Positions 1-64,000 of a stretch of 64,000 nt of DNA are shown one piece after another. The stretch covers positions 576,001 through 640,000 of the forward strand of contig CAVPBK010000006.1 in NCBI GenBank assembly GCA_963701855.1, written 5' to 3'. Source of the stretch: Nitrospirota bacterium. Its GTDB lineage: Bacteria; Nitrospirota; Nitrospiria; Nitrospirales; Nitrospiraceae. Position numbers and translations under genes: made by a program. Position 1 is the stretch's first letter. Every line of letters starts with the position of its first letter. The notes beneath the pieces were generated by a model. The model searched no databases. It saw only the letters and a program-made list of their open reading frames with translations, and was not told where the DNA came from.

Positions 1-961
1 CTCCTCCGCTCGCAAATATCGTGACGCGCGGCATTTCAATGGTCGGCGCCATGAGAACTACCCCCACCCCCAGCAATGCCACCACCCCAAGCTTCATAAA
101 GGTCGAGAGATAGCCCCGTGGCACCAGCAACATCCACCCGGGCAAGACAGACGCAAGAAACCCGTAGCCGGCCAATGCCCAGACCAATGTCGCTCTTTCC
201 AATTCGAACCAGCCAGCAATCGAAGACTGAGCCACTATCCGCCCAAAGATCACAGCCGCAACCAACAACACCACACCAAACAGAGACACTTCCGCCACCT
301 GACCAGGCCGAAACCGTTGAAGATAGAAACCCATAATCAAGCCAATGGGAATCGTCATTGCGATCGTGAATGTGCCCCAGGCATTGCGATAGAGCGCATT
401 CACAACGGCAAACCCCAGCCCGGCCAGTGCCACCACCACAATGAAGAGCACCGCCACCGCCGTCGCCGTGCCGGTGACAAGGCCCAGTTCATCCCGCGCA
501 ATTTCAGGAAGAGAGCGGCCATTCCGCCGCATCGACGCAACCAGGATGATAAAGTCCTGCACCGCCCCCGCCAAGACCGCGCCGATCACCAACCAGAGAA
601 AGCCTGGCAAAAATCCAAACTGCGCCGCCAACACCGGCCCAAGCAGCGGTCCCGCCCCGGCAATCGCCGCAAAGTGATGACCGAAGAGCACATATTTATT
701 GGTGGGATGAAAATTGATTCCGTCATTCAACCGTATCGCCGGCGTCACCCGCTGATCGTTCAGTTCAACGACGCGCCGCGAAATCCAGCGGCCATAGAAC
801 CGAAACGCGAGCACATAAATACAGGCCGCAGCCACGACCAACCAGAGACCATTCACTTTTTCCTGTGGATTGACGAAACCGACCACAAAGGCAAGCGCCA
901 CCGAGCCGAGGATCGCGATCAGGCCCCAAATCAAGACGAGAAAGTGTCTCACGTGCAGCAT
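1..961 (-). CDS. cstA: Carbon starvation protein A (peptide/pyruvate transporter), 5' part; runs off the window start
   Basis: Manual minus-strand translation from ATG 961: MLHVRHFLVLIWG...RLNDGINFHPTNKYVLFGHHFAAIAGAGPLLGPVLAAQFGFLPG, containing the CstA signature. Absent from the ORF track because its stop is outside the window. Confidence 0.92.
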   Translation of the reverse strand, partial: MLHVRHFLVLIWGLIAILGSVALAFVVGFVNPQEKVNGLWLVVAAACIYVLAFRFYGRWISRRVVELNDQRVTPAIRLNDGINFHPTNKYVLFGHHFAAIAGAGPLLGPVLAAQFGFLPGFLWLVIGAVLAGAVQDFIILVASMRRNGRSLPEIARDELGLVTGTATAVAVLFIVVVALAGLGFAVVNALYRNAWGTFTIAMTIPIGLIMGFYLQRFRPGQVAEVSLFGVVLLVAAVIFGRIVAQSSIAGWFELERATLVWALAGYGFLASVLPGWMLLVPRGYLSTFMKLGVVALLGVGVVLMAPTIEMPRVTIFASGG

Positions 962-1007
962 CCTAAACAACCGATATGTTGCTTGCAAATCATCGCCTGC
1001 ACCCTGG

Positions 1008-1049
1008 TTGCTTCCAGGCAGTAATGTGCTTACAATGTAGCCTCATTGT
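1008..1049 (+). promoter_or_regulatory. Sigma70-type promoter and operator of the TA module
   Basis: TTGCTT (1008-1013), 17 bp, TACAAT (1031-1036). Inverted repeat ACAATG-N6-CATTGT (1032-1049) overlaps the -10, as expected for TA autoregulation. Confidence 0.6.
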
Positions 1050-1059
1050 GGAGGGTCAC

Positions 1060-1311
1060 ATGAAAGCGTATATCGTTCGCATTGGCAACTCCAAAGGCAT
1101 CCGCCTACCAAAAATTCTGCTTCAAGAAGCGCAACTTGAAAACGAAGTTGAACTCCAGGCCGAACCGGGCCGGATTCTGATTTCCAGGACGGCGCAGCCT
1201 CGAACCGGCTGGGCGGAAGCGGCCCAACGCATGCGGGCACAGGGAGAAGATCGCCTCCTCGACCCGCCGACAGCAACGCAGTTTGATAAGGAAGACTGGA
1301 AGTGGCGCTAA
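1060..1311 (+). CDS. mazE: AbrB/MazE-family antitoxin
   Basis: MKAYIVRIGNSKGIRLPK AbrB-type motif; GGAGG RBS; overlaps the toxin start. Confidence 0.88.
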   Translation: MKAYIVRIGNSKGIRLPKILLQEAQLENEVELQAEPGRILISRTAQPRTGWAEAAQRMRAQGEDRLLDPPTATQFDKEDWKWR

Positions 1312-1640
1312 CGAACTCGCCACCGACCCGAGGTGACGTCTTTCTGATTGACCTCGATCCCACCCGTGGCAGCGAAATCCGAAAAACAAGACCCTGCCTG
1401 GTCGTCTCTCCGGATGAGTTGAATCAACATCTACGGACAGTGATCGTCGCACCGATGACGACCGGAGGGAAAGCCTATCCCTGGCGTGTTCGATGCCGCT
1501 TTCGCGAGCGGGCTGGCTTCGTGGCCATCGACCAACTCCGCACAGTGGATAGCACGCGACTCGTAAAACGGCTCGGACGTGTATCTCCCGGTACTCTCAC
1601 ATCCGTATTGGCCATCTTGCAGGAAATGTTCACGCCGTAA
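1302..1640 (+). CDS. mazF: PemK/MazF-family endoribonuclease toxin
   Basis: RGDVFLIDLDPTRGSEIRKTRPCLVVS...VIVAPMT...DQLRTVD motifs. Confidence 0.93.
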   Translation: MALTNSPPTRGDVFLIDLDPTRGSEIRKTRPCLVVSPDELNQHLRTVIVAPMTTGGKAYPWRVRCRFRERAGFVAIDQLRTVDSTRLVKRLGRVSPGTLTSVLAILQEMFTP

Positions 1641-1673
1641 CCCCTGCACGCGAATCACTCCCGCACCAACCGG

Positions 1674-1928
1674 TCAATACTCGGCACCATCATTCAACTG
1701 CACCGTCGGCGTCACACGCTGATCGTTCAGCTCCACCACACGCCGAGAAATCCAGCGGCCATAGAATCGAAATGCGAGCACATAAATACAAGCCGCAGCC
1801 ACGACCAGCCCGAGGCGATTCACTTTTTCCTGTGGATTGACGAAACCGACCACAAAGGCGAACGCAACCCAACCCAGAACGGTGAGGAATCCCCAAGGCA
1901 CCAGCTTTAACGCCGAAATGTGCGGCAT
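1674..1928 (-). pseudogene. cstA: Truncated duplicate of the cstA 5' end (84 codons)
   Basis: FVVGFVNPQEKVN...VVAAACIYVLAFRFYGRWISRRVVELNDQRVTP is nearly identical to the N-terminus of the gene at 961; similarity ends after LNDG. Confidence 0.88.
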
Positions 1929-1987
1929 CCTAGCACAAGAGAGCGGAAGAACACCCCTGTCGGTCCGTTGCTCCCGGAGCAGAGAAG

Positions 1988-2110
1988 GGGATGGAGCCTG
2001 ATGATCTTATGTGCTCGCGCAACGCGCGGCCTCCGAAGGCCCTCGTTGGACGCGCACAGTGGAAGATCAATCAGCCCCCATCCCTGAAGAGAGAACGAGC
2101 GAGCTTGGAG
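1988..2110 (-). repeat. Structured hairpin repeat family A
   Basis: Reverse complement of the ACTG(C/T)GCGCGTCCAACGAGGGCC...GGCCGCGCGTTGCGCGAGCAC unit found at about 30.0, 59.0 and 60.9 kb. Confidence 0.85.
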
Positions 2111-3051
2111 GGAACACTGTAAAGCGGTACTTAATCGAATTCGCGCACCGAAATACATTCCTGCTATTCTCTGCGAGAAAGAGAGTGTGGTATTGAGTAG
2201 CAATGCCGAACCCTCCACCGCTTGCAACTTATATCTCCTTCAGAGCGTTCACAGGTGAGTCCTGCACACCTGATGAACTCAAAACATTCCTATCTAAATT
2301 CTTAAGAACTGAGGTTCTGTTCTTATGCGCTCTGTTGAATACAATTCTGGAAACATGGAGTGGCAAGATTCGGCGCGATGTGCATGACGATCTAATAGGC
2401 ATGGCTTTCTTGCCTGACGATGCAAACCGCCTCAAAGCCATAATATCAAAATCAACCGAGCCGGCATTCGTGTTTCACCGCCTGCAGATATTGTTCATCG
2501 CAAAGCAGGCTGTCATGAACTGTCATGACGACGGCAATGTTATTGATCCCTCGAACCATCTGCATTGGGGAGGTCTTGGCTTAGCTTTCTTAATGGCAAA
2601 CGATCTTCTTCATTTCGAATTTAATGACACGGAAAGAACTCTCCCACATTCACTGATAAGGATGGCTCACTCAATCCCAATGATGGAGTCCTCGGGAAAA
2701 ACCTCCTTGAACTACAAAGCGGGAAGGGCTTGGTTGATGCTAAAACAATTTAGCCCTTCTCCCCATAGCAAGGGTTATATCGATGTTGAGGGAGCTTTCA
2801 ACGCCGCAACTGGCCTATCCACTGAGGACTACCTATCACTTTGCGTCGGTATGGTGAGCCATTATCTTTCACTGGACTTCGAGCGCCTCAGGAAGAAAGA
2901 GGACAGCATTATGATAACCAAAGAATGGTTCACAAAAGCTGGGATCCGTCCCGTAACAGTGGATCACTTTTTTGAGGAGGTCTCCGCCTGACCCTCCCCT
3001 GATTTCATAGACACCTCCATAAGTGGGAGAATGATGAAATCGGAGGTCAGC

Positions 3052-3348
3052 ATGCCAAAAATAACGCGACGTCAGTTTACTGACGCATTCAAGTCCGAGG
3101 CAGTCCGGCTCACGCGGGAATCGGGCCGGCCGGTGGCCCAGGTGGCTCGGGAACTTGGGATTTCTGACAATGTGCTGTATCGCTGGAGGAGCGAACAGCA
3201 ACAGGTCGAATCCCAGGGCCGCACGCGCCAGGCGGTGCGGGTCGAGCAGGACGAGCTGACACGGCTCAAACGAGAAAACGAGACGCTGCGGAAGGAACGG
3301 GATTTTTTAAAACGTGCGGCGGCGTTCTTCGCGAGGGAATCCCAATGA
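3052..3348 (+). CDS. IS3 transposase OrfA (HTH)
   Basis: RRQFTDAFKSEAV...VARELGIS..LYRW; GGAGG RBS; TTTTTTAAAA candidate -1 slip site near 3303; ATGA overlap with orfB. Confidence 0.92.
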   Translation: MPKITRRQFTDAFKSEAVRLTRESGRPVAQVARELGISDNVLYRWRSEQQQVESQGRTRQAVRVEQDELTRLKRENETLRKERDFLKRAAAFFARESQ

Positions 3349-4208
3349 GATACCGCGCGATCCAGGAGCATGACCGTCGCTATCCGATCCGGTTGATGTG
3401 CCGCGCCCTCGCTGTATCGGCTGCGGGCTATTACGCGTGGCGCATACGGCCCGAGAGTACCCGTTCGGTGTCCGCCCGGACCGTGCTCTCGGCCATCCGG
3501 GTGATCCATCGAGAGTCCCGCGAGACCTACGGCAGTCCCAGCATCTGGGACGCCTTGATCAAGCAGGGACACCGCATCGGTGAACATCGCGTGGCCCGGT
3601 TGATGCGCCAGGACGGCATCCGTGCCAAGACCGTGAAGAAGTGGCGAGCCACGACGCAGTCCCATCATCGGTTCCCCGTGGCGGCGAACACCCTCAATCG
3701 CCAGTTCACGGTCGAGGCTCCAAATCGGGTATGGGCCGGGGACCTCACCTACGTGTGGACTACCGAGGGCTGGCTCTACCTCGCCGTCATCCTCGACCTC
3801 TACTCGCGCACCGTGATTGGCTGGGCCATGGGCACCAGGCTCATCGGAGATCTGGCCGAACGTGCCCTCATCATGGCGCTGGCGAACCGGATACCCGCGA
3901 CTGGGCTCCTGCACCATTCGGATCGCGGCAGTCAGTACGCCGCCACGAGCTACCAGCGTCTGCTCGGCGAGTATGGCATCATCACCAGCATGAGCCGCAC
4001 CGGCAACTGCTGGGACAACGCCTGTGTCGAGAGCTTCTTCGGGACACTCAAGCGCGAGCTCGTCTACCATCGGCATTACGCAACCCGTGAAGACGCGAAG
4101 CAAGACATCTTCGAGTACATTGAGGTGTTCTATAATCGGAAGCGCCGTCACTCGACCCTTGGCTATGTCTCCCCGGCCGAGTACGAAGCGAGGACGGCTG
4201 TGGCTTAA
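3345..4208 (+). CDS. IS3 transposase OrfB (rve DDE domain)
   Basis: WAGDLTY, HHSDRGSQY and DNACVESFF DDE motifs. Confidence 0.95.
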   Translation: MRYRAIQEHDRRYPIRLMCRALAVSAAGYYAWRIRPESTRSVSARTVLSAIRVIHRESRETYGSPSIWDALIKQGHRIGEHRVARLMRQDGIRAKTVKKWRATTQSHHRFPVAANTLNRQFTVEAPNRVWAGDLTYVWTTEGWLYLAVILDLYSRTVIGWAMGTRLIGDLAERALIMALANRIPATGLLHHSDRGSQYAATSYQRLLGEYGIITSMSRTGNCWDNACVESFFGTLKRELVYHRHYATREDAKQDIFEYIEVFYNRKRRHSTLGYVSPAEYEARTAVA

Positions 4209-5356
4209 CCCGGTGTCCACGGAATCGGGGGAAGGTCAGCCTTCCCCGATACGTTAGCCACTCGCTTCTCATCGAGAGACGGGGGTCCCTCCGACATGAC
4301 TTGGTTTCGCGACAAGCCTGTCTGCAGACTAAGGGAGGATGCAATATTTGCGTTGGACACGAAATGTCTTACGGAAAAACTAGATTCGGGGATTTTCTGG
4401 CGCGTGCACTCTCATTTGAAGAGTGGAAAGGACAAAGACAGCCTTCATAACTACTGGGGAATCGCATTTGAAAACTACCTCAACTGGCTCCTTGGACAGG
4501 CCTGCAGGGATAGCCGAAACAAATTCTATCCATCCCCTCATTACAAAAAGACGGGAGAGGAGGTCTGTGATGCTATCGTTGTTTGTGGCACGTCGGCCGT
4601 GTTTCTTGAATACAAAGGAAGCACATTTACTGCAACTTCAAAATACAAAGGAGATTTAAACGAACTTGCAGCAGAGATTGAAGAGAATTTGATTGGCACA
4701 GAATCGAAGCGGAAAGGTATTAGGCAATTAGCGAATGCCATCCTTGGCGTATTCGACAAGCAAACTCCTACCGTTGTCGCAGATGTTGACCTTTCAAAAG
4801 TCAGTACCATCTATCCCGTGCTCATTACACGGGACGAAATTGGCGGATGTTTTGGCATCTCGCCTTACCTAAACAAGAAAGCAGAAGCCTTCTTTTATCG
4901 GCGAAAGATCAAACCAAAAATTGTCACACCTATCTTTTGCCTTTCAAGCGAAGGGATCGAGACAATTTCAGCATATCTTCAGGATGACACTCTGTCTCAT
5001 CTTCTCCAAGGATGGTACAGGGAAGACCCAGGCCTCCATTGGTCGTTTCCCGCAGTAGAGGATTCTGTCATTGGCTCTCGTGGTTACAAGACGAACTCGG
5101 ATCTCGACACTGCATTTAACCAGGTGTTTGAGAATGCTATACGAGTCTTGTTCCCAAACTCGAAGCCTACCAGCCTCTCTTGAATTATGGAGGATAAAAG
5201 GTGCTGAGAACCATTCTTTTCATACTTGTAATCGCTCACCCCGTTTGATTCCCTTCTCGCTTAATTAAATAGTGGACAGCCAACCATGTAATAGCCGATT
5301 CTAATCGCCGGCGGGATATAAATGACCCTTCTCAGGTCGCTCGCTACTCTCTCCCC

Positions 5357-5455
5357 AGGGGGTGGCCTCCGATTGTCCTCTACTGCGCGCGTCGGACGAG
5401 GCCCTTCCCAGGGCGCGCGTTCCGCGAGCAAAGAGGACATCGGAGGCCGCCCCCT
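5357..5455 (+). repeat. Structured hairpin repeat family A (divergent arms)
   Basis: AGGGGGTGGCCTCCGATTGTCCTCT-ACTGCGCGCGTC...CGCGAGCA-AAGAGGACATCGGAGGCCGCCCCCT. Confidence 0.8.
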
Positions 5456-5516
5456 CTTCCCCCTTCTAATGGGGAATACCTTCCCCTCGTCCCGACTCCG
5501 TTAGACTCTCCCCTCC

Positions 5517-5879
5517 ATGGAACAGACCAGGCCCTACCAACGCAGCCTCTACCGCCTGACAGTCACCTGCCCAGTGATGTACTGTGTGACGTCGACGGTC
5601 GGCGAAGGAACGATTAAAAATCTTTCGGCCGTGGGATGCACGATCGAAACGGGCCAACCCCTGCTGACAGACCAGAACGTCGCATTGCGCCTGATGCTCC
5701 CCGATCATCACGAGTCGCTACCGATCGATGAAGCCTACGTGCGGTGGGTGCATGGTAATCTGGCTGGAATTGAATTTGTCGAAGTAGAACGTACCGCGAA
5801 TCTCCGGCTGCACGGTTTCGTATGGGATGGGATGGTCCAACACTTCCAGTCGATTCAACAGAAGCGCGCAACATCTTAG
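5517..5879 (+). CDS. PilZ domain protein
   Basis: RxxxR (RSLYR) and NxSxxG (NLSAVG) c-di-GMP motifs; VRW and GIEF strands. Confidence 0.85.
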   Translation: MEQTRPYQRSLYRLTVTCPVMYCVTSTVGEGTIKNLSAVGCTIETGQPLLTDQNVALRLMLPDHHESLPIDEAYVRWVHGNLAGIEFVEVERTANLRLHGFVWDGMVQHFQSIQQKRATS

Positions 5880-5944
5880 CGGGCTACGGAAAAACCATTT
5901 TGGCATAACAGCGCTTGAATAGGGGCAAGGGGAGAGCTTCTCCG

Positions 5945-6070
5945 CAGGATGCTCAAAAAGTCCGTCTAGCAAGGCCGCAGCGCGTGAAGGCCCGATGCGT
6001 ACCCTTGCGGTACGTTGAGGGTCAGAACGATGCGAGAACGACTCTGGCGGACCCTTAAGGCATCCAGCTA
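5945..6070. mobile_element. MITE-like repeat family B (CAGGATGCTSAAAAAG ends)
   Basis: Left end CAGGATGCTCAAAAAG, degenerate right end; internal sequence shared with 7223-7405. Confidence 0.7.
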
Positions 6071-6075
6071 GGGAA

Positions 6076-7095
6076 TCAGGAGCCATTTCCTGTATTGTCG
6101 GTCCGGCCTTCCTGAATTGCCGCTGTCCGCCCGCCGTCGAGAGCCAGACAGAGTAAGCCTAGCCCGATCCAGACTAACTCGCGGAACCGCCGGAGCAGCG
6201 CGAAGGTGATGCCTGTGACGTCGGAATAACCAAAGGCGCTCAGCAAGAGCATGTTCCCGCCGTCTTGGGCGCCAAGGCTGCCGGGGATAAAGAAGGTGCC
6301 GCCTTTGATAAAGACAGAGAGCGCGCCGATGGAGATGGCGGAGAGGGCCATAGCAGGGCCACCCAGATAATAGATGATGACATACACTTCCAACGCTTCC
6401 GCCATCCACCCAAGAAAGAACAGCCCGGTGGAGGCATAAAAGGCCGGACGGTTGTCGCGATAGAAGGTTAAGATCGTTCGATCCAATGACCGTAACTTTT
6501 CCTCACGCGCTTCGAGATAGGCAATCTTCAACCCGACCTTCCGCAGAAATCCCAAGAGCCACGTAAAGAGTCCCTGCCGCTGCACGAACACGAATGCTGC
6601 AGTTCCGAAGGCCAGCAACCCCACACTCACAAGTGCCGCGGCCACGATGTGACCGGATGAATTGTTCCCGCCTAACAGCCACACACCCGATGCAATGCCG
6701 AGCAAAATAAAGAGCACCTCGGCAATCGTCATCGTTGTTTTCGCAATAATGACCGAGGCAAGCCCCTCGACCATCGGCACATGGTGTTTCTTGAGGAGAT
6801 AGGCCTTGAGCGGTTCGCCCCCGGCGTAGGCGGTCGGGGTCGTCATGTTCACCACTTCACCAGCAGTCCGAATTGCGAGCACACGCCAGAACGGAATACC
6901 CTTCGCCGACGGCCCCAACGTGACTTTCCACCCGTACGCTTCGACGACATACATGATGAGGGAGGGAATCAGCAGGACAAGGAGCGCGACCGGCCCAAGT
7001 TGCGCCGCTGCATCGTAAATTTGCCCGGGGCCAATATGCCAAACGATAAGAAGGAGGGTGAGGAGACCGACAACGAGTAGGAAAAGTTTTAGCAC
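6076..7095 (-). CDS. Lysylphosphatidylglycerol-synthase-TM / flippase-like membrane protein (UPF0104, HpnL-like)
   Basis: About 8 hydrophobic segments; NMTTPTAYAGGEPLKAYLL and IPGSLGAQDGG motifs. Confidence 0.8.
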   Translation of the reverse strand: MLKLFLLVVGLLTLLLIVWHIGPGQIYDAAAQLGPVALLVLLIPSLIMYVVEAYGWKVTLGPSAKGIPFWRVLAIRTAGEVVNMTTPTAYAGGEPLKAYLLKKHHVPMVEGLASVIIAKTTMTIAEVLFILLGIASGVWLLGGNNSSGHIVAAALVSVGLLAFGTAAFVFVQRQGLFTWLLGFLRKVGLKIAYLEAREEKLRSLDRTILTFYRDNRPAFYASTGLFFLGWMAEALEVYVIIYYLGGPAMALSAISIGALSVFIKGGTFFIPGSLGAQDGGNMLLLSAFGYSDVTGITFALLRRFRELVWIGLGLLCLALDGGRTAAIQEGRTDNTGNGS

Positions 7096-7222
7096 GCTAG
7101 GCTAGAAACCCACGGTGAGAACAAGCAGAGTAGGTTATAGGGGAACGTATCGTTATCTCCACTCCTTCAGCAAGAGAGCGCTTTAATGGCCTACACGTCT
7201 GGGACAAAAGGCGTATACGCTG

Positions 7223-7405
7223 CAGGATGCTCAAAAAAGGCCGTCCAGCAAGGCCGCAGCGAGCGAAGAGGCGAGGAGGTACCAACCACACTTTGTGTGG
7301 CCGTTCGCCCGTAGCATGGGTCTTGGCGAACGGAAAATACCCTCCAGTACTTCCGAGCCTCTGAGCGATGCGAGAACGACGCTGGCGGACTTTTTCAGCA
7401 TCCTG
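7223..7405. mobile_element. MITE-like repeat family B
   Basis: TIRs CAGGATGCTCAAAAAAG...CTTTTTCAGCATCCTG; abuts the TAA stop at 7406. Confidence 0.8.
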
Positions 7406-8833
7406 TTAAGCACGGGTCCTGGCGGACGGTCTGATGACCCAGAGCATCAGGAGCGAGAACACCACAGATCCGGTCGCGGCCAGACCGAGAAACCAATCGA
7501 GCTTGCCGATCACAGCGAACACCAGCACGACGACGGAAAAATCCCGGCTCGCGACGTTCTTAAGCATGAAGTCCGACCAAGCAGCCTGCACCGGTGTCTT
7601 CCATCCATTCGAAGACTTGATCCTTTGCGCACGAGTGACGAGCCAAAATGAGAGCCCATTTCCAAGGACCGCTGCCGCACCCAGAGCAAGAGGAACCCAG
7701 GCATAATCGGTTCCAGCCATACGCAGGTAGGAGCCCGTGGCAATGCCGGCAAAGATCGCCATGTGCACCACGTTGTCCATTGTGATATCGAGCCAGGCCC
7801 CGAACGGCGATTCGGTAAACGTCAGCCTGGCCACTTCCCCGTCACAGCAATCGATGACCGCCGCCAGTTGGAACAACAACGCGGCCATGATGCCCGCGCT
7901 GTAGGTCCCGACGCCAAAACCGGCGGCCGCGGCCAACCCAACCAGGGTCGCCAGGATCGTGATGACATTTGGCGAGAAGCCTGCGGCGAGAAAGATACGC
8001 GTGAACCAGCGGGAGACCTTCCGATTGAAGTACCGGTCGACGAAACCCTCGAACTCGCTTTTGAGGGAATTGAACAGCTTCCTCTCAGCGGCCTTGACAT
8101 CGACAGCATCTCTCACGTCCTGATACCAGTGGGAGCGGTTCGTCTCCGTAGATATCACCCGCACATGCCCGTCCACCGCAGCCCGCTCGAGCCATGGACG
8201 AATCGGCAACGTACCGGTTTCCACATCGACTTGGCCGACAGTGCGCATAAAGCCGGATGGAACTACCACCAGATCTGTCGCTACCAACGCTGCGTCGTCC
8301 TGTTTCGATGTGATCGAGAGGAGTCGTCCTGCCTGCACCTTCATACGCACACTCGACCGTCGTGACTGTCGGTCTCGCTCGCTATCGGCTCGTGCCACGA
8401 CGATCGCCTGGCCCTCTTGCACCTCATGGCGCAGGCTCTCGATCAAGGGGCCAGCAAACACCCCCTGTACGCCGGACAGGAGACAGAAGCCGCGAATTTC
8501 AGAGGCCAGCGCCTCCCATGTGCGTGGATCATCCAACGGAAACTCACGAATCGGCAACCAGCGCACAGGAATTGTCACGCGTGAACCTTTGCTCAACGCC
8601 TGTTTGAGCTGATCTTCCTCTGGCCCGACCAACACCATAAGCTGTCGAATACCGGCGCGCTGCAGTGTCAACACCGTCCGCTGAAACAGGCCTATGCCCA
8701 CCACGCTGGTGAGCGGACCCACCTCCCCGGCGTACAATCCAGCCGGCTCACCGAACAGACTCACTGACGGCAAGAGAATCGCCGTGTTTAATCCCTGGAG
8801 GCCTGTCTGCTTCTGAACTGTGCTCTCGCTCAT
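7406..8833 (-). CDS. CDP-alcohol phosphatidyltransferase with a degenerate N-terminal nucleotidyltransferase-like domain
   Basis: DCCDGEVARLTFTESPFGAWLDITMD matches DG-x2-AR-x8-G-x3-D-x3-D; SPNVIT motif. Confidence 0.88.
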   Translation of the reverse strand: MSESTVQKQTGLQGLNTAILLPSVSLFGEPAGLYAGEVGPLTSVVGIGLFQRTVLTLQRAGIRQLMVLVGPEEDQLKQALSKGSRVTIPVRWLPIREFPLDDPRTWEALASEIRGFCLLSGVQGVFAGPLIESLRHEVQEGQAIVVARADSERDRQSRRSSVRMKVQAGRLLSITSKQDDAALVATDLVVVPSGFMRTVGQVDVETGTLPIRPWLERAAVDGHVRVISTETNRSHWYQDVRDAVDVKAAERKLFNSLKSEFEGFVDRYFNRKVSRWFTRIFLAAGFSPNVITILATLVGLAAAAGFGVGTYSAGIMAALLFQLAAVIDCCDGEVARLTFTESPFGAWLDITMDNVVHMAIFAGIATGSYLRMAGTDYAWVPLALGAAAVLGNGLSFWLVTRAQRIKSSNGWKTPVQAAWSDFMLKNVASRDFSVVVLVFAVIGKLDWFLGLAATGSVVFSLLMLWVIRPSARTRA

Positions 8834-8935
8834 GATCGGACGATCCTTCGTATTCGGGGGAAGGGCTATTCCAAATCACCCCGCCATCCTAACCGCCAGT
8901 ACCCCGTTTACCCCGATACTCCACTATCCCCGCTG

Positions 8936-9655
8936 TTAGAGTTTCGGCAACACATCCCGTTCCGCTTTCGTCACATCTTCCATAAAATCGATTTCGGTCC
9001 AGGGAAGTCCACCGATCTTTTCATGCCCGACTTTGACGTCACGGAAAAATCCCACAAGCGCATCTTCATATTCCATCTGCCAGGCCTCACGATCCACATG
9101 GGTCTTGAGCGACGCAATCACATGCGGCGCATCGGCATGCCGGACCTTGAGGAACCCCACGCCTTCTCCGGCATAATCATAGTGTAACGGCATCGTTTTC
9201 GTCAGTGCAATCACGCGCCCGCCTTCGACCACGACCATGCACTCTTCCCCTGTCTGCTTAACGGTGTCGTCCATGAGCAGCGCGTTCTCATAGGGAGATT
9301 GTACCAAACGGCGCAAGATCTCTTGATGAAAGAGCACGTCTGCATCCATGACGATTGCGTCGTCATCCAATGCCGTGCGCGCGATCCAGAGCGAGGAAAT
9401 GCTGCCGCGATGGAACTGCTCATTCACAAGGAAATTCACGCGCATGCCACAAGAATTCGCTGCCACAGCCGCGCGAATCATCTCCTGCTTGTAGCCCACC
9501 ACCATGTCGGCACAGTGAATACCGACGCTCCGAAGCGACGTGAGGTAGCGATGCAAGAGGGTCTGCCCGCCGATCTCGATCAGGCACTTAGGCCGATGCT
9601 GCGTGACCTGCCACAGGCGCTTCCCGACCCCGGCTGCGAGAATAACGGCTTTCAT
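8936..9655 (-). CDS. LicC/PntC-like phosphocholine/phosphonate cytidylyltransferase
   Basis: MKAVILAAGVGKRL...PKCL, MDADV, WTEIDF; ATGA overlap with the upstream aminotransferase. Confidence 0.85.
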   Translation of the reverse strand: MKAVILAAGVGKRLWQVTQHRPKCLIEIGGQTLLHRYLTSLRSVGIHCADMVVGYKQEMIRAAVAANSCGMRVNFLVNEQFHRGSISSLWIARTALDDDAIVMDADVLFHQEILRRLVQSPYENALLMDDTVKQTGEECMVVVEGGRVIALTKTMPLHYDYAGEGVGFLKVRHADAPHVIASLKTHVDREAWQMEYEDALVGFFRDVKVGHEKIGGLPWTEIDFMEDVTKAERDVLPKL

Positions 9656-10734
9656 ACTGTGCCGCAAATCCGTTCAAATGCGTCGAGGAATCCGACCAAC
9701 TGCGCCTCCGTGAGGGCTCCCATATTCGCGACACGGAAAATTTGGCTCTGGAGCTGGCCTTGACCCGCATAGATCACGTAGCCTTGATCCTTTAGCCGAT
9801 CGTGCAATGATTGATAGGTCACACCCTCGGGAAGGTAATAGGCGGTGATCGTGTTGGACAGTTTGTCGGGGGACAGGAGCGGCTTCATGCCGAGTTTCGC
9901 CATACGGTCTCTGATTAAGGTCGCAACTTTCTTGTACCGTTGAATCCGCTTGGCGACCCCTTCCTCCATGAGTTCGTTCAAGGCTTCGTCGAACGCGTAA
10001 TAGACCTGCACAGCCGGCGTAAACGGAATCGTCCCACGACCTTGGTCGTCCACATATTGGGTGATGTGAAGATAGATCGACCGTCTGGGGTAGGCACGCA
10101 TCCGCTCCAGAAATCCCTTGCGGACGAGCACGAAGGACACACCGGGGAATCCCTGGATACATTTTCCCGCTGTACCCGCCACCATGTAGATATGCGACCC
10201 GGCGATATCCAGCGGCTCCCCCGCCAAGGCACTGACCGCATCAAGAATAAACACGCGGTTCTGGCTGTCCACGACATCCGCGATTTCTTTGACCGGATTG
10301 ATGAGCCCGGTGGTTGTTTCATGATGGACCATGGCAACTGCATGGGCTTCCGGGTGTTGCCGCAGTGCGAGCCGCAACCGTTCAGGGTCCGGCTTTGTCG
10401 TCCAATCGTATTTAAGTTCGGACACGCCCAGGCGATAGAGGCCGGCCATCTGGGAAATGCGTTCGCCGTATACGCCGTTGTTCAGCACCAGCATCCGTTT
10501 GCCGGATGGGAGCGCCGACATCACGGCGGACTCGACTGCCGCAGTACCCGATCCAGTCAACACCACCGCGGCATAATCCGCTTCCGCCCCCGGCACAAAG
10601 AGCTTTAGCAGCTTCGCCTGAATCCCGAGCAAGAGCTCAGTAAATTCCGATTCCCGATGGCAAACATCCGGACGCAACAGTGCCTGCCGCACCCGCTCCG
10701 ATACGTTGACCGGTCCTGGATTCAATAGAACCAC
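9652..10734 (-). CDS. Class V PLP aminotransferase, 2-aminoethylphosphonate transaminase-like (PhnW/AepZ)
   Basis: LLNPGP, GSGTAAVES, VHHETTTGLINP, DAVS, GTAGKCIQGFPG. Confidence 0.85.
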   Translation of the reverse strand: MVLLNPGPVNVSERVRQALLRPDVCHRESEFTELLLGIQAKLLKLFVPGAEADYAAVVLTGSGTAAVESAVMSALPSGKRMLVLNNGVYGERISQMAGLYRLGVSELKYDWTTKPDPERLRLALRQHPEAHAVAMVHHETTTGLINPVKEIADVVDSQNRVFILDAVSALAGEPLDIAGSHIYMVAGTAGKCIQGFPGVSFVLVRKGFLERMRAYPRRSIYLHITQYVDDQGRGTIPFTPAVQVYYAFDEALNELMEEGVAKRIQRYKKVATLIRDRMAKLGMKPLLSPDKLSNTITAYYLPEGVTYQSLHDRLKDQGYVIYAGQGQLQSQIFRVANMGALTEAQLVGFLDAFERICGTV

Positions 10735-10838
10735 AACACCCCCCGTTAATCGTTAACCGTACAATGTTAATCGCAGAAAGGGCCAACCTTCATTCTTTAG
10801 TCGAACTGCCATTCACAAATACCGTTGTTCGAGTCACG

Positions 10839-11417
10839 TCATTCGATCGCCTGCATGAACCGTTTCGTAATATCCGGTGGATCCAGCATCACGCGCCCGG
10901 CATCTTCCACCATCTCGTTGACTTTCACCAGCAACATGCTCGGCCCGTCTTTCTTCAGCATATCTTTGAATTCATAGACGAGATCTTCGCGTTCCCGCAC
11001 TCGTTCAACGTTCACATACCCGGCTGCCTTCGCGACCTTCTCAAGCGGGACCACATTGGATATCGTCGGCTGATTGCCGGTTGTGCCGTAGACTTCATTG
11101 TCGAACACCACATGAATAAAATTCTTCGGCCTCAGCGCCCCCACCGTCGCGAGCGTCCCCATGCCCATGAGGACGTTCCCGTCGCCGTCGAAGACGATCA
11201 CTTGTTTATTCGGCTTCGACAACGCCACGCCCAGTGCAATCGCCGCCGCCGATCCCATCGACCCGATCATATAGAAATGAGTCGGCCGGTCGGCAATCTT
11301 TTGCGCTTCACGAGATGGAAATCCATTACAAATGACGACGGGCTGGTCGGTGAGCAACTCTAACAGCGCGGCCATCGCCATGGCCCGGCTCTGCATGGTA
11401 CCTTCTTCGGGCCTCAT
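10839..11417 (-). CDS. TPP-dependent phosphonopyruvate/sulfopyruvate decarboxylase, beta subunit
   Basis: FYMIGSMG and the GDG...DN TPP motif, YGTTGNQPT. Confidence 0.88.
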   Translation of the reverse strand: MRPEEGTMQSRAMAMAALLELLTDQPVVICNGFPSREAQKIADRPTHFYMIGSMGSAAAIALGVALSKPNKQVIVFDGDGNVLMGMGTLATVGALRPKNFIHVVFDNEVYGTTGNQPTISNVVPLEKVAKAAGYVNVERVREREDLVYEFKDMLKKDGPSMLLVKVNEMVEDAGRVMLDPPDITKRFMQAIE

Positions 11418-11449
11418 CGATCCTGCTCCTTCATCGCCCCCTCACACCG

Positions 11450-11947
11450 CTAAGGATGTAACCCCTTCACGACGCCCTTTGTAATATTCAGTGCCACGGG
11501 AATCCGTTTCTTCATAAATGTCTCGGCCACCCACTTCAGATCGTCGATGGCCGTCTTTTCCGTCAACGTCCGATGAGGGATCTTCATTGTATCAAGAAAC
11601 TGCGGCATGACTTCGCCCATCACCAGATGCTCCGGCGCATCTTTGCCGCCTTGACCACGCCAGGACACGATCAGAATGCAAGGCTGCCGATAGATATAGT
11701 TGAGGGAGATGAGCGTATTCAGCGATGTCCCAAGCCCGGAGTTCTGCATCAAGACGGCGGGAATCTTGCCGGCCATATAAGCCCCGGCTGCCATGGCTAC
11801 GGCTTCGTCTTCGCGCACCGCTGGGGTGTAGAGACGCCGCTCCATCAACTCGGCAATGATGCCACCCAGGATCGAGTCTGGAACCCCCGTAAAGAAATCC
11901 ACCCCCATATCTTGAAGCGCTTGGACAAACGCATCGCTTTCAATCAT
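11450..11947 (-). CDS. Phosphonopyruvate/sulfopyruvate decarboxylase, alpha subunit
   Basis: FFTGVPDS, MQNSGLG, SWRG..GKDAPEH; start taken at MIESD. Confidence 0.88.
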   Translation of the reverse strand: MIESDAFVQALQDMGVDFFTGVPDSILGGIIAELMERRLYTPAVREDEAVAMAAGAYMAGKIPAVLMQNSGLGTSLNTLISLNYIYRQPCILIVSWRGQGGKDAPEHLVMGEVMPQFLDTMKIPHRTLTEKTAIDDLKWVAETFMKKRIPVALNITKGVVKGLHP

Positions 11948-12067
11948 GTATCGAATCCTTGCCCCAACGCACATAGAAAAACCGGCGCATTATAAGCTAT
12001 GCCTTCGGACATTCTCAACAAAACTGCGGGAGTTGCGCCATACGATTGGCCATGGTAGCGTTCTGCC

Positions 12068-12601
12068 ATGATCGGACTACAAAGACCTCATATAGGTCGA
12101 TACCTGAGCCTGCTGGGACTCCTGCTCTGTCTGAGCCGCCCCTTCCCTGTCCATGCGGTGCCAATGGTGAATGATCCGAACGGTTTTCAGAGCCTGGCCT
12201 GGGGTATTGCCCTGACCACGAGGCCGGATCTGGAAATCGCCAGAGCAGGCCCGCATATAAATGAATACCAACTGAAAGACAGCCCGCCATCGTATGCCGG
12301 AGTCCCGGTTGAGAGTCTCCATTTAGTATCTGTCGACGAGCAATTCGCCCGCGTGACCATCCACTATCAAGGTGAGGGTCGGCACAAACAAATCCTCGCC
12401 TACATGGAGCGACAGTTCGGTTCTCTTGAGCGCATCCCAGGACAGATGATGCGGGGCCTCAATCAGCAGTATACGTGGCGCGGGACTGATACTGAGATCA
12501 ACGTGACGTACCATGCGAACACGGAGAGGGGATTTATCTTCATCGACAGTCGAACCCTCGCCCCTCTGTTCAACGACCATATATCCGATTCGGCGGAGTA
12601 A
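12068..12601 (+). CDS. Hypothetical secreted protein (paralog of the next gene)
   Basis: Signal peptide ending VHA; NDPNGF..W, FARVTI.YQG and RG.IF motifs shared with 12603-13142. Confidence 0.75.
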   Translation: MIGLQRPHIGRYLSLLGLLLCLSRPFPVHAVPMVNDPNGFQSLAWGIALTTRPDLEIARAGPHINEYQLKDSPPSYAGVPVESLHLVSVDEQFARVTIHYQGEGRHKQILAYMERQFGSLERIPGQMMRGLNQQYTWRGTDTEINVTYHANTERGFIFIDSRTLAPLFNDHISDSAE

Positions 12602-12602
12602 C

Positions 12603-13142
12603 ATGCCGCGCTGGCCCCGCACAGACCATTGGATCCGCCATGTCTCCCTCATCATCCTTTTCTTCTCGCTCATCCTGCATGGCACCCCGGCTTTCGCCGT
12701 GCCGATACAGAACGATCCAAACGGGTTCGAAGGAATCCCCTGGGGCGCAACGTTTTCAGAAACCGATACGTTCGTGAAAGTCGAGGACACCGGTCGGTCT
12801 CAAATCTATGAATTAAGGACTGGGGCTCCTCTGCTTGGCACAGCACAGGTCGACTCCATGCAATTCGTAACTTCCGAAGGCAAGTTTGCACGTGTCACCA
12901 TCCGTTACCAAGGCAAGGCGACTCACGACAAGATTCTTGCCTATCTCCAATCCCTCTATGGCCCGCTCGACCACACACCAGGACAGATCGCCGGCGGTTC
13001 CGTCAAATTATTTAGCTGGACTGGGTTCGAAACCGATGTGACCCTCCGATATGAGACCGGCATCGATCGCGGCATCATTTTTTTCGAAAGCCAGGAGTTC
13101 CGCCGAAAAATGACCGACAGCAATTCAGCCACCGTGTTTTGA
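12603..13142 (+). CDS. Hypothetical secreted protein (paralog of the previous gene)
   Basis: Signal peptide ending AFA; same motifs; ATG 1 nt after the upstream stop. Confidence 0.75.
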   Translation: MPRWPRTDHWIRHVSLIILFFSLILHGTPAFAVPIQNDPNGFEGIPWGATFSETDTFVKVEDTGRSQIYELRTGAPLLGTAQVDSMQFVTSEGKFARVTIRYQGKATHDKILAYLQSLYGPLDHTPGQIAGGSVKLFSWTGFETDVTLRYETGIDRGIIFFESQEFRRKMTDSNSATVF

Positions 13143-13178
13143 CTGACACCCCCTGCCTACCTATCTGAAGCATCTTAG

Positions 13179-13440
13179 CGGGATGCTCAAAAAGTTCAGA
13201 CTTCTCACCCGCCCAACCCTGGCGCGCCAAGACGCGCCGTTCCACAGGCAAAGCCGCAGACGATGAAAGCACCGGAGGCGTAGCCTCTTCTCACCCGCCC
13301 ACCCCAAGCTGCCAAGACAGCTTGTTCTCCGAGTGGGCTACGTTGAGGATGCTTTCGAGGTGAGAACGCTGCCTGGCGAAAGGCGCGTCTCGGCGCGCCA
13401 GGGTTGGGCGGGTGAGAACGGAGACTTTTTCAGCATCCTG
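13179..13440. mobile_element. MITE-like repeat family B with internal CCCGCCCAACCCTGGCGCGCC inverted repeats
   Basis: Preceded by TTAG; TIRs CGGGATGCTCAAAAAG...CTTTTTCAGCATCCTG. Confidence 0.8.
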
Positions 13441-13602
13441 CCTGGAAACCCTTGCCAATTGTGCCAGGACCCCCTACTCCCCCCTCTTCCGATGGGGCTT
13501 TTATCCCCTCTCATTGGGGATTGTTGAAATTTTTGAATACGGTATTCTCAAACTGTCGCCGGGGGATAGCAGAACCTCGGCGGAACCACTGAGGAGGCAC
13601 TG

Positions 13603-14019
13603 ATGAAGCTGGTCCACCCCATTCTCAAAGTCAACCACCAGAAAGCCCATTCGCTCTTGGATCGGCGCTATGCCGAACGGGTTCCGATTGGGTATCGAAT
13701 CAGCTACTCCGGGGAAGAAGGTGCACGGATCGTCAAAGGAGAGGGATTCCTGAAAGATCTCTCCAAAACTGGCTGCAAGATCCTGGGCGCGACCACGAGC
13801 TCGCTCGGTAGCAGGCTCACTCTGCTCCTAGACTTTGAAGATGGACAAGCCTCTTTGCGCCTTACCGACGTCATCGTCTCCTGGATTTCCAAAGACTCCT
13901 TTGCCGTCAGATTCCCCAAGTTGTCAGCAGAAGAACGAAGGCGGGTACAAGAAGTTATCTGGAAAAATGTCAGCCTGTCGTCCTTAGACGATCAACGGAC
14001 TGCGTTCCGCATCATCTAA
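13603..14019 (+). CDS. PilZ domain protein (tandem 1 of 4)
   Basis: RRYAER and DLSKTG. Confidence 0.85.
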   Translation: MKLVHPILKVNHQKAHSLLDRRYAERVPIGYRISYSGEEGARIVKGEGFLKDLSKTGCKILGATTSSLGSRLTLLLDFEDGQASLRLTDVIVSWISKDSFAVRFPKLSAEERRRVQEVIWKNVSLSSLDDQRTAFRII

Positions 14020-14047
14020 GCATCGATCCAACACCACGGAGAAAATC

Positions 14048-14446
14048 ATGGGTCCTCACACCCCTGCACCCGTCACCAGCGTCGCTGAATTCCCGGGCCA
14101 ATCCGATCGCCGGCATAACAACCGAACCCCGGCGCTCTTCTCTTTGCTCTATTCCGGTATAAACACTGGCCAAATGCTGATAGGTGATGGCACCGCCTCT
14201 AACCTCTCACGAAGCGGGATCGGCATTCGCGGGAACCGATCAGTCACACCCGGCATGGAAATGGCCCTCTTTATTGACCTTCCTGGACTGGGAGAGCCAC
14301 TGTGCATTGCCCAGGGCCGCGTCTCCTGGGTTGAGGGACGTCGATTTGGAATGGAGCTGGGACCCATGAAGCTGGAGGGGGAGAAGCATCTGCAATTCTT
14401 CTTGTGGGATCGCGTCACCCCTTCAGATCGAGATAGTGACATCTGA
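14048..14446 (+). CDS. PilZ domain protein (tandem 2 of 4)
   Basis: RRHNNR and NLSRSG. Confidence 0.85.
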   Translation: MGPHTPAPVTSVAEFPGQSDRRHNNRTPALFSLLYSGINTGQMLIGDGTASNLSRSGIGIRGNRSVTPGMEMALFIDLPGLGEPLCIAQGRVSWVEGRRFGMELGPMKLEGEKHLQFFLWDRVTPSDRDSDI

Positions 14447-14475
14447 GACCGTAACAGGAGCACGGAGGTGTCCTC

Positions 14476-14862
14476 ATGAAACGAGAACAGATCACATCTA
14501 GAAACGGGCTTCAGTCTGTGACAGGAGCGATCAATCGGAGGCAAGACCCTCGCCCCTCGGTAGAGTTCGGATTGATGTACTCAGCTCAAGACCATTCCGG
14601 TGAGATCCTCATGGGCGATGGCATGGTGACAGATCTCTCGCCCACGGGATTAGGCATTCGCGGCAATGCCCCTGTCACACCGGAGATGGAACTCACGATT
14701 TTTCTCTACCTCCCCGATGGAAAAGACCCGCTCTTTGTGATGGAAGCGAGGGTGGCCTGGACTGCAGGACATCGGTTCGGAGTCGAGATCCTGAAGATGA
14801 ACTTACGGGAACGAAACCGACTCAGTTCTTTCTTACGCTCGAATCTCGTGCATTCCGATTAG
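14476..14862 (+). CDS. PilZ domain protein (tandem 3 of 4)
   Basis: RRQDPR and DLSPTG. Confidence 0.85.
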   Translation: MKREQITSRNGLQSVTGAINRRQDPRPSVEFGLMYSAQDHSGEILMGDGMVTDLSPTGLGIRGNAPVTPEMELTIFLYLPDGKDPLFVMEARVAWTAGHRFGVEILKMNLRERNRLSSFLRSNLVHSD

Positions 14863-14889
14863 ATCGATTGCCTGCTCACGGAGAACTCG

Positions 14890-15348
14890 ATGACCACACG
14901 ACGAAAGACGCACAAACGAGCGACGACCCATCGCCAAATTCAGGCCACTGACCGCAGAGCGGCTCAGCGGGTCCCTGTTCAAATCATGGTTCGATTTTCA
15001 GCAACAGACAGCTTCCAGCATGTTGGCCAGGGGGTTGCTCTTGACCTGTCTGAGAGCGGGTGTAAACTCTGCAGCACACTGATGTTGCCACTGGGAAGCT
15101 TCTGGGATCTCTACCTGACAATCCCCGAGACATCCCATCCGATCCTCATCTCGAAGGTTCGGGTAGTCCGGGTCGAGGGAAACGAATACGGAATCGAATT
15201 TCTTCTCGTCACGGAACGAGAGCGAACCCGGTTACGCCATTTCATCTGGAAACATATGAACCACTCCACAGTCAGAGGTGGACCTCCATTATTTACCCTC
15301 GTCGACCATTCATCCATACATCGGCCACGTCTCAAATCCCTGCTCTAG
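14890..15348 (+). CDS. PilZ domain protein (tandem 4 of 4)
   Basis: RRAAQR and DLSESG. Confidence 0.85.
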   Translation: MTTRRKTHKRATTHRQIQATDRRAAQRVPVQIMVRFSATDSFQHVGQGVALDLSESGCKLCSTLMLPLGSFWDLYLTIPETSHPILISKVRVVRVEGNEYGIEFLLVTERERTRLRHFIWKHMNHSTVRGGPPLFTLVDHSSIHRPRLKSLL

Positions 15349-15586
15349 TCCGCATGATTCATGAAGCTTCTGCTGCACGCGCGGATACGCGGCTATGACA
15401 GGCCATCTCGCCGTTTAGCCCTTTGACATACTGTTGGGGACTGGCACTCTTCTTCTCGGTGCCTATCCCCGTCTGAAGAGCGGGGCAGGCACTGCCGCAG
15501 ACGGCAGAGCCAGTCCCTGGCCTCCGTGTGCCGGTATCACTTCACGTCTGCACGCTTTCGCGACGAAGGTTCATGAATCATGCGGG
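15349..15586. mobile_element. MITE family E with CTAG target duplication and an internal GGGACTGGC...GCCAGTCCC hairpin
   Basis: CTAG|TCCGCATGATTCATGAA ... TTCATGAATCATGCGGG|CTAG. Confidence 0.8.
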
Positions 15587-15633
15587 CTAGAGCGATTTTG
15601 ACCTAATGCTTGTTCTCTAGAAACGCTGCGTGC

Positions 15634-15666
15634 TAGGATAATGGTGAGTGAGCACTTACTTACCAT
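15634..15666 (+). promoter_or_regulatory. Candidate -10 and TetR operator palindrome
   Basis: TAGGAT followed by the imperfect palindrome ATGGTGAGTGAG-CA-CTTACTTACCAT (15641-15666), which overlaps the tetR start. Confidence 0.55.
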
Positions 15667-16306
15667 GAAAAAACGAATTGCCCGGGTCCCGAGCGGGCAG
15701 CGGGCTTCTGCGCGCGACCGTCAAGCCAGCCTCATCATGGCCGCCGCTTCCCTCTTCGCCGCGAAAGGGTTCAACGGCACCACCACAAAAGAAATTGCCA
15801 GAGTGGCGGGTATAAGCGAGGCCTTGGTCTTCAAATATTTCCCGACGAAACGGACGCTCTACGCCGCAATCCTGGAAGAAAAGGTCACCGTCAACGAACT
15901 GCTCGAAGCGGTGGAGGTTGCGGCCAAGAAACACGACGACTATCACGTGTTTACGATGATAGCGCGCTATCGTATTCGCCCCGGCGTCGATTCGACGTTC
16001 TTGCGACTCCTCTTGTTCAGCGCGCTGGAAGGGCATGAACTATCCGACATGTTCTTCGGGAAGCACCACAAAGTGTTCTACGATCACCTCGCCGCGTACA
16101 TTCGTACAAGGATTGAAGACGGCGCATTTCGCGCGGTCGATCCCCTCCTGGCCGCCCGCGCATTCATCGGCATGGTTGTCCATCACCGTCTGCTCCATGA
16201 GATCTTCGGGGTCCCGATGCATCAATCCCATGAGGAAACGGTGGCATCCTACGTCGACCTCTTCCTTACCGGACTGATTAAAGCGCCGGGAAGGATCTCG
16301 CAATGA
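15665..16306 (+). CDS. TetR/AcrR family regulator
   Basis: LFAAKGFNGTTTKEIARVAGISEALVFKYFPTK HTH. Confidence 0.92.
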   Translation: MKKRIARVPSGQRASARDRQASLIMAAASLFAAKGFNGTTTKEIARVAGISEALVFKYFPTKRTLYAAILEEKVTVNELLEAVEVAAKKHDDYHVFTMIARYRIRPGVDSTFLRLLLFSALEGHELSDMFFGKHHKVFYDHLAAYIRTRIEDGAFRAVDPLLAARAFIGMVVHHRLLHEIFGVPMHQSHEETVASYVDLFLTGLIKAPGRISQ

Positions 16307-17478
16307 ATCCCCTGAAACAACATCCGATTGTCACGCTCGGAGTGATCATTTTTTTTGCGGTCTCGGCCCTCGTCGTGTTTCGCCTCAGCAGCGGCGCCAA
16401 GACCGACACCCGCAAAGCCCGCATCATCACCGTCGCCACTGCGGCGCCGCTGAAACAGGACCTCGACGTTCGGCTTGCCTATACCGCCGACATCACCCCC
16501 AACCAAGTGGTCAATCTGTTTTCACGGGTCGACGGCTACATTGCCAAGGTCTACGTCGAGAAAGGCGACTTGGTCAAAGCCAACCAGCTCCTGATCGAGA
16601 TCGATCACTCGGATTATCGGCATGCCGTCGACCAGGCCAAGGCAAATCTGGCCGCAGCCAGAGCGAGAGTCGCGCAGCAGGATGCGAGTGTCCGCAATAC
16701 CACCCTCACGCTGAGCCGGATGCAGGCGCTGATCAAAGACCAGTTTGTCTCGCAGCAAGATATGGATAACGCACAAGTTGCGTACGACGCGGCGGCGGCG
16801 GCGCTCGACTCACTCCGCGCACAGGTCCAGCAGATGGAGGTCGCCCTGGCGCAGGCTGAGACGAACCTCGCCTACTCGTATATCCGCGCGCCCTTCGCGG
16901 GCTATGTGGCCGAGCGCAACCTCGATCTCGGCGCCTATGTCAGCGGGACAACCGCCGGCACTTCCACCATCTCGCGCGGGATTCTCACCCTCCATGAAAT
17001 TCAGACGGTCCGCATTCTGATCGAGGTCGTCGAGAAAGATGTCCCACTTGTCCATGTGGGTCAAAGGGCAGAAGTACGCGCCGAGGCCTATCCCGATCGC
17101 GTCATCGAGGGCACAGTCACCCGTGTCGTTCAGGCCCTGAACCGGGCCACCCGCACGATGACGATCGAAGTGGATCTCCCCAACAAGGATCATGTCCTGA
17201 AAGGCGGCATGTTCGCCCGTGTAGAAGTCCTGGTCGGCACCCATCGCAGCGCGATTCAGATCCCCATCGACGCAGTGAGTCGATTGGAAGACTCCCAATA
17301 TGTCTACATCGTGCGCGAAGGAAAGGCCCAACGGGTGCCGGTGGAGATCGGAGCCCGCGACGAGAATCGAGTGGAGATCACCAAGGGCTTGGACGGGTCG
17401 GAGCAGGTGATCGTCTCCGGAAAAGATCTCGTACACGACGGCAGCCCCGTGCAGACGCAACCGCTCACTCAGTCCTGA
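16303..17478 (+). CDS. RND efflux periplasmic adaptor (MFP)
   Basis: N-terminal TM, lipoyl half-motifs (SRVDGYIAKVYVEKGDLV / IRAPFAGYV), coiled coil. Confidence 0.92.
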   Translation: MNPLKQHPIVTLGVIIFFAVSALVVFRLSSGAKTDTRKARIITVATAAPLKQDLDVRLAYTADITPNQVVNLFSRVDGYIAKVYVEKGDLVKANQLLIEIDHSDYRHAVDQAKANLAAARARVAQQDASVRNTTLTLSRMQALIKDQFVSQQDMDNAQVAYDAAAAALDSLRAQVQQMEVALAQAETNLAYSYIRAPFAGYVAERNLDLGAYVSGTTAGTSTISRGILTLHEIQTVRILIEVVEKDVPLVHVGQRAEVRAEAYPDRVIEGTVTRVVQALNRATRTMTIEVDLPNKDHVLKGGMFARVEVLVGTHRSAIQIPIDAVSRLEDSQYVYIVREGKAQRVPVEIGARDENRVEITKGLDGSEQVIVSGKDLVHDGSPVQTQPLTQS

Positions 17479-17585
17479 GTTCTGAGCGGAATTTGCCGAT
17501 GTTGGGTGACGCGGAAGAATAATGCAAGCACACCTAAAATGATCTTGTACCCAACACCCAGCACCCAGCACTCAGCACTTTCATC

Positions 17586-20500
17586 ATGTGGCTGACCCTC
17601 CTTGCACTTCGCAACCGCATCGGCATCCTGATGCTGTCCTTGGCCATGGTGATCCTGGGCGCTACCTCCGTGCAGCGGCTACCGGTCGATCTCTTTCCAC
17701 AAATTCAAGTGCCCGTCGCTTTCGTCGGCGTCATCTATAAAGGCGCGCCGCCGCTCGACATCGAACAGAGCGTCGTCTATCCCATCGAGAAAGCCGTCAG
17801 TTCTGCGTCGAACGTCGAGCATGTCGAGTCGTTTGCAAAGCAGGGCATCGGTGCCGTGCAGATCTGGTTCAACTGGGGTGCGGACATTAACGTCGGTCAG
17901 ATGGAGGTGATGCAACGCGTCACCCAAATTCTCAACAGCCTCCCGCCCGGCATTTTGCAACCCTTCATCGTCAAATTTGACGTCTCCAATATCCCTGTCT
18001 CCCTCGTGACGGTCTCCAGCGACGATCTGGACGAACGAGCCTTGTACGATCTGGCCTCGAATACGATTGCGCCACAGATTGAACAGATTGCCAACGTCGC
18101 CGCTGCCACAGTGGAAGGTGGGAAGATCCGTCAAATCAACATCAACCTTGACCCAGCGCTGTTGAACGCTCGAAGCCTGTCAATCCTCGACGTCGTCAAA
18201 TCCGTGAAGGCCGCCAACCTCATCCTTCCCTCGGGCGACATCAAAGCCGGCAATCTGGACTACAACGTGTTCACCAATAATCAGTTCCGCTCGGTCGACC
18301 CGATTCAGGACGTGATCGTGAAGGTCAACCAGCAGGGCAGCCCCGTGCGTGTACGGGATGTCGGAACCGTGACCGACTCGTCGGACATTCAGACCAACAT
18401 CGTCAGGACGGATGGGGCCAGGGCCGTCTATCTTCGGGTGAACAAACAGCCCATCGCTAACACTGTGGAGGTGGTGGATGCGCTGCGCAATGTTCTGCCG
18501 AAACTGGTCGGCATTCCGCCCAGCGTGAAAGTCGGGATTTCCTTCGATCAATCGGTCTATATCCGCCAATCGATCAGCAACCTCGTCGAACAGGCGCTGC
18601 ACGGATCGTTGCTGGCTGCAGCGGTCATCTTGATTTTTCTCCGCAGCTTTACGAGCACGCTGATCATCTCGGTCGCCATTCCTCTCTCGATCATGGTGAC
18701 CTTCATCGTGTTGTACTTTTCCGGGCAAACTCTCAACGTGTTCACTCTGGGAGGCTTGGCCCTTGGGATCGGCCGGCTCGTCGACGATTCCATCGTAGAG
18801 CTCGAAAACATTCAACGCCACCTCAACACTTCGCCCCACCGCTGGAACGCCATCCTGGAAGCGGCCCGCGAAGTGGCGATGCCCATTCTCGCCTCGACGG
18901 TCACCACGGTCGTCGTCTTCCTCCCAATTTTCTTCGTCGCCGGGATTGCCCGCTTGCTCCTGATTCCCCTGACTATCACGATTGCAATCTCGCTGTTCAC
19001 CTCCTTCTTCGTCTCCCGCACGGTCACTCCTGCACTCTGCTACAGATTCCTCAAGCCGGAACAGGAGTCTCACCGTTCGATGCCTGCATGGTTCGTGCGC
19101 TTGATGGATTGGAGTCGCGGACGATATGAGTCGTTAGATAAAGGCTACGAAGAATCGCTCCGTTGGGTCTTGGCTCATCGCTGGCGTTTCATCATCGGCA
19201 TTCTGCTCCTCTTCGCCGCTTCGCTCGCGCTGGCGTCCAAAATCGGCACGGAGTTTTTACCGGTGTCGGATGAAAGCCAGTTCCGTATCGTCCTGCGCGG
19301 GCCGGTCGGTCAGCGAGTGGAAAAGACTGAGCAGCAAGTGGCCGAGGTCGAACGGGTACTACGGGCACAGATCCCCGCAGAGGAATTGGAAACGATCGTC
19401 TCCAGTACCGGCGTGCTGGCCCAGGGCCGTTCCTCTTTATTCAATCCGAATACCGGCCCCCATACGTCGAGCATCTCCGTCCATCTCGTCACGCCGGACA
19501 AACGGACACGAAACCAAGTGCAAATCATGAACGACGTAAGACCCAAAGTCCTCAAACTCTTTCCGGGCGTCGCGATGTTTTTCGATCCAGGCGGCCTCAT
19601 CAAACGAGTCACCAGTTTTGGGTCGCAGAAGTCCGTCGACGTAGAGATCTACGGGTACGATTTCGAGCAGGCGCGTGGAGTTATCCGGCAGGTCGAAAGC
19701 ATAATGCACCAAGTCCCGGGCCTGGCCGACATCGAAGTCAGCCGCGAGGAAAACTATCCCGAGGTCAACGTAGTGGTGGATCGTGAAAAGGCAGCGCTCC
19801 TCGGCATCAGTGAAACGGACGTCGCCAGCGCCGTGCTGTTCTCACTCAACGGCAACGGCCCAACCGATCCGATCATCTATACCGACCCCCAAAATGGGAA
19901 CGAATACTACATCAGCGCCTGGCTCGCGGAAGAACACAGAAAAGATTTCACAGACCTCGAAAATATTATTTTGACCGCACGAACAGGGGAGCCGGTTCTT
20001 CTGAAAAATGTTGCCTCACTCAAGCTCAATGCGGGTCCGGTCAAGATCGACCGCAAGTACTTTCAGCGGGTAGTCCATGTGACCGCCAACCCTGTGGACC
20101 GGGATCTGGGCGCCGTCGCTGCCGACCTGGAAGCAGCCATTGCCAAGATTCAACTCCCCACCGGCTTCAGCATCCGGTTAGCCGGGCAGATTCAACAACA
20201 GCGGGAAACATTTGAGGGGCTGTTGTTTGCGACGGTTCTGGCACTGGTTCTCGTCTACATGGTGATGGCTGCGCAGTTTAAATCGCTGATCGACCCCTTC
20301 GTGATCATGTTTTCCGTCCCGATGGGCTTCCCCGGCGTGATTCTGATTCTCTTCCTGACCGATACCACCCTCTCCACCACGTCGATGATGGGTATCATCA
20401 TGATGTTGGGCATCGTGGTCTCAAACGGCGTCCTGCTGGTCGATTATACGAACGTGCTGCGCCGGCGAGGGCGGGAGTTGCACGACGCGGCGGTCACCGC

Positions 20501-20765
20501 CGCGCGGACGCGACTCCGGCCCATTCTGATGACCTCCCTTGCTACCGTGTTGGGGCTGCTCCCCATGGCCATCGGCTGGGGAACCGGCGGTGAAACGAAC
20601 GCTCCTTTAGCGCGCGCGGTCGTTGGAGGACTCAGCTTCTCAACGATCCTTACACTCTTTCTCATCCCCACAATCTACGTGATCTTAGAGGAACGCTTTC
20701 CCCGCCATGCGGAGAAAGCGCCACAGGATGTGGACTGGATACCGGCCGAGCCAGCTAGTCGATAG
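17586..20765 (+). CDS. RND efflux permease (AcrB/AcrD/AcrF family)
   Basis: 1059 aa; LPVDLFP, GRLVDDSIV, RLRPILMT. Confidence 0.95.
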   Translation: MWLTLLALRNRIGILMLSLAMVILGATSVQRLPVDLFPQIQVPVAFVGVIYKGAPPLDIEQSVVYPIEKAVSSASNVEHVESFAKQGIGAVQIWFNWGADINVGQMEVMQRVTQILNSLPPGILQPFIVKFDVSNIPVSLVTVSSDDLDERALYDLASNTIAPQIEQIANVAAATVEGGKIRQININLDPALLNARSLSILDVVKSVKAANLILPSGDIKAGNLDYNVFTNNQFRSVDPIQDVIVKVNQQGSPVRVRDVGTVTDSSDIQTNIVRTDGARAVYLRVNKQPIANTVEVVDALRNVLPKLVGIPPSVKVGISFDQSVYIRQSISNLVEQALHGSLLAAAVILIFLRSFTSTLIISVAIPLSIMVTFIVLYFSGQTLNVFTLGGLALGIGRLVDDSIVELENIQRHLNTSPHRWNAILEAAREVAMPILASTVTTVVVFLPIFFVAGIARLLLIPLTITIAISLFTSFFVSRTVTPALCYRFLKPEQESHRSMPAWFVRLMDWSRGRYESLDKGYEESLRWVLAHRWRFIIGILLLFAASLALASKIGTEFLPVSDESQFRIVLRGPVGQRVEKTEQQVAEVERVLRAQIPAEELETIVSSTGVLAQGRSSLFNPNTGPHTSSISVHLVTPDKRTRNQVQIMNDVRPKVLKLFPGVAMFFDPGGLIKRVTSFGSQKSVDVEIYGYDFEQARGVIRQVESIMHQVPGLADIEVSREENYPEVNVVVDREKAALLGISETDVASAVLFSLNGNGPTDPIIYTDPQNGNEYYISAWLAEEHRKDFTDLENIILTARTGEPVLLKNVASLKLNAGPVKIDRKYFQRVVHVTANPVDRDLGAVAADLEAAIAKIQLPTGFSIRLAGQIQQQRETFEGLLFATVLALVLVYMVMAAQFKSLIDPFVIMFSVPMGFPGVILILFLTDTTLSTTSMMGIIMMLGIVVSNGVLLVDYTNVLRRRGRELHDAAVTAARTRLRPILMTSLATVLGLLPMAIGWGTGGETNAPLARAVVGGLSFSTILTLFLIPTIYVILEERFPRHAEKAPQDVDWIPAEPASR

Positions 20766-20865
20766 CAGGGTACCGAGAAGGCTGAGGTTGAGGCTGGATG
20801 AAAAATGGTCTCGGTCTTCGCTCAACCTCGACCTCAACCTTGGCCTGCTGAGCGAAACCGACCGG

Positions 20866-21198
20866 TTACCCGACAGTTGGAAAGAGCGCCCTCAATTGCA
20901 TTGCCAAACCGATGTCCCCGCTGATCTTGAGCCGGCCCGACATGGCGACAGAGGTCCCACTCAACTGGCCCTTCAAAATCTTGATGCAATCTTCGCCTGC
21001 CATCGAAAGCACAACGTGAGGGTCTGCATGCAGCCCCTCTGCAATCTGACAGGCCCCCTCCCGGATCGTGAGAATATACTGCCCGCCCTGTGCGCCGCTC
21101 AGATCGAACTGATAGACCGCATCAAGATCTTCGGCCGCATCTGAATCGAGCTGATCCGGGAGAAGCTGAAAAAACTCTTTGACGGTGGTGGGATTCAT
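20866..21198 (-). CDS. SCP2 sterol-binding domain protein
   Basis: YQFDLSG..GG.Y and AMSGRLKISGDIGLAMQL. Confidence 0.85.
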   Translation of the reverse strand: MNPTTVKEFFQLLPDQLDSDAAEDLDAVYQFDLSGAQGGQYILTIREGACQIAEGLHADPHVVLSMAGEDCIKILKGQLSGTSVAMSGRLKISGDIGLAMQLRALFPTVG

Positions 21199-21417
21199 AG
21201 CTCGTGAGAAGGCGCTTTAGCAGAATGCTGAAAAAGTCCACCAGTATATTAAGACCGTTATTTGGCTTGTTTGGTTTGTCTCGTTTGTTTAGTTGAACCA
21301 GAGAAACCAGATAGACCAGACATGAGGACCATCGAATGTTAGCCTGCCACAATGGTCTTCCCGCAGCCTGCTCGGAATGAGACCGGAGGCCGCGGCATCG
21401 CGGCCCCCGGTCACTTC

Positions 21418-21858
21418 CTAGTATCGGAGCGTAACCGTCGCGGTACTGCGACGCGCGCCGAAAAAGTCTTTGGAGAAGGTCTCAACGACGGCAGGGTCAT
21501 AGCCCTTGCAGCTGAAAATGTCGAGATAGGCGTTGTTCGTATCGTTCGCAAAATGGCCGCTGATCAACGAGGTCGAGATCAGCTGCACCATGGAATAGCC
21601 GGCCACGCGGCCTGAGCCGAAATCGACGACCTGGCACTCGCCAAAACGCTTCATGTCGATGAGCTCGCACAGCTCGACAACATAGCGACGGATATGATCG
21701 GCATTTCGAATCAGGTCGGGATGACAATCTTGAAGATCGAGGGCGGTACAGAGTCCCCACGCCTTCCCTTCACCCACCATCTCCTGGGGGGCAATGGAAG
21801 CAGCTACTGGGGACTCGGTTGGAAAGATTGCGGACTCGGAGTCAGCTGGGCTACTCAT
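21418..21858 (-). CDS. speD: S-adenosylmethionine decarboxylase family proenzyme
   Basis: LDLQDC, GYSMVQLISTSLISGHF, AYLDIFSCK. Confidence 0.75.
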   Translation of the reverse strand: MSSPADSESAIFPTESPVAASIAPQEMVGEGKAWGLCTALDLQDCHPDLIRNADHIRRYVVELCELIDMKRFGECQVVDFGSGRVAGYSMVQLISTSLISGHFANDTNNAYLDIFSCKGYDPAVVETFSKDFFGARRSTATVTLRY

Positions 21859-22037
21859 AGATGTTATACACCTTTCTGTTAGGAGGGTGAAAAACCGTGA
21901 CGGTCAACAGTTATTTCGGACTATATCACGAAATTTTTCACGTGAGTGAGAATGGAGAAACTTTTTTTCACACCGAGGCGTTCCGGAGCCACTCGATCGA
22001 TTGACAAGGCTCTCGGCAGTCGGAGAGAATACTTCCC

Positions 22038-22235
22038 ATGGCTGATGTCACTCCATCAACCCCGAACCTGACTCCACCCGCAGCCGACTCCCCCGATCGC
22101 CTCTGCACTTGGTGCCAGGTGGCGATGAAGAAGCGGCTCGTCGGCGGCAAGCAGTTCGTCCACTATACCTGCCCGAAGTGCATCTTTCAGCACACCACCA
22201 GACTCGGCCCAAAACCACCCAGCCCCGCACACTAA
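22038..22235 (+). CDS. Small zinc-ribbon protein
   Basis: CTWC...CPKC; TTGACA at 22001 upstream. Confidence 0.6.
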   Translation: MADVTPSTPNLTPPAADSPDRLCTWCQVAMKKRLVGGKQFVHYTCPKCIFQHTTRLGPKPPSPAH

Positions 22236-22237
22236 CC

Positions 22238-22340
22238 CGGTCTGTCTGGTTGATCTGGTTTGCTTTGTTTATCCGGTTGATTTGGTTCATCTGGTTAGCT
22301 TAGATCAACCGAAAACCCGACAAACCAAATGAACAAGACC
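22238..22340. repeat. Low-complexity 9-mer hairpin repeat family C, (TYTGGTTYR)n...(AACCARAYR)n; other copies at about 21260, 26635, 28283, 51383, 56945 and 59886
   Basis: Tandem tctggttga/tctggtttg/tttggttca units followed by complementary aaccaaat/aaccagat units. Confidence 0.75.
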
Positions 22341-22342
22341 GG

Positions 22343-22666
22343 CTACCGGCGAGAAAAACTGGTCTGTACGTGATCGTCAAGGATATGGGCCAGTCGCTCC
22401 CTCTCCTCCGGGCTGATCGATGTAATCTTCGCTCCAAACTTAGGGGAACGCACGTGGACGACTTGCAACCCGCAGACTAAGGTTCTCCCTTGCTCTAACT
22501 CAATTGTGAGTTGGAGCGCATCACCGCTCTTCACGAACAAGCGGCTTTCAATCCGGACACCAGTCTCGCTGACATCCAGAACTTTGCACGGCGCTGAAAG
22601 TGCCCCCCGCTGCAGACGGCCCGCCCGGCTTACCTCAACCCGTGACCCTTTTCGCTTGAATCCCAC
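22343..22666 (-). CDS. PilZ domain protein
   Basis: RKGSR and DVSETG. Confidence 0.8.
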   Translation of the reverse strand: MGFKRKGSRVEVSRAGRLQRGALSAPCKVLDVSETGVRIESRLFVKSGDALQLTIELEQGRTLVCGLQVVHVRSPKFGAKITSISPEERERLAHILDDHVQTSFSRR

Positions 22667-22736
22667 GACTCCAGCCTCCTGTTTTCGACATCATACGCAA
22701 GAGGCGCACAATGCCAAAGGAAAATGCCAAATAGCG

Positions 22737-23099
22737 CTACAGCCGTTGGCCTACAAGGGCACGCACCTGCTCCATGCGCTTGCGATTAACGCCCAAATCG
22801 CCGTATCCGGTGCGGGAAGCGGAACGGAAATGGATGGTCTTGGTCTCGTCGTCGAACAGAAATTCGACATCGTCAACGAAGCGAAGCAGTAGACTGGTGG
22901 CCTCGTAGTGAAGATAGATCTCGTCTTCCTCGACGAGTTGCATGCGGGGCAAGGAATGGATGGCTTCCTTGAGTGCCTCCTTCGCCTCTGCCCGCGATTT
23001 GCGATAGTGAATGGGCGCAATCGCATGGCCCTCGTCCTGGGCCTGGGTCGAGACGCAGTTAGGGCTAGAGGGGCAGGGTCCTAAGGTACGAGGATTCAT
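22737..23099 (-). CDS. DUF1499 domain protein
   Basis: LGPCPSSPNCVST, FVDDVEF, RSASRTGYGDLGVNRKR. Confidence 0.9.
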   Translation of the reverse strand: MNPRTLGPCPSSPNCVSTQAQDEGHAIAPIHYRKSRAEAKEALKEAIHSLPRMQLVEEDEIYLHYEATSLLLRFVDDVEFLFDDETKTIHFRSASRTGYGDLGVNRKRMEQVRALVGQRL

Positions 23100-23117
23100 G
23101 TGCCGCCAGTTAACGCC

Positions 23118-23473
23118 TTACGAGGGACGGGTGCTCACAATGTCGCGCAACCAGATCTCACAAATCAACACCGCGTCGGAAGAAATGAGGTTCGGGAGGC
23201 CTAGTCGCGATAGGCCAAGTGCGGGCTGATGCGCACCTTCCCATAACCGCCAACTTTCATGCCCATCAAGGCATACTCGACACCGGCCATTATCTGGCGG
23301 CTCCCGAGCAGGGCCTTGTGGTCGACAAAGGTGACGCCTCCTTCGACTCGAATCATGTCTTTGGGAAGGTGTTCCACCCGTTTCGCATTCAGCGGAACCT
23401 CGTCGCCTTTGTTCGCAGGCGTCCCTTCGCCTTTTCGCTCCTCAAGCAGCTTGAGACCACTAAGGCGTTTCAT
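23118..23473 (-). pseudogene. Frameshifted FKBP-type peptidyl-prolyl isomerase
   Basis: LGSRQIMAGVEYALMGMKVGG..KVRISPHLAYRD then a stop; the shifted frame continues GLPNLISSDAVLICEIWLRDIV to TAA at 23118. Confidence 0.75.
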
Positions 23474-23477
23474 GGTA

Positions 23478-24587
23478 TTAGTACAAGAACGTTCTGGCCA
23501 TGGCTCCTGTCTCTCCCCGCTCAGCCACCTCAACAGACACTTGCCCGATCACTCGACCGTCTTCGGTTTCGACATCGACGCGCCAGTCTCCGGGATCGAG
23601 CCGCTGCTTGAACGTGTAGGCCCGATAGCCGCCTTCGCGGCCACCGGCAATCTTGATTGGAATCTTGTCGGCATGGGTAAAGGGTTTGCCATCGTTCGGG
23701 CGGAAGTACCAGTGATGATAGATGGTCGTGTTCAGCGCGACCGGGGCAAAGACCGCTGTGAAGCAGTAGATCGGCTCGTTGGCCGGGAAGATGTCATCCG
23801 ATCGTTTCCAGATTTGATACCACTGTCTCTCAAACGAGAGTTCGAACCGATCTCCGGTCTTCTTCACCTCATGGTAAACCCCGCCGAACTTCAGTGCGAG
23901 CGGCACAGGCGGAATCCAATTCAGGAAATAAAACCCGACGAGCAGACCAATGAGCGTGAAGGCAGGGACCGTGACCCCGATCGCCTCGCGTTTCGAACGA
24001 TCCGGATTGTTGCGATAGACTAATTGGACCACGCGGAATGTCACGACCGCGCTCAGGACGGCTCCGACCAGGAAGACCGTCGCATTCATGTACCCGGTCA
24101 TGACCGGGAGAAAAAACGTGAAAAAGGCGAAGCACACCAGTGCGTAGAGGCTTATGAGGAGGCGCAAGCTGGAGAGTCGATCGCGTAGAAATTCGTTGCC
24201 GACCAACAGCACGATCAACAGAGCAAAAAAGATTGCCGTGCTGGTGAGTGTGGCGCTACGGGAATAGAAAATCGCATAAGCGCTGAACAACCCGCCCAAG
24301 AGAAACTGCACAGCCATTGGATAGAAGGGCCTTACACGCAACACCCAACGCACGAAGGGTGAGAAGGTGGCCAACTGTTCCCGCTCCGGTGCGGGCTCGA
24401 TCCCCAACCGCCCGGTCAGCACGATGAGCACACCCAAGAGAAGTAGATAGATCAGCAGCAAGAGGTTGTCTTGCAGTCGATCGATCCGGGTGAGTGTCAG
24501 CGTGTCATAGGTCACACCGGAAAAAAAGAACACCGGCGGCATGAAGGGCTTGCCCAAAATGGTTCTGAGTGCAGAGGAAGGGGACAT
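23478..24587 (-). CDS. DUF2914 domain membrane protein
   Basis: TM-rich N-terminus; C-terminal IYCFTAVFAP...GGREGGYRAYT...GDWRVDVETEDGRVIG. Confidence 0.8.
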   Translation of the reverse strand: MSPSSALRTILGKPFMPPVFFFSGVTYDTLTLTRIDRLQDNLLLLIYLLLLGVLIVLTGRLGIEPAPEREQLATFSPFVRWVLRVRPFYPMAVQFLLGGLFSAYAIFYSRSATLTSTAIFFALLIVLLVGNEFLRDRLSSLRLLISLYALVCFAFFTFFLPVMTGYMNATVFLVGAVLSAVVTFRVVQLVYRNNPDRSKREAIGVTVPAFTLIGLLVGFYFLNWIPPVPLALKFGGVYHEVKKTGDRFELSFERQWYQIWKRSDDIFPANEPIYCFTAVFAPVALNTTIYHHWYFRPNDGKPFTHADKIPIKIAGGREGGYRAYTFKQRLDPGDWRVDVETEDGRVIGQVSVEVAERGETGAMARTFLY

Positions 24588-24674
24588 GAGTCCTAAACTT
24601 CAGGATATTCGTAGGATTGTCAAATGAAGGAGCGAAAGCGGACGGCTCAAAACGATCTCGTTTTCAGCCGTCCG

Positions 24675-25736
24675 CTAAACGAAAGGAGGAAGAGGCGCAT
24701 ACACCACCCCATGCCCAATCACCCGTTCCAACCAGGAGATCATCAGATCTTCGTGAAGCGGGGCTCGGTTCAGGCGGGCCTCAATGTGAAATCCCGTCTC
24801 GTTGCCGAAGATCCCGATGATAGCGGAGGCATCCTCCCCATCTGGAAGCAGTTCCTGAGTTTGAAACTCACAGAGAGTGCTGTAGAGGCGGCCGTCGGGT
24901 TCGATTGCAGATCGAATCTCCGGCAAGTCATCGAGCGGACAATGGACCGAACAGCGATACACGGAGCGGGCGATAGGTTCAATCGCTTGAAAGTTATCAA
25001 GCGCTTCCTCTGAAAAGCCCGTCAGGTAGGCTCGGATGCCGGCTGGTTCCGATACAGAAGTCGCGGCCAATTTACTGGCCGGCACTAGGAACTCGTAGGC
25101 GTCTGCCGTGTTGTATTCAAACTGACAGGGCCCAAAGGCATCGGGCCAGGAGCAGAAGAAGGGTACGGAGGGATCGACCTGGCGCAACATGAGATGCTGC
25201 TTCTCAACCAATGTCTCGATTGGAAGCTCCAACAGCGTGATCGCTTCGAGAAACGCCGTGCGCCGTTCCTCCAGCCACTGTGCCCGTTCGGCATCGCCCC
25301 GCATCTCGCCGGGAGTGATGACCTCTTTCGTCTGGAGCCGTACACGGATAAACGAATGGGCGTGGCGAAATCCCAGCCAGAACATGCTGCGAGGGTCGTG
25401 CAGCCGCAAGGGATCGCGAATGCGCCAGGGATGGCTGATCGAGCAGTAGGTGCCCACATCCTGATAGCGCTGGTAAACAGTATGGTAGGCCCCGGCCAGG
25501 AGAAAAAAATCTCCCCGCCATCCCTCTCGGATGTGGATCAGGGTCGCATCTTCCGTAGACCACGCATCCAGTTGATCAAAATCTTCAGGAGACTCGACCG
25601 TCCATTCTTCGACGTAACAGATGACGTCCTTCGCGGGCACCGCCGGCTTCAACCCCAACGCAGCCAGCCGGTCGCCCACGGCGAGCACCTGACCGAAGGT
25701 CAGCGGGGTCGTCGTTTCCCAACGACGTTCACGCAC
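24675..25736 (-). CDS. Hypothetical protein
   Basis: 353-aa ORF, co-oriented with neighbours, plausible composition. Confidence 0.65.
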   Translation of the reverse strand: MRERRWETTTPLTFGQVLAVGDRLAALGLKPAVPAKDVICYVEEWTVESPEDFDQLDAWSTEDATLIHIREGWRGDFFLLAGAYHTVYQRYQDVGTYCSISHPWRIRDPLRLHDPRSMFWLGFRHAHSFIRVRLQTKEVITPGEMRGDAERAQWLEERRTAFLEAITLLELPIETLVEKQHLMLRQVDPSVPFFCSWPDAFGPCQFEYNTADAYEFLVPASKLAATSVSEPAGIRAYLTGFSEEALDNFQAIEPIARSVYRCSVHCPLDDLPEIRSAIEPDGRLYSTLCEFQTQELLPDGEDASAIIGIFGNETGFHIEARLNRAPLHEDLMISWLERVIGHGVVYAPLPPFV

Positions 25737-25762
25737 GGTGGGTCATCTCTTCCCCCAGCCCA

Positions 25763-26419
25763 TCAACGTGCCGGTCGCAACGCCTTGTGCTCGATCGTCG
25801 TATCGGCGAGGTACCGATCGATACCGTCCTTCAGGGTCGCCGCCAGTAACTCTTGCACATCTTCCTCGCTGAACCAGACGACGGTATCCCGTTGTGCTCC
25901 CTCGACACCTCTGATCGTCAAGCTCTGGTCGCTGATGTTCCTCGCGGAGATCACCAGCTTGCTGCTTGTGTTTACCACGGTCGAGAAGAGTCGGCTCCTG
26001 GCGTTGGCTGAAAAATCGAGCAGTTGCCCGCTGATGACGATGTCGGCATCGTTCAGATTCGTCACGTCCCCGCTGGAAACCGCCCGCACCGTCCAGGCCC
26101 GATCTTTCCATCCGCGCGTTTTCAGACGATCCACAAGGGCCTGGGTAATTACGTCTCCTGGTCGCTCACCCGCCACATTGAAATAGGTCACCCCACCCCA
26201 CAAATGGGTCCGCAGACCGAGCCGATTCTTCTCCAGTCGCCGATCCTCGAAGGACTCGATGACGATCCTGACTGGTTCCGGCTCCATGAATTGCGCCGCC
26301 GCCTGTTTTTGGTGAAGATCCAGATAGAACGTTTTCCCGGTGCCCCCGCAGCCCGCGCCCAGCAGCAGACTTGCCGTCAGCACGATACCGATGCACAGTC
26401 GTCCCCTTGTCTGTTTCAC
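25763..26419 (-). CDS. Lipoprotein (YajG-like)
   Basis: Lipobox LLGAGC; FEDRR motif. Confidence 0.7.
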   Translation of the reverse strand: MKQTRGRLCIGIVLTASLLLGAGCGGTGKTFYLDLHQKQAAAQFMEPEPVRIVIESFEDRRLEKNRLGLRTHLWGGVTYFNVAGERPGDVITQALVDRLKTRGWKDRAWTVRAVSSGDVTNLNDADIVISGQLLDFSANARSRLFSTVVNTSSKLVISARNISDQSLTIRGVEGAQRDTVVWFSEEDVQELLAATLKDGIDRYLADTTIEHKALRPAR

Positions 26420-26787
26420 GATATCATCCTCCTTGCGATTGGCCGCACCGCCGTTCAGGCGGACTCAGTGTACCCAAGTTGATGATCAGAGACAAATAAT
26501 AACCCGCAGGTACCGGGGAAGGGCTCTCCCATTGACCAAATCCTAGACCGGGGGCTAATATCGCTCCTACGTAGACGGCGAAAAATTATTGTGCCACGCG
26601 AGAACTTCGATGGTTTGCACGTGTGGCACAAGCTTGGTTTGTCTGGTTCATCTGGTTGATTTGGGTCATCTGGTTAGTTCCGTTCAACCAAAAAACAAGG
26701 CAGACCAGACAAACCAAACAACTATCTTCATATGCTGGAGGCCTTTTTCAGCATCCTGCCAGATCAACTCAATTCCACGGAGGAAGT

Positions 26788-27087
26788 ATGGCCGATGTCC
26801 CTGATGTCTATGCCGATCAATTTCAGCTCAACCTTGGGCCGCTTGGGTGCACGCTGAACTTTCAAGTCTCCGGAGCCAATCCGGTGGCCCCAGGTTCTCC
26901 GCCGCCGATTGAACGTGTGGCCACTATTCGACTGAGCCTACAGCACTTAAAAGCCATGGCGTTCATTTTGCACAAACAAATAGTGGGGTACGAGGCCCAG
27001 GCTCAGCTCTCCACTGGTCTTCCGGTCGATGTGCTTCGAGCGCTGCAAATTCGGCAAGAAGACTGGGAGGCCTTCTGGCGGCCCTAA
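26788..27087 (+). CDS. Hypothetical protein (DUF3467-like)
   Basis: GGAGG RBS; VYADQF...LNF...VATIRLSLQHLK. The longer ORF start lies in a family C repeat. Confidence 0.65.
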   Translation: MADVPDVYADQFQLNLGPLGCTLNFQVSGANPVAPGSPPPIERVATIRLSLQHLKAMAFILHKQIVGYEAQAQLSTGLPVDVLRALQIRQEDWEAFWRP

Positions 27088-27236
27088 CCCACATTATTCA
27101 TGAACGTTTCTACCCCCATCGCGGATGCCTGACTCAAGCAATACGGGCAAGACTGGCTGAAAAGGCGCGACAGACAAGGACAGGGCTCACACGTCACGCG
27201 AGTCTCACTCCTCGCGCTTGTCGCGCGGCGATATTC

Positions 27237-27884
27237 CTAACGGGTCACGATGGGAAGGATAGCCAGAAATGTCTCGCGGCTGAATTCCGGCATCTGACCT
27301 GATTGAATCCGCGGATCGGAGAACGGCAGGAACCGGACGATCTTCAAGAAGGACCGTTCGGCCAACACGGCGGCGATCTGCGCCTTGCGATCGTGGGTAA
27401 TCGGCAACGTATACCCCTCGCCACGTTTCCATTCCCACAACGTCGGCGCCAATGACAGTTCCAGCCCCTGCCCGGCGAGCTGATGAAACCGGTTCACAAT
27501 CCGTGCCTTGTGCTGCGTGATCCCCTCCCCCTCCAACATCAAGGCGCACACGACGTAGTGCCCCCACCAAAAGAGCGTTCGAAAAGCAAACGCGTTCGAG
27601 TCCTGGAAGTGTTTTGGAAAGTCCAGATATTGGTAGGGAAAGAGTTCCAGAGACTCTCCCTTCACAAAGTGATGGTTGGCGGAATTGAAGTCCGGCGGAG
27701 TCACGAGAACAGCCGATGCCACTTCCTCTTTCAAGGTCGCATGCGTGGCCGTGAGCAAGCGGCGCACCTTAGCCATAATCTGCGCCTTGGTGAGAAAAAA
27801 GCGCTGATCAGCCATCAAGGCCGCTTCTTCGTGACTAAACTGTGATGGCAATGGCATGGTTGACGATCGGTGGACGACTGTCAC
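27237..27884 (-). CDS. Conserved hypothetical protein
   Basis: KGESLELFPYQYLDFPK...FAFRTLFWWG; start uncertain. Confidence 0.7.
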   Translation of the reverse strand: MTVVHRSSTMPLPSQFSHEEAALMADQRFFLTKAQIMAKVRRLLTATHATLKEEVASAVLVTPPDFNSANHHFVKGESLELFPYQYLDFPKHFQDSNAFAFRTLFWWGHYVVCALMLEGEGITQHKARIVNRFHQLAGQGLELSLAPTLWEWKRGEGYTLPITHDRKAQIAAVLAERSFLKIVRFLPFSDPRIQSGQMPEFSRETFLAILPIVTR

Positions 27885-27896
27885 GAAAAACGCCGG

Positions 27897-28265
27897 CTAC
27901 TTTTGATGCGTTTCGAACTGAGAGACTATCAGATCGTACTGCGCACGGCACTCCGCACAGCGAAGCCACAGCGCATCCTGAAACACATCCATCTCCCGAA
28001 GAGACAGGGCGGGAGCATGGGTGCCCATGCAGGCCTTAAGCGCTACGAGCCCATCCGGCGGCGCAGGATCCGGCTCAGGCAAGGAAGAATCCCCCGTCGA
28101 TACTTGTCTGGTGATTACACCGGTAGTCACCCGATGCACCATGCGGCAGGAGCTGCACGTCAGCACCACGATACGCTCCGGCTCGACGCGCTTGACCGTC
28201 AGGCAGAGCGGATGCACCGACCAACATTGTTGGAGAAAGGCCCCGCTCCGGATAATCTCTGCCAT
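27897..28265 (-). CDS. Hypothetical protein with two C-x3-H...C-x2-C repeats
   Basis: CWSVH...CSSC and CMGTH...CAEC. Confidence 0.7.
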   Translation of the reverse strand: MAEIIRSGAFLQQCWSVHPLCLTVKRVEPERIVVLTCSSCRMVHRVTTGVITRQVSTGDSSLPEPDPAPPDGLVALKACMGTHAPALSLREMDVFQDALWLRCAECRAQYDLIVSQFETHQK

Positions 28266-28385
28266 CGACCATCCTCACACGTCTGTCTCGTTCGTCTGGT
28301 TTGTTTTGTTTATTTGGTTCGTTTGGTTCAAGTTTCGTTCAACCAAAAAAACCAGACAGACCAGATAAACCAAACAACAATCTTC

Positions 28386-28724
28386 TCAGAGTGCCCACAG
28401 AGCCACCATCACTAACACCCCGATCACATAGGGGAGCACACAGGAATAGAGCACTGCCGACCACGCACGGCCCGGCGACTCATTGCGCGACAGCTGCTCC
28501 TTGTAGACGAATTCTCGGGAGAGGATCAATACGGTAAGAGTCAGCGCCAGCGTCCCGCTGGTCCGTGGCCAGGTGTAGGAACCACTGATGAGAAAGTTCG
28601 CCGTGAACAATCCACTGAGGAGGAGAATCACCGGCGCCAGGATGAGCCGGACTAAGTCGGAAAAAAAAGCATGCCGCCAGCCCGGACGGGCTTCCACCGA
28701 TCTTGATTGTGAGTGAGAATTCAC
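28386..28724 (-). CDS. Hypothetical membrane protein (3 TM)
   Basis: Hydrophobic segments; GTGA overlap with the upstream gene. Confidence 0.65.
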   Translation of the reverse strand: MNSHSQSRSVEARPGWRHAFFSDLVRLILAPVILLLSGLFTANFLISGSYTWPRTSGTLALTLTVLILSREFVYKEQLSRNESPGRAWSAVLYSCVLPYVIGVLVMVALWAL

Positions 28725-29008
28725 GACCCGACGGCCACCGGAATCACCGTCTTTGGCGGAATGGAAGGAGTGCTATCTTGGGCAGTACGACAACTCTTAC
28801 ACACACGGGGACGGGCTTTCAGGAACGAAACCTTTCCGTTGGCCAGGCAGCTGTAGTGGACAAAGTCCTCGCACAACGCGCAACGAGACCATCCGCCGCT
28901 GAAAAACGTCTTATTGCGGTAGAGCTCTTCCTTGCAGACCTTGCAGTACCGGGGCTCAATCCCCAACAACATTGGCTCCCAGGTCCCGGCGGCTTTTCTG
29001 ATACTCAT
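28721..29008 (-). CDS. C4HC3 (PHD-finger-like) zinc-finger protein
   Basis: CKVC-x17-CALC-x4-H-x2-C-x15-CKSC. Confidence 0.7.
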   Translation of the reverse strand: MSIRKAAGTWEPMLLGIEPRYCKVCKEELYRNKTFFSGGWSRCALCEDFVHYSCLANGKVSFLKARPRVCKSCRTAQDSTPSIPPKTVIPVAVGS

Positions 29009-29120
29009 GCATCGGAGTATATCGAAGCGTTCGTCGGAAAAACAAGGAGCCTTCACTTTTAGCTCGATGGTGAGGAACGGGAAACGCTACAATTTATTGG
29101 AATGAGTAAACAGTCTATTT

Positions 29121-29731
29121 CTAGCGACGATGGCTACTTCTGCGCGATTCTTTCTTCGGAGGTTGAAACGTGCACACAGGAACAAGATGGCTGGCCTCGA
29201 TCAGATAGAAGGTTGTTCCGAGATGTGGTAGATCTCCTGCTCTTTCTTCTACCGTATCCCAAGTCACTACATATATATGTGACACCGTTTTTGTGATGCT
29301 AACAGAGTCATGCCTCTTCAGGTCAAAGAGGTGGGCAGGCTCTATCGAAAAAAATGGTCCAGCCCTGTATAGAGATTGGATGTGACCTCATCCAATACAT
29401 CTTTGCCTTCAGGACCTAGGTACAAGTTTTCGAACTGATACTGCCCAGTAAAAAAAGTTCGACGAGATAGACGCTGCAATGATCCATCATTCTCGAACTT
29501 AATTTGGACTGTGGCAGTGGTATCCGAAAGCTGCTCCCACTCAATAGGGATTTCGTTTGGCACGATTGGAAAGTCAAATTTTGAGGTGGGACACTTGTGC
29601 TCCAAAGACTGAAACGTTTGTACCCAGCTCCGAATTGATGCTGCAGAGGCAGAGCAATTCCAAGCAACAACTATAAGACTAAATGCTAGAAGAAAATTAC
29701 GACTCATGATGCGGATTATACCAAGGGTCAT
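29121..29731 (-). pseudogene. AT-rich secreted-protein gene frameshifted at a T7 run
   Basis: Signal peptide; stop right after T7 (A7 at 29348-29354 on +); one extra T would open the frame to TAG at 29121. Confidence 0.55.
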
Positions 29732-29839
29732 CCATATGGCCTCTCTTATTCCTCATTCTCCCAGGGACTACACTCGTGATTGGGTCCACAGCGCCCGTTG
29801 ATCTAGCACGCCATTTTTAAGGGAGAGGGGTTTTGTTGG

Positions 29840-30075
29840 TCTCCCACTGTGCGCGTCCAATGAGGAGTCCCCAACTCCCTATTCTCCTCTCTTTAGGGAG
29901 TGGCCGAGGCTGCCCTTTACTGCGCACATCGAACGATATACATGCTCCCTCCAAGCTTGCTCGTGTTTTCTCTAGGGATGGGGGCTGATTGATCTTCTAC
30001 TGCGCGCGTCCAACGAGGGCCTGCCGAGGCCGCGCGTTGCGCGAGCACAGAAGATCATCAGGCTCCATCCCCCGC
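29840..30075 (+). repeat. Structured hairpin repeat family A (compound)
   Basis: Three ACTG(C/T)GC(G/A)C(A/G)TC cores. Confidence 0.85.
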
Positions 30076-30152
30076 TCCGTTTGACAGCCTCCGGGCCATT
30101 TGCTACGCTCCGCGCCGGTTCAGCGCCTGTCGCAGCACAGGTAATTTATCCC

Positions 30153-31043
30153 ATGAACATCAAGGACTACCTCGAACAGAAGCGGATCGATGTGGATCGG
30201 TTCCTCGATGCCGTCATGCCTGGCGTTGCCACGCCGCCCACCACACTCCACGAGAGCATGCGCTACAGTCTCATGGCGGGAGGGAAGCGTGTCCGCCCGA
30301 TCCTGGCCATCGCCGCGGCGGAAGCGGTTGGGCAGTCGGCGCCGGGGTTGATGCCGATTGCCTGTTCCCTGGAGCTGATCCACACCTACTCCTTGATTCA
30401 CGACGACCTGCCCGCGATGGACAACGACGACTTTCGGCGCGGGAAACCGACGAATCACAAGGTCTACGGCGATGCGATGGCAATCCTGGCCGGTGACGCG
30501 TTATTGACGATGGCCTTCGATCTCTGCAGTCATCCGGATCTGATGAAGGGCTGCGACCCGACGCGCCAAGTGCGACTGATTCAAGAACTAGCCTACGGAT
30601 CGGGAAACATGGGAATGGTGGGCGGTCAGGTACTTGATATCCAGGCTGAAAACAAGGACATTGATCTTCCGACGCTCCAGAACATCCACAAACATAAGAC
30701 CGGCATGTTGATTCGCGCAGCGGTGCGGATGGGCGCCCTTGCCGCCGGTGCAAGCGATCGACAACTGGACGATCTCACGAGCTATGCTGAGGACGTCGGA
30801 CTGGCCTTTCAGATCGCAGACGATGTGCTCAACGTGACCGGCACCCGCGAGGAACTGGGCAAGAATCCCAATACCGACGCAGAACGCGGAAAAAAAACCT
30901 ACCCGACGTTCTACGGGGCCGAGGGAGCCAGAACACTAGCGGACGACTGCGTGGCCCGCGCAATCGCCCGCCTCTCTCCCTTCGGTCCAGCCGCAGACCC
31001 GCTCCGCGAACTGGCCCGGTATATCACGTCACGGAAAAACTAG
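30153..31043 (+). CDS. ispA: Farnesyl/geranylgeranyl diphosphate synthase
   Basis: GGKRVRP, HDDLPAMDNDDFRRG, KTG, FQIADD; TTGACA-17-TACGCT promoter at 30081. Confidence 0.93.
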   Translation: MNIKDYLEQKRIDVDRFLDAVMPGVATPPTTLHESMRYSLMAGGKRVRPILAIAAAEAVGQSAPGLMPIACSLELIHTYSLIHDDLPAMDNDDFRRGKPTNHKVYGDAMAILAGDALLTMAFDLCSHPDLMKGCDPTRQVRLIQELAYGSGNMGMVGGQVLDIQAENKDIDLPTLQNIHKHKTGMLIRAAVRMGALAAGASDRQLDDLTSYAEDVGLAFQIADDVLNVTGTREELGKNPNTDAERGKKTYPTFYGAEGARTLADDCVARAIARLSPFGPAADPLRELARYITSRKN

Positions 31044-31141
31044 TGCTGAGCCATGAGTGCTGAGACGGAAACAGGATCATACGCCCTAATATGCTGTTCG
31101 GGCAGCAATCCTGTCTTAACCCTCCCCCCTCAGCACTTTCC

Positions 31142-32125
31142 ATGAAAGTTCTCGTCACTGGCGCAACCGGATTTGTCGGCGGCGCAGTGGTACGCGCGCT
31201 GGTCAAGAGCGGCATTGATGTCCGCGTTCTGGCACGAGCAAGAGCTGACCTCCAGAATCTTCAGAATCTGACCGTCGAGCGGGTCGAAGGCGATCTGCGC
31301 GATCCAACCTCGTTGCGCACATCGCTCACCGGCTGCCGGCAGCTCTACCATGTGGCGGCGCACTATGCGCTCTGGGCCAAAGATCCGTCGATCTTTTACG
31401 ACATCAATGTCACTGGCACGAAGAATCTACTGGAAGCGGCTCGCGAAGTCGGTACCGAACGGATCGTCTACTGCAGCACCATCGGCGCGATCGGCCTTCC
31501 ACACGGCGGAGGGCTCGGCACGGAAGAGACGCCCGTCTCGCTCGAACAGATGGCTGGCCACTACAAACGGTCGAAGTACCTGGCTGAACAAGAAGTCTTG
31601 AAGCTCGCAAAGGCAGGGCTGCCGGTCGTCATTGTGAATCCGAGCGCCCCGGTCGGCACAGGCGACGTGAAGCCAACTCCAACGGGGCAAGTCATCGTAG
31701 ATTTCATGAAAGGCCGCATGCCGGCCTATATCGAAACTGGGATGAATATCGTGGACGTCGATGACGTGGCTGCCGGCCACCTGCTCGCAATGGAAAAGGG
31801 TCGGATCGGCGAGCGATACATTCTGGGCAACAAGAACTTGATGCTGCGTGAGGTGCTTGAGATCTTGAGTCGCCTGACCGGCGTCAAGGCGCCCTCGATC
31901 AAGTTGCCAAGATTGGCAATCCTTCCGTTGGCCTATGCCAATCAATGGATCGCAAATCTCACGGGCCAGTCTCCTCGTATTCCGCTGGAAGGGGTGAAGA
32001 TGGCGAAATACAAGATGCACTACGACTGCAGCAAGGCGATCCGAGAACTCGGCATCCCGCACACGCCGCCGGAAGTAGCACTTGAGAAAGCCGTGCGTTG
32101 GTTCAGAGATCACAAGTATGTGTGA
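31142..32125 (+). CDS. hpnA: Hopanoid-associated NAD-dependent epimerase/dehydratase
   Basis: TGATGFVG, HVAAHYALW, YKRSK, GDVKPTPTG. Confidence 0.82.
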   Translation: MKVLVTGATGFVGGAVVRALVKSGIDVRVLARARADLQNLQNLTVERVEGDLRDPTSLRTSLTGCRQLYHVAAHYALWAKDPSIFYDINVTGTKNLLEAAREVGTERIVYCSTIGAIGLPHGGGLGTEETPVSLEQMAGHYKRSKYLAEQEVLKLAKAGLPVVIVNPSAPVGTGDVKPTPTGQVIVDFMKGRMPAYIETGMNIVDVDDVAAGHLLAMEKGRIGERYILGNKNLMLREVLEILSRLTGVKAPSIKLPRLAILPLAYANQWIANLTGQSPRIPLEGVKMAKYKMHYDCSKAIRELGIPHTPPEVALEKAVRWFRDHKYV

Positions 32126-32179
32126 AGGTTCAACCGTGAATCCTGTAACGTTAACCTCAGCACTCAGCACTCAGCACTG

Positions 32180-32989
32180 ATGGAACTCATCGAGCTCTTC
32201 TTCAAGACCATCCTCTTCCGCCCTTACGTCTTCGTCTTCCTTGCGGCCTTTTTGTTTGCCGCAATCAAGCTGATCGGCTGGCCGCGAACCTGGCGTTTCT
32301 GGCTGATTAGCTGGGCTATGGCCTTCCTCTCCGAGTTTTCGTCCACTCGCATCGGCATTCCCTTCGGGTGGTACCACTACAATGGCTCGACCGTCGGACA
32401 GGAACTCTACATCTCCAACATTCCGATCATAGTCCCGACTTCATATAGTTTTCTCCTCTACGCGGCCTACTGCGTGGCCCTCTGTCTTGTTCTTCCAATC
32501 AAGACATCCACTGCTTCTACTCCCCCAATACTCAAACCGTTAGATCTTGATGGGGGAGCACGAACGAGTTGGTCCGTGCTCTTGCTGACCGCCTTCTTGT
32601 TTGCCTTTATCGACATGGTCATCGATCCTCTGGCCCTCCGCGGCGACCGCTGGTTCCTGGGAAAGATTTACTACTATCTCGACCCAGGCCTTCACTTCGG
32701 CGTCCCATTCGCCAACTATGTTGGCTGGGTCGTTGTCGGGCTCCTCTCCCTCGCGATCTATTTCCCGCTCGAGCGACGACTCTCTGCGCTCACATCGCCT
32801 CCGTCGGTCACGCCTCAACTTCTATTAGGCGTCGGCCTTTACCATGGCGTCCTAGCCTTCAATCTCAGCGTGACGTTTTGGATCGGTGAATTACTTGTGG
32901 GGATGACCGGGCTGCTGATGCATCTCCCCGTCATTGCGCTGCTGATGTTTCGCCTTGCAGGACCACGCGCTGGCCATTCATCGGGATAG
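32180..32989 (+). CDS. CruF-like / DUF422 membrane protein (carotenoid biosynthesis family)
   Basis: GIPFGWYHY, DMVIDP, FGVPFANYVGW. Confidence 0.75.
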   Translation: MELIELFFKTILFRPYVFVFLAAFLFAAIKLIGWPRTWRFWLISWAMAFLSEFSSTRIGIPFGWYHYNGSTVGQELYISNIPIIVPTSYSFLLYAAYCVALCLVLPIKTSTASTPPILKPLDLDGGARTSWSVLLLTAFLFAFIDMVIDPLALRGDRWFLGKIYYYLDPGLHFGVPFANYVGWVVVGLLSLAIYFPLERRLSALTSPPSVTPQLLLGVGLYHGVLAFNLSVTFWIGELLVGMTGLLMHLPVIALLMFRLAGPRAGHSSG

Positions 32990-33031
32990 CTCGGTGGCAA
33001 TCAGACAGAAGACTTTGTATAGTCATGGGAG

Positions 33032-33293
33032 CCCGCATTATTCACGAGAGTTCGTAACGAAACCGCTGAGACGCTTCGCGAGACGGGCGCGCGGAGGCGC
33101 GAAGGAAGGTGGCATACTTGAAACAGTATGTTGACCGACTGAGCAGCGAGCCCGCCCGCCGTCAGGTGCGTCGCCACCGCGCTTGCGAGGTCGAGCGCCC
33201 TTTGTATGATCCTGGCGAGAAGAAAGAATACCGCAATGAGTTCTGACTTTCGTATCAACGGTTGCAGTAGAACGTCTTCGTGAATAATGCGGG
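33032..33293. mobile_element. MITE family E
   Basis: TIRs CCCGCATTATTCACGA...TCGTGAATAATGCGGG followed by CTAG; same ends as 15349-15586. Confidence 0.72.
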
Positions 33294-33302
33294 CTAGTAG
33301 CC

Positions 33303-33923
33303 ATGCGAACAAAACTGATCGTCTTCATCATCGTGGTGGGCCTCGGAATTGTCGGTGCCTTCGGGTGGGTGGGATATCAATTGTTCACAACCGGCTTTAG
33401 CGCTAAAACCGAGCCGCATGCCCTGGAGATCTTTATCGCGCGGCAAGTCCGCCACCTGGCCATCCCGATCGAACAACGAAACGCGCAGAATCCCATCCCA
33501 TTGAGCTCCGACGTGATCAAAGAGTCGCTGGCACATTTCGCCGACCATTGCGCGCTATGCCATGCCAACGACGGAAGCGGCCAGACGCTCATCGGCAAGA
33601 ACGTCAACCCCAGAGCGCCGGACCTCCGATTACCCGACATCCAATCGATGTCGGATGGCGAGATCTTCTGGGTAATTCACAACGGCATCCGCTTCACCGC
33701 CATGCCGGCCTGGGGAGAGGGTGACCCAGCAGAGGACAAGGGCAGTTGGAAGCTGGTCCACTTCATTCGCCATCTCCCACAATTGACGACGGACGAACTC
33801 AACCAGATGAAGGCCCTCAATCCCAAGACGAAGAAAGACCTGGAAGAAGAAGCCGCCTTCGGAGAATTCCTACAGGGAAACGACGCGGCGGCAGCCAAGA
33901 CCAGTAGCGGCCATCATCACTGA
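33303..33923 (+). CDS. Membrane-anchored monoheme cytochrome c
   Basis: CALCH heme motif; GIRFTAMPAW; His-rich tail. Confidence 0.88.
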   Translation: MRTKLIVFIIVVGLGIVGAFGWVGYQLFTTGFSAKTEPHALEIFIARQVRHLAIPIEQRNAQNPIPLSSDVIKESLAHFADHCALCHANDGSGQTLIGKNVNPRAPDLRLPDIQSMSDGEIFWVIHNGIRFTAMPAWGEGDPAEDKGSWKLVHFIRHLPQLTTDELNQMKALNPKTKKDLEEEAAFGEFLQGNDAAAAKTSSGHHH

Positions 33924-33957
33924 CTTTACTCGACGATACAGGAAAGAGGATTCACCC

Positions 33958-34320
33958 ATGTGGTTACGCTTGACTGTCACGCTCACATGTCTCGTCATTT
34001 CGACGCCAAGCTTTGCCCATAGCGCGGATCAACATGTGCTCGGCACGATTATGGCCATCGACACAACCCATGTCGAAATCAAAACGACCAAGGGCCAGTC
34101 AGTGGACGTGCGGCTCAACAAAAAGACCCAGTACAAGGATGAGCACAATCCGAAAGGCGCCGGCGTGCCCGAGGTGGGCGATCGTGTCGTCATTAAGGCC
34201 GAAAAGGGCGAAAAAAAAGGCGATAAAATATTGCTCGCCACCGAAATCCATTTTTCCTCAGCCAAACGTGTACTGACCCCCATGCCCATGCCACCGGTTC
34301 CGGCCCAACCGGTTCAGTAG
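33958..34320 (+). CDS. Periplasmic small beta-barrel protein (possible metal binder)
   Basis: Signal peptide ending SFA-H; HVLGTI...VGDRVVI. Confidence 0.65.
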   Translation: MWLRLTVTLTCLVISTPSFAHSADQHVLGTIMAIDTTHVEIKTTKGQSVDVRLNKKTQYKDEHNPKGAGVPEVGDRVVIKAEKGEKKGDKILLATEIHFSSAKRVLTPMPMPPVPAQPVQ

Positions 34321-34359
34321 GATGATCGATGCCGATGCTTCACGCATCACGGAATCTCA

Positions 34360-34788
34360 ATGCACACATTTTTTAGCGGCGGATTTCGCGCGGCGGTCAT
34401 TCGAGTCCTGATCACAGGCATCGCGGTATTTCTGGCGGTCATGATCGTCCCAGGCCTTGAAGTCGACTCGTTCGGCGCGGGACTCGCCGCGGTATTGGTG
34501 CTCACGCTTCTGAACCTCTTGGTCCGGCCCATTCTCTTGATGGTGACCCTTCCCTTGATCGTCCTCTCGTTGGGGCTTTTTCTCATCGTCGTCAACGCGC
34601 TTCTTCTGGAACTCACCGCATACCTGGTCGGAGGATTCTCGGTGACCGGGTTTTGGCCGGCGGTCGGCGGCGCGATCGTGATTAGTGTGGTCACCATGAT
34701 CCTCAACACATGGACCTCTGAGCAGCGCCCGACGGAACGTCGCTCGTTCCCCCAACGCCCTCCGAAGATCATCAATCCCGACGAATAA
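34360..34788 (+). CDS. YvlD / holin superfamily IV membrane protein
   Basis: 4 TM; LNLLVRPIL..TLPL..LSLGLF..VVNA. Confidence 0.85.
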   Translation: MHTFFSGGFRAAVIRVLITGIAVFLAVMIVPGLEVDSFGAGLAAVLVLTLLNLLVRPILLMVTLPLIVLSLGLFLIVVNALLLELTAYLVGGFSVTGFWPAVGGAIVISVVTMILNTWTSEQRPTERRSFPQRPPKIINPDE

Positions 34789-34799
34789 CAGGACTCAAT

Positions 34800-34926
34800 C
34801 AGGCTGCTGAAAAAGCCCGCCAGCTGCGTTCTCCCCTCGAAAGCATCCTCAACGTAGCCAGGAGGCTACGCCTCCGGTGCTTTCATCGGCTGCGGCCTTG
34901 TTGGACGGACTTTTTGAGCAGCCTGC
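34800..34926. mobile_element. MITE-like repeat family B
   Basis: CAGGCTGCTGAAAAAG...CTTTTTGAGCAGCCTG. Confidence 0.78.
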
Positions 34927-35070
34927 GGGAATGTATTCCAGTTGTGCCACACGTGCAGCTCCTCGATGATCTCATATGCCAACATGACTTCCCGCAGCCT
35001 GCTATTCCTTTTCATTGAATTGCTGGTTCTGCATTGTTACAATGCCCGCGCGTAGCTAGCTAACCCACGA

Positions 35071-36891
35071 ATGATACCCACAGCTCCACAGAGCAAACCA
35101 ATTCCTGAGACGCATCTCCAGCGGACCTTGACAGCCGTGCTCAATGAGCTGCCGGTCGACGCGGCGCTTGCCGCCGTGTTCCACCGTGACCAAGGCCCGC
35201 TGGTTAGCCATGCCGCACGTGGCTTCACACCTCGTGACATTCAAGCCATACTCAGAACACTTTCGGCGCCCGCCATCGCTGCATCGGCCCCTGCGAACGA
35301 TCAGGACGGCGGGCGCACCATTCGCCTTCGCTTGATTACGCCGGGCACGAAGTCGTTGCTCGGGGTTTCCCTCCTGCATCGGAACCGGACATACGGCTTC
35401 CTCGTCATCGGACGTAAAGAGAGCGCCACGTTCGCGAAAAAAGAGAAGAGTTTGATGGAGCAGGCCAGCGACGAGGTCACAAAAGCGCTGGATCGCGAAG
35501 GTCTGTTCGATATGAACGTCCTGCTCAGCCGCCCGTTTGTCACGCACGAGCCGGTCCCTTCCCCGCCCTCTCCGGCGGAGCTGTTCACGGCTCCGGCGTC
35601 GCAGCTCACACCGGAACTCCAAGACAAGATTATTGCCGTGTTGACAGATGCCAACCAATACGTCGCCTACGATCGCATCTGGGCCTGCCGCTACGATCCC
35701 CTCGCGGGCAATGTCGAAGTCCTGGGACTGGCCGGCGATCTCAAGAGCGAACAGAAGGATGGAAAAAAGGATCTAAAGCCGGGCCACCGCCTCACGCTCG
35801 ATAGCTCAGCTTCCGGATGGGCAGTTCGCCATCGTAAGCCACGCGTGGATCATGATCTTGCCTCCACACAGGGACGATTCCTCGATCATAAATATCTGTT
35901 CAAGGACCGGCTTCTTTCTTCGCTCGTCGTGCCGTTCTTTGTCCGGGGACAGGTAGGCGGGACCATTACCCTGGCATCAAAAGAGTCCGGGCGCTACCAA
36001 CAGACGGATGCCCGCACGCTTGAACCAACAATTGTGAAAATCGCGGACATTCTCCAGGCTCCGGCACTGGCGCCGACCAGCCAGACCCCCGCCACTGGAC
36101 CAGCAGGCGTCCCTGGGGCAGCCATAGCCCCCGGTCCCTCGGAACCCATCATCAGGAAACAAGAACGGCAAGCCGCAATCGGCGAGTTCAGCATGTTCCT
36201 GGCCACAGAAGTACGTGAGCCGCTCGCTTCGATCCGCGCCCAATTGGAAGAAGTCACGGGTGAAGGTATTCTCGATTTCGACCCGCAAACGCGTGTCGAG
36301 AACGCGATGCGTGATTTGATCCGTATAGAAGCCATCCTGAACGAGATTTTGGATTTTGCAAAACCGCTCGAACTGACACGGCGGCTTCTCCGCATCCCCG
36401 AAGTGATCGAGAGCGCGCTCACACTGATCACGACCGACCTCGAAGTCACCCGGATACAGGTGACCAAGGACTATGCGACGATGATCGCGCCGGTTCGCGG
36501 CGACGAAGCCAAGCTCCAGCAAGTCTTTCTCAGTATTTTTAAGAACGCCTGTGAAGCGATGAACCCCGGTGGGCATCTCCACATTCAAGTCACCCAGCAT
36601 CGCGCTGGGCGCGGCGTGGAAGATCAGATCCTCATCAAGAACGACGGGGCTCCTATTCCAGCAGAAATCGTCGATAAGGTGTTTGAGCCGTTTTTCACCA
36701 CGAAGCGAACCGGCATCGGTCTGGGCCTTGCTACGGTCAAGAAAATCGTCGAAGAGCACGGCGGCTCGATTGCGATCGGCAGCGCGCCAGGCGAAGGAAC
36801 CACCGTCACCATCCGCCTCCCCGGTCTCAGCCATGGCCCGTCCTATCGCGGACGCGGGCGCCGCCGTCCACCCGCACGCCGCCAGGCCTGA
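35071..36891 (+). CDS. GAF-domain histidine-kinase-like protein lacking the H-box His
   Basis: GAF-like regions; ATEVREPL; N box KNACEAM; F box FEPFFTTK; G2 box GIGLGL. Confidence 0.85.
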   Translation: MIPTAPQSKPIPETHLQRTLTAVLNELPVDAALAAVFHRDQGPLVSHAARGFTPRDIQAILRTLSAPAIAASAPANDQDGGRTIRLRLITPGTKSLLGVSLLHRNRTYGFLVIGRKESATFAKKEKSLMEQASDEVTKALDREGLFDMNVLLSRPFVTHEPVPSPPSPAELFTAPASQLTPELQDKIIAVLTDANQYVAYDRIWACRYDPLAGNVEVLGLAGDLKSEQKDGKKDLKPGHRLTLDSSASGWAVRHRKPRVDHDLASTQGRFLDHKYLFKDRLLSSLVVPFFVRGQVGGTITLASKESGRYQQTDARTLEPTIVKIADILQAPALAPTSQTPATGPAGVPGAAIAPGPSEPIIRKQERQAAIGEFSMFLATEVREPLASIRAQLEEVTGEGILDFDPQTRVENAMRDLIRIEAILNEILDFAKPLELTRRLLRIPEVIESALTLITTDLEVTRIQVTKDYATMIAPVRGDEAKLQQVFLSIFKNACEAMNPGGHLHIQVTQHRAGRGVEDQILIKNDGAPIPAEIVDKVFEPFFTTKRTGIGLGLATVKKIVEEHGGSIAIGSAPGEGTTVTIRLPGLSHGPSYRGRGRRRPPARRQA

Positions 36892-37392
36892 TATTTCGTT
36901 TCCATCGGTTCCCTACTCTGATACTCACGACACCTACTAGCTTCTCACAAGAACGGCCCCTTCACCGCTTTGAAACTAAGGGATTTGATCTGGTCGCCTT
37001 GCCGTGCGACCAGCGGTTTAGGAATGGAAGCAAGACATTTTTGAAAGGGCTCGGTGTTTCAATGGTTTCCCCTTTTTTTATTTGAATACCGTGGCTTGAT
37101 AACTTTCTAGCGACTCTATTGATTGCAATAGTTTTCATTCATCAAACAGCTTTTAGCACAAAATTAACACAAGCTTTTGGGGTAAACCCCTCCGGTGAGA
37201 CATGAGAATAACGCACACATGGTGATTTCGCTTCCTGATCGGCTCCCCAAAGATAGAACGGCGCACGGGAACGCAGTTCGGTTTCAATGGCCTTGATGCC
37301 TTGGCATGGGATTTCCGTTCACATTGATATGCAAGCCTGTCGCATGATATAGACTGAAACGTCATAAAACCTATAATGGTCCACGTCAAAGA

Positions 37393-37461
37393 ATGACTCT
37401 CAATCTGCAGAGCGTCGGGATTACCATGGTGGCGGCGATTATTATCGCCAACACTGCCTGA
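37393..37461 (+). CDS. Putative ilvA leader peptide MTLNLQSVGITMVAAIIIANTA
   Basis: 22 codons with ATT ATT ATC; follows TAGACT-16-TATAAT (37350-37377); precedes a terminator and ilvA. Confidence 0.7.
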   Translation: MTLNLQSVGITMVAAIIIANTA

Positions 37462-37498
37462 GCCTAACTGCGATCGAGAGCTTCATCTACGCGAGCAA

Positions 37499-37539
37499 AA
37501 GGCCCCTGGCGGATTCGGTTCCGCCAGGGGTTTTTATTT
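37499..37539 (+). terminator. Intrinsic terminator (attenuator) upstream of ilvA
   Basis: Stem CCCCTGGCGGA / TCCGCCAGGGG followed by TTTTTATTT. Confidence 0.85.
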
Positions 37540-37597
37540 CTGAGGATCAATGTAATGCCTTACCGAAACCGGACGGAAAAAGGGAGGAAAGCTGTGC

Positions 37598-38806
37598 ATG
37601 CTGAGTCTTGAACATATCGAAGCGGCAGCCGACCGCATTAGGCCCGAGATCTATCAGTCTCCACTCGTGCACTCACAAACCCTGTCTCTCCTGACTGGGA
37701 ATTCGATCTATCTCAAGCTTGAAAACTTGCAGATGACGGGGTCGTTTAAGGAGCGTGGGGCCTTGAATCGAATCCTAACGATGACTGATCACGAACGGCG
37801 ACAGGGAGTTATTGCGGCCTCGGCTGGAAATCATGGACAAGGGTTGGCGTATCATGCTGCCAAGCATGACATTCCGGTCCAGATCTGGATGCCGCGCTCG
37901 ACGCCGCTCATCAAGCTTTCTGCCACCCGTGCATACGGTGCAGACGTCATCCTGTATGGCGATAGTTACGATGAGGCCTGTGTGGCGGCTGTCGAGCGGA
38001 GTGTCCAGAAGAATGCCACATTTGTCCATCCCTTCGACGACGATGAAGTAATTGCCGGTCAAGGAACCCTCGGCTTAGAAATCCTAATGCAGAACTCGGC
38101 GTTGGATGTGATCATCGTACCCATTGGTGGGGGCGGGCTTATCGGCGGTATCGGGTGCGCAGTGAAATCGCGGAACCCGCAGGTTGAGGTGGTTGGAGTT
38201 CAAACGTCCCGATTGCCATCAATGAAAGCCGCTCTGGAACACCAGGCACCAGTCAATCTGCCTGTACAATCGACACTGGCTGACGGAATCGCCGTTCGCC
38301 AGGCGGGATCGCGAACCCTTCCACTGGTCCAGAAATATGTCGATCAGATCGTGACCGTCGATGAAGATGAAATCGCAGCGGCGATCCTGATGCTCCTAGA
38401 GAACGAGAAGACCTTGGCAGAAGGGGCCGGTGCCGTTGCGCTTGCGGCGGTGCTACAGGCAAGAACAGGCCATCGCGGCATGAAGATCGCGGTGCTGGTG
38501 TCCGGGGGCAATCTCGACGTGAATCTTCTGGCGAGAATTATTGAGCAGGGCATGGTTCGGGATGGGAGGCGGCTGCGTCTGCGAGTGCGTTTGCCGGATT
38601 ATCCAGGGGCATTGGAAGGATTGACAGCTCTGATCGCAAAGGCCCGCGCCAACATCGTGGAGACATCCTATAACCGTGCGCACTATGGCGTGGGTCTGAA
38701 CGAAGCCGCCATCGACATCACTATGGAAACCCGCGGACGTGATCACGCCTCGGAACTGTTGGCAGCGATCACAGACTCGCACTATCAATTCAGTCTCGTC
38801 GAATGA
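37598..38806 (+). CDS. ilvA: Threonine ammonia-lyase with C-terminal ACT domain
   Basis: KLENLQMTGSFKERGA, ASAGNH, GGGGL, SGGN, LPDYPGAL. Confidence 0.93.
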   Translation: MLSLEHIEAAADRIRPEIYQSPLVHSQTLSLLTGNSIYLKLENLQMTGSFKERGALNRILTMTDHERRQGVIAASAGNHGQGLAYHAAKHDIPVQIWMPRSTPLIKLSATRAYGADVILYGDSYDEACVAAVERSVQKNATFVHPFDDDEVIAGQGTLGLEILMQNSALDVIIVPIGGGGLIGGIGCAVKSRNPQVEVVGVQTSRLPSMKAALEHQAPVNLPVQSTLADGIAVRQAGSRTLPLVQKYVDQIVTVDEDEIAAAILMLLENEKTLAEGAGAVALAAVLQARTGHRGMKIAVLVSGGNLDVNLLARIIEQGMVRDGRRLRLRVRLPDYPGALEGLTALIAKARANIVETSYNRAHYGVGLNEAAIDITMETRGRDHASELLAAITDSHYQFSLVE

Positions 38807-38889
38807 GCAGTGGGCTGGAACCCTTACAATTGGCACACGCACACTCTTTTGAGATGAACTCCTCCGTTGAGACAGATCTAATTCCCTTC

Positions 38890-39780
38890 TTATTCAGGAG
38901 GCAAATTCATCCGTTTGATCCTTCGTTGCTCAAGTGCTTCGGTAAACTGCTTTCCTCTAGTTAGACCTTCCGGCGAGATGTCTTTCGAGGTGATTTTTTG
39001 ATATTCTTCCTGACTATCTTCCACCAATTGCTCATAGGAGTACTGCTTGACGACTGCTCGTCGAGTTATACAACCGAGCAGCGAGAGACACTCCTCTGAT
39101 TCAGGTGGTCGAGCAACCTTATAGGTTCTTGCCATTATCCACAGACACACGTCTACGACTTGCAATCCAACCGATACGTGAGATGACACTAGCTCAATTG
39201 GACACCCAAAGGTCTTAACCTTTTCAACAAGCAAGGAGTCTCGTGGCATTGTGACTCCATGCAGAACTTTAAAGGTTTCAGCAATTGCGCGACCGAATTG
39301 TTTCTGCACATCGTGATAGAAACGCACCACCTCGACTCCCAATGGCTTTATAAGATCGTGGAGCCCATCAATTAGACTGATGAAAGCTTGGATATTCGGA
39401 GAATCTAACCCATAGGTATCATCTTCCTTAGGTAATTTTGGCCTCAGCACCACTGCGGGGTTTCTCATTGCCCATGAGATGGCATCGAGCAATAGCTCCT
39501 TTCCTCTTGGGTCAGTCATTTGCTCGGATATCCGGAGCTGCAGGGTTTCGAGCACTTCACAAAACACCTTATGGTTCCCATTCACATAGGCGTTCCAAAA
39601 CTTTTTCTTGTCACTTCGGAGCAGGGATGCAACCAATGGGAGTGTGAGCATCCTGCGAAATGGAAATAGAAGATCATGAGATGGCGATACAGCCTGATTG
39701 TAATCACTATCCAGCAACATCTCTGCCAGTCGGATGGCAGCTCTGTGGGCCTTTTCAGTTATAGTAAAAAGAAACCGTTT
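38890..39780 (-). pseudogene. 5'-truncated DUF3800-like gene
   Basis: FYHDVQKQF and VGLQVVDVCLW motifs; the frame extends about 30 codons upstream of ATG 39720 and then hits TAG; no N-terminal DExG motif; AT-rich. Confidence 0.55.
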
Positions 39781-40126
39781 CCACGGCCCTCCTCCAGCCT
39801 ACCCAGACTCACTCAGGCCAAGTCCAGCCAAGAGTTAAGAGAAAAGCGAACTTTGGCTGAAGTGGGCTGGAATGAGTTGGAGTTGAGCACAAAATGAGCA
39901 CAGCACAATCGGATCCCCGATCTGGACCCATTGCGAGCCTTGCGACTTGAGCTTCCAAGGGGACTAGTCGCGTGAATCACACGGATTGAGAACGTTCCAG
40001 ACTTCATCGAACCTGGTCCCAGTTAAGGGGAGCAGGTCACTCGCTGTATTTCATGGGGGCAATTCGATCGGAGATTTACGGATCGATGGATCTGGGGGAA
40101 TACGTGGCTTGGGCGTTAGGTGGGGA

Positions 40127-40573
40127 TCAATTAATTATGGGGCGGAGACCAAGTAGCCGCTTGCTCACGCATTGGCACATGCAGAGGTCGAGAGTCGCCT
40201 TTTCAAGTGGTACTTTTTCGAGAGGTACCTCAGTCTTCGAATACCGAGCACTCTTCATCCACATGGTGGTGCAAATATAGCCCCTTCCAGCGCAGGCCTG
40301 GCCTGGATTCGCGCACACGTTGCTCTTGGGTGCCATGCAGTGCGCACCCTCTGGTGCTTCCGAGAACTGTGGCTGTAGTGATTGGACCGCATGTGTAGGA
40401 GCACGACTTCCTTCGGCGACTTGAATGGACTCGCAACCGGCGGCTTGTGCGCAATCTTGGATCAGTAGGGGTGAAGAGCCTTGTATAAAAAGAAATAGGG
40501 AAATGGAAGGGAGAATGGTCGCCCCAATAGCCAATTGGGGCATTAGCCGATTGAGATGCATTATCCCCTCCAA
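40127..40573 (-). CDS. Possible cysteine-rich secreted protein
   Basis: Hydrophobic N-terminus, 9 Cys, VPLEK tandem duplication; family not recognised. Confidence 0.35.
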   Translation of the reverse strand: MEGIMHLNRLMPQLAIGATILPSISLFLFIQGSSPLLIQDCAQAAGCESIQVAEGSRAPTHAVQSLQPQFSEAPEGAHCMAPKSNVCANPGQACAGRGYICTTMWMKSARYSKTEVPLEKVPLEKATLDLCMCQCVSKRLLGLRPIIN

Positions 40574-40793
40574 TTGGAAAGAGTCATGGCGTCATGGTTG
40601 TTATTCCTGAAATGCTGCCATCTGCTGTTCCAGCCAATGAGAATTGGCACATCATAGTTACACCTAATTCTCATAATATAGCAACTCAGCTTAAATCAAC
40701 CGGGATTCGGTTCCAACAGGGAGTGTCAATTTCTGACCAGCCGAGGGAGGATTGCACCATCTACCATGCTAGTTCTCACCTCGCAAGTTGGAC

Positions 40794-40911
40794 GGCTTCG
40801 GGAGCGCGTGGCTGGCCCCTGAGACTGCTGTGAGGACGGATCGTGTGGCAGTGAATTCTCCAGCGTTCGATGATGATTGGAGGCTTCTTTCAGCGTGTAG
40901 AACAGTTCCCC
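40794..40911 (-). pseudogene. IS3-family transposase C-terminal remnant
   Basis: Translates GELFYTLKEA/IIIERWRIHCHTIRPHSSLRGQPRAPEA with one frameshift. Confidence 0.7.
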
Positions 40912-41148
40912 GCCTAGAACTCGAACCTGTGGACTCTAACTGTTTATTCCGTCATCCCAAAAATCGAAGGTTGGCAAAACATTTGCCTGATAAGACTAAC
41001 CGTCTGGGGGCATGCCAAAATCGCTGTGAAGAACGAGCCACTATCCTTTGGATTCAGTTGAAGATCAATGGGAGCTGTCAAAGGGGTCAAAAACAACTGG
41101 TTTTGAACCAGGCCTTCATCACATGGCCCCTGCTCAGCACATTCACGG

Positions 41149-41400
41149 CTAGAAACGAGTGGCCATTTTCTCCGCCAGCGGATGCAACCGTTCGATCACG
41201 ACCATAATCTTGCTGGCTCTTCGCAATCACCTCGACTCCGGCGATAGCCGTCGCTTTACTGACCTGCATGTCGTATTGAACGCGTGCTGCGCGAGGTTCG
41301 CGGGTGGCACCATGGTCGAGCAAGTAATCGGCCCAAAGGTCTTCACGTCGACCTTAATCCCCATTCTGCTTGACCCTTTCGATGCCTCCCTTCTCTGTGC
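41149..41400 (-). pseudogene. Decayed C-terminal half of a secreted-protein gene
   Basis: VDVKTFGPITCSTMVPP..NTTC / ATAIAGVEVIAKSQQD / MVVIERLHPLAEKMATRF* across two frameshifts. Confidence 0.5.
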
Positions 41401-41444
41401 CGCTGGAGCGATGGTGCTTTCCGGGCCGCACATGTGTGACCAAG

Positions 41445-41990
41445 TTAGAGCCGAGCGGCGGCGGTCCTCAGCAGCGCGACGAGTTTCTCCTTCTGTGCGA
41501 GCGGGTTGCCTCCGTGGAATGTGACCATCAGGAGGGCGCCTTTCGTTTTCACGAGGTACGCCTTCGCCGTAGCGTTGTGCATCTTGGGGTCCGCCGTGAA
41601 CACCGCGCCCTCGCCGATGCCGAGGATCTCCGATGCCCCTGGCCCACCCTTTCTGACCTCCACGAGGACTCGCTGCTTGATGTCCCCAGCGCTCAAGCCT
41701 CCCCGCCAGAATTGCGACGCGTCCGTGACGATGACATTGAGCTCGGTCTCTCCCCACTCACTGGTTCTGGGTCCCCAACTGTAGGAGCAGGCAGTAGCAA
41801 CGGGGGCGTCAGTGGTCAACACCCCACTGCCGATTTGGGCGTTCGGAGCGAGCCCTTGAATGTCGACGGGCTTCAGGAGTGCGCAGGGATCTTTGGGCAG
41901 TGCCGCTGCCGTGGCGTCGTCGCTTGCAAGGCCAGCAATAGCCAACGCAACCATGAGAGACCTCATCCGGAATTTCCAGTATGGATTCAT
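41445..41990 (-). CDS. Secreted protein with DPCALL motif (DUF3558-like)
   Basis: AGGAGG RBS, signal peptide, DPCALL...CSYSW...GIGEGA. Confidence 0.7.
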   Translation of the reverse strand: MNPYWKFRMRSLMVALAIAGLASDDATAAALPKDPCALLKPVDIQGLAPNAQIGSGVLTTDAPVATACSYSWGPRTSEWGETELNVIVTDASQFWRGGLSAGDIKQRVLVEVRKGGPGASEILGIGEGAVFTADPKMHNATAKAYLVKTKGALLMVTFHGGNPLAQKEKLVALLRTAAARL

Positions 41991-42359
41991 GTGTTCCTCC
42001 TTCCTGCTGTGGAGGCCCTACATCCCGTGGTGCCGACGGCGGCGCTTTCCGGGCCGCACATGCTTGATCAGCGACCCGTAGGGCGCCGGGGCGACCGGGG
42101 CGGCCTGCTGCGACATGACACAGGCGGGGTTGGCGGCACAATTTGGGATGCATTCCATCCAGATCATGGCACCGAATACCAGAGCACAAATATATTGGTT
42201 TTTGAACCGGCCCAAGGATAGTTCAAATCATTCAGAAAATCGACCCGCAGCCCTCCGGATTTCAGAGGGGGATTTTGAAGCAGTCAGGCGGACATTCCTG
42301 CAGGAATGGATTTTCGAAATCCCTAGTGCTCAAGAGAACACAGCAAAGAACAGGCGCAT

Positions 42360-42965
42360 CGAACCCACGAGGCTACAGACAATCTCTCCAAGCTCGCTCG
42401 TATTCCCTCTCTTGGAAGGGCATCCATGTTGGTCTACGTGCGGCCGTCGATTGCTTGCCCTCATCTACCCATTCTCAGCGAGGAGACTGGCATAGTCTCT
42501 ACTGCGCGCATCGAGGGACCACCGCTTTATCGTGGGGCCTCTGCGAGCACAGAGACTAGTCAGCTTCCTCGCCTCCCTCCTTCTCAGGGCGTGCGTTCCG
42601 GGAGCACAGGCACCCATCCCATTCTTCTCATTTTTCTCCACTTCGCCCTCAAGGGGAGCAGCCAGACTGTCCTTCACTGCGCGCATTGAGGGAGCACATT
42701 CTGATCGTGCGGCCTCAGCGAGCAAGAAGGATGGTCTGGCTACTCCCCTCCCATTCTTCCTTGTTTTTCCCCCACTTCGTCCCCAAGGGGAGTGGCCAAG
42801 GCTGCCCTTTACTGCGCGCATCGAACGATATAGATGATCCCTCCAAGCTCGCTTACTTTTCCTCTCTTGGAAGGGCACTCATGTTGGTCCAAGTGCGGCC
42901 GTCGAATGAGGCACTTCTTATGGCGCGCGTTCCGGGAGCACAGGGCCAACGTGGGTGTCCTTCCT
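42360..42965 (+). repeat. Cluster of structured hairpin repeat family A units
   Basis: At least three ACTGCGCGCAT cores (42501, 42676, 42811), each with different flanking arms. Confidence 0.85.
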
Positions 42966-43083
42966 CCTTTTCTCCTTTGACAGAGCCACCCCCTCCTGGC
43001 TATGATCACCCCTGCTTGATTCGACCTTAACGTTGAGAACCTATGGTCCCCAGCCACCATCATTTACCCAAAGGAGTAGGCGT

Positions 43084-43452
43084 ATGAAGCTCGTAATCGG
43101 CACTGTTGCAACCGTCTCCGGTGTCCTCTTTGCGTTATCGATGGCCTCGGCGAATCCATCGCTTCTCCCCAAGCACGAAGGCTACCCGATGAAGAACAGC
43201 GGGAGCCCCGTGACCGGGCAGCCGACCGCCAATGACCCAGGCCAGACCAATGCAAGTGGTGAGAAAGCCGAACTCAAGGCCGCCGCGTCCGACGATAAAC
43301 ATGTCCAGCAGAATCTCATGAAGACAGACAATGCACGCATTACCGCAGGTCAGGGAGCGAATCAGCTCCCGACTGTGCAGGGGCCACAGATCAAGATCGC
43401 TCCTCCGGTCACCTCCGCCACGAAGATCAGCGGCGACCGGAAGATCGAGTAG
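43084..43452 (+). CDS. Hypothetical secreted protein
   Basis: AAGGAG RBS; signal peptide ending ASA; TTGACA...TATGAT upstream. Confidence 0.72.
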   Translation: MKLVIGTVATVSGVLFALSMASANPSLLPKHEGYPMKNSGSPVTGQPTANDPGQTNASGEKAELKAAASDDKHVQQNLMKTDNARITAGQGANQLPTVQGPQIKIAPPVTSATKISGDRKIE

Positions 43453-43473
43453 TCGAGCCCTTCAGAAGGATAC

Positions 43474-43516
43474 AACAGGGGGGTGCCGGACTTATGCGGC
43501 GCCTCCCTGTTTTTTT
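43474..43516 (+). terminator. Intrinsic terminator
   Basis: AACAGGGGGGTGCCG / CGGCGCCTCCCTGTT stem followed by a T run. Confidence 0.75.
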
Positions 43517-44127
43517 ATGTGTCGCGTCCGAGTGGCGGCTGTAACCGTACGCAGCCGGAATCGCCAAGGCTTCTTGGCCCACTCACCCGCATAGTCAACA
43601 CCGATTCGAGGGTGTACCCCTACATCTGCTTTCTTTATCAAGGTCTCTCGATCCTCGAACCAGAGGGACTCACCGGTCGTAAGATCCAGACAGTTGAGAC
43701 GGCGATCGATCTCCAGCGCGCGACAGAGCCGCCCCGGTCCATCGATTAACTCTCCATCGATTTCAATCGCCCTGATCAATACAGCTGAGGGAAATTCTTC
43801 ACGCTCTGTCACGACATTCAGACAATGGTACATCCCGTAGATGAGGTAGACGTAGGCAACGCCTGCTGGACCAAACAGCACTTCGGTCCGTTGCGTTCGC
43901 CCCTTCGATGCATGGCAGGCCTTATCCTGGGCCCCGACATAGGCCTCCACTTCGACGATCTTCCCCGCAAGAATACGATTATCGATGACTCGAACGAGAT
44001 ACTTGCCGATGAGTGACCGCGCGACCCGAAGAGTAGACTGAGCGAAGTACCCTCGCTGCAGGATTGCCTGCCCCGGAGTCGGTTTCTTCATGAGTCCCTT
44101 ATTGTTGGATCGAGGAAGCGCAGGCAA
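43492..44127 (-). CDS. mpg: 3-methyladenine DNA glycosylase (AAG/MPG family)
   Basis: IVEVEAY, YVYLIYGMYHCLNVV, AVLIRA, GPGRLC, RIGV, PWRF. Confidence 0.92.
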   Translation of the reverse strand: MPALPRSNNKGLMKKPTPGQAILQRGYFAQSTLRVARSLIGKYLVRVIDNRILAGKIVEVEAYVGAQDKACHASKGRTQRTEVLFGPAGVAYVYLIYGMYHCLNVVTEREEFPSAVLIRAIEIDGELIDGPGRLCRALEIDRRLNCLDLTTGESLWFEDRETLIKKADVGVHPRIGVDYAGEWAKKPWRFRLRTVTAATRTRHIKKQGGAA

Positions 44128-44262
44128 TGAATTTTCGCCCCAGACCGCACCGGAAGGGATCTTGCCTGGACCGAATATCTAGACACAAAAGAGGTACCTA
44201 TCTTCTACCGATAGACGCTTGCCAGGCTAGCATCAGGGTTCCTTGTCAAGCGGAGGATGGAC

Positions 44263-45240
44263 TTACCACCCAAGGACATAGGCAAACACCAATGGCGCGA
44301 CAATCGTCGCATCGGATTCAATGATGAACTTTGGTGTCTCGACTCCTAACTTGCCCCACGTAATTTTTTCGTTGGGAACAGCCCCGGAATATGAACCGTA
44401 ACTGGTGGTTGAATCGCTGATTTGGCAGAAGTATCCCCAGAACGGCACCTGGTTTTGCCGAAGGTCTTGACTCAACATCGGCACCACACAAATCGGGAAA
44501 TCACCGGCAATCCCTCCCCCGATCTGAAAGAATCCGATAGACTGCTTCCCTGCATCTCGCATATACCACTCGGCCAGGGTCGTCATATATTCGATTCCGG
44601 TTCGAACGGTATGAACATTCCGGATTTTTCCGGTGATGCAATAGGCTGTGAAGATGTTCCCCAGAGTCGAATCCTCCCACCCCGGCACAAAGAGCGGAAG
44701 GTTTTTTGTCGCAGCGGCGTGTAGCCAGCTGTCCTGCGGATCAATTTGATAGCTATCTTTCAGCGTACCGTCGCACAAGAGGCTGTAGAGAAATTCATGT
44801 GGGAACCGGCGCTCGCCCTTCTGGTCGGACAGAATCCATTCCTCGCGTACGGCGCGCTCGATGCGGCGCATCGCCTCTTCTTCCGGAATACAGGTGTCCG
44901 TCACTCGATTGAGATGTTTCTGAAGTAACTGCTCTTCATCCTGCGCGGTCAATTCACGATAGTTGGGAATTCGCTTGTAGTGATCGTGGGCCACCAGATT
45001 GAAGAGGTCCTCTTCGAGATTGGCGCCCGTACAACAAATGGCACTCACCTTGTCCGTGCGTATCATCTCCGCCAGCGACAAGCCGAGCTCAGCCGTACTC
45101 ATTGCGCCGGCCAGAGTAAGTAGCATCTGGCCACCCTTATCCAGATGTGCCCGATACGCATGTGCGGCATCTTTTAAAACGGCGGCATTGAAGTGTCGAT
45201 AGTGGTGATCAATAAACTGCGATACAGAAGTAACCGGCAT
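44263..45240 (-). CDS. Deoxyhypusine synthase family protein
   Basis: LAGAMST, TGANLEED, IGGG, SYSGAVPNEKITWGK, SDATIVAP. Confidence 0.9.
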   Translation of the reverse strand: MPVTSVSQFIDHHYRHFNAAVLKDAAHAYRAHLDKGGQMLLTLAGAMSTAELGLSLAEMIRTDKVSAICCTGANLEEDLFNLVAHDHYKRIPNYRELTAQDEEQLLQKHLNRVTDTCIPEEEAMRRIERAVREEWILSDQKGERRFPHEFLYSLLCDGTLKDSYQIDPQDSWLHAAATKNLPLFVPGWEDSTLGNIFTAYCITGKIRNVHTVRTGIEYMTTLAEWYMRDAGKQSIGFFQIGGGIAGDFPICVVPMLSQDLRQNQVPFWGYFCQISDSTTSYGSYSGAVPNEKITWGKLGVETPKFIIESDATIVAPLVFAYVLGW

Positions 45241-45575
45241 ACATCACCTCGCTCCTCTTGCATTGAATACAGCCCAGGCACCAGCCACGGTAACTCTTTT
45301 TATGACGCCCGAATTTCCTCGCGAGAAGACATGAAGATTGCTCGACGCCGCTCACAGAATAGCACGATCAATGTGCCAAGATCGGGCAGTTTGTGGTCTT
45401 AGAATCGCCATTCTACTTGAAAGCACGCGGACCGCAGTTATTAAAAATACAAGGCAACGCCGCCCATCACAAAGCAGGGATTGCCCGGCACGAAATGAAC
45501 CCAGCTAACCCGCACTGGTTCATTTTGCAGACGCGATCAAAAAGATGTCCCTATCGTTACTTGGACCGAGGCTGC

Positions 45576-46376
45576 TCACCTAGCTGGCAGCACAAAACTC
45601 AACGTGGCATTATACAACTCGCGCTCAGCCAGTTCGGGATGAGTGGAGGGCACGATATGATCCACAACAAGCAGCTGCAGCCCCCATTTGGAGACTGGAA
45701 TCACGGCAACCCCCTGGTTGTCCGTTTTAAAGCGGGGTATTTCCTTTTCCTCCATCGGAGTTATTCCATCGCCAATCTCCACTTCAGCACCAACCAATGG
45801 TTTGGCATCGAAATAGACTTTGACCTGTAAGCCTTCTCCAGGTTTGGCCAGAAATGGATTGCCAAGAGGAACCAGTTCAAGCCGATTGCCGATGATCTTG
45901 CCATATTCGTGAGATTCAGCTGCGGATATCTGGAAGAGAGCCTTGGCGAACTTTATGGATAAGAGACTGTCTTCGGCAGAAGGCACCTGTTGCTTGCTCG
46001 TGTTGCGGTATCCACTTGGGGTCTTGACCCAGTAGCCATTATCGTAACGGGCAGCTAAGAGAACAAAGCCACTCTCGATCGCCACCGGCTCCGTTATGAG
46101 AACAGGTATGCTGCCCTGAGATGCGCTTTTGATTCCAGGAAGAAGCGAACGCTTTGACTGACCTTCAGCAAACACACTAAATTCAAACAGTTTATCCTGG
46201 TCGGGTGTCTTCATCTCTCCTGGATGACCGTGATGCACCATGGCGCGCAGGCTGCCCGTCTGATTTTTGGCCACCGTCACCCACACATCATGCGCACCTA
46301 CCGGACAAGCGACGACGAGAACGCTGACGAAGATCAATACCGCCATGCATGCATGGATCACATGTCTACTAACCAT
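45576..46376 (-). CDS. DUF4198 periplasmic protein (nickel-uptake associated)
   Basis: Signal peptide then AHDVWV; LELVPL.NP, KTDNQG, ATLSF. Confidence 0.85.
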   Translation of the reverse strand: MVSRHVIHACMAVLIFVSVLVVACPVGAHDVWVTVAKNQTGSLRAMVHHGHPGEMKTPDQDKLFEFSVFAEGQSKRSLLPGIKSASQGSIPVLITEPVAIESGFVLLAARYDNGYWVKTPSGYRNTSKQQVPSAEDSLLSIKFAKALFQISAAESHEYGKIIGNRLELVPLGNPFLAKPGEGLQVKVYFDAKPLVGAEVEIGDGITPMEEKEIPRFKTDNQGVAVIPVSKWGLQLLVVDHIVPSTHPELAERELYNATLSFVLPAR

Positions 46377-46411
46377 CTGTCACTCCTTGGTTGTTCCAGG
46401 CAAACAGGTTC

Positions 46412-48514
46412 TCACCCGCCGGTCTTGAATCGGTAACTCGCGCCGACCATCAGAGCAAATGGTGCCTGAGGACTCACGAAAATATCCGCAGGGGTCGCAT
46501 TGATCGGATTGCCAAAGTTAATGGCCGTCTCACTCAAGCGGTCCGAGGGATACCAAATCACATCGGCAAACCCAGTCCATCCGCTCTGGTGCCCATAGAA
46601 GAGACGCCCGGATATGCGTTGGTAGGGATTGGTCGTGATCATTCCGTCTTCCGTTAGCATCTTTTTTCCAATGAACTCGACATACAACTGCCCACCGACA
46701 CGATGAGGGGAATTCTCGCCACCCAGCGGCACATCAGCGTCGCTGCCGATCTTGACGATATAAGCGGGCACATTGGGCACATAGGCGACTGGAGATTGGT
46801 CTGTGAGGGTCGCGCGGATCTGCGTGTAGTTCACGAATATGGACGCTTGGCCCTGGTTGTCCTGACGCACAAAATAACGGGCTTCGATATCGTATCCCTC
46901 TCGGATGGAGTGCCCAAGGTTCTGCGGGTCGAGCCCCGCGGTAGCCTGGAAGATCTCTTGGGTCAGGGTGGTGTACCACAGATCCGCCAAGAACTTAAAG
47001 CGCGAGGTGGGCTGGATTTGAATGCCCACTTCCCGGCTCCGTAGTTTGATCGGCTTCACGGTGGAGTTGAATATGACATCATTTACCACGCTGGGGGATC
47101 GGAACCCTTCACTGTAATTCGCAAATATTTCCAGCCACGACACCGGTGTCACTGCGATCCCGGCCTTCGGACTCCAGACACCGGTGTCTGTGGTTGGGAC
47201 GGAGCTGGTGGAAAGCTGGTTATTAACGTCATACCAGAAGTGGTCGTAGCGGGTTCCTCCCGTCAGCTTGACCCATGACAGAGGTTGCACTTGAGCCTGG
47301 ATATATTCTCCCAATCCCTGTTCTGTATAATTGAGATTCACCACGTCCGGCCCGCTGGCCATACGACCCACCGTGGGCATTTGCGTGACCCCCACTGAAT
47401 CGTTTCGGAAGTTGGTTCCGACCAAGAGCTGAGCTGGTATGAGATCAAACAGACTAGAGGTCCATGTTTTTCTGAGGGTCAGTCCTGAGGTCGTCCGCTC
47501 TTCTCTCTGCTCCCGCTGCCCACCGCCGAAATCCGCAAAGCGAACGAAGATATCATGATTCACAAATCCCGTGGCGGTCAGTGCCTGGTCTAGATCGCCC
47601 AAGAGATAGTTAAGCACCACGTTTTGGAGTTCTTTGTTGCCTCCGTCCGACGAATTGACGGCCGTCTTTGGACTCAACGCCCCCGATTGCACTAAATCCC
47701 GTGAGATATACCCCGGAGCGCCCCAGTCCCCGCCGTAGAATTGCGTTCGAATGGTAAAATCCCCATATTTGGTCGGCGCTGTCACCTTCCCAAAAAGGTT
47801 GTAGCGCTGATACCCTTGGTTATCGCGGTACCCATCGGTTGTATAGCCCTCAGCCGCCAAATAGGGCACAATTGCGCCTTCCTTTGCACGGGGTTGGCTA
47901 TAAGTCATAATTCCTCGGCCAGTGTTAAAATATCCCCCGTAGCCCTTCACTTCTCCGGTAGAGTCAAACCGTTTCGTCACGATATTCACCGACCCTCCCA
48001 GATTAGAGTCTCCGTACAAGGCGCTGACCGGGCCTCGAATCACTTCTAATCGCTCCACCGTTTCAGGAATCAAGATGTTGAGGTCGGCATAGTTCGGCGT
48101 ATGAATGCTAGACACCGCATTGATCGGGACGCCATCAATAAAATACGCCACATCGCGGCCATGCTCGAGGTCTGTGAAGCCGCGGATGGCGATCCCATTC
48201 CCGATCCCGCCCTGCCCGAAGTTGTTCACGTTGAAGCCAGGAAGGGGACGAAACAGATCTACATAACTGTTCACGATCGGGGTTCGCTGGATAGCCCCAG
48301 CATCGAGAATTGTGGTCGCCGCGGGCAATCCAACCGGGTCAGCGGTCACGTCTGTTCGGGAGAGATGTTTCCCTTGCACCACGACTTCTTGGATCTCAAC
48401 CGGAGCCGAGTCTGCCTGCTCGTCTGCCGCAAGCGCGACTACCACCGCTTGAGGGGAGATGAGCCATAACGCCCATGTCCCTATCACGAGCATACGACCG
48501 AACAACGTGCGCAT
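46412..48514 (-). CDS. TonB-dependent receptor
   Basis: EVVVQG TonB-box-like; plug IRGF...IDGVP...RLEVIRGPVSALYG..LGGSVNIVTK; C-terminal ASYRF. Confidence 0.93.
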   Translation of the reverse strand: MRTLFGRMLVIGTWALWLISPQAVVVALAADEQADSAPVEIQEVVVQGKHLSRTDVTADPVGLPAATTILDAGAIQRTPIVNSYVDLFRPLPGFNVNNFGQGGIGNGIAIRGFTDLEHGRDVAYFIDGVPINAVSSIHTPNYADLNILIPETVERLEVIRGPVSALYGDSNLGGSVNIVTKRFDSTGEVKGYGGYFNTGRGIMTYSQPRAKEGAIVPYLAAEGYTTDGYRDNQGYQRYNLFGKVTAPTKYGDFTIRTQFYGGDWGAPGYISRDLVQSGALSPKTAVNSSDGGNKELQNVVLNYLLGDLDQALTATGFVNHDIFVRFADFGGGQREQREERTTSGLTLRKTWTSSLFDLIPAQLLVGTNFRNDSVGVTQMPTVGRMASGPDVVNLNYTEQGLGEYIQAQVQPLSWVKLTGGTRYDHFWYDVNNQLSTSSVPTTDTGVWSPKAGIAVTPVSWLEIFANYSEGFRSPSVVNDVIFNSTVKPIKLRSREVGIQIQPTSRFKFLADLWYTTLTQEIFQATAGLDPQNLGHSIREGYDIEARYFVRQDNQGQASIFVNYTQIRATLTDQSPVAYVPNVPAYIVKIGSDADVPLGGENSPHRVGGQLYVEFIGKKMLTEDGMITTNPYQRISGRLFYGHQSGWTGFADVIWYPSDRLSETAINFGNPINATPADIFVSPQAPFALMVGASYRFKTGG

Positions 48515-48637
48515 GGATCCACGCCTTTCTTGTTCCCTGATGGGTCAATAGCAACCCAAGGGAATCTATGAATGGCTACGTGAGCAGCCGACGCAGACCC
48601 TCGTGATCTGGCAACAACGATGCAGTGTAATATCTGG

Positions 48638-49062
48638 CTAGACCTGCGGGACTGAGCTGACCAAGAAACGGACTCGCGACAGGGACTGCGTAATCAACGC
48701 TTCGAGGGTATAGGCCCCAGAGCCCACAATTTCCACGCGAGCCCGATTGAGGGGCAGCAGGACCTTCGTGGCCCATGCGCTGAGGATGGCTTGCGCGATC
48801 TCCGGTGTCACCTCACCGAGCATCGCGCCTGGCAATACCAAATTCAACGAGGTAATAATCACGTCCACTGTCGGCAGCATGTCGACAATCGCACGAAACC
48901 CGACACCGACCTGCGTCGCGCCGGCCTGTTGCATCGCCGCCGCCGCCACAGTATTGGTCCCCAACGCGACAATGTCATGATCCTCGCCGAGTTCCGACGG
49001 AGTCCTGTGACCAGCCGAGAACCAAGCCCACCACCACGCCCGTCGATAACACATAGACGCAT
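48638..49062 (-). pseudogene. DUF3842-family gene with a 1-bp frameshift
   Basis: MRLCVIDGRGGGLGSRLVTGLR in one frame and ELGEDHDIVALGTN...MLGEVTP..KVLLPLN in another; the shift is near 48997. Confidence 0.82.
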
Positions 49063-49065
49063 CGC

Positions 49066-49482
49066 CTACACCAGCCCCTTACCCGTCGTCGTCATGGTGA
49101 GTTTTCCATGCTTCACGCCCTTGACCGACACCAAAGCGTCCCCCACCTTCCTGATCTCAGACCCCTTCCCTTTCACCACCAAGACCTCAAGACAATGGTC
49201 ATGGTCGAGATGGACATGCATTCCGGCCATGATGTGGCCTTGAAAGTCATGCTGAATATGGGTCAGTTTCCTTGTCAAGTCGCGCACATGATGGTCGTAG
49301 ACAAACGTGATGGTCCCGACCGTCTCTTTATCGTCGTCCCACTCCTGCCCGACCAGGTTATCCCGGATCAGATCCCGCAACGCCTCCGAGCGATTCGTAT
49401 ACTTGCGCTTCTTGATGTGCAGATCGAAATCATCAAGCAGATGATGGTCCAACGACACACCGAATCGAATGAGCTTCTTCAT
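49066..49482 (-). CDS. nikR: Nickel-responsive regulator NikR
   Basis: RFGVSL ribbon-helix-helix, NRSEALRDLIR, YDHH, HVHLDHDHCLEV. Confidence 0.95.
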   Translation of the reverse strand: MKKLIRFGVSLDHHLLDDFDLHIKKRKYTNRSEALRDLIRDNLVGQEWDDDKETVGTITFVYDHHVRDLTRKLTHIQHDFQGHIMAGMHVHLDHDHCLEVLVVKGKGSEIRKVGDALVSVKGVKHGKLTMTTTGKGLV

Positions 49483-49495
49483 GGCATTATCATGA

Positions 49496-49522
49496 GTAGC
49501 ACGATTTTTATAAACGTAGCAT
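49496..49522 (-). promoter_or_regulatory. Candidate NikR operator
   Basis: ATGCTAC-N13 (AT-rich)-GTGCTAC on the minus strand, 13 bp upstream of the nikR ATG. Confidence 0.6.
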
Positions 49523-49677
49523 CCTAGGAAACACAAGTCAATGCAGCGTCGTCACAATCAAACAGGGAACAGACTTGGCTGGAATTTATCCTTTCAACAT
49601 GCTGGGGGGGGATTAGACTGCGGGCACATTCTAAGACCTTTTGCTGCCCTCTCTGAGACATCACACTTTCGCTACTA

Positions 49678-49922
49678 AGGGAGTCGCCGGACTGTCCTTC
49701 ACTGCACGCATCGAGCAACCATGGTTTCATCGTGGGGGCTCTGCGAGCAAGAAGGATGGGCCTGGTTGCTTCCTCCTCATCCTTCTGAGCCTACACATTC
49801 TCCTTGAAATCTACTCTCCCTAAAAGCGGGGTGACCAGGCGCGCCTCAGACTGCGCGCGTCCAACGAGCACCTTCCAAGCGTGCGCGTTGCGCGAGCACG
49901 TGAGGTGGTCGGCCACCCCGCA
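49678..49922 (+). repeat. Structured hairpin repeat family A (two units)
   Basis: ACTGCACGCATC...GCGAGCAA and ACTGCGCGCGTC...GCGAGCAC with distinct arms. Confidence 0.8.
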
Positions 49923-49927
49923 CTCTT

Positions 49928-51340
49928 CTATTCGCTCTTCACGGGAATATACATGACGTTCCCCTGCCGATTGACCAGCAGGAGGGCAAGGTCGGATGGC
50001 TTAATCGGATCGGCCAGCCGCTGAAACACGGTGAAGTTGGGAACAGGCTGACGATTAAGTTCCACCACCACGTCGCCCGGTTGGAGGCCGGAGGATTCCG
50101 CCAGACTGCCTTCTTCGATGTCCGTGACTACCACCCCGGTGGTGACAGTCAGATCCATCTGCCGAGCCAACGGCACAGTGACTTCGTCGAAGACGACGCC
50201 GGCAAGGGGATGAGCCGTGGCAGCTGAGGCCGATCCGGCTTGATTCTTCTTGGTCCGGTCACGCGGCGCCTCCTGCACGACCAATTCAGCCTGGTACGGC
50301 TTACTCTCCCGCATGAGATCAAGCCGATGCTTACTCCCGACCGTAGACGCAGCCACGAGGTTCCGAAGATGTCCGCTGTCCATCACGTCGCGCCCGTCGA
50401 ATCGCACGATCACATCGCCACGCTTGAGTCCGGCTTTCTCAGCGGACCCTTTCGCCTGCACGTCGGTCACGATCGCGCCTTTCACGTCTGGGAGACGAAA
50501 GACCTTGCCTAACAGGGGCGAGACATCTTGTGTCGAGGCGCCGAGGAACCCACGGACAACGTGACCGGTCTTGAGCAAGCTCTGCATAGCAGACCTGGCC
50601 ATATTGCTCGGAATGGCAAAGCCCACACCGACGCTCCCGCCTGTAGGACTGGCAATGGCAGTATTGATCCCCACCAATTCTCCATTGAGAGTCACTAAGG
50701 CGCCACCGGAGTTGCCTGGATTGATGGGGGCGTCGGTTTGAATGAAATCTTCGAAGTCGGCGACACCGACATCGGCCCGACCGACAGCACTGACAATGCC
50801 GAACGTCACACTCCGGCTCAAACCAAGCGGGTTCCCAATCGCAAGCACAAATTCACCGACGGCGAGCGTACTCGAATCCCCCCATGTCACCGTCGGCAGA
50901 TTGGTCGCTTGAATTTTTACCACGGCCACGTCGGTTTTCGGATCGGTGGCCACCACTCGTCCTTTATATTGCCGTCGGTCGGCGAGAATCACTTCCACAT
51001 CGACCGCATCCACGATGACATGGTTGTTCGTCATAATGTAGCCGTCCGACGACACAATGACGCCGGAGCCCTGGCCATATTGTCGCCGAGACGGGACATC
51101 CTTGAACAATCCGAACGGCAGCGCTTCGTCGCTGAATGCTTGATCTCGAACCATCACCGTCGAGGCAATGCTGACGACAGCGGGAATCACTTTGGTCGCG
51201 GTGGCCTTGACCTGCGCCTGAAGTTCACCCCCGCTCGCCATGGAAGCCGCACGACTCTCGGCCAGTGCTTCTCCACAGACGAACAGACCCCACACACAAA
51301 GCCCGGTCACAATTCGCAAGATCACATTGGGTTGAAACAC
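49928..51340 (-). CDS. DegP/DegQ (HtrA) serine protease with two PDZ domains
   Basis: TNNHV, DVAV, IQTDAPINPGNSGG. Confidence 0.93.
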   Translation of the reverse strand: MFQPNVILRIVTGLCVWGLFVCGEALAESRAASMASGGELQAQVKATATKVIPAVVSIASTVMVRDQAFSDEALPFGLFKDVPSRRQYGQGSGVIVSSDGYIMTNNHVIVDAVDVEVILADRRQYKGRVVATDPKTDVAVVKIQATNLPTVTWGDSSTLAVGEFVLAIGNPLGLSRSVTFGIVSAVGRADVGVADFEDFIQTDAPINPGNSGGALVTLNGELVGINTAIASPTGGSVGVGFAIPSNMARSAMQSLLKTGHVVRGFLGASTQDVSPLLGKVFRLPDVKGAIVTDVQAKGSAEKAGLKRGDVIVRFDGRDVMDSGHLRNLVAASTVGSKHRLDLMRESKPYQAELVVQEAPRDRTKKNQAGSASAATAHPLAGVVFDEVTVPLARQMDLTVTTGVVVTDIEEGSLAESSGLQPGDVVVELNRQPVPNFTVFQRLADPIKPSDLALLLVNRQGNVMYIPVKSE

Positions 51341-51514
51341 GCCACGGTCCTTTCTAGCAGGATGCTGAAAAAGTCCGCCAGTCTATCTTGTTCATTTAGT
51401 CTGTCTGGTCTATCTGGTTAGTCACATGCACCCAACCAAACTAGACAGACCAGATAAACCAGATGACCGGACGGCAAACGCTTGTAGCCTAGCATGCGTG
51501 CCTCGGAGGCGCAC

Positions 51515-54055
51515 TTACAATTCCACATGACGCAGCCGAAGGGCATTGGAGATGACGGATACAGAACTGAAGGTCATAGCGGCACTGGCGATCATAGGGC
51601 TCAAGAGTATTCCCCAAACTGGATACAGCACGCCGGCCGCGATCGGCACCCCGATCACGTTATAGAGAAACGCAAACAAAAGATTTTGCCGAATGTTCCG
51701 CATCGTGGCTTGGCTCAGCCTCCGCGCACGGAGCAGCCCGCGCAGATCTCCTTTCACCAGCGTCATCCCCGCGCTCTCAATGGCCGTGTCCGCTCCCGTT
51801 CCCATGGCGATCCCGACATCGGCCAACGCCAGGGCCGGAGCATCATTGATACCATCGCCGGCCATCGCCACCACGCGGCCTTGCGACTTAAGGCGGGCAA
51901 TGATCTCTCCCTTTTGCTCAGGTAAGACTTCAGCCATGACTTCCTCAATGCCAAGTTTCCGGGCCACTGCTTCTGCCGTATCGCGATGATCTCCCGTCAC
52001 CATGACGACGTGAATGCCTTCGCCCCTGAGTTCCTGCACCGCGTCACGAGTAGAGGCCTTGATCGGGTCCGCCACGCCTAGTATGCCGGCAGTCTGCTCA
52101 TCAATGGCAACAAACAGGGTCGTCTGCCCTTCACAACGTAGCGAGGTTGCTTTTTCGTCCAACGGAGTGAGGCTCTGGCCGGATACCCCGATGTCGTTCC
52201 GCAAAAACGCGGCCGTCCCGATGGCGATGCGACGACCAGCGACCGTCCCGGTCACACCCTTTCCCGTCACTGAACGAAACTGCTCAACCGGAGCGCACGC
52301 GATCCCTCGCCCTTCTGCTCCCATCACGACCGCTGTAGCCAGAGGATGTTCGCTGCTTCGTTCAAGACTTGCGGCGAAGCGCAACAGATCGACATCAGAC
52401 CAAGGAGGCACAACCAGCACCGACAGCAGTTTCGGTTTGCCCTCTGTAAGGGTCCCGGTCTTATCAATCACAAGCGTATTCACCTTGCCGAATACCTCCA
52501 ATGCTTCAGCCTTCTTCACCAAGACACCCACCGTCGCTCCACGACCGGTCCCAACCATGATCGACATCGGCGTCGCCAATCCCAACGCGCAGGGACAGGC
52601 GATTATCAGAACCGCCACGGCATTGACCAGCGCATAAGCCAACTTCGGCTCCGGGCCCCAGATCGCCCAGGCCACTGCCGTGATCAGCGCAGCAACCACA
52701 ACCAGCGGGACAAAATACGCCGCGGTCACATCGGCAAGACGCTGGATCGGCGCCCGGCTCCGTTGCGCCTCACTGACCATCTGCACGATCCGGGCAAGCA
52801 TCGTGTCTCGCCCGACTCGTTCAGCGACCATCACAATCCCGCCTGTGCCGTTGATGGTCCCCCCTGTCACCCGCGCCCCCACTGTTTTTTCAACCGGGAT
52901 CGACTCCCCCGTGATCATGGATTCATCCACAGAAGTCGTACCTTCTTGGACCGTCCCATCGACCGGCACTCGCTCTCCTGGCCTGACACGCAGCCGATGG
53001 CCTACCTGAATGTGCTCAAGCGGCACATCTTCTTCCTGCCCGTCCTGCTTGATCAGTCTGGCTGTCTTCGGCGCAAGTCGAAGCAAAGAACGAATTGCGG
53101 AGCTCGTCTGACTCCGAGCCTTCAATTCAAGGACCTGGCCGAGCAGAACGAGCACCGTAATGATGGCCGCCGCCTCAAAATAGACCGCGATCGAGCCATC
53201 ATGCAGTCGGAATGAACTGGGAAGCAGCGTCGGCGCAACGGTGGCCACAGTGCTATAGCCATAGGCCGCTCCCGTTCCCATGGCAATGAGTGTGAACATA
53301 TTGGGTGCCCAGCTCACGACCGAGGTCCATCCTCGCTGGAAAAACGGCCAGCCACCCCAGAGCACCACTGGCGTCGCCAGCAGCCATTGCGCCCAGTTCC
53401 TCGTCGAGCCGGTGAAGGCCTGCGGAAGTGACAAGCCAGGCATCATATCGGCCATGGCCAGGAGCATGACCAAGAGGGAGGGTCCGAGACAGATCCAAAA
53501 TCGCCGGCTCATATCCGCAAGTTCGGGATTCCGTTCATCTTCAAGCGAGACAACTTTGGGTTCCAGCGCCATCCCACAAATTCGGCAAGCTCCTGGTTGA
53601 GTCTCAAGCACCTCCGGGTCCATCGGACAGATGTACTCGACCGCTCCACCGGATGGAACCGGCATGGCACGAGGAGTACGCTGCTCAGGAGGAGCCAGAT
53701 AGTAGGTCGGGTCGGTCCGAAACTTTGTGAGGCAACTCGTCGCACAAAAATAATAGGTCTTCCCTTGATACTCATAGGAACCGGCTGCTGTGGCCGGCTG
53801 CACCGTCATTCCGCACACGGGATCGATAGCTGCTACTCCGGTCACGGCCGGAGCAGGCTGCATCATCGGAAGAGGTCTTCTTGTGGTCGGTTTACCGGAG
53901 CTAGTCGGCCGTGGCTGCAACGCCCGCTCCGGATCGGTCTTGAATCGTTCCAGGCAGGACAGGCCACAGAAGTAGTAGCGTTGACCTTGATGGTCGTGAC
54001 TTCCGGCTGCCGTAGCCGGATCGACCGTCATTCCGCAGATTGGATCAATTGCCAT
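51515..54055 (-). CDS. copA: Cu(I)-translocating P1B ATPase with two YHS domains
   Basis: [41 protein letters not shown] and MxxSS. Confidence 0.93.
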
Positions 54056-54145
54056 ATCACCTCAGAAGGAGTCTGAGTAGAAGTCCTGAGTTTTCGGACT
54101 CACAGTAGTTCAACACTCAGAACTCAGCACTCAGAACTTTCGAGT

Positions 54146-54796
54146 TTACTTCTTCCCATCGGCATCCAGAATGCTTTGGATGATCAGTTTGAGATTCTCC
54201 GGATCGATACTCTCCGCCTTAATATTCCCGTCGATGAGCACGGTTGGGGTAGACTGAACCTTGATACGCTCGCCCCACTTGCGCCCCTCTTCGAATATCT
54301 TAGCCGGCTTCCCACTGGCCATTCCTTCTTCAAACACTTTCGGGTCGAGGCCGACTTCCTTAATCAGGGCTTCCCGTAGCGAACGATCCAGAACTCCGGT
54401 GATCTTGTCTTTATGGATAGTACGAAAGAGGACGGCTTTCATCTCGTTCCCTTTTCCCATCATCTTCGCCTGCTCGTACATATCGAACGCAGTCGGCAGC
54501 TTGCCATGAATGACCGGGAACCCGACCATCGTAATTTCCAACTTGCTGCCGAACTCTTTTACGAGCAACGGCAATCCTGTTTCATCGAACTGATGACAAT
54601 GCGGGCAGTAGAAATCGGCAAACTCAATCAACTTCACCTTGCCGGGCGTATGCGTAGACACCTCGCCCGCCAGAATTTCGAACTTGCCCTTCAGATTAAG
54701 GGGCAAGGCGGTAGCTGGTGAGACCCAGAAGACGGCAACCGTCCATACAATCGCACAGACCGCTAAAGCCCATTGCACATACTGTCTGTTCGCCAT
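54146..54796 (-). CDS. DsbA-family thiol-disulfide oxidoreductase
   Basis: CPHC active site, STPT cis-Pro loop, signal peptide. Confidence 0.85.
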   Translation of the reverse strand: MANRQYVQWALAVCAIVWTVAVFWVSPATALPLNLKGKFEILAGEVSTHTPGKVKLIEFADFYCPHCHQFDETGLPLLVKEFGSKLEITMVGFPVIHGKLPTAFDMYEQAKMMGKGNEMKAVLFRTIHKDKITGVLDRSLREALIKEVGLDPKVFEEGMASGKPAKIFEEGRKWGERIKVQSTPTVLIDGNIKAESIDPENLKLIIQSILDADGKK

Positions 54797-54876
54797 ATCG
54801 ACTCCTTTCTTAGATCAACGCGGCTCGCCCATTATAGCGAATAGGCCACGAACTTACTCTTTGTTATACTGTGGCC

Positions 54877-55419
54877 ATGCCGGACAAGTTCCTGGCAAAT
54901 TCGCTGCTATCTGCCCTGTCCCTGCTCATCACGCTCACAGGATGCGCCTCGATGCAAGAAGCGGAGGACAGACAGGGTCTCACCTTTCTCCAAGTCAAGA
55001 CAACACCGGATTCTTTTAAAGGTCAATCGGCGGTCTTCGGCGGAAAAGTGTTGACAGCCAGGCGACAGAAAAACGGCACGAGGATTGAGATCTTACAGTT
55101 GCCGCTCGATCGATCACTGCGCCCCGTATACGACTTGACCCAGTCACAAGGCCGCTTCATAGCCGTGCAGCGAGAATTCCTCGATCCCGCGACCCTCCCG
55201 CCGGGAACCAGCGTCACCGTGACCGGCGAGATCTCCGGCACCATCACACTGCCATTGGATGAGACGGACTATACCTATCCCGTCATCGACATCAAACGTG
55301 TGCAAGTTTGGCCAAGATTTGAAGACGTGCCTCCCCATATCCGCCCCTATTATATGGGGCCAGGTCCCTATTGGGGACCTTATTGGAGCCCCTTCTGGCG
55401 GCCTTGGCCCTACTGGTGA
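54877..55419 (+). CDS. Slp family outer-membrane lipoprotein
   Basis: Lipobox LTGC; FGGKV, EILQLPL, SQGRF, FLDP, VTVTG, YTYP. Confidence 0.87.
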   Translation: MPDKFLANSLLSALSLLITLTGCASMQEAEDRQGLTFLQVKTTPDSFKGQSAVFGGKVLTARRQKNGTRIEILQLPLDRSLRPVYDLTQSQGRFIAVQREFLDPATLPPGTSVTVTGEISGTITLPLDETDYTYPVIDIKRVQVWPRFEDVPPHIRPYYMGPGPYWGPYWSPFWRPWPYW

Positions 55420-55420
55420 G

Positions 55421-55672
55421 CAGGATGCTGAAAAAGCCCGCCAGCAGGGGATGGGATAGCCCGATGAGTCCCCTGTGCTCGCGCAACGCGCGGCCTAGGA
55501 AGGCCCTCGTTGGACGCGCGCAGTGGAGGACTCATCCGGGCCACCGGGGATAACGTACACGAGCAAGCTTGGAAGGATCATCTTTGGTCGCTCCCTGCGG
55601 CCTTGCCCTGGCAAGGCGCGTCTTGGCGCGCCAGGGCCGGGCGGGTGAGAAGGTCGCCATTTTGAGCATCCT
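55421..55672. mobile_element. Family B MITE carrying a family A hairpin
   Basis: CAGGATGCTGAAAAAG...ATTTTGAGCATCCTG; internal TGCTCGCGCAACG...GACGCGCGCAGT. Confidence 0.78.
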
Positions 55673-55860
55673 GCGAGAGCGTTCTCCTGTGACGCTACAT
55701 GTACGGACCATCGAAATTCTTGCGTGCCTCAATAGTTTTTCCGTAGGCTGCAGAAACAGCAACGCCTCGGCTCCTTCTGGGCTTCCGAGGCATTCAGTTC
55801 ATCTCCATCGCGGTCAGCTCGATCAAGGCAGCTCAACTCTTTATCCTGCTCGCACAATCG

Positions 55861-56922
55861 TCATTGGCCTCCAGATCCGACGATCCGCGCGACACGATCG
55901 TCGCGTCCACCGAGGTTGAGGTACTGGTGATAGTGAGCCAGTGCTTTGGGTAGGTCTTTCCGATGTAACTCATAGAAGACACCCAAGTTGTAGTGCGCTT
56001 CAGCAGAGTTCGGTTTCAGCGCGACGGCTCTCTCATAGGACTGCTCGGCCTCATCAAGCCTGTTCAGCCCGGTATAGATCACACCCAGATTCATATGCGC
56101 TTCGGCATACTCCGGGCGATACCGCAAAACCTCAAGAAACTCCCGCTCCGCCTCCACAGGCTGGTCTTGGCTCCGATAAATAAACGCGAGGTTATAGTGC
56201 GCGTCCACTAACGCGGGCTTCGCCTCGATGGCCTGTTTATAGGAATAGGCGGCTTCCACGAGATCGTTGTTTTTCTCCGCCATCCGCCCGGCAAGGTACC
56301 AGCCATCGGCATACTTGGGATCAAGCTTGAGCAATCGACTCACCGTCTCTCGCGCCATACGACTGTCTCCCTGCGCTTCATACAACAATGCGAGATTGTA
56401 CAGGCCGTCACGGTGGTTCGGATGGACGGCCAGCAAGGCCTGATAGGTCTTGATGGCCGAGGCAAAGTCACGACGTTGTTCATACAGCTTGGCCAAGTCG
56501 AAGTACGAATCCGCATGGCGTGGATCAATCTCGATCGCCCGCTTGAGGGCCTGCTCCGCTTCGGCCGATTTTCCCTGAATCAGATAGACCTCGGCCAGAT
56601 CGTTCAAGGCATCAGGATATGCAGGCTTGAGCTTGATCGCGATGGTGAAGGCATCCACTGCCTGAGCCGCCTTCTTTTCTTTGAAATAGATCAGGCCGAG
56701 CAGATGGTGTGCTTCAGCTGAGGAGGGATTCAACGCGATGGCTTTCCTTGCAGCCTCGGATGCCGCGGCAAGGTCGCCTTTTTTCAGCAGTGCGGCGCCT
56801 CGCTCGTAATGCCGCTGTGCAGCATCCGGTTGCTCAGCCGCCGAGACCGGGACAAGAGGAGAAATTATAGCCGTGCACAGAGCGAATAACACCATGGCTC
56901 TATGCTGGATGAGACGGTTCAT
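55861..56922 (-). CDS. Tetratricopeptide repeat protein (secreted)
   Basis: Multiple TPRs (AEAHYNLG etc.). The longer ORF start lies within a family C repeat. Confidence 0.88.
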   Translation of the reverse strand: MNRLIQHRAMVLFALCTAIISPLVPVSAAEQPDAAQRHYERGAALLKKGDLAAASEAARKAIALNPSSAEAHHLLGLIYFKEKKAAQAVDAFTIAIKLKPAYPDALNDLAEVYLIQGKSAEAEQALKRAIEIDPRHADSYFDLAKLYEQRRDFASAIKTYQALLAVHPNHRDGLYNLALLYEAQGDSRMARETVSRLLKLDPKYADGWYLAGRMAEKNNDLVEAAYSYKQAIEAKPALVDAHYNLAFIYRSQDQPVEAEREFLEVLRYRPEYAEAHMNLGVIYTGLNRLDEAEQSYERAVALKPNSAEAHYNLGVFYELHRKDLPKALAHYHQYLNLGGRDDRVARIVGSGGQ

Positions 56923-57338
56923 GGTCAGCCAGCCTGTCTTGCTCATTTGGTCTGTCTGGTCTGTCTCGTTTATTTGGTTTATTTGGTTTGTTTGGTTGAA
57001 CCGATCAACTCGATGAACTAAACAAACCAGATAGACCAACCAACCGAGAAACCAGATGAACCAGCTGGACCCGCACCAGTCCAGCAAACTATAAACGGCA
57101 GCAACCATGAAATCAACGAAGGCGCCTGACTGCAATGATACGCGAAAAAACATTCGAGGATGAGCAGCCGGTTCGGCGAGAGGGAAGAATGATCATCAGC
57201 GAGCATGAAATGGATGCGTGATTGTAAGACATGGCCCCCACCTATTGACGTGGGCAAGAGTGAGAGGCGTTCCCTACCCTATGCAAGGAGATAGGACCAT
57301 TGTGAGGTGACCCAACCCGTGTGACCTGCAACGGGTAA

Positions 57339-57578
57339 TTAAACGGTGGTTGCTTCAAGCGATCGAATCTTTTTCTCAATGGCTCTTGGAAAATTTACAA
57401 AGACGAAGTGGGCCTTGTGATAGAGGTAATCCTCTCCACTTTCATCCATGATCCGCACCAGATCGTCCTTGGCAGCTTGTGGGTCTGGGATGATTAGATA
57501 CACCTTGCCAGGAATCAAAGAGGCTTTATAGTCGGTGTTATCCACGCAGAGGGCGAATGATTTTGCTAGGTGTCTCAT
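57339..57578 (-). CDS. Small conserved protein with DESGEDYLY motif (putative antitoxin/immunity)
   Basis: FALCVDNTDYKASL..GKVY...RIMDESGEDYLY; ATGA overlap with the upstream partner. Confidence 0.75.
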   Translation of the reverse strand: MRHLAKSFALCVDNTDYKASLIPGKVYLIIPDPQAAKDDLVRIMDESGEDYLYHKAHFVFVNFPRAIEKKIRSLEATTV

Positions 57579-57750
57579 GATTCCTCCAAGTACCGCTTGA
57601 TTTTGAGATCCCGCTTTCCTATACCGTGAGCTTCATACCAATGAATCTCTACCATTCGCAGTGCACCGTTCGGCAACCGGACAGTCGCGATTCCTTTCAG
57701 CTTCCGCCAGCGGCCTGGACCGTAGGCCTTGCGGAGATAGCGCCGGACCG
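57575..57750 (-). pseudogene. 5'-truncated putative toxin (GRWRKLKG...HWYEAHGIG family)
   Basis: YGPGRWRKLKGIATVRL...EIHWYEAHGIGKRDLKIKRYL; its N-terminus is replaced by attC-like DNA. Confidence 0.65.
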
Positions 57751-57786
57751 TCGGGCGCGACGGCTCCATTTGCGTGTTAGCCCGCG
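57745..57786 (-). other. Left half of an integron attC site
   Basis: CGCGGGCTAAC-ACGCAAATGGAGCCGTCGCGCCCGACGGTCC; the inverse core contains the TAA stop of the DUF3800 gene. Confidence 0.65.
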
Positions 57787-58610
57787 CTCGGATCATCCGG
57801 TAAACCCTTTGCTCGTCGGTCATCTCTCAAGTACTTGTCATAGTCGGCAGAGGTGTGGTGATCGGGGATGACTGCAACTGTCGGCATATCAATCACACAT
57901 AGCCGTTCGGCTGAGATAATCTCCATAAACTTGATATCACGGGGCTTTAGTTTCCCTTTGCCAAGTAGCCATTGGCTCCGGCCAACTGCGAAAGCAGCGA
58001 AGTCGGCCAGTTGCAAGAACGGGCATTCATGAGATCGACGAAACTTGATCTGACTCTCTTCAAAGACGTCCGCCCACCAAGGTAGCTTCAATGAGCTGTC
58101 GGCCTTTACCAGACCCTCATCGATAATCACTGGAAGTGGTCTTCTGAAATGCTGCTCGTGCTCGAGCATGAATCGCCGCACTCGAAACAAGAGGAAAAGC
58201 AGTGCGAAATGATCATGCCGACTCATATTTAGAAAGCCGATTCTCTGATCTAGTGTAAATTTGGATCTTATCTCTGATAGGAATGCCGGTGAGCTCGTTT
58301 GAAAGAGTATCGGAAGCTGGAACTGTTCGAATATGGTGGCCATGAGATCCATGAGTTCGAATCTCTGCTCGATTGAGGTATTTTGAAAGGAACCACGCCC
58401 GCTATATATATCCGTGAAGTGAAGTTCGTTTGCCGAATAGTTGCGACGAATTCCCTCGAGAAAGATTTCTATGCCAACTCCCACGTTGGAGGCAGCATCG
58501 TCGGGGACAATGACAGCCGCCCACGACTTCCTGTCGCTGTGCAAGAAATCGGATGGCGACTCGGCACCTGGCGTACCGGCGTCATCAATGTAGATTCCAG
58601 CGGACATCAC
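57777..58610 (-). CDS. DUF3800 (RNase H-like fold) protein on a gene cassette
   Basis: IYIDDAGT, ELHF, IIDEG, LQLADFAAF. Confidence 0.85.
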   Translation of the reverse strand: MMSAGIYIDDAGTPGAESPSDFLHSDRKSWAAVIVPDDAASNVGVGIEIFLEGIRRNYSANELHFTDIYSGRGSFQNTSIEQRFELMDLMATIFEQFQLPILFQTSSPAFLSEIRSKFTLDQRIGFLNMSRHDHFALLFLLFRVRRFMLEHEQHFRRPLPVIIDEGLVKADSSLKLPWWADVFEESQIKFRRSHECPFLQLADFAAFAVGRSQWLLGKGKLKPRDIKFMEIISAERLCVIDMPTVAVIPDHHTSADYDKYLRDDRRAKGLPDDPSAG

Positions 58611-58618
58611 ACCAAGTT

Positions 58619-58690
58619 CGCGGGCTAACTATAATTAGACTGATCCGCATAAGATGCGGATCTCTGTTCTCTGTCCGTATAACACGCCTT
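58619..58690 (-). other. Candidate attI-like site / cassette core site
   Basis: GTCTAATTATAG|TTAGCCCGCG on the minus strand; perfect palindrome GATCCGCAT-AAG-ATGCGGATC at 58642-58662. Confidence 0.5.
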
Positions 58691-58856
58691 GGAATTTCTT
58701 GCCGAAGGCCTGTTAACCCCTCTGCTTTCAATTGTTTACTCCCTGCCGCGGTTTATCGGCATCGAAAACAGAAACGGGGACATTCTGAATTGTTGCGGGA
58801 AGCCGTTCAGATCACGTGACAAGAAAATCAGAATGTCCTCGCTTCTTTCGCCCCGC

Positions 58857-59065
58857 AGGATGCTCACAATGACATCCCAGCATGGCCGCAGGGAGCGACC
58901 AAAATGATCCTTCAAAGCTTGCTTGCTTACTTTATCTCAGTGATGGCCGGATGAGTCCCCCACTGCGCGCGTCCAACGAGGGCCTTCTTAGGCCGCGCGT
59001 TGCGCGAGCACAGGGGACACACCGGGCCATCCCATCCCCTGCTGGGGGACATTTTCAGCATCCTG
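58857..59065. mobile_element. Family B MITE carrying a family A hairpin
   Basis: CAGGATGCTCACAATG...ATTTTCAGCATCCTG abutting the TAG stop at 59066. Confidence 0.78.
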
Positions 59066-59830
59066 CTACGGGCGTCGGTTGGAACCTGTGATGGCCTGTT
59101 TAAACACCGTGCGGAGGCCGAAGTAGGCAACGGAATCTTTGAGGTTGGAGTACAGCCGCTTGAAGGTTCCCATGTCCGGGTTGGTGACGTATTCCATCGT
59201 TAAGGCGATCCGTTCTTCTCCTTCGCCAAGTGGAGTCACCGAATGCCAAAGCTTATCTCCGTTGAAGATGACGAGATCGCCTGGTTGTGTGATCAACTCC
59301 AGATGCCGAGGGACTTTCACAGGATCATCCTTAAACAGTTCGCAGACCAGTTTGCATTGCGTAGACTTATCGACGAGTCCCATCAGAATGGTGTAGCGAG
59401 CCCCTTTGTAGTAGGAGGTGTCATAGTGAAACCCGATATGGTCTCCCGGCTCCGTGTAATAGTAGAGCGCGCAGGAATGGGGATCGTTCTCAGGGCATAG
59501 ACTGAGCTTGGTCCGAACCAGACGGCTCAAGAATTCGATGAAGGCCCCGGATCGATACAGATCGAGAAAGCGCGGGGCCTTCTCCATCACCGTGTAGTAG
59601 CTCACACTCCCACCCTTCTTATGGCCGGGAATGTAATTGCGATTCAGCAGGCTCTTCACCCCCTGCGCTTGAGGAACGAGGTGTTCTTCCACCACCGACC
59701 GGGGAAGAAACTGTGGAATAAACAAGAACTCGTTCTGGTCCCAATACTCACGCGAGACTCGATCGAGATCCAACCGCTTGACTGCTTCATCCACCGTTTC
59801 AACGAAAGAACCGACCATTGACTGATTCAT
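59066..59830 (-). CDS. 2OG-Fe(II) oxygenase
   Basis: HYD...H facial triad (FHYDT, LWHSVT) and RIAL. Confidence 0.85.
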   Translation of the reverse strand: MNQSMVGSFVETVDEAVKRLDLDRVSREYWDQNEFLFIPQFLPRSVVEEHLVPQAQGVKSLLNRNYIPGHKKGGSVSYYTVMEKAPRFLDLYRSGAFIEFLSRLVRTKLSLCPENDPHSCALYYYTEPGDHIGFHYDTSYYKGARYTILMGLVDKSTQCKLVCELFKDDPVKVPRHLELITQPGDLVIFNGDKLWHSVTPLGEGEERIALTMEYVTNPDMGTFKRLYSNLKDSVAYFGLRTVFKQAITGSNRRP

Positions 59831-59999
59831 AGACTCACCCTTCCCTCAATCGCCCACTAGGCTGCTGAAAAAGCCCGTCAGCTCGTCTTGTTCATTTGGT
59901 TCATCTGGTTTGTCTGGTTTTTTGGTGGGACGAAACTAACCAGATGAACCAGATAAACAAAACGAACCAGATCAACCCTCCCGCATCCCGCGTCCACAA

Positions 60000-60734
60000 T
60001 CACTGCGGAGCACTGAACACCGGAGCCTTCACCACTTCCACACCGTCCGGCAACTTCAGAGTGAAGAGCGGGTCGCCGAGACCCGTATTGGGTTGAAGCG
60101 ACGAAAACTCAAAACTCGCGACATTGCCACTGATTTCGTAGAGGGAGATCGTCCGAATAAAATAGGTTTTCGGAAACACTTCGAGCACGATCCGTTGTAA
60201 GGATTTCCCCGCTTCACCTTCATGCGACTTCGGCAGGAGAGTGAGGAGCCGGATTCCTCCCACGCCACGTCCCTTCCCCGGCGTCGGCTCAATGTCGAAC
60301 GACTCATCCAGTTTGGCTGCCCCCAGCAACAGCTCCAACGGAGCCTTGGAGGCCGCCATTTGCGTGAGCTTTCCGACCAACACTTGTTTGTGCTCCGGCA
60401 CATACACCTTCACATCGTCCCGATTGACATAGATATCCTCGACTGAAGGATCGAGATAATTCCACCGTAACCGGCCAGGTTTTTTGATATAGACCTTCCC
60501 TGAGGACATGATCGGCCGCTCGAACCCCTCGATCGTGGTCTTCTGCGTAAAATCTGCCTGGAGATCTTTCGTTTTCTCATACCGAGCCTGGAGCTGCTTG
60601 ACCACCTCTCGCACTTCCGTCAAGGCATTCTCATCGAACTCTTCAGCGCCGGCAAGAGTCGGCAATGGGAATAGGCTCAACGCACACACGAGCACGCCTC
60701 CTACACAACTTCTCCAATTCAATTTCTTCATCAT
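60000..60734 (-). CDS. lolA: Outer-membrane lipoprotein chaperone LolA
   Basis: LQADFTQ, SGKVYIKKPGRLRWNY; directly downstream of ftsK. Confidence 0.88.
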   Translation of the reverse strand: MMKKLNWRSCVGGVLVCALSLFPLPTLAGAEEFDENALTEVREVVKQLQARYEKTKDLQADFTQKTTIEGFERPIMSSGKVYIKKPGRLRWNYLDPSVEDIYVNRDDVKVYVPEHKQVLVGKLTQMAASKAPLELLLGAAKLDESFDIEPTPGKGRGVGGIRLLTLLPKSHEGEAGKSLQRIVLEVFPKTYFIRTISLYEISGNVASFEFSSLQPNTGLGDPLFTLKLPDGVEVVKAPVFSAPQ

Positions 60735-60744
60735 ACCAATCGCA

Positions 60745-60929
60745 AGGGGAATGGCCAAGGCTGCTCTTTACTGCGCACATCGAAGGAGCACTATAATATT
60801 GCTCCTTCCAAGCTTGCTCGTTATCTCTTCAGGGATGGGGCCTGATTGATCTTCCACTGTGCGCGTCCAACGAGGGCCTTCTCAGGCCGCGCGTTGCGCG
60901 AGCACAGAAGATCATCAGGCTCCATCCCC
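60745..60929 (+). repeat. Structured hairpin repeat family A (two cores)
   Basis: Fills the ftsK-lolA intergenic space. Confidence 0.85.
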
Positions 60930-63344
60930 TCATACCCCTTCCTCTGCCCCCACCGGCCCTCGCCGCCCAACCACCTCTCTCCGCCCATCGCGACCAGCCG
61001 CGCCCACGAGGCCATCCGCCTCCATTTGCTCGATCATCCGCGCCGCCCTAGGATAGCCCACCCGCAGCCGGCGCTGAATCAGCGATGCAGAGGCTGAACC
61101 GGTAGATAGGACCAACTCTTTGGCTTGCTCGTAGACTTCGCCCAATCCTTCTTCCTCTTTCGCCCCTTCCTGTTTCAGCGCGATCTGCAACTCCTGATTG
61201 TAGGCAGGCTTGGCTTGATCCTTCACGAACTCGACCACGCGGCGGACATCGTCATCCGACACAAACGACCCGTGCAACCGCATGACTCGTCCGGTCCCCG
61301 AAGCCATATAGAGCATGTCCCCACGGCCAAGAAGCGCCTCCGCGCCGTTCGCGTCCAGGATGGTGCGGGAATCGGTCTTCGACGACACTTGGAACGCAAT
61401 GCGGGCCGGAAAGTTCGCCTTGATCAAACCGGTCAGCACGTCGACCGACGGGCGCTGCGTCGCCAGCACGAGATGGATGCCCGATGCGCGGGCCATCTGC
61501 GCCAAACGCGCAATCTTGTCTTCCACTTCCTTCGGCGCCACCATCATCAAATCCGCCAATTCATCGATCATCACGACAATATACGGCAAGGGTTCAGGCG
61601 GAGTCGGCGGCGGTGTGAATGATCCGGGGCTGCCATCCGGAAGCGCGGTCTCTCCGGCAGAGAGCCGGTCCTCTTCAGACAGAAACTGGATGGGCAATTC
61701 CGGCTGGTCCAACTTGGCTGCCGATTCCGTATCCAGTACACCCTGCTTCCCGGCGACTTTTCGATTATATGTATCGATGTTTCGCACCCCTGCCTCAGCC
61801 AGCAACTTGTAGCGCCGTTCCATTTCAGCGACGACCCAACCGAGCCCCCGCGCCGCCGACTTGGGGTCAGTGATGACCGGCCGTAACAGGTGAGGAATGC
61901 CGTCGTACGTTTGAAATTCGAGCATCTTGGGGTCGATCAAAAGTAGCTTAACCTCATCGGGTCGAGCCGAAAACAGCAGGCTCAGGAGCATCGTATTGAG
62001 ACTCACACTTTTCCCTGCCCCCGTAGCGCCGGCGACCAGCAAGTGCGGCATCGTTTTCAGATCGGCGACCATGGGGGTTCCAAAAATGTCTTTCCCTAAG
62101 GCCAAGCTGAGCTTTGATCTGGCGCGTGAAAATGCGTCGCTCGTCACCACTTCCTTCATCGACACTGTCTCGCGATAGAGATTCGGCACCTCGATCCCTA
62201 CCACAGATTTTCCCGGAATCGGCGCGACGATCCGGAGGCTGATCGCCTTCAGTGCCAACGCCAGATCGTCGGCGAGGTTCACAATGCGCGCGACTTTGGT
62301 CCCCGGCCCCGGCTCGAACTCGTACATCGTCACGACTGGTCCGGGGCGAACTTCTGTTACCTTTCCCGCGATGCCGAAACTGAGCAGGGCGCGGGTCAGT
62401 ACATCGGATTGCGCCTTGATTTCTTCTTCCGTGACACGCCCTAGGGGGCCTGACGGTTCGCTCAAGAGCACGGCCGGATCCGGCAAGATATAGTCTCCCG
62501 CCTTCGCTTGGGCGACTACGGCCTGTTGGTCAGACTCGGTTTCAGTCGGCTCAGCCGGCTCGGGAGTCGGTCGTCGTGATGGTTGAATGACCGGCCAATC
62601 CAATTCCGGCTCCGCGACCGCCTCAGGAAGCGCCTCCTCAATCACCGCACGAATGGCTGTAACCGATTTCTGTTTGGCCTTCCTTGGAGACTCAGAAACC
62701 GCTTCTTCCACCGGCCGATCCGGGATCAAGGTACGCGCCCTGTTGAACATCCAATTGCCTAACCCGGGAAGCCGCCGAGCAATCTCCAACAGAGAGATGG
62801 GCGCCGTGAAAAGGAGCGAAACCAGTAGTCCCGCCACGATCAGAATGTGGGCGCCGGTACTCGCAAAGTAAGCCCGTAAACTTTCAGCCAATACTTGTCC
62901 GAAAAATCCTCCCGCCATCCCTCGGTAAATAAGACCGCTAGAAACCGTCGGCACCGCCATGATTTCGAGATGGAACAAGCTGCTGAGAAACAGCAATGCC
63001 GCCAGGGAGGCGCCGGCATTCCGCAGACGGATCGATAGGTCGCTCTGAGTAAAACAGCGGACACCCATGAGACCGAGGAGAATAGGAAACAGGTAGGCGG
63101 CCCCGCCGATCGACCAGAATAAGGTAGATGCGAAGAACGCGCCGGCCGACCCAATGAGGTTTCTGGGCGGAGGCGTAGCAGTTGCCCCAGCCTTGACCTC
63201 CCCTGGAACAAAGGACAGCAGGCTGAGCAGCGTCAAGAGCGCCAACGCGATCAGGACGACTCCGATCACTTCTCGTTTGATGTGTGAAGGGGAGGAAGCG
63301 GCGCCGCGGGGCTCACCCCGCTTGGCCGAAGTGGTGACAGCCAT
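60930..63344 (-). CDS. ftsK: DNA translocase FtsK
   Basis: 4TM N-terminus, GATGAGKS, IDELADLM, ATQRPS, gamma domain SASLIQRRLRVGYPRAAR. Confidence 0.96.
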   Translation of the reverse strand: MAVTTSAKRGEPRGAASSPSHIKREVIGVVLIALALLTLLSLLSFVPGEVKAGATATPPPRNLIGSAGAFFASTLFWSIGGAAYLFPILLGLMGVRCFTQSDLSIRLRNAGASLAALLFLSSLFHLEIMAVPTVSSGLIYRGMAGGFFGQVLAESLRAYFASTGAHILIVAGLLVSLLFTAPISLLEIARRLPGLGNWMFNRARTLIPDRPVEEAVSESPRKAKQKSVTAIRAVIEEALPEAVAEPELDWPVIQPSRRPTPEPAEPTETESDQQAVVAQAKAGDYILPDPAVLLSEPSGPLGRVTEEEIKAQSDVLTRALLSFGIAGKVTEVRPGPVVTMYEFEPGPGTKVARIVNLADDLALALKAISLRIVAPIPGKSVVGIEVPNLYRETVSMKEVVTSDAFSRARSKLSLALGKDIFGTPMVADLKTMPHLLVAGATGAGKSVSLNTMLLSLLFSARPDEVKLLLIDPKMLEFQTYDGIPHLLRPVITDPKSAARGLGWVVAEMERRYKLLAEAGVRNIDTYNRKVAGKQGVLDTESAAKLDQPELPIQFLSEEDRLSAGETALPDGSPGSFTPPPTPPEPLPYIVVMIDELADLMMVAPKEVEDKIARLAQMARASGIHLVLATQRPSVDVLTGLIKANFPARIAFQVSSKTDSRTILDANGAEALLGRGDMLYMASGTGRVMRLHGSFVSDDDVRRVVEFVKDQAKPAYNQELQIALKQEGAKEEEGLGEVYEQAKELVLSTGSASASLIQRRLRVGYPRAARMIEQMEADGLVGAAGRDGRREVVGRRGPVGAEEGV

Positions 63345-63387
63345 GCGCGCGATGCTAGCACAGGGAATCGGTCATTTCAAACGAGAG

Positions 63388-63640
63388 GAGGGGATGGAGC
63401 CTGATGATCCTCAGTGCTCGCGCAACGCGCGGTCGCGGACTCCCCTCGCCTGGGCTAATGGCACGTCCCGGGAAATCGATTGCGAAGCAATCGGAGGGTA
63501 GGGCGGGTGAGAAAGTTACGCGCAGTGGAAGATCAGTCAGCCCCCATCCCTGGAGATAACGAGCGAGCTTGGAGGGATCATTTATATGGATGGTGGTCGC
63601 TCTACGTGCGCAGTGGGGGGCACATCCAGACCATCTCCTA
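63388..63640 (-). repeat. Structured hairpin repeat family A (compound)
   Basis: GGGATGGAGCCTGATGATC..TGCTCGCGCAACGCGCGG ... GCGCAGTGGAAGATCAGTCAGCCCCCATCCC. Confidence 0.8.
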
Positions 63641-63699
63641 AAGACGGTGGAGGGAGAGTGGAAGAGCGGGCAGGCGCTGCCATATACCCTCGCACCTCG

Positions 63700-64000
63700 T
63701 CAAACGTGCGTAAGAGCGAGTCGGAGAAAGTCCTCGACCGACAACGTCTCTGCCCGGCGAGTCGGAGTAATTTCCAATCGCTTCAATCTCTCGACGACAG
63801 ATGAAAGTTCATACCCTTCGTCTCGCAGGGAATTAACCAGCGTTTTCCTTCGATGCGCAAAAGCCGCTTTCACGAGCGCGCGGAATGCGGCCTCTTCCTG
63901 CGAACTGAGCTTCGCACGCTCTTTCGTGCGCAACAGCACTACCGCCGAGGCCACCTCTGGTCTGGGGCGGAAACACTGGGCTGAGACACGAAACGATTTG
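63700..64000 (-). CDS. rsmA: 16S rRNA m6,2A dimethyltransferase RsmA/KsgA, 3' part
   Basis: CFRPRPEVASAVV...AFAHRRKTLVNSL...RRAETLS. Confidence 0.9.
   Translation of the reverse strand, partial: KSFRVSAQCFRPRPEVASAVVLLRTKERAKLSSQEEAAFRALVKAAFAHRRKTLVNSLRDEGYELSSVVERLKRLEITPTRRAETLSVEDFLRLALTHV

Follow-up and report, generated by a model that had tools for sequence, protein, structure and literature searches.

An abundant hairpin repeat of Nitrospira with a conserved mid-stem core and covarying arms

The window, a 64,000-nt stretch of a Nitrospirota genome, carries many copies of a hairpin repeat between its genes. The unit is about 97 nt long, with a length peak of 96–98 nt among the copies of the genome. 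It is built of a 49-nt core (ACTGCGCGCRTC … YGCGAGCA) flanked by arms of about 24 bp, which vary in sequence among copies and keep their pairing. These arms and both halves of the core together form the stem. Of the 58 units with the best pairing, 56 have a core of exactly 49 nt. A sequence-only reading had placed such a repeat at a series of intergenic loci, and a pattern search agrees: ACTGCGCGCRTC at no more than one mismatch has 14 matches in the window against 0.83 expected, a number reached by none of 100 shuffles, and all of them fall at those loci. Folding yields 10 complete hairpins of 91–99 nt, together with copies that are halved, split or interrupted; for the three copies compared with shuffles, the fold of the ACTGCGCGC strand gave z values of −6.2 to −8.5. 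The outer-arm pairs quoted in that reading are present, as are its inner stems GGCC/GGCC, GCCC/GGGC and GCAC/GTGC. The unpaired base that it saw about 8 bp outside the core in three named copies was found again, and a single such base lies 7–8 bp outside the core in five of the 10 complete copies. Two components had been missed: copies consisting of a 5' half only, and a conserved leader of about 45 nt that often precedes full copies.

The complete hairpin at 1988..2084 on the minus strand (core type A; GTCCAACGAGGGCC..GGCCGCGCGTTGCGCGAGCA) has its leader at about 2085–2125 on the same strand. On the plus strand, 5312..5455 comprises a leader (about 5312–5356) and a complete hairpin (5357–5455). 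Two 5'-half copies, with core starts at 29846 and 29919, are followed by a leader (motif 29951–29961) at 29821..29974 (+), and a complete type-A hairpin occupies 29975..30071 (+). At 42355..42625 (+) a remnant and a leader (motif 42388–42398) precede a type-D hairpin on the plus strand, whose core starts at 42438, is split after GTCGA and has its 3' end at 42606; a complete hairpin is nested within it at 42478–42572 (+). Another complete hairpin (GAGGGAGCAC..GTGCGGCCTCAGCGAGCA) lies at 42652..42749 (+). The segment 42787..42963 (+) consists of a 5'-half type-B copy (core start 42811, cut after GAACGA), a leader (42843–42853) and a complete type-D hairpin (about 42868–42963). Complete hairpins are also found at 49678..49774 (type C) and 49826..49921, both on the plus strand. 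Two further copies reside in repeats bounded by TIRs: 55420..55674 (−), with GCAGGATGCTSAAAAWG ends, contains module X, a leader and a complete hairpin (55455–55545, −), and 58855..59066 (+) contains a leader and a complete hairpin (58940–59033). The ftsK–lolA spacer is filled by a 5'-half copy (core start 60770), a leader (60808–60818) and a complete type-A hairpin (60832–60928), spanning 60746..60928 (+). Finally, the type-A hairpin of 63388..63640 (−) has its core interrupted after ACTGCGCG by the 69-nt module X; upstream of it on the minus strand lie a leader (63562–63572) and a 5'-half copy (core start 63614).

In 4.3 Mb the genome contains 136 compact copies, every one of which folds into a hairpin. 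About 150 arm families occur among 264 copies, and the mid-stem core is the only conserved part. Its unpaired features (an AC internal loop, a G·A mismatch, a UC bulge and an A·G mismatch) are conserved, and its paired positions covary. Copies carry cores of types A, B, C and D. Type-A cores read GTCCAAC … GTTGCGC; in types C and D, AGC/GCT replaces the AAC/GTT pair. The leader is present in 50 of 136 copies and includes a TATAAA/TATACA-like box about 45 nt upstream. Pairing of the leader with the 3' core (GCTCGC/GCGAGC) was considered and dropped, as type-D copies lack a compensating change. Four copies (L023, L109, L119 and L125) are chimeric, with the arms of two families joined at the core. 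Resynthesis of an arm by fold-back from the opposite arm was rejected because family members have an identical bulge and mismatches. The repeat matches no family of Rfam 15: over the window there were no matches at the gathering score, and E-value thresholds gave chance-level matches only. Literature searches likewise found no description of this hairpin family. The repeats, typical of Nitrospira, are most likely a small non-coding mobile element that folds in single-stranded form, with further copies often inserted in the tips of its own hairpins.

Covariation is strong. It was assessed by counting structure pairs in 136 copies, drawn from the window as well as from other Nitrospira genomes, with shuffles and slid partners as controls. 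Pairing holds in 84.5% of cells against 71.1% in shuffles. The covariation score is 0.427, compared with 0.196 in shuffles and at most 0.169 with partners slid; neither observed value was reached in any of 500 shuffles. Compensatory changes are seen in 30 of 38 pairs, in agreement with the covarying stems of the sequence-only reading. The G–T wobbles that it had noticed on the ACTGCGCGC strand are also in moderate excess. On this strand G·T outnumbers A·C by 188 to 108 in this genome and 171 to 98 in other genomes, by 203:114 over 150 arm families and by 64:38 among single-copy departures from the family consensus, an overall ratio of about 1.7:1. The bias is present in both replication orientations (131:82 and 57:26). 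With DNA parameters, 127 of 136 copies fold more stably as the ACTGCGCGC (top) strand than as the bottom strand, the mean difference being 3.2 kcal/mol. The flanks of the ACTGCGCGC strand are pyrimidine-rich and nearly devoid of G, which occurs in no more than seven of 129 copies at each position from −6 to −2 and from +2 to +6. The ACTGCGCGC strand is the strand constrained to fold, and covariation and strand asymmetry together support the earlier suggestion of selection on a single-stranded fold. The G·T excess is modest, and greater deamination of a non-transcribed strand could also yield it.

Orientation was compared with genes and with replication. In tandem gene contexts there is no preference (36 sense versus 28 antisense copies). 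An apparent antisense bias under crude ORF calling (45 versus 17) was dropped, because masking the repeats before ORF calling made it vanish. For 87 of 136 copies the next gene downstream points in the same direction as the repeat. Copies are over-represented between divergent genes, where 51 of 136 lie although such spacers make up only about 20% of the total. The intervening genes are ordinary ones with no relation to one another, and no recurring neighbouring gene was found beside the hairpins. In relation to replication, the ACTGCGCGC strand lies on the locally C-rich strand in 98 copies versus 38, i.e. 72%. No target-site duplication was seen, the flanks being YYYA upstream and CYCC downstream. 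TTGACA (a −35 box) just downstream was rejected as a target, with only two of 136 copies having one, and YTAR is unsupported by the hairpin flanks. Tails after the hairpin are mixed C/T without a T run. Two scanned regions held neither a sigma-70-like site at the leader nor a terminator matching the approximately 97-nt hairpin; the one terminator-like match (60829–60845) is a 5-bp stem inside a 5' arm.

Comparison with a relative about 95% identical (G015) reveals replacement at individual sites. At 42.8 kb in the window and at 574.8 kb on contig C6, one genome has an intact hairpin and the other a leader plus another hairpin instead, the replaced segment running from the hairpin tip to the exact 3' end. 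For 42787..42963, the relative has an intact type-B hairpin. At 58.9 kb in the window and 119.5 kb on contig C1, a cassette in one genome corresponds to a 46–56-nt segment inside the TIR repeat in the other; where leader and hairpin stand in 58855..59066, the relative's counterpart carries a 46-nt segment. At 5.4 kb the relative's hairpin is a different one (about 230 nt), with a similar leader on one side and a conserved tail on the other. At 49.85 kb (49826..49921) one base of the core is changed and both arms are different, and the neighbouring copy at 49678..49774 is truncated in the relative after CATCGTG. At 63.5 kb the genomes differ by 62 nt inside the core, owing to the module X segment: the relative's counterpart of 63388..63640 has CGTCCAA at the place of module X and an uninterrupted core. 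For 60746..60928 its core motifs lie at the matching place, as judged by motif rather than base-by-base alignment. Over four further 20-kb regions, 36 core-motif matches of this genome fall in colinear blocks and 11 in gaps. Most copies are stable over this distance. Where turnover between close relatives occurs, the breakpoints lie at the hairpin tip and the 3' boundary is fixed.

Of 50 leader-plus-hairpin units, 19 follow a 5'-half copy cut after CGA or after the loop, and at about 20 loci the sequence behind a full hairpin is the 3' half of a type-A copy, which begins in that copy's loop. Copies nest in the loops of other copies and also ride inside the second, TIR-bounded repeat. The hairpin tip is a tolerated cargo site; no copies with protein-coding cargo were found. 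This mosaic make-up, the mutual nesting and the replacement between close relatives had gone unnoticed in the sequence-only reading. Plain gene conversion among the repeats, which needs no dedicated enzyme, could account for much of the turnover.

The distribution of the family was established from exact-pattern counts per genome, with a reversed-pattern control that gave zero everywhere. All five genus genomes counted have 39–70 copies each, and in two samples every genus genome had the hairpin (18 of 18 and five of five). In sister genera 1–8 copies occur in 13 of 23 genomes. Of the three other families of the order that were sampled, two have no exact-pattern copies (in 27 and five genomes, respectively) and the third has the hairpin in one of 21 genomes. 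The core pattern has no match in viral contigs.

No transposase is linked to the hairpin family. The genome has four Y1 (HUH) genes, three IS200-like and one RAYT-like, and the 1.5 kb on either side of each is free of hairpin cores, so that copies flanking RAYT or TnpA genes, for which the sequence-only reading suggested a search, are absent at these genes. The RAYT-like gene (contig C11, 229 aa) is flanked by its own 25-nt inverted repeat, of which the genome has 11 copies. In two genus genomes with 41 and 54 hairpins (G001 and G088) this gene was not found, and it is present in nine of 27 genomes of a hairpin-free family. IS200-like TnpA was found in eight of 41 genus genomes, and no core motifs lie beside the three IS200-like copies. 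A search of the genome found no TnpB. IS91-type Y2 transposases gave no match, in a search whose control likewise matched nowhere. No integron integrase scored above the family cut-off, the best TIGR02249 match reaching 80.8 bits against 265. Neither a parent IS with the same ends nor a coding version of the hairpin was found. Reverse transcriptase matches occur at four places (three or four genes), none tied to the repeats.

An even chance is given to the interpretation that the family is a lineage-specific, non-autonomous, REP/BIME-like mobile or recombining hairpin acting as single-stranded DNA, with REP/BIME and foldback-MITE repeats as its closest analogues. Of the earlier proposal of a REP-like HUH substrate, the resemblance in kind to REP/BIME elements stands; the HUH part finds no support in the four Y1 genes of the genome, which are unflanked by hairpins and do not share their distribution. 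The conserved core would be the recognition site of a putative trans-acting protein other than the genome's Y1/HUH enzymes, which would bind the strand in its folded, single-stranded form, most probably as DNA that replication exposes. Strands are proposed to be cut or to break at the hairpin tip, and incoming leader-plus-hairpin cassettes would therefore be written over resident copies or come to nest inside them. Among so many copies, ordinary homologous recombination probably contributes as well. An IS608-like mechanism leads one to expect the folding strand on the lagging-strand template, the G-rich strand. The observed placement on the C-rich strand runs counter to this and may be explained by biased loss, the skew perhaps arising because the more stable fold is less tolerated on the lagging-strand template. 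It is improbable that an unrecognized single-strand machinery, distinct from Y1/HUH enzymes, reads the mid-stem core of the folded ACTGCGCGC strand, cuts the tip and copies the leader and hairpin into resident copies. Such copying, with a fixed 3' end and a variable 5' junction, would recall target-primed or rolling-circle copying, possibly via RNA, and would constitute a new self-homing mode for bacterial non-coding elements.

The same constraints could be read as those of a structured RNA module, in which the ACTGCGCGC strand is transcribed from a weak leader promoter or within neighbouring transcripts, conserved internal loops bind a protein or RNase, and spread by recombination is secondary. 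Compensatory changes, invariant unpaired nucleotides, G·U-compatible changes favoured on one strand in both replication orientations, and the pyrimidine-rich, nearly G-free flanks would all be accounted for, as would the co-oriented downstream genes and the TATAAA/TATACA-like box. This proposal, already made from the sequence, is nevertheless unlikely. It has to contend with the lack of an Rfam match, of a sigma-70-like site at the leader and a matching terminator in the two scanned regions, and of a T run, with the near-equal sense and antisense counts, with a leader in only 50 of 136 copies, with the swapping of hairpins at the same site between close relatives, and with an orientation that follows replication, as would not be expected of an RNA role. 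A search of sequencing runs gave one metatranscriptome, which shared 6% of the words.

Alternatively, the repeats may be passive palindromes, old sequences that host processes alone keep alike and shuffle: breakage of hairpins during replication, cleavage of the SbcCD type and ectopic gene conversion. Complementarity would then persist because hairpins are copied whole. Breakpoints at the tip and in shared sequences (core, leader, tail and TIR-repeat flanks), the chimeric copies and the missing linked transposase are consistent with this, and differential loss would fit the replication-strand skew. Passive shuffling is rather unlikely, however, as it leaves unexplained the 39–70 copies in one genus against 0–8 in sister genera, a near-invariant core across some 150 arm families, and the strand-specific constraints. 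The sequence-only reading had also raised an attC-like site, at which a tyrosine recombinase would recombine folded hairpins and exchange the segments between them. Imperfect hairpins with conserved extrahelical bases and variable-length tips, cassette-like replacement with fixed boundaries, and the resemblance of type-A cores to the attC boxes (consensus RYYYAAC/GTTRRRY) recall such sites. With an integrase match far below the cut-off, AGC/GCT instead of AAC/GTT in types C and D, boxes lying mid-stem with 24 further base pairs outside rather than at the base of the hairpin, and ordinary, unrelated intervening genes instead of gene-cassette arrays, attC-type recombination is very improbable.

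Nitrospira are key nitrite oxidizers and complete ammonia oxidizers, and their genomes come mostly from fragmented metagenome bins. A self-nesting family at 40–70 or more copies probably gives rise to assembly breaks and rearrangements, and the replacements between close relatives offer a chance to catch the mechanism in action. Several known systems provide points of comparison. Like integron attC sites, the hairpins are imperfect, variable in length and strand-specific, with conserved boxes and unpaired bases; they differ in that no IntI or cassette arrays were found, in the mid-stem position of the conserved part and in having AAC/GTT boxes in only some of the copies. The IS200/IS605-derived PATEs ('peel and paste') share a hairpin folded in one strand and an orientation bias to replication. 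Here, in contrast, the folding strand is mostly the C-rich strand, opposite to expectation, one symmetric hairpin replaces distinct left and right ends, TnpA is sporadic and not adjacent to hairpins, and no TnpB was found. Foldback MITEs such as Correia/NEMIS of Neisseria and ERIC/IRU are elements of 100–150 nt whose ends pair into a long hairpin. They too are non-coding, lie between genes and can nest or carry inserts; the present family lacks target-site duplications and a parent IS with the same ends, its terminal arms are not conserved among copies, and its constraints are strand-specific. REP/BIME/REPIN elements of Enterobacteria and Pseudomonas, associated with RAYT (TnpA-REP, Y1 HUH) transposases and thought to act as folded single strands, are likewise abundant, lineage-specific, non-coding intergenic imperfect palindromes that form mosaics with other short modules. 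In REPs of about 35 nt the stem sequence itself is conserved, including a 5' tetranucleotide, whereas in the 97-nt unit described here the outer stem of about 24 bp is free and covarying and the mid-stem core is fixed; the RAYT-like gene of this genome is neither flanked by the hairpins nor shares their distribution. The architecture thus reverses that of REPs and, with its constraints on one strand, makes the family a clean natural system for finding a protein that reads a folded single strand.

Matches to ACTGCGCGCRTC with at most one mismatch number 14 in the window, against 0.83 expected by chance, and none of 100 shuffles gave 14. All of them lie at intergenic sites already picked out by the sequence-only reading, whose loci are thereby borne out. 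Folding of each core with its flanks yielded ten complete hairpins of 91–99 nt, on the forward strand at 5357–5455, 29975–30071, 42478–42572, 42652–42749, 49678–49774, 49826–49921, 58940–59033 and 60832–60928, and on the reverse strand at 1988–2084 and 55455–55545. For three copies compared with shuffles, folding of the top strand (that reading ACTGCGCGC) gave z scores of -6.2, -8.5 and -7.8, far beyond chance. No tRNA gene or Rfam family overlaps the window hairpins; the possibility, raised earlier, that the unit is a known family found no match in the Rfam search.

The core is exactly 49 nt long in 56 of the 58 best-paired units. It is flanked by arms of about 24 nt that vary in sequence among copies and remain complementary, as the earlier description of differing yet pairing outer arms had it. 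Whole-hairpin length has its mode at 96–98 nt, and four core subtypes (A–D) recur. Read from the outside inwards on the top strand, the stem consists of the outer arm, an AC internal loop, the pairs U-A, G-C and C-G, a G·A mismatch, and four pairs of which the last is G-C (77 copies) or A-U (52 copies). A UC bulge follows, then five pairs, the first G-C (68) or C-G (62) and the third A-U (109), G-C (18) or C-G (7). An A·G mismatch, a four-pair inner stem and a loop of 6–9 nt complete the structure.

Covariation was assessed in a MAFFT alignment of the ten window copies with 126 from other Nitrospira genomes, the latter being the first 130 loci listed in the scan minus L011, L018, L100 and L108, which lack the inner consensus. 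These 126 were chosen by exact match to two core motifs, so that the invariance of six core pairs is largely by construction. Standard pairs occupy 84.5% of the 5114 cells of the 38-pair structure, compared with 71.1% after shuffling (0 of 500 as high). The covariation score is 0.427, against 0.196 for shuffled data and at most 0.169 when partners are slid by one to three columns, and 30 of the 38 pairs have changed on both sides. The estimate is conservative, because the alignment was not fitted to the structure. The proposed covariation of the stems is thus upheld.

The strand that folds can be approached through the mismatches in the arms, which were paired in an alignment scoring G·T and A·C equally. 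G·T exceeds A·C on the top strand in every comparison made, in agreement with the wobbles first noted from the sequence alone. The ratio is 188:108 in the source genome (from 118 of its 136 copies, those whose arms pair), 171:98 elsewhere (116 of 128 copies) and 203:114 when 264 copies are collapsed to 150 arm families. Single-copy departures from the family's Watson–Crick pair give 64:38, beside 59 other mismatches. The bias holds in both replication orientations (131:82 with the top strand on the locally C-rich strand, 57:26 on the G-rich strand), and so is not accounted for by mutation bias tied to replication. Under DNA energy parameters, the top-strand fold is the stabler one in 127 of 136 copies, with a mean advantage of 3.2 kcal/mol. 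The six bases on each side are pyrimidine-rich on this strand: G occurs in at most 7 of 129 copies at each of positions -6 to -2 and +2 to +6, and 78 of 129 copies have A at -1. Together, the G·T bias, fold stability and G-poor flanks argue for one strand functioning in single-stranded form, as had been proposed.

The family is concentrated in one lineage. The source genome (4.30 Mb, 15 contigs, 55.6% G+C) holds 136 compact cores and 215 matches to the 5' motif. A core-pattern scan of public genomes found at least 130 loci; among the 80 listed with a source record, nearly all are from Nitrospira or Nitrospiraceae. Exact-pattern counts across 81 genomes of the order gave 39–70 copies in all five genomes of the same genus, 1–8 copies in 13 of 23 genomes of sister genera, a match in 1 of 21 genomes of a fourth family, and none in two other families (0 of 27 and 0 of 5). 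The reversed-pattern control gave no match in any of the 81. Copies in low-copy genera are whole hairpins whose paired arms are particular to each copy. No core-pattern match was found in viral contigs, and full-text literature searches yielded no description of the family.

The genes beside the copies are of ordinary kinds (ftsK, lolA, htrA, nikR, a polyprenyl synthase and a PilZ protein). By a crude ORF call after repeat masking, 51 of the 136 copies lie between divergent genes, more than the roughly 20% of spacers of this kind would give, and 21 between convergent genes; in tandem contexts 36 are sense and 28 antisense, so there is no preference. An apparent antisense bias in an earlier call was an artefact of spurious ORFs that crossed the repeats. 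Relative to local base composition, 98 copies have the top strand on the C-rich strand and 38 have it on the G-rich one, and the orientation pattern along contigs agrees with this skew, which is opposite to that expected of IS608-type elements. Palindromes are known to be unstable, and preferential loss of the stabler fold from the lagging-strand template may be one cause of the skew.

Comparison with G015, a close relative colinear with the window at about 92–97% identity over most blocks, shows how copies change. G015 has core motifs at places matching, by block position, window 55524 and 60770/60856. In four further 20-kb regions, a loose count that includes chance matches placed 36 core-motif matches of the source genome in colinear blocks versus 11 in gaps, with 2 in G015 only. 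At this distance, then, the majority of copies are stable. Those that change are replaced in the manner of cassettes, the 3' boundary being fixed and the break lying at the tip. Base-by-base alignment of single sites gives the details. At window 42.8 kb it shows an intact type-B hairpin in G015; the window copy keeps the type-B 5' arm and core up to GAACGA, continues with a leader (a conserved segment of about 45 nt) and a type-D hairpin, and regains identity exactly after the 3' arm. The reverse case is found at 574.8 kb of source contig C6, intact in the source genome and represented in G015 by a half copy, leader and type-A hairpin. At window 58.9 kb and C1 119.5 kb, a leader and hairpin stand in place of a 46–56-nt internal segment of a second, inverted-end (TIR) repeat in G015; the displayed flanks at the C1 site are almost identical.

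Other sites aligned in this way vary in kind. Window 5.4 kb has a similar leader and tail in both genomes, the G015 hairpin being about 230 nt with core-like ends. At 49.85 kb the cores differ by one base and both arms differ; at 49.70 kb the window copy is intact and that of G015 truncated after CATCGTG. At 63.5 kb, 69 nt of a short module X within the core correspond to CGTCCAA in G015, whose core is therefore uninterrupted. At C4 102.2 kb the break separates the loop from the 3' inner stem, and at C4 94.4 kb one site carries different repeats in the two genomes. Window 29026–30079, which contains an ORF and three hairpin copies in about 1 kb, corresponds to 84 bp in G015. This ORF (129 aa, 29342–29731, reverse strand) has no Pfam match, and the segment lies directly upstream of the polyprenyl synthase gene, with that gene's TTGACA box coming after the last hairpin. 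Elsewhere, 4.5 kb at 933–5453 is replaced by 2.1 kb in G015; it contains an IS3-family transposase with rve domains (3345–4208), near a MazF/PemK-like toxin gene (1302–1640). Around a DUF3800 gene (57777–58610, reverse strand) adjoining a hairpin-carrying TIR repeat, 1920 bp (57120–59040) correspond to 1421 bp in G015.

Copies within the genome form mosaics. The leader, TAYAAATGNTCCCTCCAAGCTYGCTCGTT..CTCTYCA, precedes 50 copies. In 19 of these units a 5'-half copy, cut after ..CGA or else after the loop, comes first; in 9 it is a complete copy, and in 22 other sequence. At about 20 loci a full hairpin has behind it a type-A 3' half that begins in its loop. Module X, CTTCTCACCCGCCC…, has 83 motif matches in two settings: inside cores, between ACTGCGCGC and GCCCRGGCGAGGG, and inside the repeat with GCAGGATGCTSAAAAAG inverted ends. 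Other copies carry other long tip inserts. In all composites arms and core are intact, with the extra material at the tip. Window matches to module X, itself a small hairpin (CTTCTCACCCGCCCAACCCTGGCGCGCCAAGACGCGCC…), lie at 13200–13420 and, on the reverse strand, at 55639–55653 and 63446–63515.

The TIR repeats measure 130–260 bp, with ends GCAGGATGCTSAAAAAG … CTTTTTSAGCATCCTGC, and occur at 5944–6000, 7222–7406, 13178–13441, 34799–34926, 55420–55674 and 58855–59066, the last two carrying the hairpin. In the genomes of the genus that were searched, their left end has many matches of about 90% identity, and two ends abut stop codons (Slp, 55417–55419; a gene ending at 59066). Outside the window, at C4:94453–94550 and C3:125779–125934, lies a third type of repeat with an abundance of CCAGATA/GGTCTAT-like words such as CTGGTTTCTCTTGTTTGGTTGAACCAAATAAACCAGATAAAC; one site takes the place of a TIR repeat in G015 and another is tip cargo in a hairpin.

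Which protein might act on such a unit was sought among known partners. The sequence-only reading had suggested a REP-like HUH substrate or an attC-like folded site among its options; the searches linked neither a Y1 gene nor an integron integrase to the hairpin. The genome has four Y1 (HUH) genes, three of them near-identical IS200-like copies, and the 1.5 kb on either side of each of the four contains no hairpin core. The fourth (229 aa, RAYT-like, C11:87040–87726; L134 1189–1878, reverse strand), outside the window, has on its two sides a perfect 25-nt inverted repeat of its own, AAACGGTGTCAGGAACAGTTTTCTA; with 11 copies in the genome, this motif makes up a small REP-like family that has no relation to the hairpin. 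Distributions also differ: the RAYT-like gene was not found in two genus genomes with 41 and 54 hairpins and is present in hairpin-free lineages, and the IS200-like gene occurs in 8 of 41 genus genomes. In the source genome, TnpB was not found, no integron integrase scored above cut-off, and no IS91-type gene matched in a search whose control was uninformative. Reverse transcriptase matches occur at four places (three or four genes). ORFs between neighbouring copies include one shared paralogue pair only, and none of the copies was seen to carry coding cargo.

These observations are consistent with a non-autonomous element in which arms and core act as the 'ends' and the tip tolerates or attracts insertions. 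The hairpin would be recognized as a folded single strand by a putative factor; alternatively, hairpins may be shuffled partly by host recombination at their tips. A structured RNA is a possible alternative to the element; one RNA run was located, and 6% of the words were found in it. Judged by their membership tests, the hairpins fall outside REP–RAYT systems, IS200-derived PATEs, classical TIR MITEs, attC sites and every Rfam family. In its way of working, the family is similar to REP/BIME and foldback-MITE families.

Follow-up and report, generated by a model that had tools for sequence, protein, structure and literature searches.

The locus

The window analysed here is a stretch of 64,000 nucleotides from a member of the Nitrospiraceae that carries amoA. 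It contains six co-oriented genes which an earlier sequence-only reading had picked out and which were recovered as intact ORFs, all on the minus strand (Table 1). In the direction of transcription they encode the alpha and beta subunits of a putative split phosphonopyruvate decarboxylase (Ppd), an AEP transaminase-like enzyme (AEPT), a cytidylyltransferase (PntC), a CDP-alcohol phosphotransferase and an HpnL-like membrane protein, with intergenic distances of 32, 104, -4, 102 and 310 nt, the negative value reflecting a 4-nt overlap of pntC with the AEPT stop. The same gene order is seen again in relatives up to another order of the class, which indicates that the arrangement is not random. 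All loci returned by a search of genome contigs were of the Nitrospira type and close, with identities of 88-99%. In the RNA runs compared, the fraction of shared words did not exceed 0.20. A candidate promoter lies 42 nt upstream of the ppd-alpha ATG; the operon region holds three sigma-70-like sites against a mean of 3.8 in shuffled sequence, that is, no excess.

Table 1. Features of the operon and its upstream flank, numbered along the window
Feature	Position	Strand	Basis or remark
HpnL/UPF0104 flippase-like membrane protein, 339 aa	6076..7095	-	PF03706/TIGR00374
CDP-alcohol phosphotransferase, 475 aa, soluble N-terminal domain	7406..8833	-	PF01066, NF041135
PntC/LicC-type cytidylyltransferase, 239 aa	8936..9655	-	PF12804
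AEP transaminase-like class V PLP enzyme (AEPT), 360 aa	9652..10734	-	TIGR03301
Ppd beta subunit, RhiF/ComE-like, 192 aa, GDG...N TPP motif	10839..11417	-	profile scores, PDB match
Ppd alpha subunit, RhiE/ComD-like, 165 aa	11450..11947	-	profile scores, PDB match
Sigma-70-like promoter candidate	11989..12018	-	consensus alone: 11/12 matches, 18-nt spacer
Two paralogous genes, divergent from the operon	12068..13142	+	no Pfam/NCBIfam match
Former slot of an atypical PepM-NTP-transferase gene	13143..15640		now four PilZ-domain ORFs

The first of the two divergent paralogues belongs to unnamed Atlas clusters, mostly from Nitrospirota, and in relatives the pair stands between the operon and an atypical pepM. 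The corresponding slot in the window was identified by two-sided synteny with two other genomes (G079 and G061), and tblastn at E 1e-3 detected no remnant of the atypical gene within it.

The encoded enzymes

The best PDB match of the Ppd alpha subunit is 9iz3_A, a phosphonopyruvate decarboxylase alpha chain, and that of the beta subunit is 9iz3_B. Both subunits stay below the profile cut-offs: alpha scores 129.7 bits with TIGR03297 and 109.8 with TIGR03845 (cut-off 147.95), and beta, which scores better as a sulfopyruvate decarboxylase, reaches 187.4 with TIGR03846 (cut-off 221.5) and 175.5 with TIGR03297. The alpha subunit shows no change across 61 conserved columns. A complex prediction for the two subunits with AEPT as partner gave a score of 0.00 and the verdict "no answer" and was not used. 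A two-ORF Ppd has already been described, the RhiEF heterodimer (PDB 9IZ3/9IZ4; PMC12141560). In RhiEF and ComDE, too, the domains that bind the pyrimidine and the pyrophosphate are encoded by neighbouring ORFs; RhiEF supplies rhizocticin and ComDE coenzyme M, whereas here a transaminase and lipid-tailoring genes come next.

AEPT scores 349.3 bits with TIGR03301, below the cut-off of 360.8, its top five PDB sequences are all AEP transaminases, and the catalytic Lys191 is present. Pro237 replaces the RFT-motif Arg of PhnW and of Tde AEPT, an arginine absent from all 77 AEPTs compared; a literature search for what this Arg does in PhnW found no paper. The enzyme carries a His-Arg pair at 26-27, which we take to resemble phosphate-binding class V enzymes. 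The best PDB match of PntC is 6pd1 (Tde PntC-AEPT), followed by LicC. Its Asp104 and Glu197 align with Tde Glu104 and Glu196, Asp104 being LicC-like, and Asp106 and Glu197 are conserved. The predicted substrate is AEP. In the phosphonyl tailoring (Pnt) pathway (Tde1415, Ari1348 PntC; PMC6697681) a PF12804 cytidylyltransferase activates AEP and, as in this genome, a Ppm-NTP-transferase fusion is present; such fusions make up about one third of Ppm proteins. Unlike in Tde, PntC and AEPT are encoded here by separate genes, with Asp at the position of Tde Glu104 and an AEPT that lacks the RFT Arg, and unlike in the Pnt pathway the enzyme downstream is a CDP-alcohol phosphotransferase.

The transferase has a complete DxxDGxxAR...GxxxDxxxD motif at residues 328-353, kept in 68 of 69 homologues. 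Its best PDB matches are AF2299 and IPCT/DIPPS (4O6M, 4MND), which share its layout, a soluble domain at the N-terminus and a membrane domain that carries the complete catalytic motif; compared with them, the cytidylyltransferase is here a separate upstream gene, and the predicted donor is CMP-AEP. The HpnL-like protein matches PF03706 with 109.6 bits, exceeds the TIGR00374 cut-off, and has about five hydrophobic segments at a strict threshold.

The probable source of phosphonopyruvate

The sequence-only reading had noted that the 64 kb hold no pepM, and a search of the whole genome returned a single match above the cut-off, on contig C3. This canonical PepM-NTP-transferase fusion of 544 aa (G000:C3:191841-193475, minus strand, G000 being the present genome) has the motif EDKLFPKTNS, the only EDKxxxxxNS motif among the ORFs of at least 60 aa, and scores 392.5 bits with TIGR02320 against a cut-off of 319.55; the NTP transferase is C-terminal. 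No further ppd, PntC or CDP-alcohol partner of the operon type was found elsewhere in the genome. The find lends support to the first branch of the earlier reading, in which pepM is unlinked and the cell makes an AEP lipid, and the puzzle of an operon with no PepM, hence new chemistry, disappears.

Among 141 genomes of the family, 140 have the split decarboxylase (scored as ppd-beta) and 128 have at least one type of PepM: 80 an unlinked canonical pepM and 49 an atypical PepM-like gene with an EDN..KRCS loop, one having both, while 13 have neither. The atypical gene adjoins the operon in 46 of the 49, and none of 81 canonical matches lies within 5 kb of ppd-beta. Under independence 27.8 genomes with both types would be expected; the Fisher p for this exclusion was disregarded, since related genomes do not count as independent observations. 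On an operon tree of 77 genomes, hand-picked to mix states and likewise including non-independent kin, PepM state changes 11 times, and the types are swapped in seven of nine independent contrasts, with no difference in the remaining two; the sign-test p of 0.016 was set aside because all 63 rows had at least one PepM, which made the opposite outcome impossible. The exclusion of one type by the other is also an indirect pointer to PEP mutase activity of the atypical protein. A FastTree tree of canonical pepM appeared discordant with the genera, but single clades for g1, g32, g18, g10 and f1 all withstood AU tests (p 0.43, 0.19, 0.10, 0.77 and 0.77), so horizontal transfer of the gene between genera is not shown and was dropped as an explanation. 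Both types may have coexisted ancestrally and then been lost reciprocally.

The atypical proteins (EDNxxPKRCS) lack the EDKX5NS motif and score 237-291 bits with TIGR02320, below the cut-off, and equally for phosphonopyruvate hydrolase. Their best PDB match is 5unc, a PEP mutase, and in 8 of 8 aligned rows the other active-site residues are kept (we took these to be, in mussel numbering, Trp44, Asp58, Asp85, Asp87, Glu114, Lys120, Arg159 and His190), just the loop Asn being changed to Cys. Proteins with a K.CS loop account for 23 among the best 150 clusters at 50% identity. The type includes P0098, named in its source as Nitrospira moscoviensis, a cultured species. The Cys-loop protein is quite probably a second class of PEP mutase.

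Decay without PepM

Seven PepM-less genomes, which form one clade, all lack PntC, and the CDP-alcohol phosphotransferase and HpnL are missing in 5 of 5 tested. AEPT Lys191 is lost in all seven and retained in 69 of 70 others; the sole exception, G050, again has no PepM found, an operon without pntC and a truncated transferase. Three genomes that are 95-99% complete (G143, G174 and G176) have an intact operon and no PepM found. The genes that the clade retains are still under purifying selection. Retention of ppd and AEPT there was considered as a sign of another substrate, a reading rejected because the catalytic lysine is lost. Since Ppd-alpha, Ppd-beta and AEPT stay under purifying selection in four genera after that loss, it is conceivable, as a tentative lead, that these proteins hold a non-catalytic second job.

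The split Ppd itself has decayed in G088 and G100, which have a fused Ppd (465 bits with TIGR03297 in G088): each split subunit shows 11-17 changes in conserved columns, and AEPT shows none. Five other genomes with their own Ppd retain an intact split enzyme, so the decay amounts to one event.

Proposed pathway and alternatives

Genes, motifs, co-occurrence and co-decay together form the basis of the following reading. Phosphonopyruvate would arise from PEP through the C3 fusion and be decarboxylated by the split TPP enzyme to phosphonoacetaldehyde, from which the PLP enzyme would form AEP and PntC then CMP-AEP, all established chemistry. The CDP-alcohol phosphotransferase would next attach the AEP group to a hydroxyl of a membrane lipid, by analogy one resembling diacylglycerol. 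The HpnL-like protein may flip the product or handle it further. The older partner of the operon was presumably the upstream EDN..KRCS gene, which would have been lost in lineages with a canonical pepM, sometimes one accompanied by its own fused ppd. C-P chemistry, whatever the acceptor, is very probable on this evidence, and a two-locus AEP head-group pathway ending in a membrane lipid is probable.

The second branch of the earlier reading had the operon act independently of PepM on 3-phosphohydroxypyruvate or another 2-oxo acid, giving phosphoethanolamine and CDP-ethanolamine in the former case. Such a route would suit the AEPT with its His-Arg pair and without the RFT Arg, the LicC-like Asp104 of PntC and the three intact operons without a PepM found, but Lys191 and PntC were lost along with PepM in two separate lineages, psd occurs in 5 of 5 genomes, this cell included, so that PE has its usual synthesis route, and the canonical pepM that the earlier reading had itself, together with phosphonopyruvate specificity, counted against other substrates has been found; the route is very improbable. 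More improbable still is a ComDE-like sulfonate route from sulfopyruvate through sulfoacetaldehyde to taurine, or AEP catabolism. The sulfonate route has in its favour the higher TIGR03846 score of Ppd beta, but cytidylyltransferases suit phosphonates, not sulfonates, the TIGR03845 and TIGR03846 cut-offs of the coenzyme M enzymes are missed, and 5 of 5 genomes offer no sulfopyruvate source: ComA is absent and cysteate synthase below cut-off (best 68.5 against 324.9). PhnX is below cut-off in the same number, and both routes were rejected on these absences.

Two further alternatives keep the AEP pathway and change the acceptor. CMP-AEP might instead go to a lipid-linked glycan precursor or to a soluble polyol, the latter yielding a phosphonate diester solute of the DIP kind. 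Either would fit the IPCT/DIPPS-like layout of the transferase, whose nearest structures include a soluble-diester enzyme, and the carbamoyltransferase gene that comes after pepM in this genome. Such a neighbour occurs at only 1 of 38 canonical loci, however, and the carbamoyltransferase and SxtJ-like genes were for that reason rejected as pathway members; moreover, a flippase-like gene follows the transferase in three of four families and is fused to it in one assembly (G003), and the six operon genes include no glycosyltransferase, so this acceptor is unlikely. A bacteriohopanepolyol acceptor, with the AEP-hopanoid handled by HpnL, draws on the HpnL family match, on the presence of shc in every one of 14 genomes searched for it, on a squalene-hopene-cyclase-fold gene between pntC and the transferase in f3 and f4 operons (several with a Rieske gene too), and on the reported enrichment near shc of hpnL genes, to which no function is assigned (PMC12324291). 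Against it, the protein scores 152 bits with the HpnL model TIGR03476, below the cut-off of 196, shc lies about 112 kb from the operon, the cyclase-fold gene was not found in this genome, and phosphonolipid clusters of Nostoc and Burkholderia also hold hpnL (PMC5987646). We regard this acceptor as unlikely too, and the same holds for the fuller proposal of a Nitrospirales AEP-hopanoid, a first function for HpnL, fed interchangeably by canonical PepM or the Cys-loop mutase.

Relation to known clusters and significance

For the membrane-lipid pathway, the best reading of the gene content places the operon, as a variant, with the Group 1 clusters predicted to make phosphonolipids, the "Burkholderiales_CDP-OH" gene-cluster families (Li and Horsman, 10.1101/2021.04.07.438883, with Yu et al. 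2013 second-hand); a related cluster occurs in a Nostoc cyanobiont (PMC5987646). As outlined in the former source, Group 1 clusters comprise a Ppm-PntC fusion, Ppd, AEPT, a second PntC, a CDP-alcohol transferase and hpnL, and their product was predicted, never isolated. From this set the genome has an EDKX5NS Ppm fused to a PntC domain, a second stand-alone PntC and two phospholipid-synthesis genes, and its candidates for Ppd and AEPT score below their profile cut-offs. By that description Group 1 ppm lies within the neighbourhood, whereas pepM is here on a different contig, the candidate Ppd is split, and relatives use the atypical PepM. No Group 1 alpha-ketoglutarate/Fe(II) oxygenase occurs in the operon, and the oxygenases adjacent to f3 operons have no tblastn match in this genome, so that the expected head group is AEP and not its 1-hydroxy form.

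The operon is of moderate importance, on several counts. Its cluster type has no known product, and HpnL no known function. Surveys retain EDKX5NS proteins only and classify them by neighbourhood (10.1101/2021.04.07.438883), and would thus miss the 49 atypical genomes and, for most of the 80 with the canonical gene, register nothing but an isolated pepM. The near-complete swap of PepM types reduces the question of a Cys-loop PEP mutase to one assay. The titles and abstract openings searched, with most subscription journals outside the search, held no report of the Nitrospiraceae as a phosphonate source. As a PepM type and the decarboxylase occur together in 128 of 141 sampled Nitrospiraceae, ammonia oxidisers included, phosphonates may have a source in this widespread group of nitrifiers that has been overlooked.

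The operon and an unlinked canonical PepM

The operon is real and conserved. The six co-oriented genes of the sequence-only reading are six intact minus-strand ORFs (6076-11947 of the window), and family scans concur with their labels, with Ppd (split phosphonopyruvate decarboxylase), the 2-aminoethylphosphonate (AEP) transaminase AEPT and HpnL scoring below curated cut-offs. A promoter candidate 5' of ppd-alpha matches the consensus at 11 of 12 positions. Two features count against an AEP assignment: all 77 AEPTs compared (77/77) have Pro at the position of the RFT Arg in PhnW and Tde AEPT, and PntC, compared with Tde PntC and LicC, is half LicC-like at two amine-binding acids. Pnt chemistry is taken from PMC6697681, and PMC12141560 provides a precedent for split Ppd.

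The operon is predicted to work in the same way as the core of seven genes in Group 1 phosphonolipid (Burkholderiales_CDP-OH) clusters (10.1101/2021.04.07.438883) and as the Nostoc cluster (PMC5987646). Two Group 1 features given there, ppm linkage and an oxygenase, were tested and are absent from the operon, which we therefore left outside that group. On sequence, it is a putative variant of a cluster type that has been predicted and is so far uncharacterised.

The genome is 97% complete and carries amoA, and the loci most similar to the operon belong to Nitrospira, Nitrospiraceae or Nitrospirota assemblies, from which we infer a comammox Nitrospira host. The whole-genome search for PepM that the sequence-only reading had proposed bore out its option of an unlinked pepM: contig C3 encodes a 544-aa PepM-NTP-transferase fusion, the single TIGR02320 match above cut-off (319.55) and the only protein with EDKxxxxxNS among ORFs of at least 60 aa. 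No second ppd or phosphonate partner was found by tblastn, either adjoining this pepM or elsewhere in the genome; the lone mutase and the operon lacking one fit together in one cell. No other locus examined has the trio of genes found behind this pepM; a carbamoyltransferase takes that position in 1 of 38 canonical loci. Copies of a MITE-like non-coding element, mostly 120-125 nt long and with terminal inverted repeats, flank several of these genes; its pattern is matched about 100 times genome-wide.

Features of the window and related loci
Feature	Position	Strand	Remark
Ppd-alpha	11450-11947	-	best solved relative RhiE
Ppd-beta	10839-11417	-	best solved relative RhiF
Transaminase (AEPT-like)	9652-10734	-	best solved relatives AEP transaminases
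Cytidylyltransferase (PntC-like)	8936-9655	-	best solved relative Tde PntC
CDP-alcohol phosphotransferase	7406-8833	-	best solved relatives AF2299, IPCT/DIPPS
HpnL-like	6076-7095	-	family scan, below curated cut-off
Stand-alone PilZ-domain genes	5517-5879, 13603-15348		five, on both operon flanks
Slot of atypical pepM	13143-15640		now PilZ genes
MITE-like copies	~5925-6070, ~7205-7405		after hpnL; between transferase and hpnL
Island	1060-5183		MazE/MazF-like pair
cstA 5' fragment	1674-1928		in island; fuller cstA begins near 886
IS-type transposase	3031-4208		in island, between the next two ORFs
ORFs without assigned function	2203-2991, 4296-5183		may be one gene, interrupted
Canonical pepM	G000:C3:191841-193475		
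MITE-like copy	G000:C3 ~193490-193616		just before pepM
Trio behind pepM	G000:C3:189419-191679		NodU/CmcH-type carbamoyltransferase, SxtJ-family membrane protein, tiny ORF
Squalene-hopene-cyclase-fold gene, often with Rieske gene	L065:3631-4922, L075:7436-8413		families f3, f4; between pntC and transferase
Transferase-HpnL frame	L092:5129-7459		G003; single 776-aa frame, first 40 residues in other frame; either real fusion or assembly error

Two PepM types in one family

Among 141 family genomes at least 92% complete, ppd-beta is present in 140; canonical pepM was found in 80, a lower-scoring PepM-like fusion (237-291 bits) in 49, both in 1 and neither in 13. In 46 of the 49 genomes, ppd-beta and the lower-scoring gene are 1.9-3.6 kb apart; in the other three they are on separate contigs. 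None of 81 canonical matches lies within 5 kb of ppd-beta, and the 13 on the same contig are at least 0.95 Mb away along the linear sequence.

The motif EDN..KRCS was read in 23 of the 49 lower-scoring genes, 26 being classed by score or similarity alone, and a K.CS loop occurs in 119 of 120 homologues. Under an active-site residue numbering that we take to apply, Cys replaces the loop Asn in this atypical PepM and the remaining active-site residues are kept; its best structure match is PEP mutase, and it scores equally with PepM and phosphonopyruvate hydrolase models. The Cys-loop type is spread over many clusters: the best 150 at 50% identity (P0121-P0270) comprise 93 EDK..NS, 23 K.CS, 20 other ..NS, 12 other and 2 K.CG.

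The slot of the atypical gene is syntenic on both sides in the window, and no remnant of it was found there. A genome of another order has the six genes with the atypical type, which suggests that this is the operon's older partner. In genome G044 a canonical pepM, 49% identical, has a cluster of its own (L068) with genes for an NTP transferase, Fe-alcohol dehydrogenase/APS kinase, an epimerase and a sulfatase. This cluster probably encodes a route to a hydroxyethylphosphonate glycan, and that would account for the presence of both PepM types in G044.

Genomes without PepM and the substrate

In G085, one of the 13 genomes with neither PepM type, ppd-beta and PntC were not found either; G074 and G149 have PepM fragments cut off at contig ends; in G143, G174 and G176, where the operon is intact, assembly gaps are the likely cause. 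The other seven (L124-L130; G084, G098, G108, G076, G087, G099, G073) form a single clade (support 0.999, 77-operon tree) retaining only ppd-alpha, ppd-beta and the transaminase; transferase and HpnL were not found in the five tested, in searches run without a positive control.

The sequence-only reading had also proposed the same chemistry on another 2-oxo acid, such as 3-phosphohydroxypyruvate, instead of phosphonopyruvate. The three intact operons in which PepM was not found would suit this, yet it is very improbable given the canonical pepM on C3 and what disappears with PepM: in all seven clade genomes PntC was not found and the AEPT has lost Lys191, retained in 69 of 70 others. We take this to be the Schiff-base lysine from knowledge of class V enzymes and from 9kka, a Lys-to-Met form substituted at the same column. 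The sole exception, G050 (L074, another family), in which PepM was likewise not found, is also without Lys191 and without a pntC among its operon genes, and its transferase lacks the catalytic domain, with the N-terminal domain and hpnL retained. Genes of the Lys-less clade have open frames and dN/dS of 0.03-0.22 versus 0.01-0.12 in controls; selection on them is relaxed, yet far from neutral, which is a further point against the phosphonate reading. Ppd-alpha, Ppd-beta and AEPT of L124-L130 and L074 are possibly pseudo-enzymes with a non-catalytic role.

In two genomes with their own fused Ppd, the split subunits have 12-17 (G088) and 11-12 (G100) changes at conserved columns and AEPT none; five other such genomes have 0-2 in the split subunits. 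Loss of PepM is thus accompanied by decay of catalytic residues, and split Ppd has decayed once alongside canonical Ppd; each of these points to phosphonopyruvate as the substrate. ComA, cysteate synthase and PhnX were each found in none of five genomes searched, and psd in all five.

Possible acceptors of the AEP group

By analogy, the AEP group may be passed to a glycerolipid. A hopanoid may serve instead: shc is present in 14 of 14 genomes (~112 kb from the operon in G000), f3 and f4 operons contain an SHC-fold gene, and HpnL has no assigned function according to PMC12324291. The transferase's structural relatives, AF2299 and IPCT/DIPPS, are compatible with a soluble polyol, which may also be the acceptor. 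Family f3 has a 2OG-Fe(II) oxygenase upstream as well, and the operons of L098 (G012) and L102 (G023) end with three tandem hpnL-like copies.

Independence of the swap

On the tree of 77 operons, chosen to mix PepM states, the canonical/atypical state changes 11 times; 7 of 9 independent contrasts (63 rows, all PepM-bearing) are clean swaps and 2 show no difference. Scanned neighbours of canonical pepM are unrelated housekeeping genes varying by lineage; a fused ppd lies directly 3' in 10 of 38 canonical loci (3 selected for that feature), passing TIGR03297 in 4 of 4 tested. Transfer of pepM between genera found no support, AU tests rejecting none of five clades. Either displacement or reciprocal loss implies that canonical and atypical PepM do the same job. 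What is notable is this swap between two first enzymes of the operon pathway, and the predicted phosphonate capacity would be family-wide, largely invisible to motif and neighbourhood filters.
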